Shown: positions 1-64,000 of the stretch, in pieces | Layout of the letters: every line of letters starts with the position of its first letter | How positions within the stretch are numbered: the first letter of the stretch is position 1 | NCBI GenBank assembly: GCA_014905635.1 | Contig: JABVCE010000004.1 | Span: forward strand, 62,001 to 126,000 | From: Scenedesmus sp. PABB004 | Lineage: Eukaryota | Reading direction: 5' to 3' | Length of the DNA stretch: 64,000 nucleotides | Notes under the pieces: model-generated | What the model was told of the DNA's origin: nothing | Database searches by the model: none | Seen by the model: only the letters and a program-made list of their open reading frames with translations | Position numbers and translations under genes: made by a program

Positions 1-340
1 GGGATGGCGACGCGGGGCCGCGCCGCTCCAAGCGCGCGCGCAGGGGACGCCAGGCCGCGCGTGAGCATGCAGTGTGCGTGGGGGCGTGGCGAGCATCCCT
101 CGGCGCCCGCGGTGGAGCTGCGAAGGTGGCGAGGCAGGTGGTGGAAGCTGCCGAGCGAGTGACAATTGTGGCAGTTTCGTGACCCGCCAGGCCAAAACCA
201 ACGCTCCTGGCTGCGCCAGCCACACACGACGAGCCCGGCACGCCATCTCACGTGCTCGCCGGCCCACACACGCGCACGCGCAGCGCGACCGCGCCCTCAG
301 CAGCAGCTCCGCGCGACCGCGGCGCAGCTCGCGCACTTGC

Positions 341-2239
341 ATGACTGAGACCCGCTTCATCGGCGTGGGCTCCTGCGACGACGCGCAGCAGCCCCTGGAG
401 GCCGCCAGGTGCGCGTTCGACGTGCCAGCGTCGCATCCATCGAGAAGCGCCCGCTCCTCGCCGCGCCGCCGCCCGCGTGCCGCGCCCTCACACGCCCCTC
501 CCTCCCCCCGCACAGGTGCGCCCGCAAGGCCAGCACCGCGAGCATCCTCGACCACGAGCTGAAGGCCTTCTTGCTGGAATCGACCGGTGCGCGCGCCGCG
601 CCCGGAGCAGCCGCCAGCGCCGCGATCGAGCCGGCGCGGCGCCATGCCGCCCGGCGCCGGGGCCCCGCGATGCCGCGCCGCGCCGCTGGCGCATGCTGCT
701 GCTGCCGCTCACCCCGCCGCGCCGCCCGCCCCTCCCGCGCCCGCAGGCCTGCTCGATTCGTTCGAGGAGGACCCCAGCCTCGCGGAGCTGCTGCGCGCCG
801 GCTCCGGCGGCGGCCGCCTGCTTGGCGCGGACGAGCCGCCGCTGCTGGCGCTGCCGGCGGCGTCGTCGCACGCCCAGCAGACGCTGCAGCAGCTGCTGCT
901 GCAGCAGCAGCAGCACCTGGCCGCGCCGCTGTGCTCTGAGAGCGCGACGCGGCTGACGGCGCTCTCGGCGCCGTCGACGCCGCCAGCGAGCGCCGCGGCC
1001 GGCGCGGCGTCCCCGACCGCCTCGCCGCCGCGGGCGCTGGCGCACCGCGCGGTCACGACCGCGATGCCCATGCCGCCCACGACCACGCGCGCCGCCGCGG
1101 CGGCGGCGCGCGGCGACGGCGACGACGACACGAGCTCCGTGGCGACGCTGCCGATGCCGAGCAAGCGGCGCCGCATCGACGACGACGAGGCGACGTCGTC
1201 GCCGCACGACCTGGTCGAGGTGCCCAGCACGGTCGTGACGACCGCGTCGGGCACCGCCGGCACCGCGACCGCGGCGCGCACCGCGTCGGCCGCGGCGGCC
1301 GCCGCCGACGCGGCGCGCGCGCGCGACCAGGGCGGCGGCGCGGGCGGCGTGGCCGCGGCCGAGGCGGGCGTGGTCAAGGCGATCCTGGTGGCCAAGGTGC
1401 TGACCAAGAGCGACGCGAGCAGCAAGCGCGTCATCCTGCCGCGCATCGCGGTCGAGGCCAACCTGCCGCAGCTCGAGCGCGCCCAGGTCTTCACGCTCAC
1501 CGCGACCGACCCGTCCGGCGCGCGCTGGCCGCTCGTGATCAAGGCCTGGGCCAACGGCTCCAACCCCAAGCCCGTGTACGTGCTGGAGCAGGTCGGCGAG
1601 CTGCTCAAGGGCCACCGCCTCGGCGTCGGCGACGCGCTCGCGCTGCTCGCGAGCGAGGACGGCCGCTTCTGGCTCGAGTGGAACACGCCCGCGGCGCGCG
1701 CCGCCGCGGCGCGGCCGACCTACAGCAAGTTCACCTTCAAGCAGCAGCAGGCCACCGCAAAGGCCGCCGCCGCGGCCGGCGCGGCCGCGGGCGACGCGGC
1801 GCCGGCCGGTGGCGCGCCCGCGGCCGCGGCCGCGGCCGCGCCGCGCGGCGGCCGCGCCCGCGGGCGCGGCGGGCCGACGCCGGTGATGACGGCGGTGCCG
1901 GTGAACAGCGCGCCCGCCGTCACGGGCGCGTTCTTCCCCACCAGCCCCTGCCAGCTGCTCGTGCTCGGCGACGCGCGCGCGCCGTCGCTCTGCCTCGACG
2001 ACGACGCGCCGCGCCGCCCGGGGCCCGGCGGCGCCGACGGCGGCCTCGCGGAGCAGGGCAGCGAGGTGCTGCTCGTGTCGGCGCCGGCGGCGGGCGGCGA
2101 GGACGGCGCGCTGCTGCACGCGGGCGGCTTCCTGCTCTGCCCGCGCACGGCGGGCTGCACGCGGCCCGCGGGGCACCAGGGCTGGTGCCTCGGGCACAAG
2201 GGCTACAAGAAGCGCGGCCGCGCCGCGGCGCAGCTGTGA
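341..2239 (+). CDS. B3-domain transcription factor (ABI3/VP1/VAL-like); introns 409-515 and 587-746
   Basis: KVLTKSDASSKRVILPRIAVEANLP...WPLVIKAWANGSNPKPVYVLEQVGELLKGHRLGVGDAL matches the B3 fold pattern. The GT-AG introns keep frame from ATG 341 to TGA 2239. Confidence 0.85.
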
Positions 2240-3065
2240 GCCCGGGCCGCCCTGCGAGAGGGGCGGCGGCGCGGGCGGGGTGGCGAACGAACGACTGGCG
2301 GCCTCCGGCCCTGATTGCATGCGCCGCGGCTGCGTATGGAACGAATCCGACGCTGAAAAAAGGAAAAATGGTCGGGAGTGGTGGTTGCATGCATGTGCAG
2401 CCTGGTTTGCACCCCTTCTTGGTGTGTCTTCTCCTTCTTGATGCTCCACGCAGGGCCGCCTGGCACGCGCCGGCGCCGTGCGCGCGCGCGCCGTGCGCGC
2501 GCTTTGAAGCACTTTGACTCTCGACAAGGACTACGACTATGCCGGTGCCCCCCGCGCCGGCCCGGATGTACACCATCACCAACACTACGCTCCTCGGCGC
2601 GAGGGCATTTCTTGATGTTGACGCGTGCTGCTCGCCGCGCCGCGCACCGCATTTTGTGTGCGTTTTCCAGCAGCGCCGCGTTGGCGCCATGCAGAGCTGC
2701 GACGACTCTGTGCCGTGAAACCATGGCCTCGCGACCCGCCGCTCCTTTCCCGCTCGCCGCCGCGCGACGCGTTGAAGCGCCGCCGCCCGCCCGCCGCGAG
2801 CCGCCCGCCCGCCCGCTCTTGCCAGCGCACAGTCCTCGCGTCCCTGCGCCCACCGCCGCGATCAGCGGGCCCCTCGTGGCAGCAGCCCTGCGCAGCCGCA
2901 GCGCCTCGCGCCCCGCGCCGCCGCTCCTGCAGGCGCCCGCGGGGCGCTCGCCAGGCAGCCGGGGCATCGCGGCCTAGCCCCCCGACAGCACCGCCGCGGG
3001 TGCAGCGGCGCCAGCGCGCGGCGAGCAGCGGCGGCGGAGCAGCGGTTGGGCGCCGCGCCGGCGCG

Positions 3066-5672
3066 ATGGGCAACACCACCAGCGACCTGCAGGCGGCCAC
3101 GGACGATGTGCAGGAGGAGCTGGCCCAGCAGGCGGCGACCGCCGCAGAGGTGGGCGCGCGGGGGCGCCGAGCGCGCGCGCCGCGCGGGGCTATGCATGCG
3201 CCGCGGCCGCCCCCGCGCGCCTGCTGCAGGCGCCGCGGCGCGGCGGCCCCCGCCCAGCCGCCCCGGCCCGCGCGCGCGCGCGCCCGCCGCGCCCGCGCTC
3301 CCGCGTCGCAGGCGGCGCCGGGCGTGAAGCTGTACCAGTTTGTCAAGGCCGGCGCGAGCGGGCGGTGGGAGCTGTGCAGCGGGCACGCGGCGCCGCGCTT
3401 CTACGACGCGCACGAGGACGCGCGCGGGAAGGAGCCCGAGTGGTGGCTCGAGGTCGACGCGGGCGACATCGACGTGCGCGCCGACGACGGCCTCGCCTAC
3501 GTGGCAGACCCCGCGGCGCGGCGCGTCACGTTTGCCGCGGGCGGCGGCCTCTGGGCGCTCAAGTTCCCCGCGGCCGAGGCCTACCGCGCGTTTGTCACAG
3601 AGCTCGAGGCGCGGCGCGCGAGCGCGCGCGGCGCACGAGCGCGCGCGGCGCACGAGCGCGCGGGCGCAGCGCCAACGCGGGCGCCGCGCCGCGCGCCGAC
3701 AGCCCCGCCGCCCCGCCGCGCCCGTTCAGGACGACGTGTTTCAGAACACCTACGGCTTTGGCCGCGACAGCAGCAAGGCGGACAAGGAGCTGGGGGACTT
3801 CAAGAATGTCTTCTTCAACGCAGCCTCCGCCGGCGCGCCCGCGGCGGCAATGGAGGCGCGTGGCCGGCCGCTGACCGCCGCGCGCGCCCGCGCGGCAGGC
3901 GCCGCCGCGCCGCCGCACCCACGCGCGCCGCCGCGCGCAGGTGGACACCACGCCCGACCGCCCCGCGCCCGGCGAGCTGCGCGAGCGCGCGACGCCGGCC
4001 AAGGGCGGCACGCCGATCGAGGCGATGGTCATCGGCGCCAACGCCAACTCCTACCTCCGCCGCGGGGGGACGTTTGACGTCATGCGCAACGTCGAGGCGG
4101 GCGTGGAGGACACGGGTGCGCGCGAGGCGCGCGCGCGCGTGCACACGGCACCACGCCCGTGCCGCGCCCGTGCTGCGCGCCGCACCCCGCGCTGGGCGCC
4201 AACCTCGCGCCGCCGCCGCCCCCGCCGCCGCCGCCGCCGCGGCACAGGGCTGACGTTTTCGTTCACGCCGCTCAAGCGCGGCGGGCCGCCGGGGTCGCCC
4301 GGCACGCCCGGGTTCACGCCGGGCAAGGTGCTGCTGGCCAACGGCGAGCGCAGCATGAACATGCTGAGCCCGGGGCTCGACGCGACCAAGCTCTTCCACG
4401 CGGACGTGGAGTACGCCAAGATCGTGAGCGAGTGGACCTTCCAGAAGGACGCCGTCGACATACCACAGGCGCGCCGCGCGCGCGCGCGCGCGGGGCCCGG
4501 CAGCCCCCGGCGGCGGCGGCGGCGGCGCGCCCGCGCGGCCGCCGCCGCCGCCGCCCCGGCCGCGCCGCCCCCAGGCTCACGCGCGCGCGGCCCGCTGCGC
4601 TGCGGGGCGGGGCGGGCAGGCCGACATCGCGCACGACCACAAGGCGAGCCAGCTGGAGGACGACGCCAACACGCTGCTGGGGCTGGACGCCAACCGGCTC
4701 TGCCGCTGGGACCTGCGCGACCCGCGCGGCGTCGTGCAGGAGGCGGGCGGCGCGAGCCCGATCGTGCAGTGGACGGGCGGCAAGGACTTTGCGCGCGGCA
4801 CCAACTTCAGCTGCATGGCCACGAGCGGCGCGGGGCACGTCGTCGTGGGCAGCCGGGACGGCAAGGTCCGGCTGTACAGCAGCAAGACGCTCACGCAGGC
4901 CAAGACGTCCATCCCGGGCCTGGGCAAGCCCATCACCGCGGTCGACGTCACCTACGACGGCGCCTGGGTGCTCGCGACGACCGACGACTACCTGCTGGTC
5001 GTCAAGACGACCTTCGACGACGACGGTGTGACACGCGCCGCCCGCGCCGCCCGCGCACGCGCGCGCCGGCCCCGCCGCCGACGCCGCCCGCGCCGCCCGC
5101 CCCGACGCGCCCCGCCGCTCCGCGCGCGCGGCAGGCAAGGAGCGCAGCGCGTTCACCGACCGCGGCGGCGGCAAGCTCGCGCTGCCGCGGCTGCTGCGGC
5201 TGAAGCCCGAGGACCGCCTGGTCACGGGCGGGCGGCCGTTCAAGAACGGGCGCTTCACCTGGGTCACCGAGGCCAACAGCCAGGAGCGCTGGGTCGTGGC
5301 CAGCTGCGGGCGGCACACGGTCATCTGGAACTTCCGCAGGCGCGGCGCCCGGGGGGGGGGGGGGGGGGGCTGTGCGCGCCCGCCGCCCCGCCGCCCCGCC
5401 CGCGCCGGCCGCGCGCGCAGCAGCTGGCGACCGCCGGCCACGCCACGCCGCGCCGCGCGCGCTGCAGGGTCAAGGGCGCGGTCACGAGCTCCACGAGCTT
5501 TGGCGGCCTGCCGACGGTGATGGACTACGTCCTGAGCGCCAAGGACGAGGACGTGGTGGACTCAAACTTCATGCACGACCGCTACGCGCCGACCGCGGGC
5601 GGAACGCACAAGGGCGACGCGCTCGTCGTCGCGACGCCGCACAAGGTCTTCACGCTCGCCGGCGAGGACTAA
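3066..5672 (+). CDS. VID27: VID27/CYPRO4-like vacuolar import and degradation protein (WD40-like C-terminus); 8 exons
   Basis: Motifs LLGLDANRLCRWDLRD, FSCMATSGAGHVVVGSRDGKVRLY, AKTSIPGLGKPITAVDVTYDGAWVLATTDDYL and PRLLRLKPED. Donors at 3150 GT, 3609 GC, 3856 GC, 4116 GT, 4469 GC, 5026 GT and 5340 GC give a continuous frame. Confidence 0.9.
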
Positions 5673-6057
5673 GCGCGGTCTGGGACAGAGGGGCGCAGGC
5701 AACGAGCGCGGAGAGGGCCGGCAACTCGCGCCGCGCGCGCCCCGGCCGTGCCCGCGCTGTGCGGCAGCGGCGCGCGCCCGCCGGCGCTCGCCCGCGGCCC
5801 GCCAGCCGCCGCCGCCGCTTTCGACGATGAGCACTGGTCGATCACCGACGCGTGCCGCGCGCGGCTCGTGCGCGTCGGGCGCCCCTGAAACAGCCGACCG
5901 GGCCGCTTCTGCTGCCGCCCCCGTTCAGCCCCGGCCCGCCCCCTCCCGGCGCGCCACTCCCGCCGCGTCTCGCGCGTCCGAGCCCCGTCACCAGCAGCCC
6001 GGCAGCGGCGAAGCGGCCGCACAGGCGCGGAGCGAGTTCGGTTGCGAGGCGGGCGCG

Positions 6058-6690
6058 ATGGACAGCGCCGACGCGGTGCTGAAGCCGCTCAAGGAGTTTG
6101 GCAAGAACAGCGCGCGCCTGGTGAAGCGCTGCACCAAGCCCGACCGCAAGGGTGCGCTCGGGGGCGATGGGGCATCCCGTTGCCGCCCGCCGCGCCGCGC
6201 TCGCGGCCTGCCGCCCCGGCGGGGATGGCCCCGGCGTGCGGCCGGACGGCGGCGCGCCGGGCGCGCGGCCGCGGGGGGTCCCGCGGCGCCGGGCGGGAGC
6301 GGTGGGGGCGCGTGATGGCCCGCCGCTGCTGCTGGCTGCGCCGCCGCCGCGGTCGACCGCCTCGGTGGCTGCCCCGCGCCCCCGGCGCCGCAGAGTTCAA
6401 CAAGATCTGCTCCAAGACGGCCATCGGCTTCATCATGATGGGCTTCATCGGCTTCTTCGTCAAGTTGATATTCATCGTGAGACACCGCGCCGCCACCGGC
6501 GCGCTGCACCGAGGGGCTTGCTGCGCGGCCGCGGGCGCCAGCGCGCCGGCCGGCCGGCGCGGCAGGCGCCGCCCGCCGATCGGCGGCTGCAGGGCGCGCG
6601 CGGCCGCCGCCGCCCACCCGCCCGCCCCGCCCGCCTGCACCCCCGCCCGCCTGCGCGCAGCCCATCAACCAGATCATCGTCGGCGGCTGA
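6058..6690 (+). CDS. SEC61G: Protein transport Sec61 gamma subunit; 3 exons
   Basis: Spliced protein [68 protein letters not shown]. Confidence 0.97.
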
Positions 6691-7453
6691 GCGCGCCGCG
6701 CTCGGCACTCGGACGGGGCCGGCGCCGGGCCGCCGCGGGGCAAGCGGCTGCCGCAGCGAGCAGCTGAGCCCGCGCGGCGGTGTGGCGGCGCGCCTCGCGC
6801 CGCGAGGCTCGCGGCGCGCGGGCGGCGCCGCGGCATGCAGCTGGCGTGCTGCGGCGCGCGCGCGTGTGCGGCCCACGGCGGCTGGGGCGCGCGGTCGATG
6901 CTGGACGGGGGGCTGTTCGGGCTGGATTGGGAACGGGGGAGGCTCGGGCGGAGGCACGCGGCGCGCGCGCGCGCGTGCGCGCAGTGGCGGCGGAACCGCC
7001 TGTGTGACCGCCCGCCGGCGCGGACCGATCGGCAACGCCGCCCCCCGGCAGCCCGCGACGGCCGCCCGCGCGGCGGCCGCACAGCACGGCGCGCCCGCGC
7101 GGCGCGCCGCTGCCGCCGCCGCGCAGTCTGCTGCCGCTCGCAGCCTAAAGCACCACCGCGCCGCATTGTCGGCCTGGAGGCTTGGCTGGCCGCTGGCGCG
7201 TGGGCGCGCGCCCGGCGAGCTGAACGCGCTCGCGCGCACCGACGGCCCGCGACGCTGCCGCCGCCTGAGGGGCGTCTCGGGCGCCGATCTCCGCTCTTGC
7301 GATTGCCCGCTCCGCTCGCGCGCCACGCAGCGAGCGGGGCGGGTTCAGGGTCCACTGGCAGCCGCCTGCTGGCTCGGCTCATCAGCAAAGACGCGCTCTC
7401 GTGACGCCCTCTCTCAGCGAGCGCCTTCCGTCGCCCGGGGGCAACACGCCAAG

Positions 7454-9000
7454 ATGGGGCGCCGTGAGTGGCGCGCCGATGGCGGCGAGGCCGCTGCGGC
7501 CCCGCGGCGCCCAGCTCACCCGCGGCGCCGCCGTCGCAGGTCCGGCACGCTGCTACCGGCAGAGCAAGGGCAAGCCCTACCCCAAGTCGCGCTACTGCCG
7601 CGGCGTGCCCGACCCCAAGATTCGCATCTACGATGTGGGCATGAAGCGCTCCGATGTGGACGCCTTCCCCTACTGTGTGCACCTGGTCAGGTGCGCACGG
7701 CCCCGGGCGGCGAGCACGCGGCCAGCCGGCGGCGGGCGGCGCCGGCGCGGCCGGCGGCGGCCCATCAGCAGCAGCAGCGGCGGCGACGCGGGCGGCGCGC
7801 GCCGCCGCATGCGCCGCCGCTGGCGTGCGTGGGGGCCGGGGGCCCCGAGGGCCGCGCAGGCGGCGCGGTCCTTGCGGCGCGGCGGCGCGCAGCCCATGCG
7901 GCGCGACCGCGCGGCAGCTGCCGCCGCCGCCGGCGGCGCCGCCCCGCGCCGGCCGGCCGCGGCGGGGGCCAGCGCGGCGCGTCGGCGGGCAGCGTGCGGC
8001 GTCGGGGGCAGCGCCCGCGGCAGCGGGACCGGCCCGCGCGCGCGCTCCGAGCAGCAGCGGCGGCCGCTGACCCTCGCGCGCCCGTGCGCGCCGCCCACCC
8101 GCGCGCGCCCGCCGCAGCTGGGAGAAGGAGAACGTGTCGAGCGAGGCGCTCGAGGCGGCGCGCATCGCCGGCAACAAGTACATGACCAAGTACGCCGGCA
8201 AGGAGGCGTTCCACCTGCGCGTGCGCGTGCACCCCTTCCACGTGCTGCGCATCAACAAGATGCTCTCCTGCGCCGGCGCGGATCGGCTGCAGACTGGCAT
8301 GCGCGGCGCGTTCGGCAAGCCCCAGGGCGTGTGCGCGCGCGTGCAGATCGGCCAGATCCTGCTCAGCATCCGCTGCAGGGACCAGCACGCCAACGTGGTG
8401 CGGCGACGCGACGCGCCGCGACGCGCGCGGCGCCGCGCGGCGGGGCGCCGCGCCGCCGGGGCCCGCCGCGGGCGCGCCTGCGCCGCTGCCCCGCGCGCCG
8501 CGCCCGACGCCGCCGCCGCCCCGCGCGCGCGCCGCAGGCGGCCGAGGCCCTGCGCCGCGCCAAGTTCAAGTTCCCCGGCCGCCAGAAGGTCGTGGCGAGC
8601 AGGAACTGGTGCGGCGCCGCCGCGTAGCGCCCGGGGCGCAGGGCGGCGGGGGCGGAGCCGTGCAGCGGCGGCGGCAGCGGCAGCAGCGGGCGGCAGCGGG
8701 CGGCAGCGGGGCAGCTGCAGCGCGCGGGGGAGGGCGCCCCGCGCCGCGCAGTGCCCCGCGCGGCAGCGCAGCGGCCCCCTCGCCGACGCCGCCCCTGCCC
8801 CCCCCCCCCCCGTTCCCCCCAGGGGCTTCACGCCCTACGCGCGTGACGACTACCTGGCGTGGAAGAGGGAGGGCCGCCTCGTCAACTGCGGCGTGCACGC
8901 GCAGCTGCTGGGCTGCCGCGGCGCGCTGGCCGAGCGCGACGCGGCCAACATCTTCCCCACGCCCGCGCGCATCTGCCGCGTGCCCAACCACCCCGAGTAG
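7454..9000 (+). CDS. RPL10: 60S ribosomal protein L10 (uL16); 5 exons
   Basis: MGRRPARCYR...[56 protein letters not shown] and [15 protein letters not shown]. Four GT-AG introns. Confidence 0.97.
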
Positions 9001-9027
9001 GCGCGCCTAGGCGCGCCTAGGCGCGCC
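9000..9027. repeat. Perfect 28-bp palindrome built from a 10-bp tandem repeat (GCGCGCCTAG), directly after the RPL10 stop
   Basis: ggcgcgcctaggcgcgcctaggcgcgcc equals its own reverse complement. Confidence 0.9.
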
Positions 9028-9145
9028 GCGCCACAGGCCGCGGGCGCGACGGCGCCGCGCGCGGCGACGTGCGCGGCGGCGCGCGCCCCCGAGTTGTCGC
9101 CGCGGGCGCACTGGCGGGGCGGCGGCGTGCGGCGCCCGCGCCGCG

Positions 9146-9150
9146 TGTAA
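9146..9150 (+). promoter_or_regulatory. Chlorophyte-type polyadenylation signal TGTAA (RPL10)
   Basis: TGTAA about 145 nt downstream of the stop; the motif is rare in this GC-rich DNA. Confidence 0.7.
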
Positions 9151-9577
9151 CCGTCCGGTCGTGCGTGCTGCGGCTTGGCGCGTGCGGGTGCACACTGCGG
9201 CGCTGGCCGCGCCAGCCAGGCCGGACAGGGCGCCGGCGGTCGCGCCGCTGGCGTTGGCGTTGGCCGGCCGCGCCCATCAGCAACTGCAGTTCCAGCTGGC
9301 TGCCTGCCCCTGATCCCGCTGCCAGCGCTCGCGGCGCGCGAGCGTCGCGTGCCTGCCGGCCCATCCGCCCGTTGCAGCCTGAGGCGCGCGAAGTTACCTA
9401 GGCAGCTGTACATGCGCGGGCCGTGCGTAAAAGGGCTCTGCCAGGGGGGGAGGCACGTGCGTTCGCGGGTCCGACTGGGTTCTTCGTGCGTTTTGCCACA
9501 GCGTGGCGCGCGGTCCGGCGACGGCCCACGGCGCGCATGCTGGCGCGCGTGGGCAGCCGTGCGTGGAGCGGCGAGGC

Positions 9578-10500
9578 TCAGCCCATGAAGGCCGCCAGCG
9601 CGACGGCAGCCCCGAGCGCCAGCGTCTGCGGGGCGGCCGCGCGCGCGGGCGTCGGCGGCCGCCAGCGGGCGGCGCCGGGGGAGAGGCGCGCGCGCCGCGC
9701 CGCGCGCGGCCGGCCCGCCGGCTCACCGCCGCCCTGGCCGCGAGCGCGCCGGCCGCGTTTGTGCAGGTCACCACCATAGCCGTCGCGTTCGCAAAGCACA
9801 CGGCGTCGCTGCTGGACTGGCACTTGAGGCCCTTGGGGCTCTTGAAGATCTTGCTCACCTCGGCGGGGCACTGCGGGCGGCGCGCACGCGCGCGAGCTCG
9901 AGCCGGCGCGCGGCGCGCGGCGCGGCGCCGGGCTCGGCGCCGGCGCCGGCCGGCGCTGCGCTGCTGCGCGCGCCAGGGCTGGTGCTGCGCGCCGGGTGGG
10001 GCTGGCGCGCGCGCAGGCGGGCGGCGCACCTCGACGTCCTTGAACGACACGTCCTTGCCGCAGCTCGGGGGCGGGCAGATGGACGCAAACTGCGCGCGCG
10101 GCGGCCGGGCGGCGACGGTCGGCGCCGGCGCCGCCGCGCCGGCCGCGGCCGCGCCGTGCGCAGCGCCGGCGCCGCGCGGCTCGCCTCGGCGCAGGAGCCC
10201 TTCTTCACGCAGGTGCTCGTGGTCGGGCAGCACGCCTCGTCGTTGTCGCACCCCGTGCCGAGGCCGTAGTTGAACGGCGACGGCAGGCACGAGATGCCGC
10301 TGCGGCAGCGGCACGCGGCGGCGCCGCGGCACCAGTCAGGCGCGGCGGCACCAGCAGCGGCGCCGCTGCGGGTCGCGCGGCCGTGCGCCCGCCCGCACGG
10401 CGGCTTCCGCTCGCCTGCCGGTGCTGTTGCCCGTCAGCTTCTGCCCGGACGTCAATGAGCACCAGGCCAGCGCCACCGCGGCCAAGAGGGCGACGCGCAT
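9578..10500 (-). CDS. Small secreted Cys-rich protein, probably GPI-anchored; 5 exons
   Basis: Signal peptide MRVALLAAVALAWCSLTSG. Cys-rich core SCLPSPFNYGLGTGCDNDEACCPTTSTCVKKGSC...ICPPPSC...CP...KCQSSSDAVC. Hydrophobic C-terminus TLALGAAVALAAFMG*. Two GC and two GT donors. Confidence 0.75.
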
Positions 10501-11114
10501 GCTGCCCCGCGCGGCTCGGCGCTGGCACGCGAAAGGCGGGCCGGTTCGGTTGCGCTACGTGACTCGCGGAGTTCGGGTGCGGTGGCGCAGCGCTCAATTC
10601 GTTCGCGCCTAACTGCCGTGGCTTGAGACGTCGCAGCTGTTGCCCACTGCGCTGCCGGGCGGCAAACCGCGTGCGCCGTCGCACCCTGGCGACACCAGCG
10701 GCCGGCTCTGACAGCGTTCCAGCGGCCGGCGCTGGCGGCGCGATTGCGGCGTCACCCGCGCGCGTGCTGCTCGCGCGCGCCGTGCACACCAGCCGTGTTG
10801 CCGCCGCCCACCCACCGCCCCCTCATTGCCCACGCCCATGCCCACGCCCACCCACTCAAGTTGCTGCCGCCGCACTCAAAGTGGCCGCCGCGTTCAAAAC
10901 CGGGGTGCGCCCCGTGCGCGGCATGGACAGGCGCCCGACAGCAATCCACACGCACGAGCGAGAGGCCACGCAGAAGGCGGCCAGCGGCGCCGATGGGCGC
11001 ACGCTCAGGAGCGCACGCCGCGCACGCCGCGCACGCGCGCGCGCTGCGCGCCGGCTGCGGCAGCGGCAGATGGCCAGCCGCAGCCAGCCGGCGCGCCTCA
11101 CACCACACGCCCCG

Positions 11115-11521
11115 CTACGCCGCGCCGAGGCGCACGATGCGCATGCGGGGCAGCAGCTGCTCCAGCGTCTTGAACTGCCGCGCGCCAGCAGCCTCGTCGG
11201 CCGGCGCCCCGGCCTCGCCGGCGCGCGCCGCCCCCGGCTCGTGCCAGTGCTGGCTGACGACGATGCCCGGCGAGTTGCCGCACGCCGTGGCCACCGCGAC
11301 GGTGCCCGTGGGTGCAAAGGCAGGCTGCTGGCGGCGGGGCTGCTGCTGCTCCCGGTGCTGCGCCTGGTGCTGCTGCAGCGCCTGCTGCTGCTGGTCGCAG
11401 GCCGCCGCCGCCGCGTCGCCGCCGGCAGCCGGCTCGTCCAACGCCCCTGCCGCCGCCGGGCCCGCAGGCGCGTCGCACGCCGCACGCAGCCGACGCAGCT
11501 GCTCCTGTTGTTGTGGATGCG

Positions 11522-11562
<41 letters not shown>

Positions 11563-13000
11563 TGCTGCTGCTGCTGCCGCGGCGGCGGCGGCGGCTTCGC
11601 GCCAGCGCCAGCGCCGGGCGCGAGGTGCGCACGAGCATCCGCCCCCGCCGCGAGCGCGCCCGGCTGTGGGCGCTGCTGCTGCGGCGCCAGCGCGCGGCGC
11701 GGCTGCTGGTCGGGGAAGCCCACGATGACGCGGCGCGGCACGTCGGCCTCGACGGGCGCGCGGCGCGCGGCGGGCGCCAGCTGCACCCCCGCGGCCGCGC
11801 CCGCGGCGGCGGCCTTGACCGACGCGCTGGCGAGCGCGACGCCGCTCGGCGGCCGCGGCAGCGGCGGCAGCGCCTGCGCCGGCCGCCAGCCGGGCGGCGC
11901 GGCCGCCCCAGCGCGCGCGGGGCGCCGCCCGTACGTGCGCAGCGGCGCGGCGTAGGGCGCCAGCATGGCGCGCAGGGCGGGGTCGGGCAGCGGCACGAGC
12001 GGCAGCGCCTCCTCGTCGTACGCCTCGGGGCACCACATGCTCAGCACGGCGCGGCCCTCGCGCCACGGCGGCAGCGGCACGCCCGCCTGCTTGAAGCAGA
12101 GCCGCATCGCCGCGGTCATGAGCCCCACCAGGGGCGCGAGCGCCGCCGCGGTGCCCACCCAGTCGGCCGGCAGCGCGGCGAGGAGCTTGTCGTACCACGG
12201 CGTCGACACGCGCAGCGCAAAGTGGTCCCGGAACCCCAGGTCGACCAGCACGTCCGCTGCGGCGGCGCCGCGGGGGCGGCGTCAGCGCAGCCGGCCGCGC
12301 CGCGCGGCTGCCGCTCAGACGCGCCGGGCGCGCGCGCACCGTCGCTGCCGGCCGCGCCGCGCACGACGAGGTACGTGTGGCGCAGCATGCGCAGGTAGGC
12401 CTTGCGCTTGGCGCCGTTGGCGTGGCGCAGCAGCACCAGGTAGCCGTGCCGGCTGCGCAGCCAGCTGCCGACGTGCGCGAGGTCGACGCGGCCCGTGGCG
12501 AGCACGCTGCTCGCCTTGGCCTCCTGCACCGCCTGCACCAGCTGCGGCGCGCGCGGCGGGGAGGGAGGGGTGAAGGGTGCAGGGCGGCGGGCGAGCCGGC
12601 GCCGGCCGGCGCATCGCCGCACCGCCGCGCCGCCGTCGCAGCCGCCGCGCGGCCGGCGAGCAGCGGCGCCGCACCTGCTTCTCCGGCTCCGAGCTCAGCG
12701 CGCAGGCCTGCCGGATGCGCTCCACCTCCAGCGTCGGCTCGTAGCCGGGCCCACCCTCAGCGGCGGCGGGCGCCAGCCTCTGCGGCACGGCGCGGGGGCG
12801 CGGCGGGGCAGAACATTCGCCTCCCCTGCCCGCGGCGCGTGGCGGGCCGCGCCCCCGCCGCGCCCGCGCCGCCGCACCTCGCCCTCGAAGCTGAACAGCA
12901 GGCTGGCGGTGCTCAGCGCCCCGCTGGACGCGGGCTGCGGCCTGCTGGCCATCGCGCCGTCCGTCGCGCCCGCGGCGTGCGCCTCCGGGAGCCGCGCCAT
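11115..13000 (-). CDS. DUF506 (plant/algal PDDEXK-like) family protein with polyQ tail; 4 exons
   Basis: HTYL...VLVDLGFRDHFALRVSTPWYDKLLAALPADWVG...MRLCFKQAGVPLPPWREGRAVLSMW fits the DUF506 pattern (D..FR..F, PPWR, terminal W). Confidence 0.8.
11523..11577. repeat. (CTG)n/(CAG)n coding microsatellite (polyQ in the DUF506 protein)
   Basis: Run of ctg triplets seen directly in the sequence. Confidence 0.9.
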
Positions 13001-13363
13001 GGCCGGCCGCACGGCCGCCGCACGCCCTGGCTGCCAATTCGCAGCGCCAGCGCGCTGTCCCGCAGCGCTCAGCACATTCTGGCTGGGTGCGGCAGCAGCA
13101 GGTCGGCACGCCGCGTGCGAGGCCCAGCTGCGCGAGGCGGCGGGTCGGGCGCTCGCGTGAGAGGCAGCGGCGTGTGCGGCGCTTGTCACGCGCGTGCTTG
13201 TGCCGCGAGCTGAGCCCGCGCGCCCCACCTCTTGTGCAGCCGCGGCACTGGGGCCCCTGCGCGCCTCGAGGCCACCTGATGCACGCGCTTGGGCGGCAAG
13301 CAGGAGCACCAGCCGCAGCACGTGCGCGCACACGCGGCACCGCGCGCGGCGTCGCCGCTGACC

Positions 13364-14057
13364 ATGCGCCGCCTCGACGCCGCGCGCGCCACGCGCGCTG
13401 TGCTGCCGCTGGGCGTCCTGTGCAGGCTGCCAGCGGCGTCGGGCGCCGTCCGCCAGCGCCGCGAGCGCTGCGCCGCCGCCGGCAGCGGCGCGCCCGCCGC
13501 CGGCAGCGGCGCGCGCGGCGCGGGGAGCGGCAGTGGCAGCGGCGGCGCCGAGGGCGCCGGCAGCGGTGGCGGCGGTGGCGCCGACGGCGCCGAGGGCGGC
13601 AGCGGCAGCGCCGGCGGCAGCAGCGGCGGCCGGGGCCCCCGCACGGGGGCAGCGGAGTTCATCGAGGAGAGCGCCAGCGACGCGGTCCGCCAGCTCCACC
13701 CCGCGTTCACAAACGTACGGGCTCGCCCGCGCGCGCCGGCGCACGACCGCGCCCGCACGCGCCTCACGCGCCGCCGCCCGCGCGCGTTTTGCCGCAGTTT
13801 CTCAACAGCGGCTTCCTCGAGAGCCGCCGCCAGCTGTGCGACAAGCTGATGGCGAGCGAGTGGGAGGTGGTGCGGCCCTGGGCGGCGAGCAAAGGGCTCG
13901 CGGATTTTCAGCGCCACCTGGTGGAGCACGGCGAGGCGCAGGGCCTGCGCGTGAGCTGGCACACGATGCAGGTGCTGGGCGCGCGCGGCGGCGGCGCCCG
14001 GGGGGCTGCTGGCTGGGCCGACCGGCGCGGCGCCGCCCGCCGCACCCACACCTGACA

Positions 14058-14101
<44 letters not shown>

Positions 14102-14466
14102 GCGGCTCTATGCCGCGCCCGGCGACCTCGCGCCGCTCGCGGACGAGCGCGCGCGGCACCTGGCGCAGGCGATGATCACCCAGGCGAGCGCCGCGCAGCA
14201 GCTGGAGCTGCACAAGGCCTGCAGCGACACGGCAAAGGAGCTCGCCAACGTCATCGAGAGCTCACAGGCGCGCGGCGCAGCGGCCGCCCGCCGCGCCGAC
14301 AGCGCCGCACCCCCTGGCGCAGGGGCGGTCTGGCGGCTGGCGCTGGCGCGCGGCCGGGCCGCCTGCGGGCCACGGCGGCCCCGGCTGCGCCGCTCGCCGC
14401 CCGCCGCAGCGCACCGGCGCCAGCGCGCTGCTGGGCCTCGCCCGGCGACTGCTCTTCCTGAAGTGA
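13364..14466 (+). CDS. Hypothetical protein with possible organellar transit peptide; 4 exons
   Basis: Exons join in frame: ...AEFIEESASDAVRQLHPAFTN|FLNSGFLESRRQLCDKLMASEWEVVRPW...HTMQ|RLYAAPG...VIESSQ|RTGASALLGLARRLLFLK*. The last donor (14268) is GC. No family recognised. Confidence 0.6.
14058..14100. repeat. (GCC)n intronic microsatellite
   Basis: About 14 GCC units just before the acceptor. Confidence 0.9.
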
Positions 14467-14555
14467 ACGGCAGCAGCCAGCACCCGGCGGCGGCGGCGCG
14501 GGAGCTTGGCGCGGCGGGCGCGGGCGGCGGCTGTTGCGTGAGTTGCGTGAGTGCG

Positions 14556-14560
14556 TTACA
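14556..14560 (-). promoter_or_regulatory. TGTAA poly(A) signal for the ADC-like gene
   Basis: TTACA on the + strand, about 315 nt past the stop at 14874. Confidence 0.55.
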
Positions 14561-14873
14561 ATTGGCCCTGTGTCATGCACCTGCAACCGCCGGGCGCGCG
14601 CCGAGTGCGGTGCGCCCGCCAATCGTCTCGCGAGACCGGCCGGTCAGCCAAACCAGCAGCAGCAACACAGTCCTCCCGGGGCGCACAGCTCGCGCGTGCA
14701 GCTCGCCCGCTTAAGTGCTTCTCAGCACCCATGCCATGTATTGCAGTGCAGAACTCAACTCAAAACGCGCCCCACGCCTCGCGGCGCTTGCAGTCCAAGG
14801 CTCAGTGACGCCTGGCCCCCGCGCGCTCGGCACGGTGCTGGAGAGGCCTGAGCAGCGCAGCTGGCGCGCGGGG

Positions 14874-16046
14874 TCAGCAGGTCAGGGTGCGTGGCACGCT
14901 CAGCGTGGCGGAGGAGCCCTGCTTGAGGTGCAGCGCGAGCGGCACGGCGGCCAGCCGTGCCCCCGCGTCGCCCGTGAACGTGGTGGCGTCGATCGTGACC
15001 GCGGTCGCCCGCGCCACGCACGGGTCGGCGCCCACGAACGACAGCCGCGTGAGCACGGGCGCCATGCCGCGCCCGGTCGGCGCGCTGGTGTAGCGAGCGA
15101 TCTTGGTCTTGCGGAACGCCTCGCTCGAGTTGAGGAACGTGTGCGCCGCGTCGTCGATGGGCCACTGCGCTACCGTGAGCGCGTCGCTGGGGAGCAGCCA
15201 GGACGGCAGCGCCAGCCCGGGCCCCGGCGCGTCCAGCGTGTCGGTCACGTTGGCGAAAAACAGGGGCGCGCCGCTCGCGGGGTCGGTCAGCGCCACCGAC
15301 GTCCACGCCTCCCCGCCGCGGCCGCCGGAGCGCCAGTCAAAGACCGCCAGCTCCTGCGCGCGCGCGGCGGCGGCGGCAGCAGTCGGCAGTCGGCAGTCCG
15401 CGGCAGGGGCCCGCGTGCGCAGGCGCGCGCGGCCGGCGCAGCGCGGTGCCCGCCGTTTCACCAACGCGGGCTGCGCGCGCGCGGCGGGCCAAACCTTGGG
15501 GATGCCCCAGAGGCTGCGCCCCGCGTGCCGGCTCGCCGCGCTGTCGACCCAGATGCGCTGCACGCTGAGGTACGGCTTTGGGCTGCACGCTGGCTTGTAG
15601 AGGCCCGGGATGTAGAACAGCTCGCTGTACCGGCCGATGGGGGAGTCGCTGAACTTGAGGGCCACCAGGTAGCCCGGGCCGCCCTGGAAGCGGCCCAGCC
15701 GCGGGTAGCCAGAGCGTTCGTAGACGGGCGACGACGCCGGCGCAGACTTGAGCGGCGTCACCGCAAAGCCGAGCAGCGCGTCGAGCGTGAAGTCCCAGGG
15801 CAGCTCGTTGTAGCTGCGGGGAGAGGTCGGCGCGGGCGCGCGGGCGTGAGAGGGAAAGCCGCGGCCGCGGCGGCGGCCAGGCTGGCTGCTGCGCGCGGGC
15901 GCGCACCGTGGCGTGGCCTCCCACGGCACGCCGTCAGCGTTGGAGGTGGTGCCGCTGACGACGTTGCTCATGGCGCTGGCGCTGGAGGCGATCAGCGCGA
16001 GCAGGCAGCACGGGGCGAGCCAGATGGCGCGAAGTCCGCGCGCCAT
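14874..16046 (-). CDS. Acetoacetate decarboxylase-like (ADC superfamily) protein with signal peptide; 3 exons
   Basis: SDSPIGRYSELFYIPG...VQRIWVDSAASRHAGRSLWGIPK|ELAVFDW matches the ADC-family pattern. The N-terminus is hydrophobic (WLAPCCLLALIASSASA). Confidence 0.7.
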   Translation of the reverse strand: MARGLRAIWLAPCCLLALIASSASAMSNVVSGTTSNADGVPWEATPRCAPARSSQPGRRRGRGFPSHARAPAPTSPRSYNELPWDFTLDALLGFAVTPLKSAPASSPVYERSGYPRLGRFQGGPGYLVALKFSDSPIGRYSELFYIPGLYKPACSPKPYLSVQRIWVDSAASRHAGRSLWGIPKVWPAARAQPALVKRRAPRCAGRARLRTRAPAADCRLPTAAAAAARAQELAVFDWRSGGRGGEAWTSVALTDPASGAPLFFANVTDTLDAPGPGLALPSWLLPSDALTVAQWPIDDAAHTFLNSSEAFRKTKIARYTSAPTGRGMAPVLTRLSFVGADPCVARATAVTIDATTFTGDAGARLAAVPLALHLKQGSSATLSVPRTLTC

Positions 16047-16391
16047 CGCGCGTGGCGCTCGCGCTGGCCGTTCGATGGGCTAGAAACGAAATTTGAATGA
16101 AGCGCGTGTACGCGACGTCCGGCTGGATCTGGGGGTGGCGCGCGCCGGCGGGGGGCGCGCTTGCGGCTCGGCATCGCAGCTGTCCGCAGGCGACGCAGCT
16201 GACAACGTGTGATCGAGCCGCGGCCGGCCAACGATCACAGGAGCACGGCTGCAAGGAATGCAGCGGCGCAGGGGCGCCGCTCGTCGAACCCAGGCGCCGG
16301 AGCGCGCCGCCGCTGCTGGCAACCGCCTCGCTCCGTGCCCAGCCCCCGCTTGACGAGCCCGAGCTCCGACAGTCGATTCCGTGCCGCCGCG

Positions 16392-19300
16392 TCAACCGAC
16401 GTCCTCCGCGACCGTGTCGATGATCGCGTCGAGCTGGTGCAGGTCGGCGTCGACGCCGTCGTCCGCGCCGCTGTCCGCGCGCGCGGCGGCAGCGAGCATG
16501 TCGCGCAGCAGCTCGTCCGCCCGCAGGCCCCCGCCCGCCGCCGCCGGGCCCGGGCCGTCCAGCAGGGCCTCCCAGTCGCGCGCGATCGCGTCGACCACGG
16601 CGGCGTGCTCCGCCGCCTGCGCCTCACCGCGCTCGAGCTCGGCGCGCCGCGCAGCGCCGCGCGCGCCGCCCGCGCCCGCGGTGGCGACCTGCAGCTGCTT
16701 GGCGTAGCGGCCGCGCGCTGCGTCGAGCATCGCGGCGTAGCCCGAGAGCATCCGCCGGAAGCGCGCCAGCACCGCCTCGTCCGGCGGCCAGCCGAGCACG
16801 CGCAGCGCCTCTGGCAGCGCCTGCAGCGCGTCGAGGCCCACGTTTGCCGGGCCCGCCACGCCCTGCGGCAGCAGCTCGCCGCTCGACGCGAGCCAGACCA
16901 GGCCGTCCACGAGGGGGAGCACGCCGCCGCCGAGCCGCGCCGGCGCCGCGCCGGGCCGCGCCGCCGCCGCCGCCTTGCAGCGGGCGAGGCCGTCGATCAG
17001 CCCCGCCGCCTGGCGCTGCGTGAACGCGGGCAGCCGCGCCGCGCAGGCGAGCGCCAGGCGCGACTGCCAGTCGTCCGATGGCAGCACCGGCAGCAGCGGC
17101 ACGCAGCGCGCGAGCAGCGCGAGGTCGCCTGGATCCAGGCCCTCCAGGCCATCCGCCCCCGCCTCGGCAGACGGCAGCGCCGCCGCGCCGCGCGCGCCGG
17201 GCGCCGCGGCAGTCGCTGGCTGCTGCGCGGCTGCAAGGCGCTCGCCGGTCGCAGCCAGGAAGGCCCCCGCCCAGTCCGCGCTCATGGGAGGGCGCGCGGC
17301 GGGGGCCCAGCCCGCCCAGGCGCCCAGGATGCCGGCGAGCAGCCCCAGCGACAGGCCCCTGCGCGCGCAGAGCGGCGGCGGCGGCGGTGGCAGTCAGCGG
17401 CGGCCGACGACCGCCCAGGCCCAGCGCGCGAGGCACGGGCGGATGCACGCGCGCGCCGACCGCGCCCGCGCTCACCCGAGCGCCGGCTGCAGGCGCGCCA
17501 TGACGGCGGCGCCCAGTGCCCGGCCCTCGTCACTGCAGCTAGGGGGCAGCGCCTGCAACGCCTGCAGCAGCATCGCGCCTTGGAGCGGCGACAGCGAGTC
17601 GAGCTGTGCGGCCGCCACCCGCACGCACACCTCTGCCAGCGCGGGCGGGAGGCTGCCCGGCGGCGTGGGCGCGCTGGCACCGCTGCGGCCCGCGCCGCCG
17701 GACGGCTGCTCCTCAGCCATGGCGCCGAGGTGCTGCGCCATGCGCTGGCAGCCCAGCAGCACCTGCACCGCGCTGGCCGCGGGGAGCTGCTCCAGTGCCG
17801 GGGCGAGCGCCGCCAGCGCGGCGTGCTGCCACTCCAGCATGCCGAGCGCCAGCTGCTCCGGCACCTCGCCCTGGCCCGGCCAGCTGGCTGCAGCGAGCCC
17901 GAGCGTGTGAACCAGGTGCGCCAGCATCGAGCGCGGCCAGCGGTCAACGGACTCAGTCGCGGCGCGCAGCAGCGCCTGGAAAAAACGAGCGGCAGCAGGC
18001 CGGGCGGGCGGCAGGCGGCAGGTGAGCGCGAGCTGCCAGCCAGCAAGCCAGCCCCCACTCGCGCGGCTGACGCCCCCGCGCCGCCGCCGCCGCCGCGGCC
18101 GCGTCACGCACCAGGATGAGCCGCGCGTCCGCGAGCTGCTCAGTCCGGCCTGAGAGGCACGCGCCCAGGAGCGCCTGCTGCAGGGTCGGCCCCAGCCCGA
18201 CCAGCGCCGGCGCCGGCGCGCGGCTCAGCCTGGCCGCGGCGGCGCCGAGCCAGGGCTCCGCGGGCAGGCGCGCACTGGCCCAGCAGTGCACGAGCTCCGC
18301 CAGGTCGTGCAGGTCAGCCGCATCAGTAGACGTGCTCGTCGCTGCGCGCCCCGCGGCCTCAAAGAGCGCCAGCGGCACGCGCAGCGGCCCGGCCGGCTGC
18401 GGCGGCGCCGCGGCCGTGCCGCTGCCGTCCAGGAGCTCGTGCAGGCCTGCCCAGCTGCTGTCGCCGGCCTCGCTCGGCGGCCGGCCCCGCATGACCGCCA
18501 GCACGGCGGCGCCGAGCAGCATGCCCGGGCCGCCGCCCGGCGGCGCCGTGGCAGCGGCCCTGGCGCTCGACGCCAGGCGCGTGAGGCACTGACCGACCGC
18601 CGCGACGAGCACCTCCGGCCGGGCGAGCTCCAGCCGCAGGCTCGCCGCGCGGCGGGGCGCGGCGGCCAGCTCCGCGCCAGCGACGCCCTCCCAGCCCGCC
18701 GCCTCGGCGGCAGCCAGGCACCGTGCCAGCGCCGTGCGCAGCTCCGCCTGCAGCGACACGCGCCCGCTGGCGACGTCTGGCTCCAGCATCAGCGCCAGCG
18801 TGCCCGCCAGGCAGAAGGCCCGCGCCGCAGCGCCCGCCGGCAGCGCGCCGCGCTCCGCCGCCGCGACCTCCGCCGGGAAGAGGCGCAGCAGCTCGGCGCA
18901 CTCGCGCCGCGCCTCCTGCCGCAGCGCCGGCGGCAGCGCCGTGGCCAGGCACAGGCAGCCGAGCAGGCAGTAGTCCAGGCCCAGCCGCTCCGCGTCCGCG
19001 CCGCCGGCCAGGGCGGCACGCAGCAGCTCCAGCTGCGCCTGCGAGGCGGCGGCGCTCTCCGCGCCATCGCCGCCGGAGCCCTTGCCCCTGCGCCCCTTGG
19101 CGCCGGCGGCGCCGCCGTCGACGCCGGCGGGCGACAGCGCGATGCTCTGCAGCCGCGCCAGGCCGGCGACGGCGCGCCGCGCCGCGCCAGGGCCCAGCTC
19201 GCCGCGCGAGGCCGTCGCGGCGAGCACGCGCAGGGCCGCCGCGGCCAGGCCCTCGCACGCGGCGCGCGTGCGCTGCGCGCGTGGCTGCGCTGCGCCGCGC

Positions 19301-20487
19301 GCGGGGTCGTCGCCGGGGGGCAGCAGCTCCAGCAGCCGCGCGACGTCCGCCGCTGGCAGCGGCTCCAGCTTCAACGCGGCGCACTTGGCGGCCGCCTCGA
19401 GCGTGGCGTCAGAGAGCGGCAGCTCGAGCGCAGCAGCTGCTCCCATGAAGGCCAGCAGCTCCTGACCGCTGGCCGCCCTGAACCAGCGCCCCTTGCCCTG
19501 CGCGTCCGCGTCGATGTCGCGCCGCAGGGCCGGCAGCCACGCCGGCGAGACCGGCAGCTGCAGCGCGGCGAGCGCGGCGAGCGTGGCGGGGCCGCCCGCG
19601 CTGGCGCGCGCGGTCGCGGGCGCCTGCTGCACCGCCGCCGCCACCGCCGCCGCGAGCGCCGCCACGCCGGGCTGCGCCAGCGCGTCGCGCCCCTGGGCCG
19701 CCAGGCCACGCAGCACGGCCGCCCAGCGCTCCGCCGGCCTGAGCAGGTCGAGCAGCACCGCGCCGTCCGCGCCGGCCAGGTCCGCGGCCGCGGCCGCCAG
19801 GGCCTCCGCTCCCAGGCCGTCGCCACAGGCCCGCCACAGCCGCTCAGCCGCCTGCGCGGCCTGGGCGCGCTCGTGGTGCGCGCCGGGTGCGCCCTGCGGC
19901 TGCGGCTGCGGCTGCAGCTGCGGCTGCTGCTGCTGCTGTTGTGGCGGCAGCGGCGGCAGCGGCGGCGCCGGCGGCTGCCGGGGCGGCGGCGGCGGCGGCA
20001 GCGGGGGCGGCGGCGGCGAGTCCTGCTGCTGCACTGGCGGCGGCGACAGGGCCAGCGGTGACGCGTCCACCACTGGCTGCCCTGCGGCCGCGTCCCCCGC
20101 CTGCGCCTGCAAAGGCGACGGCGGCGGCTGCAGCTGCGACCTGACCGACGCGAGCTCTGCGCTCAGGCTCGCGACCTGGCGCTGCGTCTCCAGCAGCATC
20201 TGGGTCAGCGACGCCACCTGCTGCTGCAGGAGCATCAGGTGCTGCTGCTGGTGCAGGGCCGCGAGCCGCTCCGCGCTGCCGGCGCTCGCCGCGGGCTGGG
20301 CCGCCGGTGCCGCTGCTGCTGCTGGCGGTCGCTGCTCCGCGCCGCCCGCCGCTGCTGCCGGCGGCCGCTGTGGCGCGGCACGCACGACGTGAGCGCGCTG
20401 GGCTCGCACGGCAGGCGCATGCGGCGCCCAGCCGGCGCCCGGCGCGCGGGCGCGGCGGAGCGCGCCGCTGCCGGCGGTCGCGCGCAT
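16392..20487 (-). CDS. Large Ala/Leu-rich helical-repeat protein with plastid-like transit peptide (degenerate OPR-like); 3 exons
   Basis: Long open frame starting MRATAGSGALRRARAPG...AHVVRA. Recurrent helical units DLHDLAELVHCWASARL, WPRSMLAHLVHTLGL, LSPLQGAMLLQALQAL and FTQRQAAGLIDGLARC. Two GT-AG introns near 18110 and 17475 keep frame. Confidence 0.6.
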
Positions 20488-20680
20488 GGCTCGCTCGCTG
20501 GCCGGGGGGACTGCCACGATCGCGCCACCGCCACGAGCCGGTCTCGAGGGGAGGGCGGCGGCAGCATCGTCGCACGCACAGCCCCCGCTGCACCGCCGTC
20601 GCGGCGCAAGGCCGCCGCGGCGTCGGAGCGCGGCCGCAGACTCGGTCTCAGTGCCTCCGCTTGCCCCCGCTGGCAGCGCC

Positions 20681-21769
20681 ATGCATTCTCTCGGCGGGCG
20701 CGTCCCCGCGACGCCGGCAGCGGGCGCGCACCAGCAGCAGCAGCGGCGGCAGCGGTGCGCGGCGGCGCCGCCGCCGCCGCAGCTTGGCCTGACGCGGCCA
20801 GTGGCGGCGCTGCCGAGCATCCGAGAGTTCATCAGGGACGAGTGCCCCTGCCCCGGGGCAATCGACGGCCGCTGGCGCGAGCGGCCGCGCGCCGCCACGG
20901 TCGAGGCGAGCGTCGTGCTGCGGCCGCCGGGCGCGGTCGTGCCGGGGAGCCGCGCGCTTTGGGAGGTGTCGGGGGAGCAGCTGGACCGCATCGTCGCCGA
21001 CGGCGGGCTCCTGGTCGTGTGCAGCCTGCTCGACGACGGCCGCGTGGCGGCGCCCAAGCGCGGCGCGTGGTCGTGCCTCGCCGCCGTCGCGGGCCTGCAG
21101 CGCCTCGGCGGCGAGCGCGGCCTGGTGCGGGCCCAGGTGCTCGACCGCGTGGCCGTGCAGGCGCTGGACGCGCGCGGCGGCGCCGGGGCGGCGCTGGCGC
21201 AGGCCGCCGTGCTGCGCGACCGCTGGGCATACTTTGTGAGGCTCGACGCGCTCGCGGCACACGCGGCAGCGGCGCAGCCTGGCCACCCCGGCGGCGGCGG
21301 CGGCGGCGGCGACGCCGAGGTGCCGCGCGCCCTGGCGCAGGTGGCCGACGCCGTGGCGGAGCTGGACGGGGCGCTCGCGGCGCTCGCAGCGCGCGTGCAG
21401 GTGCTGGCCGACGACGCGCCCGGCGGCGGCGCGCTGGCGCAGGCGCTCGCGAGCGCCGAGGCGGCGGACGAGCTCGCCGGCGTGCTGGCCTGGGCGCGCC
21501 TGGCGGGCCCGCTCGACGGCCCGGCGGGCGACGGCGCTGCCGACGGCGCCGCCACCGACAGACCGCAGCTGCTGGAGCGGGCGTGGCGGCTGTCGTGGGC
21601 GCCGTTTGCAGCCGGTGGCGTCGCCGCCGCGCTCGGGCGCGACGCGGGGCTGGCCGCGGCGCGGCGCGAGGCGCTGGAGGCCACCGACTTGGGTGCGCGG
21701 CTCGAGCAAGCGAGCGAGCATGCGGCGGAGCTGGCGGCGGCGCTTGCGGCGGCCGCGGCGCTGGCGTGA
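20681..21769 (+). CDS. Intronless protein with LON substrate-binding (Lon N-terminal)-like domain and possible transit peptide
   Basis: VVLRPPGAVVPGSRALWEV...CLAAVAGL...GLVRAQVLDRVAV...RLSWAPF...RREALEATDLGARL resembles the Lon-N beta region plus its RQxLLE..D...RL helix. ATG 20681 is preferred; 20486 is an in-frame alternative. Confidence 0.55.
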   Translation: MHSLGGRVPATPAAGAHQQQQRRQRCAAAPPPPQLGLTRPVAALPSIREFIRDECPCPGAIDGRWRERPRAATVEASVVLRPPGAVVPGSRALWEVSGEQLDRIVADGGLLVVCSLLDDGRVAAPKRGAWSCLAAVAGLQRLGGERGLVRAQVLDRVAVQALDARGGAGAALAQAAVLRDRWAYFVRLDALAAHAAAAQPGHPGGGGGGGDAEVPRALAQVADAVAELDGALAALAARVQVLADDAPGGGALAQALASAEAADELAGVLAWARLAGPLDGPAGDGAADGAATDRPQLLERAWRLSWAPFAAGGVAAALGRDAGLAAARREALEATDLGARLEQASEHAAELAAALAAAAALA

Positions 21770-21862
21770 GCTGGCGTGAGCTGTCGCGCGGCCTCACGCG
21801 CTGCGTGCGGGCGGACGAGGGTTACCAACTCGCGTCCCCGGCCCGGCGCGCGCGCCGCCGCC

Positions 21863-22434
21863 TCACGCGCCCGCGCCCGCGCCCGCGCGCGTGTCGGCGG
21901 CCAGCGTGGTCCAGCGCTCCTTCTCGTGCTGCTCGGGCGCCTTCCACTCCGGGTCGCGCGCGGCGCGGTGGCTGAACGCGAGGCAGTCGAGGCACAGGCT
22001 CTCCGCCTCCCACGCGCACTTGCCGCGGCACCAGGTCTGGCTGAACGCGTGCTCCCGCGTGTTGGCGCCGCCGCAGGCCAGGCACTCCGGGAACTCGGCG
22101 CTGCGCCTGAAGCGCGCCGCCCACTCGTCGGCGCTCATCACGGCGTAGCCCGCGCCCACGCTGGGGTTGATCTCAACCGGCTCGCCCGCCAGGACCTGCG
22201 CCAGCAGGCGAAGGCGGGTGCGCACGGCGCTTGGCGGCCGCCCGGGGAGCCCGGCAGCGAGCCGGGCAGCGAGCGCGAGGGCGGGTCAGCAGGCGGAGAC
22301 ACGGCGGCGCAGCTGCGGGGCCGTGCCTTGGCCCACTCGACGCGGTGCACGGCGACCATCGGCGCGTCGCCCACGGACTCCCGGATGGGCAGCCCCAGCT
22401 CGTGGTAGCTCGGCAGCGGCGCGGCGGCGGCCAT
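21863..22434 (-). CDS. Small putative zinc-ribbon protein (two CxxC pairs); 2 exons with a GC donor
   Basis: MAAAAPLPSYHELGLPIRESVGDAPMVAVHRVEWAK|VLAGEPVEINPSVG...ECLACGG...ESLCLDC. The donor is AAG|GCACGG. Confidence 0.7.
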
Positions 22435-22668
22435 CGGAGCCGCGGTGAGCTGCGGCAGCAGAGCGGCGGCGAGGCGGCGGCGAGCTGCGTGCGCGGCCTC
22501 ACGCGAGCGGCTGAGAGCCTGGGCGTGTTGTTTGTGGGCGCGTAGGACGTGCGGGACGTCGCGCAAGGGCGCGGCTGGCGCGCGAGCGGTGGTTGAAGCG
22601 GCGCGTCAGGTTGGACCTCCGCTGCGCCGGCGCCTGCGCGTCACGCTAGTGCCGCTCGCTACGGTCGC

Positions 22669-22673
22669 TTACA
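22669..22673 (-). promoter_or_regulatory. TGTAA poly(A) signal for the RING gene
   Basis: TTACA about 45 nt past the stop at 22716. Confidence 0.55.
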
Positions 22674-22715
22674 ACCGCAGGTCGCGCCAGATCCACCGCG
22701 AGTGCAGCGCGCAGC

Positions 22716-24491
22716 TCACTGCATCTGCCAGCGGTCCCCGCTCGGCGGCGGCAGCGCACCACCGCTGGCACCGGCATCTGCAGAGTCCCCCCAGCGCCCC
22801 CCCTCGCCTGACGCACTGCCGGTGTCGGTGCCTGGCGCGCCCCACCGGCGCTGCGCCGCACGCCCCCGGCTGGCGCTGCGCCTGCTCCGGCTCCCGGTGC
22901 GCCGGCGCCGACGCGCAGCGCTCCGGCTCCTGCTGCTGCTCCTGCTCCTGCGACGCCGCCTGCCTCGGCTGCTGCTGCTCCTGTGGCGACCTCGCCCCCT
23001 GCTGCTGCTGCTCCTGCGACGACCTCGCCGCCTGCCTCGGCTGCCGCTGCTCCTGCTCCTGTGACGACCCCACCGCCTGCTCCTGCTGCGGGCGGGCTCC
23101 GCCGCAGCGGCAAGCACGGCGCCTGCCTGTCGCTGCACCTGCAGTTGCGCCTGCAGCTGCGCCTGCTGCGCCTGCAGCTGCGCCTGCTGCGACTGCAGCC
23201 GCGCCTGCTGCGCCTGCAGCTGGGCCTGCTGCGCCTGCTGCGCCAGCAGCTGCCCGTGTGCAGGTGGCGCCGACGGGTACGCCAGCTGCGCCGCGCCTGC
23301 GGCGCCCCCGTCGGAGCCGCCAGGCGGCGTGCGGCGCTCGTACCGGACGGCTCGGTCCCACGCCGACACGCTGAGGCCGGACGAGGCGAAGCAGACCAGC
23401 TCGTGCCAGAAGTGTACTGCGGTGTCCTCGCCCAGAAAGCCCGCCAGCGCCGCTGCTGGGCCGGGCGCGCCGGGCGCGCCGGGCTGCGCGAGCGCGCTGC
23501 TGCCCTGGCCGACCGGGCCGGGCGCCGCCGCCGCTGGCGCGCGCTGCGGCAGGCTGATGCCGTACCCCCCCACCAGGCCCTTCACAAAGGCGACGAGCAG
23601 GGAGTCGGCGGGCTCGCGCAGCAGCGCCGAGAGCTCGCGCGCAATCCAGGCCTCCAGCGCCGCGTCCGGCACGCGCAGCAGGCCGCCGCGCCGTGCGCCG
23701 CCGCCGCCGCCGCCGGGCGCGGCGGCGCTCGCGCCTGCCGCCGCCGCGGCCGTCACGGCCGTGTGGTGGGGCTGCGCCCAGAGGCCGCCGCCGGCGTAGT
23801 AGACCTCTCGCCGCGCCTCGAGCGCCGCGTCGCCTCCGCCGCCGGGCTGCGCCGCGCCGCCCGTGCCGCCGCCGCGCGCCACGCTCGCCAGCGCGTGCTG
23901 CACGCGCCACCAGTACGGCCGCGGCTCGCCCGCCGCGCCCTCGCCGCCGCCGCCGCCGCCCGGCCGCTGCCGCCGGCCAGGCGCGGGCCGGGCGGTGCCG
24001 CGCAGCACGGCCGCGCGCCAGCCTGGCGGCTCGCCCCCGCCCGGGCTCGGCGCGCGCGCCGGGCTGCGCGCGCCGCGCTCGCAGTCGTCGTCGCTGAGCA
24101 GGTGCTCCGCGTAGTCGGCGTCGCCCCGGATGGTGTGCAGGTAGCCGCGGATGCGGCCCTTGCACAGTGGGCAGGTGCGCCGCACGCGCCGCGCACGCTG
24201 CTGGCGGCACCAGGCCTGTAGGCAGACGAGGCAGAACGCGTGCATGCAGTCGCGCACGACCGCGCGGTCCGCCGACTTGAGGGCCTGCAGGCCTGCGCGG
24301 CGGCGGTGGCAGCGCGTCAGGCGGCGGCCGCGGGGTGCGGGTGCGGGGTGCGGGGTGCGGGGTGCGGGTCAGGGAGCTGCCCCTCTGCAGCAGGCCGCTG
24401 CGTGATGAGGCAGCGACCAGAACAGCGCGCTGCTGCTGCTGCTGCTGCCTCGCTCACAAACGGGGCAGTCGTCCTCCTGCAGCGCCTCCAT
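22716..24491 (-). CDS. Topors-like C3HC4 RING E3 ligase with Gln-rich and Arg/Ser-rich C-terminus; 2 exons
   Basis: CPVC...DCMHAFCLVCLQAW...CPLCK RING. The Topors-type block WIARELSALL...FLGEDTAVHFWHELVCFASSGLSVSAWD is present, followed by an RS-rich tail. Confidence 0.85.
22920..23260. repeat. Coding tandem repeats: RS-encoding units and ~21-nt QAQQAQL units
   Basis: Repeated [38 protein letters not shown] and ctgcagctgcgcctgctgcgc-like units. Confidence 0.75.
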
Positions 24492-25393
24492 AGCGTCGCG
24501 CGCAGCCCCCGGGACGCGCCCTGAGTCGTGCGCGCCCCCAGGACGCGCCCTGAGCGTGCCGCCGCTGCTTTGTTCTGCCGCCCGGCGCGCCCCTGGCGCG
24601 CCTGCCCGGGCCGTCGCGGCGCCCAGTGAGGGCGCGCTGTCTGGCTCCCTGTGCGGTGAGGCAGAGGCAGGGGCTCCGGCGGCGTGCCGCGTCTCGGCGC
24701 GGCGGTCCAACGATCGCTGTGCCCTCGCCGGGGCAGCGGCGAGGCCGCCCTCGCCGGAGCGAGCCGGCAAGCGCGGGCGTCCGAGCTGGTGGGCTGGGCG
24801 GCGTGGTCGGCGTCAGCGGCGTGGCCTGTGCGCTCCAGCGCGCCGGTCAACGCGGTCGAGTGCAGCGTCTGCAGCGTACCGACGCCTGCCTCGCGGGGCG
24901 GCGCTGGGGCGTTGGGACGGGGTATTAAATTGTGCCCGCATGCTCGACTGCGCAGTCGAGCCCGGCCTGCGAGGAGGTGCCGCATCAACGCCCGTGCGTC
25001 GCTCCGCCACTGCTCAGGCAAGCAGGGCGCCGCGCGCGCGAGAAAACTGCCAACGAATGCCACAAAAACGGCGCAGCCGCGTCGCGGGAGAAAGTGGCGT
25101 CACGCGCAGCTGCGCAGAAGAGTCAGCCACATGATGATTAGGAGTGCAGTGCCCCCGTGCTGCCGGGCGAGCGGGCGGCGCATGTCGAGTGGCGCCGCCG
25201 CCGCCGCCCGGTGGATTGAGCCGCCCAGGCGGTGGAGGGTAAGGCCTTATTAAGGGTTTAGAAAGGCCGAGTCACGTTGGGAGTGCAGTGATGTGTTTTG
25301 CAGAAGCCCGCTGCGGCTGGCCCGCGCCCCGGGCCGGGGCGCGGGGCCGCCGGCCATGTTCCTAGGAGGCCGCTGAATCATTGGGTCTTGTCA

Positions 25394-25574
25394 TCAGGGC
25401 TCGCCAAAGTTGGAGTTCTCGTCCTTCCCAGGGTGCCACGGCGAGGGCACGCCCAGCTCATCGCGCCACGCATCAGCCGCGCTGGCCACGGCCGCGCCCG
25501 GGGCGATGGGCGCCTTGGGGGCGGGCAGGCCCGCAGCCGCGACCGCGACGGCCGGCATCGCGGCCACGCCTGCA

Positions 25575-25612
<38 letters not shown>

Positions 25613-25933
25613 AGGGCGGTCAGGCGACCGCTCGCTGGCGTGCAGCCCCTCGCCGAGCGGGCGGGCGCCGCGCGGCGCGCGCACCGCGGGCGCCGGCCTT
25701 GGGCGCCGCCGCGACAAACGGCCCCTCGCGCGCGGCGGACACCGCCAGGGCGCCTGCGGCAGCAGGCAGAGTGGGGCAGCGGCCAGTGAGGTGGCGGCGA
25801 GCTGCACAGCTCCGCAGCGCCAGCCCCGCGCGGCCGCGCCAGCACAGCCCCGCAGGGCGGCCCCGCGCCGCGGCGCCCGCTCACCGCACAGCAGCGCCAG
25901 CAGCGCGAGCGCGACCTTGGTGGAGGAGGCCAT
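25394..25933 (-). CDS. Small secreted pre-pro-peptide A (97 aa); exons 25933-25885, 25753-25685, 25569-25394
   Basis: MASSTKVALALLALLCGALAVSAAREGPFVAAAPKAGARGVAAMPAVAVAAAGLPAPKAPIAPGAAVASAADAWRDELGVPSPWHPGKDENSNFGEP*. GT-AG introns with consistent phases. Confidence 0.75.
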
Positions 25934-26349
25934 GGCGAGCTGGCGAGGGCGTGCCTGCGGGCGCCAGCGGACGGCTGAGCGCGCGGCACTGCGGGCGCGC
26001 GGGAGCGGTCGGCACTCAGCCGCGCCTGTGCGGTGTAGCCTGATGGCAAGCCGGGAGGTTCCTACAACGTACTAGTGCCGATTGAGATAGCGCGCGGAGC
26101 TCTGCGTGCGGCAGGGAGCGAAGTTATGACATCGACACAACCGCGCCAACCCTCGCGGCAACCGCAGAGGTGCGAGCGCCGCGAGAGAGCTGAGACAGCT
26201 CTCTGATGCTGTTGAGCGTGCCGCCGCGCCGGCAGCGGCATCGCCGGCGTGGCAGCGGCAGCGGCGCTCAGGCGCTGCCAGCGCGGCGCTGGCAGCCGCC
26301 GCGGAGCACCCCCGCCCGATGGACGGGCTGATCACACACTGGGATGGGT

Positions 26350-26354
26350 TTACA
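26350..26354 (-). promoter_or_regulatory. Possible TGTAA poly(A) signal for peptide gene B
   Basis: TTACA about 390 nt past the stop at 26744. Confidence 0.45.
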
Positions 26355-26743
26355 GGAGCTCCAGCCTGCACGCCATCGCTGCGGCTGGCCGTAGGGCCAG
26401 ACAGGGTCAACGTGCGTCGATCGACGGCGAGCGCAGCAAAAAAACGGCGGCCTCCGCGCGCGCTCGCGGCCAGGCGGCCCTAATAATAATAATAAAACAC
26501 AACATGATGACGCGGGTTTCACGATCACAAAACAGGCGCGGCCCGCCGCCTGGCAGCAGCGGGCGTGCAGCCGGTACGCCGGTTGTGGTTGAGTGCGAGT
26601 GCGCGGACGAATCGCCCCCCCCCCCTCCTCCTCCCCCGATGAATGTTCCTAGGTGCTAGGTGCTAGGGGCAGTGGCTTGAGCTGCGCGCGCGGAGCGCAC
26701 GAGCAGCGCGCCGCGCCTGCTGCAATCGGCAGGCCGCCGGCGC

Positions 26744-26950
26744 TCAGCGCCGCGACCAGCCGCTCATGACCGCCGCGTCGGCCTGCGCGGTGTCGTCGGC
26801 CGACGGCTTCGGCGGGTCGGGGCGCCACACGGGGTAGCCGCTGGCCAGCGGGGCGCGCCACATGTCGGTCTGCGGGACGGTGCCGTAGTCCACCACAGCG
26901 CTCTCGCGCGCCGACGCCGCGCCCGACGCGGCGGCCGACACGCGGGCGCC

Positions 26951-26992
<42 letters not shown>

Positions 26993-27317
26993 CGCAGGGC
27001 GGTCAGGCGGCCGCTCGCCGGCGTGCAGCCCCTCGCCGGGCGGGCGGGCGCCGCGCGGCGCGCGCACCGCGGGCGCCGGCCTTGGGCGCCGCCGCTACAA
27101 ACGGCCCCTCGCGCGCGGCGGACACCGCCAGGGCGCCTGCCGCAGCGTGCGGCGTGGGGCCAGCGGCCAGTGAGGTGGCGGCGAGCTGCACAGCTCCGCA
27201 GCGCCAGCCCCGCGCGGCCGCGCCAGCACAGCCCCGCAGGGCGGCCCCGCGCCGCGGCGCCCGCTCACCGCACAGCAGCGCCAGCAGCGCGAGTGCGACC
27301 TTGGTGGAGGAGGCCAT
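26744..27317 (-). CDS. Small secreted pre-pro-peptide B (107 aa); exons 27317-27269, 27136-27068, 26949-26744
   Basis: Same first 40 aa as peptide A, then ARVSAAASGAASARESAVVDYGTVPQTDMWRAPLASGYPVWRPDPPKPSADDTAQADAAVMSGWSRR*. Confidence 0.75.
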
Positions 27318-27647
27318 GGCGAGCTGGCGGACGCCGGCAGCGGCACGCTACGGCGACGGCGCCTGCGGCGAGTGCGGCGGCGGTCGCTGGCGCGCTCGCG
27401 GTGTGGTCGCGGTGAGGCGCTGCGCTGTGCGGAGGTGAGCTAGTGGTGGTGCGGGGCTAGCTTTAAAGGCCGGCGCCGCGCCGTCGGTGATTTCCTGCGG
27501 CGCCTACCGAGCTCGAACCGCGCCCCGCGCTCCATCGCCTAACGCCGGCCCCCCGCACCTGCTGGGGAGCTAGAAAACACACAATCCATCCCCGGGCCGC
27601 GCCGCGGAAGCCGTTTTGTGGCCGTGCTCCGCCGGGAGCGCGCGAAG

Positions 27648-30600
27648 ATGGCGGGCGCGCCCGGCGAGGCGCCAGCGCGCGTGTCGACGGCCGACTTTGA
27701 TCGCGCCCTCGGTCCCGCCTGCTGTGTTGCGCTGCTGCCGTCCGGCGCTGCGCCCGCCGCCGGGCAGCAGCGGCGGCTGCGCGGCGCACTGGAGCACCTC
27801 CTGCGCCGTGGTGCGTGCCCTCGCGGGCGGGCGGCAGCTGGTCGGCCCGGGGCTGGCACAGCGGCGCCCCGCGGCCGCCGCGGCGCGCGGCGCAGCGCGC
27901 GGCGCGCGGGTCGATCGAATCTGAAGCAACCGCCGCAACCGCCACCCCCGCATCGCCGCCGCAGGCACCGCGGCCGCCCCAGCGAGCGCCCTGGCGCGCC
28001 ACCCGCGCCGCCGCCGCCGCCACCGCCCGGCGCGCCCACGGGCGGCAGCGGCGCGCCCGGCGCGCCGAGCGGGGAGGCGGCGGCGCGCGGCGCGTCGCCG
28101 TCGGGGCTCACCACCACCGCCTACGATCCCTGGTCCAGCGACAGCGACAGCGACAGCCCCGACACCGGCGCCAGCAGCGCCAGCTCCGCCAGCAGCAGCA
28201 TCGCGCTGCCGGCCGCCGCGGCGCAGGCGCCGGGCCGGCGCGCGGGCAGCCGCGCCAGCAGCGAGGCGGCGCTGCCGCTGCTGGAGCCCGGCGCGGCGCT
28301 GTCGGCCGACGCCTGCCCCGGCGCCGGCCCCGGCGCCGGCGCCGCGTCGCCGGGCCCGGCGGCGGCGGCGGCGAGCAGCGTCGGCGACGCGCGGCAGCAG
28401 CAACGGCTCATCGGCCTGCTGCGGCGCCTGGAGCTGAGCCCCGCCAGGCCGCCGGCGGGCGCGGCGCCCGCGCCCCCGCGCGGCGTGCCCGCGCTGCCGC
28501 CGCCGCGCGCCTCGCCGGCGGGCGCGGGCGCGGAGCGGCGCGGGGGCCTGCCGTCGCGCGCGCCGTCGGCGCACAGCCTGAGCCGGTGGGACCGCAGCTT
28601 CCTGCCCGGCGGCGGCCCGCCGGCGGGGCCCGGCGCCCGCGGGCGGCGGCGGCACGGCAGCAGGCGCGGCGGGCCGCGCAGCGCCGGCGGGAGCGACTCG
28701 GGCAGCGACGGCGCGGCGTCGGACGCGTTCACGGACTGCGTCTGGCCTGATGCCAGCGCGGTCCCCCGCGGCAGGCCGCCGCCGCTGCCACGCAGCGCGC
28801 GGCTGGGCGTGGGGGCGCAGCCCGCCTGCGGCGGCGCCGCGGGGCCGCCAGCGCCGCCCGCGGCCGCGTCAGCTGCGTGGGGCTCGGGCCTCCTGTGGCC
28901 TGTGCCGGAGGACTGCGCCGTGGCGGAGAGCCCCCGCCCCAGCAGCGGCGACCTGGTGGGCCTGCTGCTGAGCTCGGTGGTGGTGGCGCCGCCCGGCGGC
29001 AGCGGCCGCGCGGGGCTGTCCGCCGGCGGCACGAGCACCCTCGCTGCGGCCGCCACGGCAGCAGCGCCGCGGCTGCCGTGCGGCAACGCCACGTGGGCGG
29101 GCGAGGGGCCAGCGGGCGCCGCGCGCAGCGGTGCCGGCGCCACCGCGGGCGGCGTGTCAACGCTCACCGCCGCTGGCAGCAGCGCGTCGTCGGAGCTGGG
29201 CTCGCAGGCGTCTGGCGAGCAGGCCCCGCGGCCGCCGGCCGCCGGCAGCGACGTCGCTGGGCGGGGCGGTCGGGACCAGGCACAGCCCTGGGGCGCCGAG
29301 GCGGCGCAGGCCAAGCTGGCACGCCTGCTCACCTCCACGTCGACGCTGCAGTCGCTGCCGACAGGCGGCAGCCCGGGCGGCGTCAGCGCAGGCGGCGCCG
29401 CGGCGAGCGCGGCGTCGGGCGCGTGGGCGCGCAGCCCACTGCTGTGCCTGGCGCTGAACCCTCTGTTCGAGCCGGCGGACGGCTGGGCGTCAGGCCGACG
29501 CAGCACGCAGCAGCGCGCTGAAGGCGCCTCGCCCAGCTCGGAGCTGGGCGGGGGGCGGCCGCTCGGTTCCCTGGTCGAGACGGGAGCTGACGGGGCGCCG
29601 TCGCCTGAGCTGCTGGGGGCCATGCTGGGCGCGCTGCAGGAGCTCAACGCGACGCTGCTCGCCGCGGGAAGCCTCGACGGCGCCGCGCTGGGGCAGCTGC
29701 AGTCGCTGCTGGCGAGCAGGACGTTTGTGGAGCTCAACGCCCAGGTCGCCGCGCTGGCGGAGCGGGCGCCAGAGCTCGGATGGCACGCGGGCGGGCCGCT
29801 GCCGCCGCCACTCTCGCCCTCGCTGACATCGCCGCCGCGCCAGCATGGCGGCGACGCCGCCCCTGCGCGTGCGGACGGTGCCGGCGCGCCCGGCGACTGG
29901 CTGGCGAGTGACGACTGCCTGCTGGCGAGCCCTGTGGCGAGCGCCGCCGTGCGGGCGTCGCTCACAGGCCTCGCGGCCGGCCCCCTCGCGAGCAAGCACG
30001 CCGCCCCGGGCGCGTCGCACCGCCTCGTAAGCAGCTTCGGCGACGCCCGGCGCCCAGCGGCGATGGGTGAGCGCGGCGAGGCGCAGCGGTCGGGCGGCGT
30101 GACGCTGGCCTCGCTCCGGGAGCGCGTGCGGCGCCAGCTGGAGGTCGGCGCGCCCGCGCCGGGCGCCGTCGCGGAGCGCCGCAGCGAGCGCGCAGTCTCT
30201 GGCACCGCGTCGCCGCCCAGCGCGCCGTCGGCGGGCGCGCCCAGCAGCTGCGGCGCCACGCCAGAGCCGCTGTGCGACGGCGACGAGCCCGACAGCCTCG
30301 CGGCGCTGAGCCTGGGCGACCTGCGGGAGCTGCTCGGCCGCGTGGCGCGCGACTCGCTGCGCCGCCTGCAGGCGCAAGCCGAGGCGCGCGCGCCGCGCGG
30401 CGAGCGGCGCGAGGCAGCGGGGCCGGGGGCGCCGCCGCCGCCACCGCGCGGCTCGCCCGCGGGGACGAGCCCCTCGGGCAGCGCCGCGGATGGCGCCGGC
30501 ACGCCGCAGCCGCGCGCCCCGCTGCGGCAGCAGCCCCAGGCGCCACCGCTGGGGGCTCCGGGCTGGGAGGGCGACTCGCCGCGAGTCCTGGCGCCAGGCG

Positions 30601-30919
30601 GCAGCAGGCGGCCCGGCAGGCGCGGGGCCGTGCCGCAGCACGAGCCGCGCGCGGCGGCCGCCCCGCCTGGCGCGGCCGGCGCCAGCAGCGACGGCGCCGC
30701 GCTCGCGCGCCTGCTGCGGCTGGTCGCGCAGGAAGGCCCGGCCGGGCCCTGGGGCCGGGCGCGCCCTCGGCGCTCGAGTCGCTGTCGCTGCAGGAGCTGG
30801 CCGCGGTGCTGCGCGCGGCGCGCGGCGCAGCGCGCCGCAGCCGGTCCCTGCCTGACGAGCTCGTCCGCCTTGCGGCCGCGGCAGCCGGCGGCGCCGCGCG
30901 GCTGCAGGCGTCGCGCTGA
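27648..30919 (+). CDS. Large low-complexity (Ala/Gly/Pro/Ser) hypothetical protein; apparent 1-nt frameshift near 30745; 5' exon structure uncertain
   Basis: Open frame of more than 1000 codons with coding-like codon use and helical patches (ELLGAMLGALQELNATLL; LAALSLGDLRELLGRVAR). A similar patch (LESLSLQELAAVLRAAR) continues in another frame to TGA 30919. Confidence 0.55.
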
Positions 30920-31180
30920 CGCCGCGGCGTTGCGGCGGCGGTCGTGTGTTTCCTAGCCGCTGGCTGCACCCTCTCGGCGCCGGCGCCGGCGGCGGTGGTA
31001 ATCGGTCCGTGTGCGCGCACGCGCACGCACGTCGGCGTGCTCCGCGGATCTGCCCAGCAGCCATCTCTAGAGCGCGGCGCGGCACGCCGGCGCGCTGGCG
31101 GCCGGCCCGCGAGCTGCGGCGCGGTGCACCCCCGCGGGATTGCGCTCCGGTGGCGGGACGCGGCGCTGGGTAGCCACTCG

Positions 31181-34100
31181 TTACGCCGCCGGCGTGATGA
31201 ACCACAGGCAGACCACCGCGCCGCCGCCCGCGAGCACCTGGGCGATGTGCAGCCAGAAGCACATGTTCTGCAGCGCGTCACGCCCAGCGAGCAGGTGCCC
31301 TGGCGGGCGCGCGGCGGCGTGCGCGCGGCGCGTGAGCGGCAGCCGCGGCGGTGCGCTGGCACAGCTGGTGCCAGCGCTGGCGGCGCAGCCAGCGCACCAA
31401 AGAAGAGCAGCGGCGGCACGCTGTTGTGCGCCGCCCAGAGCAGCGGCAGCGCCAACCAGGCCGCCAGGCCGCGCTGCACCACCAGGGCCTGGTGCAGCCC
31501 CAGGACAAAGGTGTTGACGCAGACGCACAGGCTCGCCGCCATTACCAGCTTGTCCGCCACGCACGCGTCCTCGCCGCCGGGCGCGGCGCCGCCGCCTGGG
31601 CGCGCGGGGGTGGGGGCTGGGTTTCACACCCAGAGCTTGGGCGGCCGGCGCCGCTGCGCGGCGCGCGCGCGCCGGCGCCGCTCGCCTGGTGGCGCCTGCG
31701 GCGCCTGCTGGAGCCGCGGCAGCGCCGGCGGGGGGTTGAAGCGGCGCGTGAGGCTGTTGAGCCGGCCCATGATCGCCAGGCCCGCGCCGCCGCCGGGGCG
31801 CACGCCGGCGCCCGTCTTCTCGGTCGGCTTGAAGCCCGCCGCCTTCTTGAGGCGCAGCTTGGACAGCAGCGTGTTGGCGATCGCCTGGCCGCGGCGGGGG
31901 CGCGGCGCGTGCACGACATGGTCGCGCGCGCGCGCGGCGGAGCCGCCCCCGCCCCTCGCCGCGCCGCGAGTCCGCCGCTGCCACCTTGGCGTAGGTGAGT
32001 GCGAGCAGCTGGTTGGAAACGCCCGCGAGCCAGATGCCGTGGCTGTGCTCCGCGACGCTGAAGTACCCTTGCACCAGCGCGGTCGAGCCGAGGTAGAGGG
32101 TCGCCGCCAGCGCAAACTGCCGGCTGAAGGCGACCGGCTGGACCTCAAACTGCGGCGCCGGCGGGCAGAGGCGGCGCCGGGCACGGGCGGTGGGTGGTGG
32201 GCGCCGGGCGGTGGCGGCGACCGCTGCCGCGCGGCGCCGGCGCCGGCGCCCGCTCCGGGGGCCCCCGGCGGCGGTGCGGCGCACCAGCAGGCTGATGAGG
32301 GGCACCAGCAGGAAGGCCCAGGTCGTCACCACGCTCGCAACATACGACCACGTGCCCGTGCTGTACAGCCAGCGCTGCAGGAGCGGCAGCCCCCGGCGCA
32401 GGAGCGGGTTGGCGGCGCTGAAGAAGACCTGGAAGTGGCCCTTCGCCCACCTGGCGGCGGCGTGGCGGCCGGTGGGTCGCAGCGGCGGCCGGCGCGGCCT
32501 GCGCCTAATTAGGTGGTTATAACCAGGCGGGCGGGCGCGCGCGCGCGCCTGCTGCGCTGGCGCAGGATGTTCCGCAGCTCCTCGGGCGCCTCGCCCACGG
32601 CCAGGCACTCGGCCTGTCGGTGCAGTGCGCGCGAGAGCAGCGCACGGCGGCGGGGCGGCGTTGGCAGTGCGCGCCCGTCCCGATGCGGCCGCGCACCGCG
32701 CCGCGCCGGCTGCTGCGGCTGCGACTGCTGGGCCTCCCCACCAGGTAGGCGCCCCTGTAGCCCGCGGCCTTGAGCTCCATGCTGAGGGCGTAGTCCTCGG
32801 TGACTGCCGGGGCGGGGGCGGCGCGCGCGGGGCGGCGCGCGCAGCCGCGCGCGCGTTCAGCGTGGGGGATGCGCCCAGGTGCGGCGGGTGCGCCCGCCGC
32901 CGCGACCGCCGCGCGACACGCACTGCAGTAGTCTGGGAACCAGCCGACGGAGGCCAGCGCTCGCGCCCGGAGGCAAAAGTTGGTGCCTGGCCACCGCGGC
33001 GCGGGCGCGCGGGCCGGCGGCCGTGAGGCGCGCGCGGGGCGGCGCGGCGATCGTGAGCGTGGCGGCCTGCCCGGCGCGGCACGGGCGCCCGGCCGCGATT
33101 GCTCGCCGGTGCAGGCGACGCAGCCCAGGGCGTCCAGGCCGGGCAGCACGTACTGCCAGAACTGAAGGTTGCTGTTATTGTAGATGTCGGTCGCCGGGTG
33201 AACGTTGTGAAAGCCCTGGGGCGTCAGGCACAGTGCGACGGCGTCGTCACACATGACCTCCAGCACCTGCGGCGGCGCCGCCGGCAGCGGCGTGCTGGCG
33301 GGTGCGGGTGGCGGCGCCCGTGCGTCCGCGCCCGCGCGCGCGCCCGCACGCGCGCGCCTGGCCGGGGCCGCTGCGCGCGAGCCCCCGCCGCGCGGCGCGC
33401 CTTGAGGAAAAAGTCACGCCGCGGGGCCATGTCGGCGTCAAACACCACCACCACCTCGCCCAGCGGGATGCCCGCCGGGGTCGCGGCGTGCTGGGGGTAC
33501 ACGACGCGCGTGAGCGCGTGGTTGAGGTTGGCGCTCTTGCCGTTGATCTCGCCTGACCGCCGCGGCGGGCCCGGGACGGCGCGGCGTGGGCCAAGGCCGG
33601 GGGCAGGCCCCACCCGCAGGCTCCCCGGGCCGGCCCGCCCGCGCGGCGCACCCTTGGCGCGCTGCCTGCCGGTCACGTAGTGCGCGGCCCCGGTGCCGCC
33701 GTAGGCCGCATCGAGCCAGGCGGCCTTTGCCGCGTCCTTGCCGTCGTCCAGGAGGTACACCTGCCTGACCACGCCTGATCACACCCGCGGCGGGGCGGCG
33801 CCGGCCCACCTCAGGCCCCAGCGCGCGGGCGCGGGCCGCCTGGTCCGGGATGCGCCTGGCTCGCGCGCGCGAGCTGCGCAGCTCCCGCGCTCAGACCTGC
33901 GGGCAGGTCCGCCTCCATCGCCGCCGCGACCGTTGCGCTGACAGTGGTGAGGCTCTCCTTGTAGCATGGCACGAGCACGCGCACCGTAAACCTAGGGGGC
34001 GGGGGAGTCTCGGGGGTGCGCCAGGCGCTGCCACCGCATGCGGCGCGGCCGTGCGGTGCGCACCGCACGGCCGCGCGGCGCGCGTGCGCTCACGTCTTGT

Positions 34101-34865
34101 CGGGCGCGCTCACGCTGTCGGCGGGCAGCCCCGGCGAGCCCGTGGGCCGCGTGTGCACCACGTTGACCAGCGCGTAGGGCAGCACGCTGCTGATGCCAAT
34201 GAGCTCCACCACGAGCAGGCAAGCCGAGTACCTGCGCACGCGCCCGCCGCGCGCGAGCTCACCCGCGCGGCGCGCCAGCCAGCCGGGCGCCAGCCGCCGC
34301 GGGCTCTCACCAGCGGTGCAGTGGAGTCACCATGCTGGGCCCGATGCGCACGAACAAGTAGAAGGCCAGCGAGGCAACGTAGAGCAGCGCCGCGCCGCCC
34401 GCGACCCAGCTCGCCTCGCGCCGGAGCGGCGCGCGCGCGCCGTACTCGACCGCGCGCCGACCCCCGCTGCCCGACGGCGGCGTGGACGGCGGCAGCGACG
34501 GCGCGCCGCCGCTGCCCGACGGCGGCAACGACGGGGCACCGCCTGCGGTGCCGCGCGCGGCGCGGAGCGGCGCTGGTCGTGCTGAGCTGACCGCGCGCCT
34601 GCGAGTGGCCGATGCCCGCGGCTGGCGCCCTGAGCGCCCCAAGCACCCACCGACTGAGGTTGAAAACCCATGGCGCTGCTGGGGCTGAGAGCCCGCGCGG
34701 CCACTCCCCGGCTGCGCCCCGCCTCCGTGCGCCGCCTCCGCCGCCTCGCGGATGCCAGGCCGCACCGCTCTGATCGGCGGGAAGCTGCGGCGGGCGGGGG
34801 CCGTGCGTCGTTCAGGCCCAGCCAGCACCAGGCACGCGCCCAGGCCCCGCGCCGCACCTCTCCAT
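31181..34865 (-). CDS. Cellulose-synthase-like processive GT2 (bacterial BcsA-type catalytic core); about 15 exons
   Basis: VLVPCYKE, YLLDDG, GKSANLN, VFDAD, TPQGF, CTGTN, ITED and QRSRW motifs plus flanking TM helices. 14 inferred introns, 4 with GC donors. Confidence 0.9.
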
Positions 34866-35141
34866 TGCCGGCGTCTGCGCAGCGCAGCGCGGTGCGTCCG
34901 CTGCTCGCGCGCGCTCAGGCGCGTTCAGGCCCGCGCCAACGGCCGCACGGGCGCCCGCGCAGAGACGGCACGCCCGTGGGCGTGTGCGTCCGCGGTCGCG
35001 GAAGTGAGGACGGGCGGCTGGGCAGCGGCGCGCGACGGCAGCGCGGACCGGGCCTGAACGGGCTCTCTCCGCCTCGAATAGCGCGCGTGGAGGCCGGATT
35101 TCTGTCAAGGGCTGTTGGAAATTGCGGTGGTCCGCGGGCTA

Positions 35142-37550
<2,409 letters not shown>

Positions 37551-37767
37551 TCAGGTGCATCCACTGCAGCAGACGAGCAGGCGCCGGCGGCGCCGCGCCG
37601 CTGAACCCGGCGACGAGCTCGAGCTTTGGAGCAGCCTTCACAGCTGCCCTCTTCGAGACACCGGCCCGCTGACCGCCATTCGTCGTCTTCTCCGGCACAG
37701 CCAACGCGCAGCCGCACCGGGCGCAGCGGAGCAGCGTCGCCGTTGGTTCGTCGCGCCGCAGCGGGCA

Positions 37768-38418
37768 ATGGGCGCCGCGGGCAGCCGGCCCGCCGACGAG
37801 GGCGGCATCGTCACCGTCGTCCCGGCCGCAGCGGCGGCGGGCTCGGCGCCGTCAGACGGCGGCGGCGGCGCGGGCGGCGGCGAGGACGCGCTGCTGCTCG
37901 CGCACCTGCGCGACCTGCAGGCGCGCCTGCCGGCGCTGCAGCGCGGCGCCGCGGGCGGCGCCGGCCCCGACGCCGGGGAGGGCCTGCTCGGAGACATCGC
38001 GGCGCTGCGGGCGTCGGGCGACGACGCGGCGGCGCTCGGCGCCGCGGCCGGCGCCGCGCTCTCGGCGCACGCGCAGTGGCACGCCGGCGCGGTGGGCGCG
38101 CTGGCGGCCAACCAGGAGTACCTGGCGCGCACCGTGGACGCGGCGCAGGCCAAGGCGGACAGGGCGGTGCGCCACGTCGGCGCGCAGGCGGCGCGCCTGC
38201 GCGCGGTCGCGGGCGGCCTGCAGGACGCGGCGGCGCTGCCGGGCCTGCTCGCGGGGCTCACCGCCAGCGCGGCGGCGCTGCAGGCGCAGCTGGAAGCGCT
38301 GGAGGCGGCGGCGGCGGCGGCGCCGCGGGGCGCGCTGCAGCAGGCGGCGTCGAGTGCGGCGGCACGGCCGCCGGGCAGCGGCGGCGCCGGCAGCGGACCA
38401 GCGGGGGGCGCCGGGTGA
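37768..38418 (+). CDS. BORCS5 (myrlysin/LOH12CR1)-like coiled-coil protein; intronless
   Basis: N-terminal MGAAGS (myristoylation-type), GIVTV motif, then coiled coil with ALAANQEYLARTVD. This architecture resembles BORC subunit 5; the assignment is from recall, not a search. Confidence 0.5.
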   Translation: MGAAGSRPADEGGIVTVVPAAAAAGSAPSDGGGGAGGGEDALLLAHLRDLQARLPALQRGAAGGAGPDAGEGLLGDIAALRASGDDAAALGAAAGAALSAHAQWHAGAVGALAANQEYLARTVDAAQAKADRAVRHVGAQAARLRAVAGGLQDAAALPGLLAGLTASAAALQAQLEALEAAAAAAPRGALQQAASSAAARPPGSGGAGSGPAGGAG

Positions 38419-38560
38419 GGCAGCGCAGCGTGTGGCAAGAGCAGAGCCCCCCTCCCCACACCACCATGTGGCCGTGCCCCTCGCCGCGCTGGCCAGCCGT
38501 GGGCGGCAGCGCCGACGCCGGCGGCCGGCATTGCGTTCGGCGATGCCTCGCTGCGCGCGC

Positions 38561-38708
38561 CAACGTCAGACCCCAGGTGCGGGGGCGGCGGCACGGCCCT
38601 CGGCTGCGCTCGCTCGGCAGCTGCGCGCCGACAGGCCCCTGCCCCAGGCCTGTGCGCGCTCACTCGACGCGCCGCCGCGCCTGCAGGCGGGCGACGAGGC
38701 GTGGCGCC
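38561..38708 (+). pseudogene. Duplicated fragment of the neighbouring lipase gene: one whole intron plus short exon flanks
   Basis: 38571-38708 is near-identical to about 40116-40248. The intron copy 38577-38686 corresponds to 40122-40225. Confidence 0.8.
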
Positions 38709-39092
38709 TGGTGCGTGACGACGCGCACCACCAGCGCCAAAGGTCGGCCCCACGTGCGTGCCTGCCCATGATATCGACCCGTGCAAGAGGTGGCGGCACC
38801 GGCGGCTGAGAGCGGCTCGTGCAGCGGGGCGCCCACCAGGCCCAGCAAGCAAGCCGCTGGGTGAGGCTGTCAGGGACTCAGCTCAGCTGGGCTGGGCAGC
38901 ACCGGTAACCAACCGGTGACCGGCGGGCGCCACCGCTGGCGCGCCCCGGCCAGAACCCCACCGGGGTGCGGTCAGGCGGCGACCGCCTGTGTCTCAGCGT
39001 GCTCGGGCCGACAGTCTCTTCTCCCTCGGCGCCCCGCCATCGAAGCACCTGCGGCGCCACCGAAGAAGCCCTAGCAGCGCTCCGCCCACGCC

Positions 39093-40737
39093 ATGCGCAG
39101 CCGGGCGGCCGCCCTGGCGCTGTGGGTGCTGCTGCTTGCAGCGGTGGGTGGTCACAGCTATCCCGTGCGGCAGGGGTTGGCGCCCAGCGCGGCCCAGCGC
39201 GGCGGCGGCGGGGCAGCAGCGGCGGCGGCGCTGGCGGGTGACCTCGCGGCCCCGGCGCCGGCGGGCGACATCGCGCCCGCCTCGCCCGCCGTCCTGGCGC
39301 GCTCGCTTGTGGCGGCCCGCCTGGCGGAGCTGTCGTACCCGGCAAACGTGCTCCCGCCCGGCGAGAGCTCGACGAAGCCCAACACCGACGCCGCCGCCGA
39401 CGCGGCCTTCAAGCGCGCGCTCACCGCGGCGCTCGCGGCGGCGGGCCTGGAGGTGGAGGGCTGGGTCGACCGCTACTCGATCGGCTACAAGGGCGCGCGC
39501 TACCTCCACGCCTTTGTCGCCGTCGACGCGGCGGCGGCTCGTGGCGGTGGCGCGCGCGGCGTGTGGGTGGTGCTGCGCGGGACCGACATGTCCCCCGCGT
39601 CGCTCGCGGTCGACCTCACCACCAGGCACGTCGCCGCAGCCGGCCGGGCCGCCGGGGCCTGCGCGCCGCGCGCGGCCGCGCGGGGCCTCACAGACCGCCC
39701 GCCGCCGCGCCGCGCGGCCGTCCGCGCAGCCAAGTGCCGCTGGGCGACGGCGACGCCGAGGTGCACTCGGGCTTTTACCTGTCGCTCACGGAGAAGCCTG
39801 GCTGGATCTACGGCAGCCAGGCGGTCGACAGCTCCGCGCTCGAGGACGTCTCGCGCCTGGTCGACGCCGCGCTCTCCCGGCCCGGGGTGGGCGGGCCGGG
39901 CGCCCCCATCACCCTGGTCGGGCACAGCTTGGTGAGCGCGTAGCGCAGCGGGGCGCGGGGGCCTCGGCTCGCCGGCACCGCCGTTAACCCGGCCGGCCCC
40001 GCGGCGCCGACGCTCGCCGCCGCCGCACCTGCAGGGCGGCGCCCAGGCGAGCCTGGCTGCTCACCTGCTTGTGGCTGCGGGCCACACCAACGTCAGTGTC
40101 ATCACATTTGGCAGCCCCCAGGTGCGGGGGCGGCGGCGCGGCCCTCGGCTGCGTTCGCTCGGCAGCTGCGCGCTGGCAGGCCCCAGGCCTGTGCGCGCTC
40201 ACTCGACGCGCCGCCGCGCCTGCAGGCGGGCGACGAGGCGTGGCGCCGGGCGTTTGACGCGCAGCTGGGCGACCACCACTGGCGCTGGTGGAACATGCAG
40301 GTGCGCACATCTGCGTGCGCTGCCGCGGCACTGCCGCGGCGGCTGAGCTGCCGCCGCGGCGTCCTGCTCGTCGGCACACCCTGCCGCCGCTGCCCTCGCC
40401 ACCGCCGCGGCACCTCGCCGGCGCACGCCAGGATGCCGTGCCGCAGACGCCCAACGCCAAGATCGACCCCGGCAGCCTGCTGGTGCGGCAGGAGTGGTGG
40501 AGCACCGACACGGCGCTGCGCATCGCCACGGTCGGCGGCGAGCTGCGCTGCGGCACGCCCAGCGGCGCGCTGGCGGTGTGCGACGCCAGCCCCGGCGCGG
40601 CGCCGCCGCGCAGCACGCAGCGCTGCTTTGTGGACGTGAGCATCCCCGCCGCGCTGTCGTCGGCAGACCACCTCATCAGCGCCTACGTGGCCAACCTGGG
40701 CACCTGCCTCGGCGGCGCCGGGGCGGCAGCGTGGTGA
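39093..40737 (+). CDS. Secreted class-3 lipase; about 5 exons
   Basis: Signal peptide, VVLRGT, VHSGF, GHSL|GG nucleophile elbow, TFGSP, DAVP (catalytic Asp) and DHL..Y (catalytic His). The first recognised donor is AG|GCACGT. Confidence 0.88.
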
Positions 40738-41160
40738 CACCCTCGGCGGCCGCGAGCTCATGAGCTCACGAGTTAGGGCGGGCGGGGCTGCCCCCGTCGG
40801 CGGCTGGGTGCAGGTGGCGTGCGCGCCTGGCGGCCGCGGCCGAGCACGTAACAAGTCCCAGGGGAGACTGCCCCTCAATGGTTGGCGCAGTGCGCCCCCT
40901 CCCCTGCCGCTGGTGTGCTGCCCACGGCGCGTTCGTCTACGCCTCCCAGCAGGCCGCCCGAATTTGGGCCGGGGCTCAACCCGGCGGCGCACCGTGGCGC
41001 AGCAAAAGAGCGGGTGCGCAGAACCGCTGCGCACGCGACAGGCCGGACAGACCAAGCACTGCAGGGAGACACATAAGCGTTGGTCCAGACAAATCACCGC
41101 TGCAGAGAATAAAGTGCCGCATCGTCACCCCCACCGCCGCCTCCGCCGCCTCCGCGCCGG

Positions 41161-42350
41161 TCACACGGGCGCGAGCAGCGGCGCGACCTGCTCCGCCGCG
41201 CACCACGCCACCAGGCAGCCGCCCGCCAGCACCAGCGCGTGGCTCACCAGCGGCCGCGACGGCAGCGGCAGCAGCAGCGAGCGGTCCAGCAGCACCGCCA
41301 CGTGACGCCGCCGCCAAAAGGCCTGCTTGTGCCGCAGCTCCACCGCGTGCGTCACCATCAGCGGCAGCACAAGCGACACCAGGAGCGCAGAAAACACCAG
41401 CAGCTGCGCGTGCACCAGCTCGCGCCGGCAGGGGTCCGGCGACGCCGCCGCGGCGTACCGCCCCGACGCCGGCGCCGCGAGCTCAAACAGCACGTGCAGT
41501 GCAAACGCCATGGGCGTGCGCACGGCCGAGCACACCGCCGTCGCCAGCGCGGGCACGCCCGGCAGCGCGGCCATGGCTGGCGGCGCGCCCCACACCCAGC
41601 TCAGCGCGATGGCCACGTGCAGGGGCTGCAAGAAGACCACGAAGCGTGTGGGCAGCAGAAAGTTGGCGCTCGTGTTGAGATGCAGCAGCGGCGGGAACAG
41701 CACGTGCCCCGCGAGCAGCAGGCCAGGCCCCTGCCGCTCCGGCGCCACCCAACGCGCCATGGTGCGGCCCCGCCGCACGACGGCCGGCAGCGTGCAAGCA
41801 GCCAGGCGCAGCGCGCGGTTCGCAAACGTCACGCGCAGGCGGCGGCGCGCGTACGCGGCAGGGTGGTGCGCAATGAACCACGCCTGGATGAGCGCGATCA
41901 CAACGAGCACCAGCATGACCCACACCATGAAACGAGGGAAGCCCACGCCGCGCCCAGCGACGTTGCGCGCCAGCATGCCGCCAGCGTTGATGAAGACCAT
42001 CGCGCAGCCCCAGCTGTCAATGCGCGCCAGCAGCCTGGCGGCGGGCGGGGCGGCGGGTGGCGGCGCCGTCAACAAGGCACGCCCCCGCTGCTGCCTGGCG
42101 CCAGCAGCCTGGCGTCACTGCGGCCACCGCTGCTGCTGCTGCCGCGGCAGCGGTGCCGCTGCCGCCGCGCTGCCGCTGCCGCCGCTGCGCTCGCGACGCA
42201 CCTGCAGACTTCGGGGGAGCGCCAGTAGGTCTCCTCCGTGCTTGTGGCGCAGCCGGGGCCGCAGGGCCGCGCCTGCAGCAGCCACCCCAGGCGCACCGCC
42301 TGGCAGGGCGCCTGCGCAGACCCTCTTGGCGACTCCTCGACGCCCGACAT
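41161..42350 (-). CDS. Multi-pass membrane protein of unknown function, copy A (340 aa); exons 42350-42202 and 42034-41161
   Basis: MSGVEESPRG...EETYWRSPEVCR|LLARIDSWGCAMVF..., several hydrophobic helices and an AVELRHKQAFW motif. GT-AG intron with a TTGAC branch-like motif. Confidence 0.75.
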
Positions 42351-43044
42351 CCCAGCCGGCGACCGGCCGCGCCGCCAACGCGGCCGGCGCCCCAGCAGCT
42401 GCTGCTGCCCCGGTGGGTGGGCCGCTGCTGCTGCCGCGGTGCTGCTCCTGCCCCCGGTGGCGCCGCGGTTGGCTGCTGAGCGGTCAGCTGACGCGCTGTG
42501 TGCGGGAGAGAGAGACGCAACGCGCCTGAGGCCGGGTTGCAACGAAGCGACTCGGCACGGCGCACGCAAAACCGCCACGCAGCGCCGCCGCGCTGCCCGC
42601 GCTGCCGCCGTCCACCCTCACCGTTAGCCACGGCAGTCCCTCACTCGCCACACGCCAGACGGCGCTGCACGCACAGACAGAGCGCCGGGGGCACCGCCGC
42701 GCCGACTGCGCAGATGCCGGCGTGAGAAGTGCGTGGCGCTCACGGCACGGCAAGCAGTGCAGTTTTGATGCCTGCCTGCATCAGAAACACAGCAGTAACA
42801 AGCTCATCCAAGTGTTCTGCCATGTGGCAGCAAGCGCTTGACGCAGCCACCAGCCGCGCGTCCGTCCCGCTGCGGGGCGTCTGCCGCCGCGGGTTCGAAT
42901 GCCACAAACAAACAAATGCTCACTGGCGGGAATGGCGACGCCAGTGGCCACGCCAGTGGCGACGCCACTGCAACCGAAGAACAGTACGCCGCGCAAACCA
43001 AGAGAAAGCTTGATGCCATGTACATGTGCCGTGCACGCCGCCAG

Positions 43045-44237
43045 TCACACGGGCGCGAGCAGCGGCGCGACCTGCTCCGCCGCGCACCACGCCGCCAGGC
43101 AGCCGCCCGCCAGCACCAGCGCGTGGCTCACCAGCGGCCGCGACGGCAGCGGCAGCAGCAGCGAGCGGTCCAGCAGCACCGCCACGTGACGCCGCCGCCA
43201 AAAGGCCTGCTTGTGCCGCAGCTCCACCGCGTGCGTCACCATCAGCGGCAGCACAAGCGACACCAGGAGCGCAGAAAACACCAGCAGCTGCGCGTGCACC
43301 AGCTCGCGCCGGCAGGGGTCCGGCGACGCCGCCGCGGCGTACCGCCCCGACGCCGGCGCCGCGAGCTCAAACAGCACGTGCAGTGCAAACGCCATGGGCG
43401 TGCGCACGGCCGAGCACACCGCCGTCGCCAGCGCGGGCACGCCCGGCAGCGCGGCCATGGCTGGCGGCGCGCCCCACACCCAGCTCAGCGCGATGGCCAC
43501 GTGCAGGGGCTGCAGGAATATTGTGACTCGCGTGGGCAGCAGAAAGTTGGCAATTGTGTTGAGCTGCACCAGCGGCGGGAACAGCACGTGCCCCGCGAGC
43601 AGCAGGCCAGGCCCCTGCCGGTCCGGCGCCACCCAACGCGCCATGACACTGGTTCGCCGCACGACGGCTGGCAGCGCCGTGGCGGCCAGGCGCAGCATGC
43701 GGTTCGCAAACGTCACGAGCAGGCGGCGGCGCGCGTATGCGGCGGGGTAGCGTGTGATGGCCTGCGCCTGGATCACCGCAAGCACAACGAGCACCAGCAT
43801 GGGTCCCAGCATGAAGCCTGGGCCGCCCGCGCCGTTGCGCCCAGCGACGTTGCGCGCCAGCATGCCGCTGGCGTTGGTGAAGACCATTGCGCAGCCCCAG
43901 CTGTCAATGCGCGCCAGCAGCCTGGCGGCGGGCGGGGCGGCGGGTGGCGGCGCCGTCAACAAGGCACGCCCCCGCTGCTGCCTGGCGCCAGCAGCCTGGC
44001 GTCACTGCGGCCACCGCTGCTGCTGCTGCCGCGGCAGCGGTGCCGCTGCCGCCGCGCTGCCGCTGCCGCCGCTGCGCTCGCGACGCACCTGCAGACTTCG
44101 GGGGAGCGCCAGTAGGTCTCCTCCGTGCTTGTGGCGCAGCCGGGGCCGCAGGGCCGCGCCTGCAGCAGCCACCCCAGGCGCACCGCCTGGCAGGGCGCCT
44201 GCGCAGACCCTCTTGGCGACTCCTCGACGCCCGACAT
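43045..44237 (-). CDS. Multi-pass membrane protein of unknown function, copy B
   Basis: Paralog of 41161-42350 with the same exon structure. Confidence 0.75.
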
Positions 44238-44854
44238 CCCAGCCGGCGACCGGCCGCGCCGCCAACGCGGCCGGCGCCCCAGCAGCTGCTGCTGCCCCGG
44301 TGGGTGGGCCGCTGCTGCTGCCGCGGTGCTGCTCCTGCCCCCGGTGGCGCCGCGGTTGGCTGCTGAGCGGTCAGCTGACGCGCTGTGTGCGGGAGAGAGA
44401 GACGCAACGCGCCTGAGGCCGGGTTGCAACGAAGCGACTCGGCACGGCGCACGCAAAACCGCCACGCAGCGCCGCCGCGCTGCCCGCGCTGCCGCCGTCC
44501 ACCCTCACCGTTAGCCACGGCAGTCCCTCACTCGCCGTTAGCCACGGCAGTCCCTCACTCGCCACACGCCAGACGGCGCTGCGCGCACAGACAGAGCGCC
44601 GGCGGCACCGCCGCCGCCAGACCCACGCGCTTGCGCGTTGGTCAATGATGATGGTGTGCACTCGCCACCGGCTCGACCTCCTCTCAGCGCATTGATGACT
44701 GGGGACACACGCGCACGCCGCGCGCGCCGCGGGACGGCGGCACCTCTGCTGGCCGCCAGAAGACGGCCAGCCGCATGAGCGGCGTGGCGGTGCCTCGCGG
44801 CCGCGGGCGGGCAGGCCCCCCCTGCCCTCTCGTCCGTTGTCGCCGGCCGGCCGC

Positions 44855-47800
44855 TCACGCGCTGCTGCCGCCGGGCTGCGCCTTCTTGGCGGCCGCCCGG
44901 TCGAGCGCGGCCTTGAGTCCCTCTACGTAGCCCCCGCACAGGTGGTCCAACAGGCACGTCTCGCGCAGCACGATGCGCTTGAAGCGCTGCCCGGGGGCCG
45001 CCTCAATCAGCTCGTACGCCTTGGACCCGCCCTCGCCGCCCTCGCCGCCCGCCGCCGGCGCGCCCTCGGCCGCGTGCGCAGCGCGCGGCAGCGCCGCGTC
45101 GTCCTCGCACAGCGCGCACCTGCGCCGCCGCCGCCGCGGCGGGCGCGGGGGCGTGAGGCGCGCGCCGCGCGCGCCGCCCGCCGGCGGGCCCTCCCATACC
45201 CCTCCCTCGCAAGCCGCCTGGCCCGGCGCGCGAGCGCCCCCGCCGCACCGCGCCGCGCCGCGCCGCGCACCTGTGCTCCATGTTGCCGTACTTGGCGCGG
45301 CCCTTGTGGGCGTCGAGGCGCTTGATGAAGAAGAGCCGCCCCGGCGCAAACACGGCGTGTACGTCGTCCTGCGCGGCGCACGGGGCAAAGCGGGGCGAGG
45401 CAGCGGTGCACGGCAGGGTCAGCGGTGGCGTGGTGGAAGGGGGGCCGCGCGGCGCAGCGCGGCGCGGCGATGCCTCAACCCCGCGCCCCAGCCCGGGCGA
45501 GCCGCCGCGCCGGTCCGCGCCGCCGGTGCGCGCCTTTGCGACGTTGGCCATCTGCTGGCCCACGCTCTGCACCGCGTCCGCCACCACGCCCGCGTCGGTC
45601 ATCGCCGCGCGCGCCGTCGCGGCGGTCGCGCCCGCCGCGTCGCGGACCGACGCGGCGGGCTGCGCGCTGCCCGCCGCGCCCGGCGCGGCCGCGCCCCCCG
45701 CGGCGGCGGCGGGTTTTTCTTCGCCAGGCCCAAGTAGTGCAGGCCCGACACGACGCCCGACTGCACCGCGAGCGCGCCGCGCGCGATCGCGCCCTGCGTC
45801 TTGCGCAGCTGCGGCGGCGCGGCCGGCGGGGCGCGCGGCGTCAGCGCGCCTGCGCGCCGCGACCGCCGCGACCGCCGCGCGCCGCGCGCGCCGCCGCCCC
45901 CGCGCGCGCCGCCCTCTCCCAAGCGGCCTCTGCGCGTGCCTGCACGGCCGAGCCGGCGGCGAGGCGCTTGTAGGTCTCGCTGTTCTCGATGGCGTCTGGC
46001 ACGGCCCAGTCCTTGATCGTGGCGGCCAGGATGTCGCCCCAGCGCGTCGCGTCCATCTCCTCCTTCATGGCAAACACGTTGTGGATGGAGAAGCGGGGGA
46101 CCATGTCGTGCTGCGCAGCGGGCGGGCGGGCGGCGGCAGGGCGGCAGGGCGGCAGGGCGGCAGGGCGAGGGTTTTAGGGGGGGGGGCAGGCGGCGGCCGG
46201 GGCGGGCGGACGGAGGAGCCAGCGCGCGCGCGCACGGGGCGCCCGGGCGGCTGGCCGGGCGGCAGGTCACCATGAGCACGACGCTGGTCACGTAGTCGGA
46301 GCAGCCCTCGGCGAGCTCGCGCGTGAGCACCGCGGGCGTGGCCACGCCGACCGCGGTGACCTTGACGCCTGCCATCACCTTGGACGCGGCGGCGTCGTTC
46401 ACCAGCAGGTGCGCCAGCATGGCCGCCGTGCCTGGCGCGGCGGCGCGCGGCGCGTGGGCGCGCGCCCCTGGCGGCGCGCGCCGGCGCCGCGCCGCCTGCG
46501 CCGCCGCCCGCTGGCCTCCCCGGCGCCTGGCCGGCCGCGCTCACCCGCGCCGAGGCTGTGCCCGACGAGCAGAAGGTCGTAGCCGGGGTGCTTGTCCAGG
46601 AAGCCCCGCACCTGGGGCAGCTCGTTGTCGACAAACCACTGCGCCGCCTGGAGCATGCCCCAGTGCGCGTAGCCGCCGGCGTAGGGCGTGCAGCTCGCGC
46701 ACGCGTCGGTCAGCATGTCCTGCGGGCCCGGGGCGGGGCGGGGCAGAGCGGTGGGCCGGCGCGCTGGCGCCGCCGCTGCCGCCGCGTGCCACCTTCCCCG
46801 CCGTCCCTCGCGCTCGCCCGCCCGCCGGCGGCGGGCGCTGCACCCACGTTGAGGTCGGTGGTCCCGCGGAAGCCCCAGACCAGGGCCTTGCGCTTGGCGT
46901 CCACCCACAGCGCGTACGCGGGGCGCGTCGTGGTCGTCTCCGGCTCAAACAGCAGCACATCCTCCTCGCCCACGCCCAGCGCCTCGCACAGCTCCGACTT
47001 GACCGGGATGTATGCCTTGGTCGCCGCGTCGGTCGCCTGCGCGCGCACGCCGGGCGCGCGCGCTCAGCCACGCGCGGCAGCGTCGCCGGCGCCCGCCGCG
47101 CCACGGCCAACGCTCCTGCCCGCGCCGCCGGCCCGCTGCGTGCCCCCGCCCGCGGCGCCTGTGCGTGCCCCCGCCACCGCCACCGCACGCGCGCGCGTGC
47201 GCGCCTGCACGAGGTGCGTGATGAGCGCCTCGTCGTGCACGTGGGTGCCCTCCACGCCGTCCATCGCGTCGACGGTCGAGTGGTGCAGCGCGAGGTGGTA
47301 AACGCCAAACACCTAAACCGCCGCCGCCGCGCGGGCACAGCATCAGCAGGCGCGGGGCGGCGCGAGCAGGCGCGGGGCGGTGCCAGTGCGGTGCGGGGGG
47401 TCTGTGCGGGGTGGGCGCAGGGGCAGCGCGGGGCGCACCAGGTCGTGGATGTGGAACTTTTCGTACGCGTACTTGGCCACCTTGAGCAGCACGCTCGCGA
47501 CCTCGCCGATGCCCTCCGCCATGTCGGTCTTGAAGTTCACATACTTGTCTGCGCCCCGGGCGCGGCGCACGGGCGGCGGGGCGCTCGGCGGGGGCGCCGC
47601 GCGCGCGTCACCGGCGCGCCGACCGCCGCTGCTCCCGTGCCGGTGACGCCGCCGCGGCGGCCCATGCGGCGCCCGGCAGGCCGCGCGCGCGGGCGGCGAG
47701 AGCGCGCAAGTGCGGGCGCGGCGCTCACCGGAGACCGACTTGCAGCCGCGGTCCAGAGCGCGCTCCAGGGAGTCCGGCAGCACCGCGTCCACTGCGGACT

Positions 47801-47918
47801 CGAGCGCGTCCGGGATTAACGCCGCAAGATGCTTGTTGCGCCGGCCGAACTCGGTCGCTGCAGCAGGCTCGCTCTCCGGCGCCTGGTCGGCCGCGGTGGG
47901 CGCGGCGTCGGTCGCCAT
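44855..47918 (-). CDS. Class-3 lipase (DAG-lipase-like); about 10 exons; apparent 1-nt frameshift at ~45714-45718
   Basis: PAYALWVD...WGFRGT, AHWGMLQAA, LVGHSLGAG, HDMVPR, APGRLF and DHLCGGY motifs. Three GC donors. Confidence 0.88.
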
Positions 47919-48243
47919 TGCAGCGCCTCTCGCCGCGGGGGCTGCTCTCGCGCTCCGCGGGCACGGCGCCGCGCGCTGGCCGGCTGGGGCGGGCGTCTGG
48001 CGCGATCGCGCTGCCGCAGGCGCCAGGGCGGCCACGCAGCAGGTGTCGGCGGCAACTGCCGAGGTTCAGGAGTGGCGGCGGCGCGCCGCGCCCGGCGCCT
48101 GCTTGCTCAGCAGGGCTCCCCCGTGTCCCCTGCCACACTCTGCCGCTCACAGCCAGCACGTCGCGCCGCCGCCGCGACCGCGACCGCGACCGCGACCGCG
48201 ACCGCGCTGCCCGCAGCGACCGCACCGCCCGCCGCGGCGGCGC

Positions 48244-48294
48244 TCACTTCTTCTTTTTGCCGCTCTTCTTGCCCGACTGCTTGCTGCTGCTCGC

Positions 48295-48325
<31 letters not shown>

Positions 48326-49195
48326 GGCGCGTCCTTGCCCGGCTTTCGGTGCCGGTTGGGGTGCTTGGCGCAGAACTCGGCCAGCTTCAGCAGCAGCTCA
48401 CGGCCTGCGCGCGCGGCGCGGCGGCGGCGCCCGGCGGCGGTCGGCGGCTGCTGGCGCCGCTGCCGCCGGCCGGCTGCTGCCGCCGCCACTGCCGCCGGCC
48501 GGCTGCCGCCGCGGCTGCCGCCGCCGCCGCCGCCGCCGCCGCATGCGCCGCCGCGCTCACGGTTGGGCACGTCGGGGTTGACCGGCGTGCCGTCTGCGTT
48601 CTTCAGCTGCACCCGCAGCCGGCCGAAGCACACCTCCTTGCCCATCTCAACGCACCAGTTTCGCGGGTAGCGCTTGGCCTGCGCGCGCAGGCAGGCCACA
48701 CACAGTGGGCCGGCGGCGCGAGAAGCGGCGGGCGCGGCGGGCGCGGCGGGCGCGGCTCGGCGCGCGGCTCGGCGCGTGCGCGCGGCGTGCGGCGCGCTGG
48801 GCGCTGGGCGGCAGGGGCGCGCGCCGCGTGCCTCGATCTCCGCGGGCAGGTGCAGCGCCTTGGCGCAGACGTCCAACATCTCCGGCAGCGTCGGCGTGTC
48901 GCACGCTGCGGCGACCGCGCGGCCGCGGCGCGCGGGCGCCGGTGCGCGGGGTGGGCCGGCAGCGGCGGGCCCCTCAGCGGGGCGCGGCGGCGGCGGGCCG
49001 GCCGCGCACCCTTGTCGGCGGGGATGCGGCGGCCCTGCGCGACCGTGCGCGTGGCGTTGATGTAGTCTGGGTACACAATCACGCGCTGCGGGCGGTCGGG
49101 GGTGCGCGGATCAGCCGGAGCGCCGCGGGCAGCGCCTGGCACGCCGGCCGCGGCCCCTGGGCGCGCACCCGGTCGGTGCTCGGCTGCGCCGCCAT
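48244..49195 (-). CDS. SRP19: Signal recognition particle 19 kDa protein; 5 exons
   Basis: VIVYPDYINATRTVAQGRRIP...PTLPEM...KRYPRNW...GRLRVQLKNADG with a Lys-rich C-terminus. Confidence 0.93.
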
Positions 49196-49620
49196 CTGCT
49201 GCTGCTGATGCCGCCTGGCGAGCGTGCCGCAGCGCAGCGCCTGCAGGTGCTCACGGGAGGCGCGGAGGGGTCGCTGGAATGCCCGGCTGCTGTGGAGGGG
49301 GCGCGGGCGGGGCGCGAGGGGCCCTGCCCTGCGAGCAGCAGAGGTTGAAGGGCTCGAGACCGCTGTGCCCTGCGCCCAGGGCCCAAGCTGGAGCAGCGCG
49401 CGATCAGCGGCCCCTGGCCACAGCCTGCTCGCCGCCGCGCCGCCGCGCCGGCCTGCGCGCCGCCCGCCGCCAACTGCCGCAGCGCGCCCGCCGCAGCGCG
49501 ACCCCGGGCTGTCCGGGTGGAGGTGGCGGTGGCCGCCGCGCAGGCAAGTGGCTGGAGCCCTCACCTCAGATGATGCGGCGCGCGGCCAGCACGCCGCGGG
49601 GGCCGAGGGAGCAAAGTGCT

Positions 49621-49625
49621 TTACA
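49621..49625 (-). promoter_or_regulatory. Possible TGTAA poly(A) signal for the GH88 gene
   Basis: TTACA about 365 nt past the stop at 49990. Confidence 0.45.
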
Positions 49626-49923
49626 CGGGCGCGCACCACGCGCGCAAATATGTGTGCCGGCCGTCATGCCGACGACGCCGTCAATGCCTGCCGCTGCCGC
49701 CGAGCACATAAAATCAATGGACTGTTGGGTTTCGCTGCGCTACGCACCCTGCAGCCAGCGTCTCAGCCAGCCGCCGCGCCGTGCCAGGTTGAGTTCGATC
49801 CATCCTGCGTGCGCGCCTCGTCGCCGCGTGCCCGTGCGCCTGCCTGCCTGCCCCTCTCTCTCCGGCACGACGCGCCGCGCTGCGCCCGCCGGGCGCGCTC
49901 AGTCAGTCGGACAGGTGCGCCCG

Positions 49924-49956
<33 letters not shown>

Positions 49957-49990
49957 ACACGCGCGTGCTGATCGTGCTGATCGTGCTGAT
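49924..49990. repeat. (CCTG)n microsatellite plus 3x CGTGCTGAT abutting the GH88 stop codon
   Basis: Seen directly in the sequence. Confidence 0.85.
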
Positions 49991-51946
49991 CAGGTGTCGA
50001 ACGCCGCACAGGCGGGCATGGCCGCGCACTTGCGCAGCGCTGCGAGGTAGTAGTAGTCGGCGTAGACCAGCCCCACGTCGATCTTGTCGTGGTCGGGCAG
50101 GTTGCCGGTCGCGTGCTTCAGCAGCGCCGCGTGCGGCTCGCCCGGGACGGCGAGGTACTTGGGCCCCGCGAGCGCGCGCAGCGTGTTGACCGCGGCGCAG
50201 AGGTACCGCGCGCCGCAGTCGCTCCCCGGCAGCGCCTCGGCGAGGTGCAGCAGCCCGAGCGCCGCGACCGCGGCCGCGGAGGTGTCGCGCGGGCCGTCGT
50301 TCGCGGGGTCGTACGGCGCGTTGAAGTCCCACAGCGGCACGTAGCTCCCCGCCGTGCCGCCGCCCTGCTCGTGCAGCAGGCCCAGCCAGCGGTCGGCGAC
50401 GCGGCGCGCGGTGTCCAAAAACTCGGGCAGGCCCGTGCTCGCATGCATGAGGGCAAAGCCCGCGACCGCCCAGCTCTGCCCGCGCGCCCAGGTGCTGTTG
50501 TCGGCGTAGCCCTGGTACGTGTAGCGCGCGTTGACGCCCCCCGTGTCTGGCTGGTACTCCACGATGTGGAACGTGCTGCCGTCGGGGCGCACGTGGTGCG
50601 CAGCGACCTGGCGCGCGCAGCGTGTGCGGCGGCGGCGTCGGCGGCGGCGGCAGCGGCGGCGGCGGCGGCGGCGCGGGCGAGCGCTGCTGCGCCAGGCAGC
50701 CCTGCCACCCCCCCCCCCCCCCCCCCCGCGCACCTGGCGCGCGTGCTCAATGGCCATGTCGAGCCAGTCGGCCGCGGGGTTGTCGTCGACCAGGTTGGCG
50801 TAGTGCGGCCACTCGGCGGCGTGGGCCGCGCCCCAGACGAGCATCTGGATGTTCAGCATGAAGTCTGGGGGCGAGGGTTTAGGGCGCAGGCCGCGCGGCG
50901 GGCGGGCGGGCGGGCGGGCGGCGTCGGCGGCGCGGCCGGGAGCTGCCCGCGCGGCTGCTGAGCTGCGCGCCGGCTCGCTCGGCTGCCCAGGGAGCCGCCG
51001 CTGCCGCCGACCAGGTTGGTCCGCCGCTGCGGGCGGGCCCGCTGCGCCGCCGCCCGCCGCTCACCGATGATGACGATCTGCTTGTAGCCCGCCGTCGCCT
51101 GGCGCGGCGCCCAGCCCTCAAACGTGCGCAGGCTGCGCGTGGCGGGGTTGAAGCTCCACGCCAGCGCCTCGGCCGCCGCGAGCGCCTGGCGCAGGTCGGA
51201 CTGGCTGCGCGTGACCTCGTAGCTCGCGGCAAAGCTGGGCATGTAGATGAACCCTGGCGGTGCAGCCGCGGAGGCGCGGCGGGGCGCGGGCGCGGGCGTG
51301 GGCGCACGTCAGCGCGAGCGCTGGCAGCGCTGGCAGCGGCGCGGCGCCCGCGCCATGCAGGGAGGCCGCGCGCACGCGCGCCGTCCAGACACGCACCAAA
51401 GTCGTGCTGCGCCATCCACAGGCGCTGCTTGTCCGCGAGCGCCGCCTGCCAGCGCTGCGCGGCGGCGGACCACATCTCCTTGCCCGTGAGCGCGTGGAGC
51501 TGCCAGAGCACGCCGGGCCAGAAGCCCGAGGTCCAGTGCCCGGGCGTCACCGTCACCCACGCGCCGGTTGCCGCGCTGGTCGCGACTGGGAACTGCGTCG
51601 GCGGCAGCGCCGCCAGCGTGGCCAGCGCCTGCTGCTCCGCCACGGCGGTCACGCGAGAGATGAGGGCGTCCATGCGCAGCGACGCGCCGGGGGCCAGCGC
51701 CGCGGGCGGCGCGCGCGGCGCGAGCGCGTCGTCGTACAGCGCTGCGCCGCCGCCGCCGGGCGCCGCGCCGGCGGCCACGGCGGCTCCCAGGGCAAAGGCC
51801 GACTCCGGAACGGGGCATGTGGTCTCGCAGGCCAGGCTGCAGGGCGCCGCGCTCACGCACTCGCCAGCCGCATGTGCGTGGATGGCGCCAACCAGGAGCG
51901 CCAGCAGCGCGCGGGCCGCGACGCGCCGGCCAGAGATGGCGTCCAT
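49990..51946 (-). CDS. Secreted glycoside hydrolase family 88 (unsaturated glucuronyl hydrolase); 4 exons
   Basis: WTSGFWPGVLW, HDFGFIY, VIIDFMLNI, RPDGSTFH, QGYADNSTWARGQSW, PLWDF, DTSAAA and YADYYY motifs, plus a signal peptide. Confidence 0.92.
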
Positions 51947-52905
51947 TTTGAGAGCTCCAGCTCGCAGCACGGCGGACTGGACGCGTGCGCCCGCGCGACG
52001 TGGCGGGCCAGGGTGGGCGCGCGCGCGGGCTGCGCCGCTTGCGTCTGGGAGGCGCGTTCCGCTCGTCGCGATGCGTCCCTGAGTTCGGCAAGCAGCACTG
52101 AGCACTGGAGTGAGCGCGGCTCCGAAAGAGCGAGGAAGAACAGGGAGGAGTGGCACCAGTGGTTGGGCAGTTGACTGGCACGCCGGCACTCCGTCGGCGG
52201 CGAGCCCTCCGTTGGCAAGGCTGCCGATCGGCCAGACAGCTGCTGCCGGACCCGTGCGATCGCTCCGGGCAGCAGCCCGCAGCCGCTGTGAGCCCACCTG
52301 GCAGCGGCTGCCGCTGTGTGACCGCAACGCGCGCCGTCGCCGCCGCTGTCGGCACCCGGCGCCGGCGCAGCTCGCCGCGCGCCACGGCTTGTCTGCCCAC
52401 ACGAAGTGCTTTCACGTGCTCCCCGACACTCCTGGCTGATCCTCGCACGCGCGAGCCGGCCGAGGTGGTTGCCGGTCCCGCTCCTCCGCGCGCGCCCGTC
52501 ACCTCCGGACCCTGCCGCGCGCCCCAGAGCTTTCGTGGCGCACTACCAGCGCGACCAAAGCCTCCGCAGACCCGCAGCCGCCGCCGAGCGCCCGCCGCAT
52601 CCCGGCTCTCGCCGCGCTCGGCTCTCGCCGCATCGAGCCCGGCGCACGCGCAGGTGGGTTCTGTGCAGTAAGCTAGTCACGACGCGCCACACCGCGCAGC
52701 CTCTGATCGCGTGCTGGCGCCGCGCCGGCCGGGCCTGGCCCCGCATGCGCGCGTCCGCCTGCCGGCGCGTCGCGGCGTCACAGCGTCGCGGGTGCGCGCC
52801 GAGGCCGGAGATGTGACCCTCAACGAACTCCCCGGCTGGGCTCGCCCCGCGCAGGAGCACCGCCGCGCCGCGCGCGCCGCCGGCGACGTGTGCAGCGCTG
52901 CTAGC

Positions 52906-55626
52906 ATGGCGGCCAAGGGCGCTGAGCTCGCGGTGGGCGCGCACGGAGGCATGCCGCCGCCGGAGGCCATTCCCACGCGCAAGCTGCTGCTCTCGCTGCT
53001 GGCAATCAGCCTGGGCACCGTGATCGAGTGTGCGTTGCCGCGCGCGGCACTGACCGTGCGCGCTGCGGCCGCGCGCCTCACCGCCGCCCTGCCCCGCCGC
53101 CGCCCGCGCGCCCGCTCTCCTCGTCGCGCCCAGGGTTTGACTACAGCGTGAGACGCCCGCGCGCGCGCCAGAGCCGCGCCGCGCCGCGCCGCGCCGCGCC
53201 CGCCGCCCGCGCGCCCGCGGCGGTCATCTTCGCACCTCCCCCGCCCAGCCGCCCGTCGCCCGCCCGCCCGGCCACGCACGCACCCTCTCAGGTCTACTCC
53301 CAGCTCTCCAAGGTGCTCGCGGTGGTCTTCTTCCCCAGCGGCAACCCCGCGGTGCAGGCGGTCTCCTTCTGGGGCCTCTTTGCCGGTCAGCTGCGGGCCG
53401 CAGGCGGCCGCGCCCAGCGGCTACGCGCGGCGAGGCCCGGCGGGCCGCGCGCCCGTGCGCCCGGTCGCCCGCGCGCTCACCCTCCGCCCTCCGCCCGCGC
53501 GCCGCGGCAGTGGGCTTCCTGTCGAGGCCGGTGGGCGCGATCTTGTTCGGCCACCTGGGCGACACCAAGGGCCGCGGCACGTGCCTCCTCGTCACCGTGC
53601 TGCTCATGGGTGCGCGGCGGCCGCGGCCGCGGCCGTGCCAGGCGGCAGCGGGCGACCCCGCCGCCGCACACGGCGCCGGGCCGGGCCTAGGCCGCGCGCG
53701 CGGGGTCAGGCCACCGCCGAGGCGTGCCGTGCCTGCTGCCGCGTCCCCCGCCGCCCCACAACCCAGGCATCCCCACGGTGCTCATCGGCTGCCTGCCCTC
53801 CTACGCGACCATCGGCATCGCCGCGCCCATCCTGCTGGCCGTGCTGCGCCTCGTGCAGGGCCTGGCCATGGGCGGAGAGGTGCGCGGCCCGCGCGGTCGC
53901 GCCACGCCGCCGCCGCCACTCTGTGCCTCGGTCCCACGCCGCCCGCCCCTGCTCGCCCACAGTTTGGCGCGGCGATGGTGTACCTGGTTGAGCTGGCCAA
54001 CCCGCGCTACAAGGCCCTCACCGGCAGCCTCGGCTACATCAGCCTCGGCAGCGGCGTCGTGCTGGGCATCCTGGTCGTCGCGGCGACCATGGCGGGCCTG
54101 TCCGAGGGTGAGCGGGCAGTGGCGGCGGGCGTGGCGGTGGGCGCGGCGGTGGGCGCGGCGGCGGGCGCACGAGCGCGGGCTGCGTGCCCCCTCCCCCTGC
54201 CTCCCTTCACTTCAGCACGCCGCGGCCCGCCCGACGCCGCGGCCGCAGAGGCGCTGCTGGCGTGGGGGTGGCGCGTGCCGTTCCTGCTGTCGGTCATCAC
54301 CCTCGCCGTGGCGGCCATCCTGCGGTGCGGCGGCGGCGGCGCCCGCTGCCCACTGCCCCTGCGCCCACTCGACGGTCGGTCGGGCGCGGCGGGCCTGAAC
54401 CCTGCCGCCTCAAGCCCTGACCCTCGCCCGTCCCTCCGCACCCCCCCCCCCCCTTGTCGTCCTCTCGCAGCTACAACATGCCCGAGTCCAGCGAGTTCAC
54501 CGCCAGCAGGGAGGCGCTCGAGGACGAGGTCGCCGCGCGCTCCGCCGCCGCGCAGCACGCGCAGCACGGCGCGCCCGCGCCCGCGGCGGGCGAGGCCGAC
54601 GCGGCCGTCGCGATCTCCGACGACGTCGAGGGCGGCGCCGCCGCCGCGTCTGGCGCGGGCCGGCACTACGTGCCCGTGCTGGAGCTGTTCCGGGGCTACT
54701 GGGCGGGCCTCGCCCTGCACGCCCTCTACGGCACCTGTGAGCGACGCGCGGCGCGCGCGCGCGCGCCGGCACGCTGGCGCGCAGGCCAACAGGTCAACAG
54801 GCCCCCGGCCCGCTCCCGGCCCGCTGGCGCCGTGCTGGCGCTGGCGCTGACCCCGTCCCCCCGCCAACCCTGTCCCTCCGCCTCCGCCTCCGCCCCGCCC
54901 CCTCAGGGATCTCCGCCTCGTTCCTCATCGGCTACAGCTGGCTGCCGAGCTACCTGGTCAAGCACGGCGGCATCCCCACGCGCCTCACGCTGTGGATGGT
55001 GCTCAGCTGCATGCTGCTCTTCACCGGCATGGTCCCCCTCGCCGGCCTCGCGTCCGACCGCGGCCTGCCGCGCCTGACCACCACCATCGCCCTCGCGCTC
55101 GCCTCGGCCGGCGCGGCGGTGCCGATGTTCATGGGCTTTGCCAGCGGCAGCCTCGCGCTCGCGTGGGTGCTGCAGGCCGCGCTGCTCGCGATGAGCGGCT
55201 TTGCCATGGGCATGCTGCCCGCCGTCGTGGCGGCAATCTACCCCGCCGGCGTGCGCATCAGCGGCTGCAACCTCGGCGTCAACCTCAGTGAGCATCGACG
55301 CGCGCGGGGGCGCGCCCTCAACCCGCCCCGCCCCGCGGCGGCGCGGGCGGCGCGCGCGCGGTGCCGGCGCGGCCGACAGGCCCGCGCAGCGAGCCTCGCG
55401 CTGCCGCCGCCGCCGCGCCTCCCTCACGCGCGCCGCGCGCGCGCCGCGCTCGCGCGCAGGCTCCACCTTTGGCGGCGTGTGCCCCCTCATCATCACCGCG
55501 GTGCAGGCCGCGACCGGCAGCGTCGTGCACGGCCCCGGCATCGTCCTCGCCGCGACCGGGCTCATCACCGCCGTCGCGTCGGCGGTGCTCATGCGGCACT
55601 GTCCCGCCGCCAACAAGGCGCGCTGA
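52906..55626 (+). CDS. MFS transporter, metabolite:H+ symporter (ProP/KgtP/ShiA-like); 10 exons including a 14-nt microexon at 53134-53147
   Basis: GTVIEWFDYSVY, FFP, GFLSRPVGAILFGHLGDTKGR, LPSYATIG, LRLVQGLAMGGEFG, WGWRVPFLL and MPES motifs. Confidence 0.92.
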
Positions 55627-55852
55627 GGCGCGCGAGCTTTTGAGGGGGTGCGCGCGCGTGGGGGGCGGCGTGCGAGGGGTTGCAAACCCAACCTGTAGTA
55701 GCAAGGCAGTCTCACACACACACACAACGCATGCTGGCGTGGTGTGGGTTCGTCTGGGCCGAGGCTGGGCGGCGGCTGGCCGGCGCGCGGCTGCTGCGAG
55801 AGGCACGCTGCGCGCGCGCGCGCGCGCGGGGGTGTTGACGCCGGCGGAGTTG

Positions 55853-55857
55853 TGTAA
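55853..55857 (+). promoter_or_regulatory. TGTAA poly(A) signal (MFS gene)
   Basis: About 230 nt past the stop. Confidence 0.6.
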
Positions 55858-55984
55858 GCCCTGCCGCGTCTTGCGTGCGTGCCGCGGTCAGCTCGCGAGC
55901 TCGGGAGCTGATCGGGGCTCGAGCCCCGACGGGCTGACCAGCTGCCGCCAACTGACCGCATGGGAGGGTCAAGGCTCGCTCGTA

Positions 55985-55989
55985 TTACA
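55985..55989 (-). promoter_or_regulatory. TGTAA poly(A) signal (aldolase gene)
   Basis: TTACA about 85 nt past the stop at 56075. Confidence 0.6.
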
Positions 55990-56074
55990 ACGCGCCGCTC
56001 AACAGCAAGCGATGGCCTCGCGAGGCCTCGCGGCCCGCAATTGGCCGCCGCCCATGCCCACGGCGCGCGCGCGC

Positions 56075-57794
56075 TCACACCGCGTGCTCCGCGGCGCTCG
56101 CCTCGGCCGCCGGCGGCGGCGCGGGCTTGAGGCGGCCCTGCACGCCCGCGGTGTAGGCCATCATGGCCCCCAGGTCGGTGTCGTACGCGACGTTGCGGAA
56201 CCCCCGCCCGCCCAGCTCCGCCGCGCGGTCCTCGCCGAGGCAGAACACGCCGGGCGTGATGCCGTGCCGGTCGCACGCCTGCGCGCGCGCGCGCGGGCGG
56301 GGCGCGCCGCGCGCGTCGGCGGCCGCCGCGCCGCGGGGAGCCGCGTGCCGCGCATCCCTGCCGCGCTGCGCTGCGCCACAGGCTCTATCTATTCGCCGCG
56401 CCTGCAGGACGGCGTCGTAGACGTGTGCGAGGTCCTTGCTCGCGATCATGGCCCCGATGTCGCAGCCGTGCTTCACGTGCAGCCCGTACGTGATGCCCAG
56501 GTCGCAGGGGCCTGGGGGCCACAGGGGTTGAGGTCGACGCGCGCGGCGGCGGCGGCGGCGAGGCCCGTGCGGCGCAGCGCGCAGCAGGCGGCGCCCAGCC
56601 CCCGGCGGGCGGGCTGCGGCGCGGCGCCGGCGCGCGCACCCAGGAAGGCGCTGGTGATGCCGGGCACGCTGAGTATGTCATCCATGGCCTCAAAGCACGA
56701 CCGCGTCTCCACCTGCGCAGCACGCACGCACACGCACAGCACGCCGGCAGCAGCGGCCCCAGCGGCGCGTCAGCGTGCCCCGCAGGCGGGGCGGCGCGGC
56801 CCTGGGCGGTGCGTGGGCCCTGGCGGTGCAGTCAGACTCGCACCTGCAGCCAGACCTCGACCTCGGAGTTGGCCTCGCGCAGGTAGCGCGACAGGCCCGG
56901 CCCGCCCACGCCCTTGTGGTACACCGCCCTGGGCGCGGGCAGGGCGGCGGCGGCGGCGGCGGGGCGTCGGCGGGGCGTCGGCGGGCCGCGCGAGCCTGGC
57001 CCCACGCGGGCCTGCTGGCGCCGCGCCAAGCTGCACGCGCGCGCGGCGCGCCCAGGCTGTGGCGCCGCGGTGCCCCGCACCGCACGGGGTAGGCCACGCT
57101 GCGCTGGCCCTGGGGGGAAAGAGGCAGTAGCTCACCGCCTCCTCCGCGTCGGCGCGGCTGTTGACCAGCGGGACCATGATGCCGTGCGCGCCCAGGCTGC
57201 GCGCGCAGCGGCGGGCCGGCGTGGGCGGCAGGCGCGGGCGCGGCGCGGGCGGCAGGCGCGGGCGTGGGCGCGGGCGCTGGCGCGGTGAAGCGCGGGCGCG
57301 GGCGGCGCGCGGCGGCGCGGCGGGCGGCGCAGGGCGCACTCGAGGGCCTGCTGGATGCCGAAGCGGTCGTTGGGGCCGCCCACGCGCACGATGACGCGCA
57401 CGGCGTGGCTGGAGCAGGCGGCGATCATGTTGCCCAGCACCTCGTACGTCACCGCGCCGTGCTGGGCGTCGATGCAGAGCCAGTCAACGCCCGACGCCGC
57501 GACCGCCTCGGCGATCGCGGGCGAGCCGGAGGCGACCATGATGCCGTAGTCGGTGCCGCCAGACGGCGGCGCGCGCGCCGCGGCCTCGCCGGTCGGCGCC
57601 TGGGGCGCGGCGCGGCGCGGGCCGGCGCGCCTCAGCGGCGCGCGCGCGCGCGCCGCCGGCGGGGGCGCGCCCCGCGGCGCGCCGCGCGCCGCCCGCAGCA
57701 GCTGCCGCGGGCGGCGCGGCGCAGCGGGTCAGTCCTTCACGCCAGGGGGGCCTGCCGTCCCACGGCGAGGGGCGCGCAGCCCGCGGCTCACCAT
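56075..57794 (-). CDS. HpcH/HpaI-family (GarL/YfaU-like) class II pyruvate aldolase; first coding exon is ATG only; apparent 1-nt frameshift at 57112-57117
   Basis: GVDWLCIDAQHG, IVRV, ALDLGAHGIMVPLVNS, LQVET and FLGPCDL motifs. The Arg/Ala-rich N-terminus is transit-peptide-like. Confidence 0.88.
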
Positions 57795-58247
57795 GGCCGC
57801 AGGGCGGCGGCGCGGGCGACGGGGCGGTGCGGGCGGCGGCGAGGCGCGGGCTCCTGCGGGCGGCGGCGGCGCGGCGCGGCTCGGTTCACGGCCCCCGGGA
57901 TCGATCGAGCCACGACGCCGGACCTACGGCCGCCAGTCAGGCCCCGCGCGGCCGCGCGCTCGCCTGCTCTCACGCCGGCTGGCTCCGCGCGCTGGGTGTA
58001 CGTGGGCTGGCGCAGCGTGGGCGAGGGCGTCCAGACGCAGGGGAGACGCATGTCGCGCGCAGCTCCGGGCCGCGTGCGCGTCGGAGCGGCGCGCCAGCCC
58101 AACAGTCGCCCGGCCGAGAGCCCCAGCCGCGCCACCGGCCGGCCGCGCGGGCCCGGGCGCGTCGCGTGCGCGGCCCCACCCCACTCCGCCGCGTTCCGAC
58201 CAGCCGCTGCCGCACGCCACCCCCGCAGCCCGCGACAGCGCGCCAGA

Positions 58248-60454
58248 ATGACCATCGCCGCCGTCCCCGCGCGCCCCCTGGGCAGCCAAGGCCTGGTGGC
58301 GTCAGCCCAGGGGCTGGGCTGCATGGGAATGACCTACAGCTACACCACCAAGGCCGGCTGGGGCGGCGACGAGGAGAGCGTGGCCACCATCCACCGCGCC
58401 CTCGACCTGGGCGTGACCATGCTGGACACCAGCGACATCTACGGCCCCTTCACCAACGAGGAGCTCGTCGGTGAGCGCCCCGGGGGCCAGCGCCGCGCGG
58501 GCGGGGGTGGTTGGCGCGGGCGGTGGGCGGCAAGGCGCCCCGCGGGCCCCCCGGCGCGCGCCCGCCCTGGCAGCGCGCTGCACCAGCTCCACCGGGACGC
58601 GCGCTGTCGATCCGGGCAGCTCCAGCAGCGCCAGGTGGCCGCCGGGCGCAGCGACGCCGCTGCCAGCGGCGCTCACTCTTGCCGCGCCCGCCCGCCAGGC
58701 AAGGCCATCGCGGGGCGGCGCGAGCGCTTCGTGGTCGCCACCAAGTGCGGCATCGTGAAGACGGACAGCGGGCTGGTGTTTGACGGCAGCCGCGCGCACG
58801 TGCGCGCCGCGTGCGAGGCGAGCCTGCGCCGCCTGGGCACCGACTACATCGACCTGTTCTACCTCCACAGGCGCGGCACGCGCAGCACGCACAGCACGCG
58901 GCACACGACAGCGTCGGCGGCAGGGGCCCGCACAGCACAAGCAGCACAGATGCGGGGGAGCGGCAGGGGGCGGGGGCGTCACCCCGTGGGCGGGACCGTG
59001 ACCGCCGCCGCGCCGCCCCGGCGCCGCCGCGGCGCGCAGGGTGGACCCCAACACGCCCGTGGCGGAGACGTTTGCCGAGATGGCCGCACTCGTCGCGGAG
59101 GGCAAGGTGCGCTACGTCGGCATCAGCGAGGCCGCGCCCGAGGACATCCGCGCCGCGCACGCGGTCTGCCCCCTGTCCGCGGTGCAGATGGAGTGGAGCC
59201 TCTGGAGCAGGTGCGGCGGCGCGCGGCGCCGGGCGGGCGGGCGCGCGGCGCCGCGCGGGCGCGCGCGTGGCGCCGGGCGGGCGCGCGCCGCGCCGCCCGC
59301 CGCCGACCGCGCCGCCGACGCCGACCCCGCCGCCGCGCCCGCCGCCGCGCCCGCCCGCGCCCCCTGCCGCCAGGGACTCTGAGCGCGACCTCGTGCCCGT
59401 GTGCCGCGAGCTCGGCATCGGCATCGTCGCGTACAGCCCCCTCGGTGCGCCCCCGCCGCCGCCGCCACTGGCCAGCTCACACGCCCCGCCCCGCCGTCCA
59501 GCGCCTCACACCCCCCCCCCCCCACACACACACACTCCCCCGTGCCCCCGCTCGCCTCCCTCCCTCCCTCGCCGCCGCCGGCCAGGCCGCGGGTTCCTGT
59601 CCGGCAGCATCACGCGCATCGAAGACCTGCCGGAGGACGACAGCCGGCGCAACTATCCCCGCTACCAGGGCGAGGCCTTCGCCAAGGCGCGTCGCGGGGC
59701 GGCGCAGGGGGCGCTCTGCGGGGGGCGGGCCAGGGGGCGGCGTGACGGGAGGGCGGGGGCGGCGCGACGGGCGGAGGGCTCAGCGGAGAGAGGGCGCACG
59801 GGAGCGACGCGGCGGCGCGGCGGGGAGCCCACGCCCGCGCGCCCACGCCCCCGCGCCGCGCCGCGCAGAACCTGGAGCTGGTCAACGCGGTCAAGGCCAT
59901 GGCGGCCCGCAAGGGCTGCACCGCGGGCCAGCTCGCGCTCGCGTGGGTCGCGGCGCAGGGCGACGACGTGTTCACCATCCCCGGCACCAAGCGCGTCAAG
60001 TGCGGCCCGGCGCGCCCGCGGCTGAGTGTTCTACATGCGCAGGGCGCCGCGCGGCCGCCGCGCGTCATGGCGCCGCGCGCCCCGACGCCCGCCCCGCGCC
60101 CCCGCCCCGCCCGCTCACGTGTGCCGCAGGTACCTGGAGGAGAACGTGGGCGCGGTGGGCGTGAGCCTCAGCGCCGACGAGCTGCGCGAGCTGGAGGAGA
60201 TCTGCCCCGCCGACAAGGCGCGCCGCTGCGCACGGCGCGGGGCGCTGCCGCGCGCGGCGCGCCCCGCTCCCCGCGCCCTCGCCCTTGGCGCCTGCGCCCC
60301 GAGCGTCTCAGGCGCCTCCAGCCCTCGGCCCCGTGCCTAAACCCTGCCGCCCGCGGGCCCATGCTCAACCCCGCAGGTCGTGGGCGAGCGCTACCCCGAC
60401 ATGAAGAAGTTTTCCTACCACTACGCCCGCCCCCTCTCCGCGGCGGAGCTGTGA
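58248..60454 (+). CDS. Aldo-keto reductase (plant/bacterial AKR13-like); 8 exons
   Basis: [55 protein letters not shown] and IPGT motifs. GC donors at 58871, 59687 and 60218. Confidence 0.95.
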
Positions 60455-60595
60455 GCCAGCAGCCCGAGGGGCCGCGAGGCCTCGGCGCGACGCCCGCCCC
60501 CTCTCCGCGGCGGAGCTGTGAGCGTACGCCCGCCCCCCTCTCCGCGGCGGAGCTGTGAGCGTACGCCCGCCCCCCTCTCCGCGGCGGAGCTGTGA
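60422..60595 (+). repeat. Four copies of the AKR terminal ~33-37 nt, including the stop codon
   Basis: acgcccgccccc(c)tctccgcggcggagctgtgag at ~60423, ~60490, ~60526 and ~60563. Confidence 0.9.
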
Positions 60596-61005
60596 GGCCC
60601 ACGGCGCGCTTCGCCGCGAGGCGCGGCGCGCTGCGGCGCCCCGAATGAGGAGGACGGTCACGGGGCTGCGAGGCGCGCGCCAGGCTGACCATGTGGATGC
60701 ATGCGCGCGGCCGCTGAGACACACGGCCGTTGGGGCGAGCGCGCCGGCTGCATGGTGGTGCAAGCTGCCTGCGCAGGCAGCGGCGGCGAGCTGGGGGCAC
60801 CAACCGGCGGGGTTGGGTGCAAGCAACGTTGCAACTCGTGACACTGTCACTCGCGGCGCGCTGGTGATCATAGCGCCGCCGCGCCCTCGCGCGCCGAATC
60901 GGCGCCTCGGACGGCCACTCCCGCCGCCCGGCTGGTGGTACACAGCGCCCCACGGTGCTCCCTGCCGCCGCCCCACTCCCCCGGGGGCCGCAGCGCGCTG
61001 GGGCC

Positions 61006-62322
61006 TCACGCGTCGCTCTCGTCGATGCCGCAGCGCAGGTTGGCCGGCACGGCGCGGTCGATCTGCTTCGGATAGGGCAGGCCCAGGCCGGCCATGATGG
61101 CCACAAACTCAGCACGCGACTTGGTCAGGCGCGGGTTGTGCGCGCGCTCCTCGCCGATGCTGCTCGCGGTGCGACCCTTGTAGTCGTGCGCCGGGTACAC
61201 CAGCGTGTCGGGCGGCAGCGAGAACAGGCGGCCGTGCACCGAGTCGTACAGCTGCCCAGCGTCGCCTGCGGCCCGCCAGACGCAGGCCAGGCGCGGCAGC
61301 GGCACCGGGGTTGAGAGCGCGCGCGGCGCGCGCACGACGGCGCGCAGGAACCCTGCGCCCGCCTAGGGGCCACGGAGGCACGTGCGAGGCGGCGCTCGGC
61401 TCGGCGGCGCGCGCGGTGCGGCGCGCACCCTGCTGGAAGTCTGTGCGGCCGCAGCCGCGGATGAGCAGCGCGTCGCCGGTGAAGACCAGGCCGGCGGCCT
61501 CGCCGCGGCGGGGCAGGTGGAAGGAGAGGCAGCCGCTCGTGTGGCCGGGCGTCGCGATCACCTCGAGGCGGTGCCCGCCAAAGCTGATGGCGTCGCCGTG
61601 CGCCAGCTTGATGTCCGCCGCAGCGCCGCTCGCGGCCGCGATGCTGCTGCGGACGCCGGGCACCAGCGCCTGCGGTGCGCGGCGGTGCGAGTGTGCGCGC
61701 GGTTTGCGGCACAGGGGCGGCGCCGCGCTCTTAGCGCGCCACGGCTGCGCGGCCCACACCTTGATCTTGCCGCTGCCGGTGACGTGGTCGGCGTGGCAGT
61801 GGGTGTTGATGGCCTGAACCAGCTTCAGCCCCAGCTCGTCAACGATCTGCAGGTCGCGCTCCACCTGCGCGCGGCCGCGGTGCCGCAGCGTGCGGCGTCG
61901 CCCACGCACGCCAGGGCGCGCGCAGGCCCCCTCGTGGCCGGCGCCGGGCGCCGCGCAGGGCGCGCCTGCTCCAGCACGGGGTCGATGAGCACCGCCTCCT
62001 TGGTGTCACCGTCGGCGAGCAGGTAGGTGTGCGTGCTGCTCGCGGCGTCAAAGAGCTGCCGGAACACCAGCGGGCCCGGCGACTGCGCCGGCGCTGCGCG
62101 CGGAGGCGCAGGGCGCGGTTGCGGCAACGGCGCACACCCGGTCAGAGCTTCTGCCGCTCCCGGAGCAGCCGGCAGGCTGCGCCGGCGCCGCCCGGGGCCG
62201 CAACCGCCGCTGCTGTTGCCGCGCCGCCGCTGCCGCTGCTGCGAGCGCGCAGGAGCTGCGACGAGCTCCGCCCGCGCTCGAGCTGCTGGCTCGAGCTCGA
62301 CACTGTCAGCTGACGTCCGCAT
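61006..62322 (-). CDS. ETHE1: Persulfide dioxygenase ETHE1, copy A (5' end uncertain)
   Basis: [59 protein letters not shown] and AVPANLRCG motifs. Confidence 0.88.
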
Positions 62323-62801
62323 GCGCGACGCGCGGCGCGCAGCCTGCGCCTCACACCTGGCGACATCTGCTCCGGGCTCGTCGCGTACGGGGCGGTGGCG
62401 CTGCAGCGAGCTGGCCAGGAGCTGATGACGCGTACGGCGGACCTGCGCGGCGGGCTGTGGCCCGGTGGCGCAGCTCGGCGGCGCACGGCGGCCGGCTGGC
62501 AGCGCCGGCGTGCGTGGGTTCCAGCGCCGGTTCCAGTTGGCAGCGCTGCCCCCCGCGCGAGCCGCCGGCAGCTGTGAAGCATGACGCGGGTCCCTCTCAA
62601 CGCTGTCAGGCGGTGCAGCGAGCGCCGCCGAGCAGCGAGCGGCGGCGCGTCGAACGCTTGCCGGCGCGGCGCAGCAAAATCTCGGGCTCAGCACGTCGAA
62701 CGAGCAGACAAGCACCACAGGCACCACCCAACACAGTCATCCTTCCACGCCGCCAGGGCTTGCGGGCAACTCAGGGTCCACGCCGCGCACGGCTGGGGTC
62801 G

Positions 62802-64000
62802 TTACGCCGCCGCGGCAAACGCCGCACCGTCCTGCAGGTTGGCCGGCACGGCGCGGTCAAACTGCTTGGGGTACGGCAGGCCCAGTCCCTCCATGATGGC
62901 CACAAACTCAGCACGCGACTTGGTCAGGCGCGGGTTGTGCGCGCGCTCCTCGCCGATGCTGCTCGCGGTGCGACCCTTGTAGTCGTGCGCCGGGTACACC
63001 AGCGTGTCGGGCGGCAGCGAGAACAGGCGGCTGTGCAGTGAGTCATAAAGCAGCTCCGCGTCGCCTGCGCAGCGGTGACAGGGACCGGGCGGCGGGCGTG
63101 GCTCGGGGCGGCGCGCAGCACGCAGCGTGCGACGTGTGCTCGCCAGGGAGTTGCGGCGTGTGCTGGGCTCAGCAGCGCGCGGCGCGCACCCTGCTGGAAG
63201 TCTGTGCGGCCGCAGCCGCGGATGAGCAGCGCGTCGCCGGTGAAGACCAGGCCGGCGGCCTCGCCGCGGCGGGGCAGGTGGAAGGAGAGGCAGCCGCTCG
63301 TGTGGCCGGGCGTCGCGATCACCTCGAGGCGGTGCCCGCCAAAGCTGATGGCGTCGCCGTGCGCCAGCTTGATGTCCGCCGCAGCGCCGCTCGCGGCCGC
63401 GATGCTGCTGCGGACGCCGGGCACCAGCGCCTGCGGTGCGCGGCGGTGCGAGTGTGCGCGCAGTTTGCGGCACAGGGGCGGCGCCGCGCTCTTAGCGCGC
63501 CACGGCTGCGCGGCCCACACCTTGATCTTGCCGCTGCCGGTGACGTGGTCGGCGTGGCAGTGGGTGTTGATGGCCTGAACCAGCTTCAGCCCCAGCTCGT
63601 CAACGACCTGCAGGTCGCGCTCCACCTGCGCGCGGCCGCGGCGCCGCAGCGCGCGGCGTCGCCCACGCACGCCAGGGCGCGCGAAGGGCCGCCGTGGCCG
63701 GCGCCGGGCGCCGCGCAGGGCGCGCCTGCTCCAGCACGGGGTCGATGAGCACCGCCTCCTTGGTGTCACCGTCGGCGAGCAGGTAGGTGTACGTGCTGCT
63801 CGCGGCGTCAAAGAGCTGCCGGAACACCAGCGGGCCCGGCGACTGCGCCGGCGCTGCGCGCGGAGGCGCAGGGCGCGGTTGCGGCAACGGCGCACACCCG
63901 GTCAGAGCTGCTGCCGCTCCCGGAGCAGCCCGGGGGGACCGGCGGGCGCGCGGCCAGCGCCGAGCGCGCGCGCGCCAAGCCGCGCCCTCGCGCCTGCGGG
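62802..64000 (-). CDS. ETHE1: Persulfide dioxygenase ETHE1, copy B (5' part lies beyond the window)
   Basis: Same motifs as copy A (with SSTYTY); ends [16 protein letters not shown]. Confidence 0.88.

Follow-up and report, generated by a model that had tools for sequence, protein, structure and literature searches.

Frequent GC-AG introns, mostly after an exonic AG, in a 64-kb stretch of the GC-rich genome of Scenedesmus sp. PABB004

Introns that begin with GC and end with AG usually make up about 1% of the introns of animals and land plants (the plant average is 1.2%; PMC6310983), but much higher shares have been described in several algae with GC-rich genomes. GC-AG introns are reported to account for 39.6% of introns in Aureococcus anophagefferens, 22.2% in Micromonas pusilla and 7.7% in Chlorella sp. 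(PMC3033335), for 14-17% in Aureococcus and 14% in Pelagomonas calceolata in another survey (bioRxiv 2024.10.30.620910), and for 55-56% in Emiliania huxleyi (PMC4028052; PMC7779022). The excess is ascribed by the authors to GC content, and gene predictors are reported to fail on such genomes. For GC-AG introns elsewhere, the rest of the donor is described as following the consensus more closely, and switching between GT and GC among species as frequent (PMC1557818).

The window considered here, a stretch of 64 kb from Scenedesmus sp. PABB004 analysed at its full length, resembles the genomes of Aureococcus, M. pusilla, Chlorella, Emiliania and Pelagomonas: its G+C content is very high, GC-AG introns greatly exceed the usual 1%, and the AG acceptor is kept. 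Its G+C content is 78% (73-81% across 4-kb bins) and that of the genome is 78.5% (Table 1 of PMC12571836), both beyond the approximately 65% taken here to mark a high-GC alga. PABB004 differs from these algae in belonging to the Sphaeropleales (Chlorophyceae) and in a G+C content that exceeds all of theirs, yet the share in the window (approximately 26-28%) is not the highest among them. No paper tying GC-AG introns to Scenedesmus or PABB004 was found, though one may exist (the string itself occurs in another sense).

Gene models were obtained with a Viterbi gene finder that was self-trained on the window and that permitted both GT and GC donors, scored alike. Starting from a GC prior of 0.02, it converged on GC donors in 35 of 124 introns (27 of 124 in the first pass), and a start from a signal-free model converged on 40 GC donors among 128-131 introns. 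When a weak gene at 27648-30919 (five introns, four of them with GC) was left out, the reduced set held 31 GC donors among 119 introns (Table 1). All shares (31/119 to 35/124) describe one 64-kb window, which is not equal to the genome, and the range of 24-31% is soft, because the shared donor matrix favours AG in both classes and 18 of the 31 GC donors have the ab initio model as their sole basis. An earlier note on this DNA had put GC donors at about a quarter of introns (approximately 25 of 106), and these counts bear it out. The 13 donor positions that it listed were all recovered by the gene finder. In total, 31-35 modelled introns in the window start with GC, end with AG and restore the reading frame, and 13 of these are fixed by homology; the presence of GC donors in the window is confirmed in this sense, with splicing deduced from the continuity of the encoded proteins.

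Table 1. GC donors in the reduced set of gene models; a slash marks the splice junction, and score differences are in BLOSUM units.
Gene and intron	Donor	Coordinates	Strand	Support	Donor position in earlier note
VID27 intron 2	GAG/GCGCGG	3609..3729	+	rank 1/123 against 5 orthologues; best GT -33	3609
VID27 intron 3	GAG/GCGCGT	3856..3940	+	rank 1/58; best GT -51	3856
VID27 intron 5	CAG/GCGCGC	4469..4619	+	rank 1/57; best GT -35	4469
VID27 intron 7	CAG/GCGCGG	5340..5467	+	rank 1/40; best GT -58	5340
Unnamed gene 9578-10500	GAG/GCGAGC	10090..10184	-	ab initio only	
Unnamed gene 9578-10500	CAG/GCGAGC	10300..10414	-	ab initio only	
Gene 13364-14466	CAG/GCGCGC	14268..14409	+	ab initio only	
63-nt intron, doubtful	GCG/GCGCGG	17633..17695	-	ab initio only; not after AG	
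Gene 16392-20420	CAG/GCGCAG	19852..20106	-	ab initio only	
Gene 21863-22434	AAG/GCACGG	22196..22326	-	ab initio only	
RING gene	CAG/GCGCAG	22725..22881	-	ab initio only	
RING gene, doubtful	CCG/GCGCGC	23967..24059	-	ab initio only; not after AG	
GT2 intron 13	CAG/GCGAGC	31596..31685	-	ab initio; rank 6/27, region unconserved among homologues	31685
GT2 intron 10 (QRSR/W)	CAG/GCGCGC	32451..32548	-	rank 1/47; best GT -30	32548
GT2 intron 7	CCG/GCGAGC	32987..33106	-	rank 1/27; best GT -18	33106
GT2 intron 6 (FFLK/VLE)	AAG/GCGCGC	33267..33400	-	rank 1/53; best GT -12	33400
NDUFAF7 intron 3	CAG/GCAAGG	36536..36636	-	ab initio; junction as in deposited P0241	
NDUFAF7 intron 2 (SQAFGE/VLGVW)	GAG/GCGCGG	36919..37001	-	seamless against structure 5ztz	
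Gene 39093-40737	CAG/GCACGT	39626..39729	+	ab initio only	
Lipase-3 gene	AAG/GCGCGC	45369..45533	-	ab initio only	
Lipase-3 gene, 65 nt, doubtful	CTG/GCGAAG	45660..45724	-	ab initio only; not after AG	
Lipase-3 gene	CAG/GCACGC	45809..45939	-	ab initio only	
Lipase-3 gene	CAG/GCGCGC	47037..47204	-	ab initio only	
SRP19 gene	GAG/GCACGC	48679..48831	-	ab initio only	
HpcH/HpaI aldolase-like gene	CAG/GCGCGG	56279..56401	-	ab initio only	
AKR intron 2 (YLH/R/VD)	CAG/GCGCGG	58871..59039	+	rank 1/19; best GT -24	58871
AKR intron 5	AAG/GCGCGT	59687..59868	+	rank 1/36; best GT -25	59687
AKR intron 7	AAG/GCGCGC	60218..60376	+	rank 1/40; best GT -76	60218
ETHE1 copy 1 (PVLEQ/VERD)	CAG/GCGCGC	61865..61965	-	seamless against 5ve3, 4chl and 2gcu	61965
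ETHE1 copy 2	CAG/GCGCGC	63626..63725	-	paralogy with copy 1	63725
ETHE1 copy 2, 5' end	CAG/GCGCGA	63854..63993	-	ab initio only; at window edge	

Most of the homology evidence comes from a scan of 28 introns in VID27, AKR and GT2, in which all in-frame GT-AG and GC-AG combinations up to 60 nt away from a modelled junction were scored against orthologues. Several of these orthologues are unbroken reading frames taken from short contigs or from transcriptomes. The modelled junction ranked first in 25 introns, 10 with GC and 15 with GT donors, a split that is not an estimate of the share since the genes were picked for carrying GC donors. At each of the 10 GC junctions the GC site scored above every GT alternative, by 12-76 BLOSUM units. 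The orthologous proteins run gap-free across the scanned junctions, and it is from these proteins that splicing is deduced, indirectly. Exon 1 of AKR is 100% identical to a deposited PABB004 protein, in agreement with the origin of the window. The spliced AKR model is identical to the deposited PABB004 protein P0002 over 344 of 344 residues, its alignment with P0003, the orthologue from Tetradesmus, is free of gaps, and GT2 intron 7 (VACT/G/TNFC) is gap-free against P0276. This last intron, which the earlier note had singled out as its one exception to a preceding AG, is indeed the sole homology-supported GC donor that does not follow AG.

Three further junctions, in ETHE1, NDUFAF7 and the ETHE1 paralogue, bring the homology-fixed GC donors to 13; those of ETHE1 and NDUFAF7 were judged only by seamless fit to solved structures. 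At NDUFAF7 intron 2 the flanking exons meet between residues 75 and 76 of 5ztz, all in-frame GT alternatives within 60 nt shift the length by at least 6 residues, and the junction is identical in the deposited protein P0241. Intron 3 lies outside the structure alignments. The corresponding GT alternatives at ETHE1 copy 1 all shift the length by at least 3 residues. The intron of copy 2 is 94% identical to that of copy 1, with identical flanking peptides and GT alternatives. Three junction motifs that had been described as forced by conserved protein sequence therefore hold: YLHR/VD of AKR (as YLH/R/VD) and QRSR/W of GT2 by their rank in the scan, and PVLEQ/VERD of ETHE1 by its structural fit. 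Among the genes with ab initio donors, a search of solved structures gave no SRP19 match for the SRP19 gene and no match for the HpcH/HpaI aldolase-like gene.

The choice between GC and GT depends strongly on the end of the preceding exon. An exonic AG precedes 27 of 31 GC donors and 25 of 88 GT donors; in other words, introns after AG divide into 27 GC and 25 GT, against 4 GC and 63 GT among the others (Fisher p=1e-8). The earlier note had counted 24:25 and 1:57, and this dependence is reproduced. It is also visible among the homology-fixed junctions only (12 of 13 GC against 4 of 15 GT donors, p=0.0006) and in a model run without splice-signal scoring, where AG stands before 16 of 40 GC calls against a background of 4%, defined as AGGC/NNGC in exons (p=1e-12). 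For the other high-GC algae, no statement of such strict dependence was found in the accessible parts of the papers. By position, GC donors (n=31) and GT donors (n=88) carry G at -1 in 100% and 76%, A at -2 in 87% and 34%, and C at -3 in 65% and 43% of cases, respectively. GC donors thus fit the U1-pairing consensus better than GT donors on the exon side but not on the intron side, where +3 to +6 are alike in the two classes: A at +4 occurs in 19% of GC and 26% of GT donors, and T at +6 in 10% and 11%. The scarcity of +4A and +6T at GC donors, to which attention had been drawn earlier, is therefore real but not special to them, since the commonest GT donor is itself GTGCGC (32 cases, followed by GTGAGC with 16) and the donors of relatives are alike. 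The commonest GC hexamers are GCGCGC (10) and GCGCGG (6). Between a canonical U1 and AG/GCGCGC (C at +4, C or G at +6), few pairs would be expected.

The introns of the window share with the U2-type GC-AG introns of animals and land plants the GC at +1/+2, the AG 3' end and the lack of a U12 motif (the U12-like GCATCC was found at 0 of 35 GC donors), together with a better U1-consensus fit elsewhere in the donor and switching between GT and GC among relatives. Unlike them, they are approximately 20 times more frequent and are compensated on the exon side only (-3 to -1), with +4A and +6T not enriched because the GT consensus of the lineage is GTGCGC. Introner elements of Micromonas, Aureococcus and Pelagomonas (bioRxiv 2021.10.25.465678) offered another comparison, in that they too are short introns (80-260 nt) of high-GC algae whose donors are GT or GC. 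They were rejected: an all-against-all comparison of 124 introns gave no near-identical families, with near-full-length matches solely between tandem gene copies, and the other matches were of low complexity, approximately 67-100% identical and mostly partial.

Comparison with lower-GC relatives, as the earlier note had proposed, showed AG/GT at two VID27 introns that are AG/GC here. The donor orthologous to intron 2 (AG/GCGCGG) reads AG/GTGCGG in L001 and AG/GTGGGG in L002, and that orthologous to intron 3 (AG/GCGCGT) reads AG/GTGAGG in L001, on contigs with 61% and 72% GC. As their positions are common to relatives, these two are old introns and not new insertions. Within the window, neutral intron positions have a proportion C/(C+T) of 0.875-0.93, whereas +2 has 0.52 where AG precedes and 0.06 at the other donors. 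T at +2 is therefore favoured over the neutral level, approximately 6-12 fold in the first group and by a factor of more than 100 in the second. The position is thus still read, contrary to the earlier suggestion that +2 is nearly unconstrained.

With a probability of about 0.8, we consider these to be ordinary U2-type GC-AG introns that have been made common by GC pressure and are tolerated where the exon end pairs with U1. On a lineage consensus of (C)AG/GTG(C/A)GS, extreme GC-biased substitution would repeatedly convert T at +2 to C, which would persist mainly at exons ending in (C)AG, where pairing of -3 to -1 with the 5' end of U1 snRNA may offset the mismatch, and would be purged by selection elsewhere; the balance would leave GC at about one quarter of all introns and about one half of those after AG. 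GC pressure as the driver, also invoked in the earlier note, is likely given that lower-GC relatives keep AG/GT at the two VID27 introns. An unlikely alternative is an altered spliceosome (for example in the U1 5' end, the U6 ACAGA region, or proteins such as U1C or Prp8) that accepts C at +2 and leaves GC pressure to act on a nearly free site. It would suit GC donors that lack +4A and +6T and form few pairs with canonical U1, and the authors of PMC3033335 leave base modification or U1 snRNP proteins open for Aureococcus and M. pusilla. It would also suit the abundance of donor-like heptamers in exons, which suggests recognition beyond the classical donor: AGGCG[AC]G has 19 unused copies in modelled exons against a mean of 12.1 in synonymous shuffles (no depletion). 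This limits the favoured explanation too, since recognition must then draw on more than the donor motif and its pairing with U1. However, the retention of T at +2 contradicts a nearly free site, reliance on a preceding (C)AG is what classical compensation looks like (PMC1557818), and the GT donors of lower-GC relatives share the +3 to +6 pattern. Moreover, canonical U1 5' ends are reported for Aureococcus and both Micromonas (PMC3033335), so a U1 variant is not needed for such shares. No snRNA genes were found in the 64-kb window.

That most of the GC donors are modelling artefacts, the true donors being GT sites a few codons away and the true GC share a few percent, is less probable still. 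Over-calling is to be expected from loose modelling, as GC makes up 20.8% of dinucleotides in the window and GT 3.8% (a 5.5-fold difference), and a frame-compatible GC is nearly always at hand. Indeed, the signal-free run over-called GC (40 of 77 introns), a GT-only run still gave 121 introns with similar coding length, and there remain the 18 donors without homology support. Yet this explanation is already refuted at 13 sites: the GC site wins at 10 of 10 GC junctions resolved in the scan, which is not biased towards GC given that a GT site wins at the 15 GT junctions, and the other three are seamless against structures or fixed by paralogy. GT-only models also fit orthologues less well, the low prior did not prevent GC calls, and the excess of AG persisted without signal scoring. 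It is barely conceivable that C at +2 reflects sequencing or polishing error, or that these stretches are never removed. The window matches the proteins of the deposited assembly and is hence not independent of it, but such errors would not fall solely at +2 of donors after AG, and in VID27, AKR and GT2 a read-through of the GC introns either meets a stop or scores far lower against orthologues.

The expectation that GT-only prediction would mis-model this locus proved right. As in the other high-GC algae, for which failing predictors are reported, the deposited annotation goes wrong here: P0241 joins two genes in one protein and, where GT2 has its GC donors, continues into intron sequence. 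Orthologue scores rise from 2203 with GT-only models to 2388 with GT and GC donors for VID27, and from 1205 to 1291 for AKR. Abundant GC donors are real and probably an effect of high GC content, of an already known kind, and matter mainly by misleading gene prediction.

As far as gene models and homologous proteins can tell, the abundance of introns starting with GC in this window is confirmed and is not due to chance. Gene structures were modelled with a self-written Viterbi gene finder, whose codon log-odds were first trained on Pfam-matched stretches and later retrained on its own output, and which permits GT or GC donors, AG acceptors and introns of at least 45 nt. With splice-signal scoring switched off, 40 of 77 introns received a GC donor, an over-call in line with the dinucleotide bias (GC makes up 20.8% of dinucleotides in the window and GT 3.8%, a 5.5-fold excess). 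Once the signals were trained and the GC fraction was estimated by the model itself, the result converged on 40 GC donors in 128-131 introns; from a GT-only start with the GC prior set to 0.02, 27 of 124 introns have GC donors in the first pass already and 35 of 124 (28%) at convergence. This last set, taken as final, contains all 13 donors that had been named in the earlier note, and its share agrees with the quarter proposed there, also when one weak gene (27648-30919) is left out, which gives 31 of 119 (26%) and defines all counts on 119 introns. Median intron length is 123 nt for GC and 126 nt for GT donors. A GT-only run also yields 121 introns, through shifted boundaries, and therefore intrinsic modelling alone is insufficient to settle the donor type.

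The window is rich in G+C throughout (73-81% in each 4-kb bin), as is the genome, which at 78.5% GC, 39.8 Mb and 7,092 genes has the highest GC among the green-algal genomes of Table 1 in PMC12571836. Pfam, used only for naming genes and seeding the training, was given 153 of 649 stop-to-stop frames (at least 50 residues), chosen for strong codon periodicity. The genes so named encode a B3-domain protein, VID27, ribosomal protein L10e, a PDDEXK_6 protein, a RING protein, a family-2 glycosyltransferase (GT2), NDUFAF7/MidA, a class-3 lipase, SRP19, an MFS transporter, an HpcH/HpaI aldolase-like protein, an aldo-keto reductase (AKR) and two tandem ETHE1-like metallo-beta-lactamases. Rfam at gathering thresholds gave no matches within the window. 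Recent tandem duplications and a long G run are listed in the table; introner elements were considered and rejected, as no repeated-intron family is present within the window.

Coordinates of genes, GC donors and other features (window positions, except for the intron of L002; a donor is given by its first intron base)
Feature	Position	Strand	Remark
VID27 gene	3066-5672	+	4 GC donors among 7
VID27 GC donors	3609, 3856, 4469, 5340		rank 1 in junction scan
G run	5347-5370	+	about 24 G; start of VID27 intron 7, directly past GC donor
Recent tandem duplication	25531-25945 / 26917-27329		94.0% identity
Weak gene model	27648-30919		coding score 92 for 718 residues; 4 of 5 introns GC, none after AG
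Deposited protein P0241 ('midA')	31181-37428	-	1157 aa
GT2 gene	31181-34671		
GT2 GC donors	33400, 33106, 32548		rank 1 in junction scan
GT2 GC donor	31685		below rank 1
GT2 GT donors	34646, 34093		below rank 1
NDUFAF7 gene	35203-37428		
NDUFAF7 GC donors	37001, 36636		handled by deposited annotation
Recent tandem duplication	41155-42649 / 43039-44536		95.5% identity; introns 100% identical
SRP19 gene, donor	48831		ab initio
HpcH-like gene, donor	56401		ab initio
AKR GC donors	58871, 59687, 60218		rank 1 in junction scan
Recent tandem duplication (ETHE1 pair)	61035-62170 / 62834-63930		92.2% identity
Additional VID27 intron in L002	3061-3255		CAG/GTGGGG ... CAG/G; exon unbroken in window and L001

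Single junctions were tested against orthologous proteins retrieved by protein searches (5 of 120 matches listed for VID27, 4 of 120 for AKR and 8 of 150 for GT2), several of which are reading frames without interruption, found on contigs 1.8-3.2 kb long or in transcriptome records, and are therefore independent of any splice model. For each intron, donors (GT or GC) and AG acceptors lying up to 60 nt from the modelled sites were paired in every way that keeps the frame, giving 17-123 combinations, and each translated product was scored against the orthologous sequences. Of the 28 introns, 25 had the modelled junction in first place (14 of 14 in VID27 and AKR together, 11 of 14 in GT2), the three others all lying in poorly conserved parts of GT2. 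At the ten GC donors ranked first, the best GT alternative scores 12-76 units lower, while at the 15 GT junctions ranked first the strongest GC competitor trails the GT site by 1.4-20 units; the scan therefore does not lean towards GC. The ten include donors for which conserved motifs had been invoked, namely 32548 within QRSR-W of the glycosyltransferase and 58871 of AKR, as well as 33106, the one exception singled out as not following AG. GT-only models score lower against the orthologues, by 185 units for VID27 and 86 for AKR.

Solved structures extend this to further genes. In ETHE1, the junction PVLEQ-VERD holds as predicted, the match to 4chl, 2gcu and 5ve3 running through ...IDPVLEQ in the upstream frame and continuing, with no residue skipped, as VERDL... 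in the downstream frame; the second ETHE1 copy has flanks identical to the first and an intron 94% identical. The NDUFAF7 exons adjoin at residues 75 and 76 of 5ztz. A switch to any in-frame GT donor within 60 nt would add or remove 3 or more residues in ETHE1 and 6 or more in NDUFAF7. This brings the GC donors fixed by homology to 13. Among solved structures, nothing matched the C-terminal part of the HpcH-like gene, and for the SRP19 gene no SRP19 entry came up (a chance match to Cyclin-L1 only, E = 0.02); the donors of these two genes therefore remain ab initio. A word-based search with the GT2 membrane exon returned the strain's own deposited protein as its sole match.

The exonic context differs between GC and GT donors. 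Among the 119 introns, G at position -1 is found in 100% of GC donors (n = 31) and 76% of GT donors (n = 88), A at -2 in 87% and 34%, and C at -3 in 65% and 43%. The preference for an exon end in AG that had been noticed by eye is borne out, with 27 GC and 25 GT donors after AG and 4 and 63 elsewhere (p = 1e-8), a count that rests on a donor matrix which itself favours AG and to which two AG-neutral checks were added. In the first, the model run without signal scoring placed 16 of its 40 GC calls after AG, where the background is 4% (p = 1e-12), and 15 of the 16 are kept in the final model; in the second, restricted to homology-fixed junctions, AG precedes 12 of 13 GC donors and 4 of 15 GT donors (p = 0.0006). 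From +3 onward the two classes are alike, the commonest hexamers being GCGCGC (10), GCGCGG (6) and GCGAGC (4) in GC donors and GTGCGC (32), GTGAGC (16) and GTGCGG (9) in GT donors; U12-type GCATCC does not occur among the GC donors of the window models. The reported scarcity of +4A and +6T is real in GC donors (19% and 10%) but is not specific to them, as GT donors are also poor in both (26% and 11%); it thus characterises the donors of this genome as a whole.

Orthologous introns were also compared in relatives. Scanning metagenome contigs with a VID27 alignment yielded two loci, L001 (61% GC) and L002 (72% GC). In L001, GTGCGG follows the exon end ...FMTALE and GTGAGG follows ...PME, and in L002 GTGGGG follows ...FVEELQ, while the same two positions in the window read GAG/GCGCGG (3609) and GAG/GCGCGT (3856). 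On this alignment, the two introns are evidently old and common to the relatives, differing by T or C at +2 (the second intron base), with AG already present. L002 also carries an additional VID27 intron, and intron positions therefore vary among these algae.

The strength of selection at +2 can be gauged from intron composition. At interior intron positions C/(C+T) is 0.875, or 0.93 following G, while at +2 the share of C comes to 0.52 where AG precedes and 0.06 at all other donors, both far under the neutral expectation (binomial p <= 4e-10). In terms of odds, T is preferred about 6-12 fold at donors behind AG and over 100 fold at the rest, and the description of +2 as nearly unconstrained where exonic pairing is strong went too far. 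We infer a mutation-selection balance, in which exon-side pairing weakens selection on +2 without abolishing it.

Comparable cases are on record. GC-AG introns amount to about 1% in animals and plants (PMC1557818, PMC6310983), where a better consensus match at other donor positions and frequent GT/GC switching between species have been described (PMC1557818). Iwata and Gotoh gave shares of 39.6% in Aureococcus, 22.2% in the green alga Micromonas pusilla and 7.7% in Chlorella sp., tied high shares to G+C, and reported U1 5′ ends identical to consensus (PMC3033335); the share is 55-56% in E. huxleyi (PMC4028052; PMC7779022) and 14-17% in newer pelagophyte annotations (bioRxiv 2024.10.30.620910). 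In a search of the literature (by title and abstract for PABB004), no published work on GC-AG introns in Scenedesmus or this strain was found, and among the matches listed for GC-AG introns in green algae none concerned Sphaeropleales.

The abundant GC donors are a further, lineage-independent case of this known effect of high G+C and not a new kind of splicing. The mechanism put forward in the earlier note was right on GC pressure, the two VID27 introns being AG/GT in the lower-GC loci and AG/GC in the window, and on the role of AG; nothing in this analysis requires the changed spliceosome it also proposed. A more radical possibility is that the classical donor is too poor in information and that recognition has moved to a jump in composition, or to an altered U1, U6 or snRNP protein reading Y at +2. 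It is suggested by the 19 copies of AGGCG[AC]G standing unspliced on the sense strand of modelled exons, and by the few positions at which AG/GCGCGC, whose +4 is C and whose +6 is C or G, would pair with canonical U1, and we consider it unlikely. The 19 copies compare with a mean of 12.1 (sd 2.8) in synonymous shuffles, and this missing depletion counts neither for nor against GC donors; AGGTG[AC]G occurs 5 times in the same exons (3.0 expected). In the modelled set, G+C is 86% in intron interiors and 74% in exons, the opposite of most eukaryotes, and T is just 6.5% of bases in introns. This contrast may help intron recognition.

The warning that GT-only prediction would mis-model this genome proved justified, as seen in the lower-scoring GT-only VID27 and AKR models and in the deposited annotation itself. 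The deposited protein P0241 fuses NDUFAF7 with the GT2 gene, translates intron sequence at all four GC donors of the latter, and lacks the catalytic QRSRW motif, with the WAKGHFQ stretch after QRSR missing. Some GC donors are handled by the deposited annotation, among them those of AKR: exon 1 is 100% identical to P0002 ('aldo-keto reductase 2 [Scenedesmus sp. PABB004]'), and the spliced model equals this protein across all 344 residues. With a 135-residue exon of VID27 as query, no 100%-identical PABB004 protein (238-2000 residues) was among the matches listed; the equivalent AKR and GT2/NDUFAF7 searches did retrieve proteins of the strain itself. VID27 may be absent from the deposited annotation, or there as a fragment only. 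The 28 genes modelled in 64 kb correspond to about 1 per 2.3 kb, against 1 per 5.6 kb listed for the genome, and the deposited annotation may fall far short of the true gene count, with many genes missing.

Predictors that allow only GT are blind to a quarter of the donors. An intron-by-intron comparison is possible with lower-GC sister species such as Tetradesmus, and the genome offers a clean natural series for measuring how far selection on +2 varies with pairing on the exon side, from about 6-12 fold to more than 100 fold.
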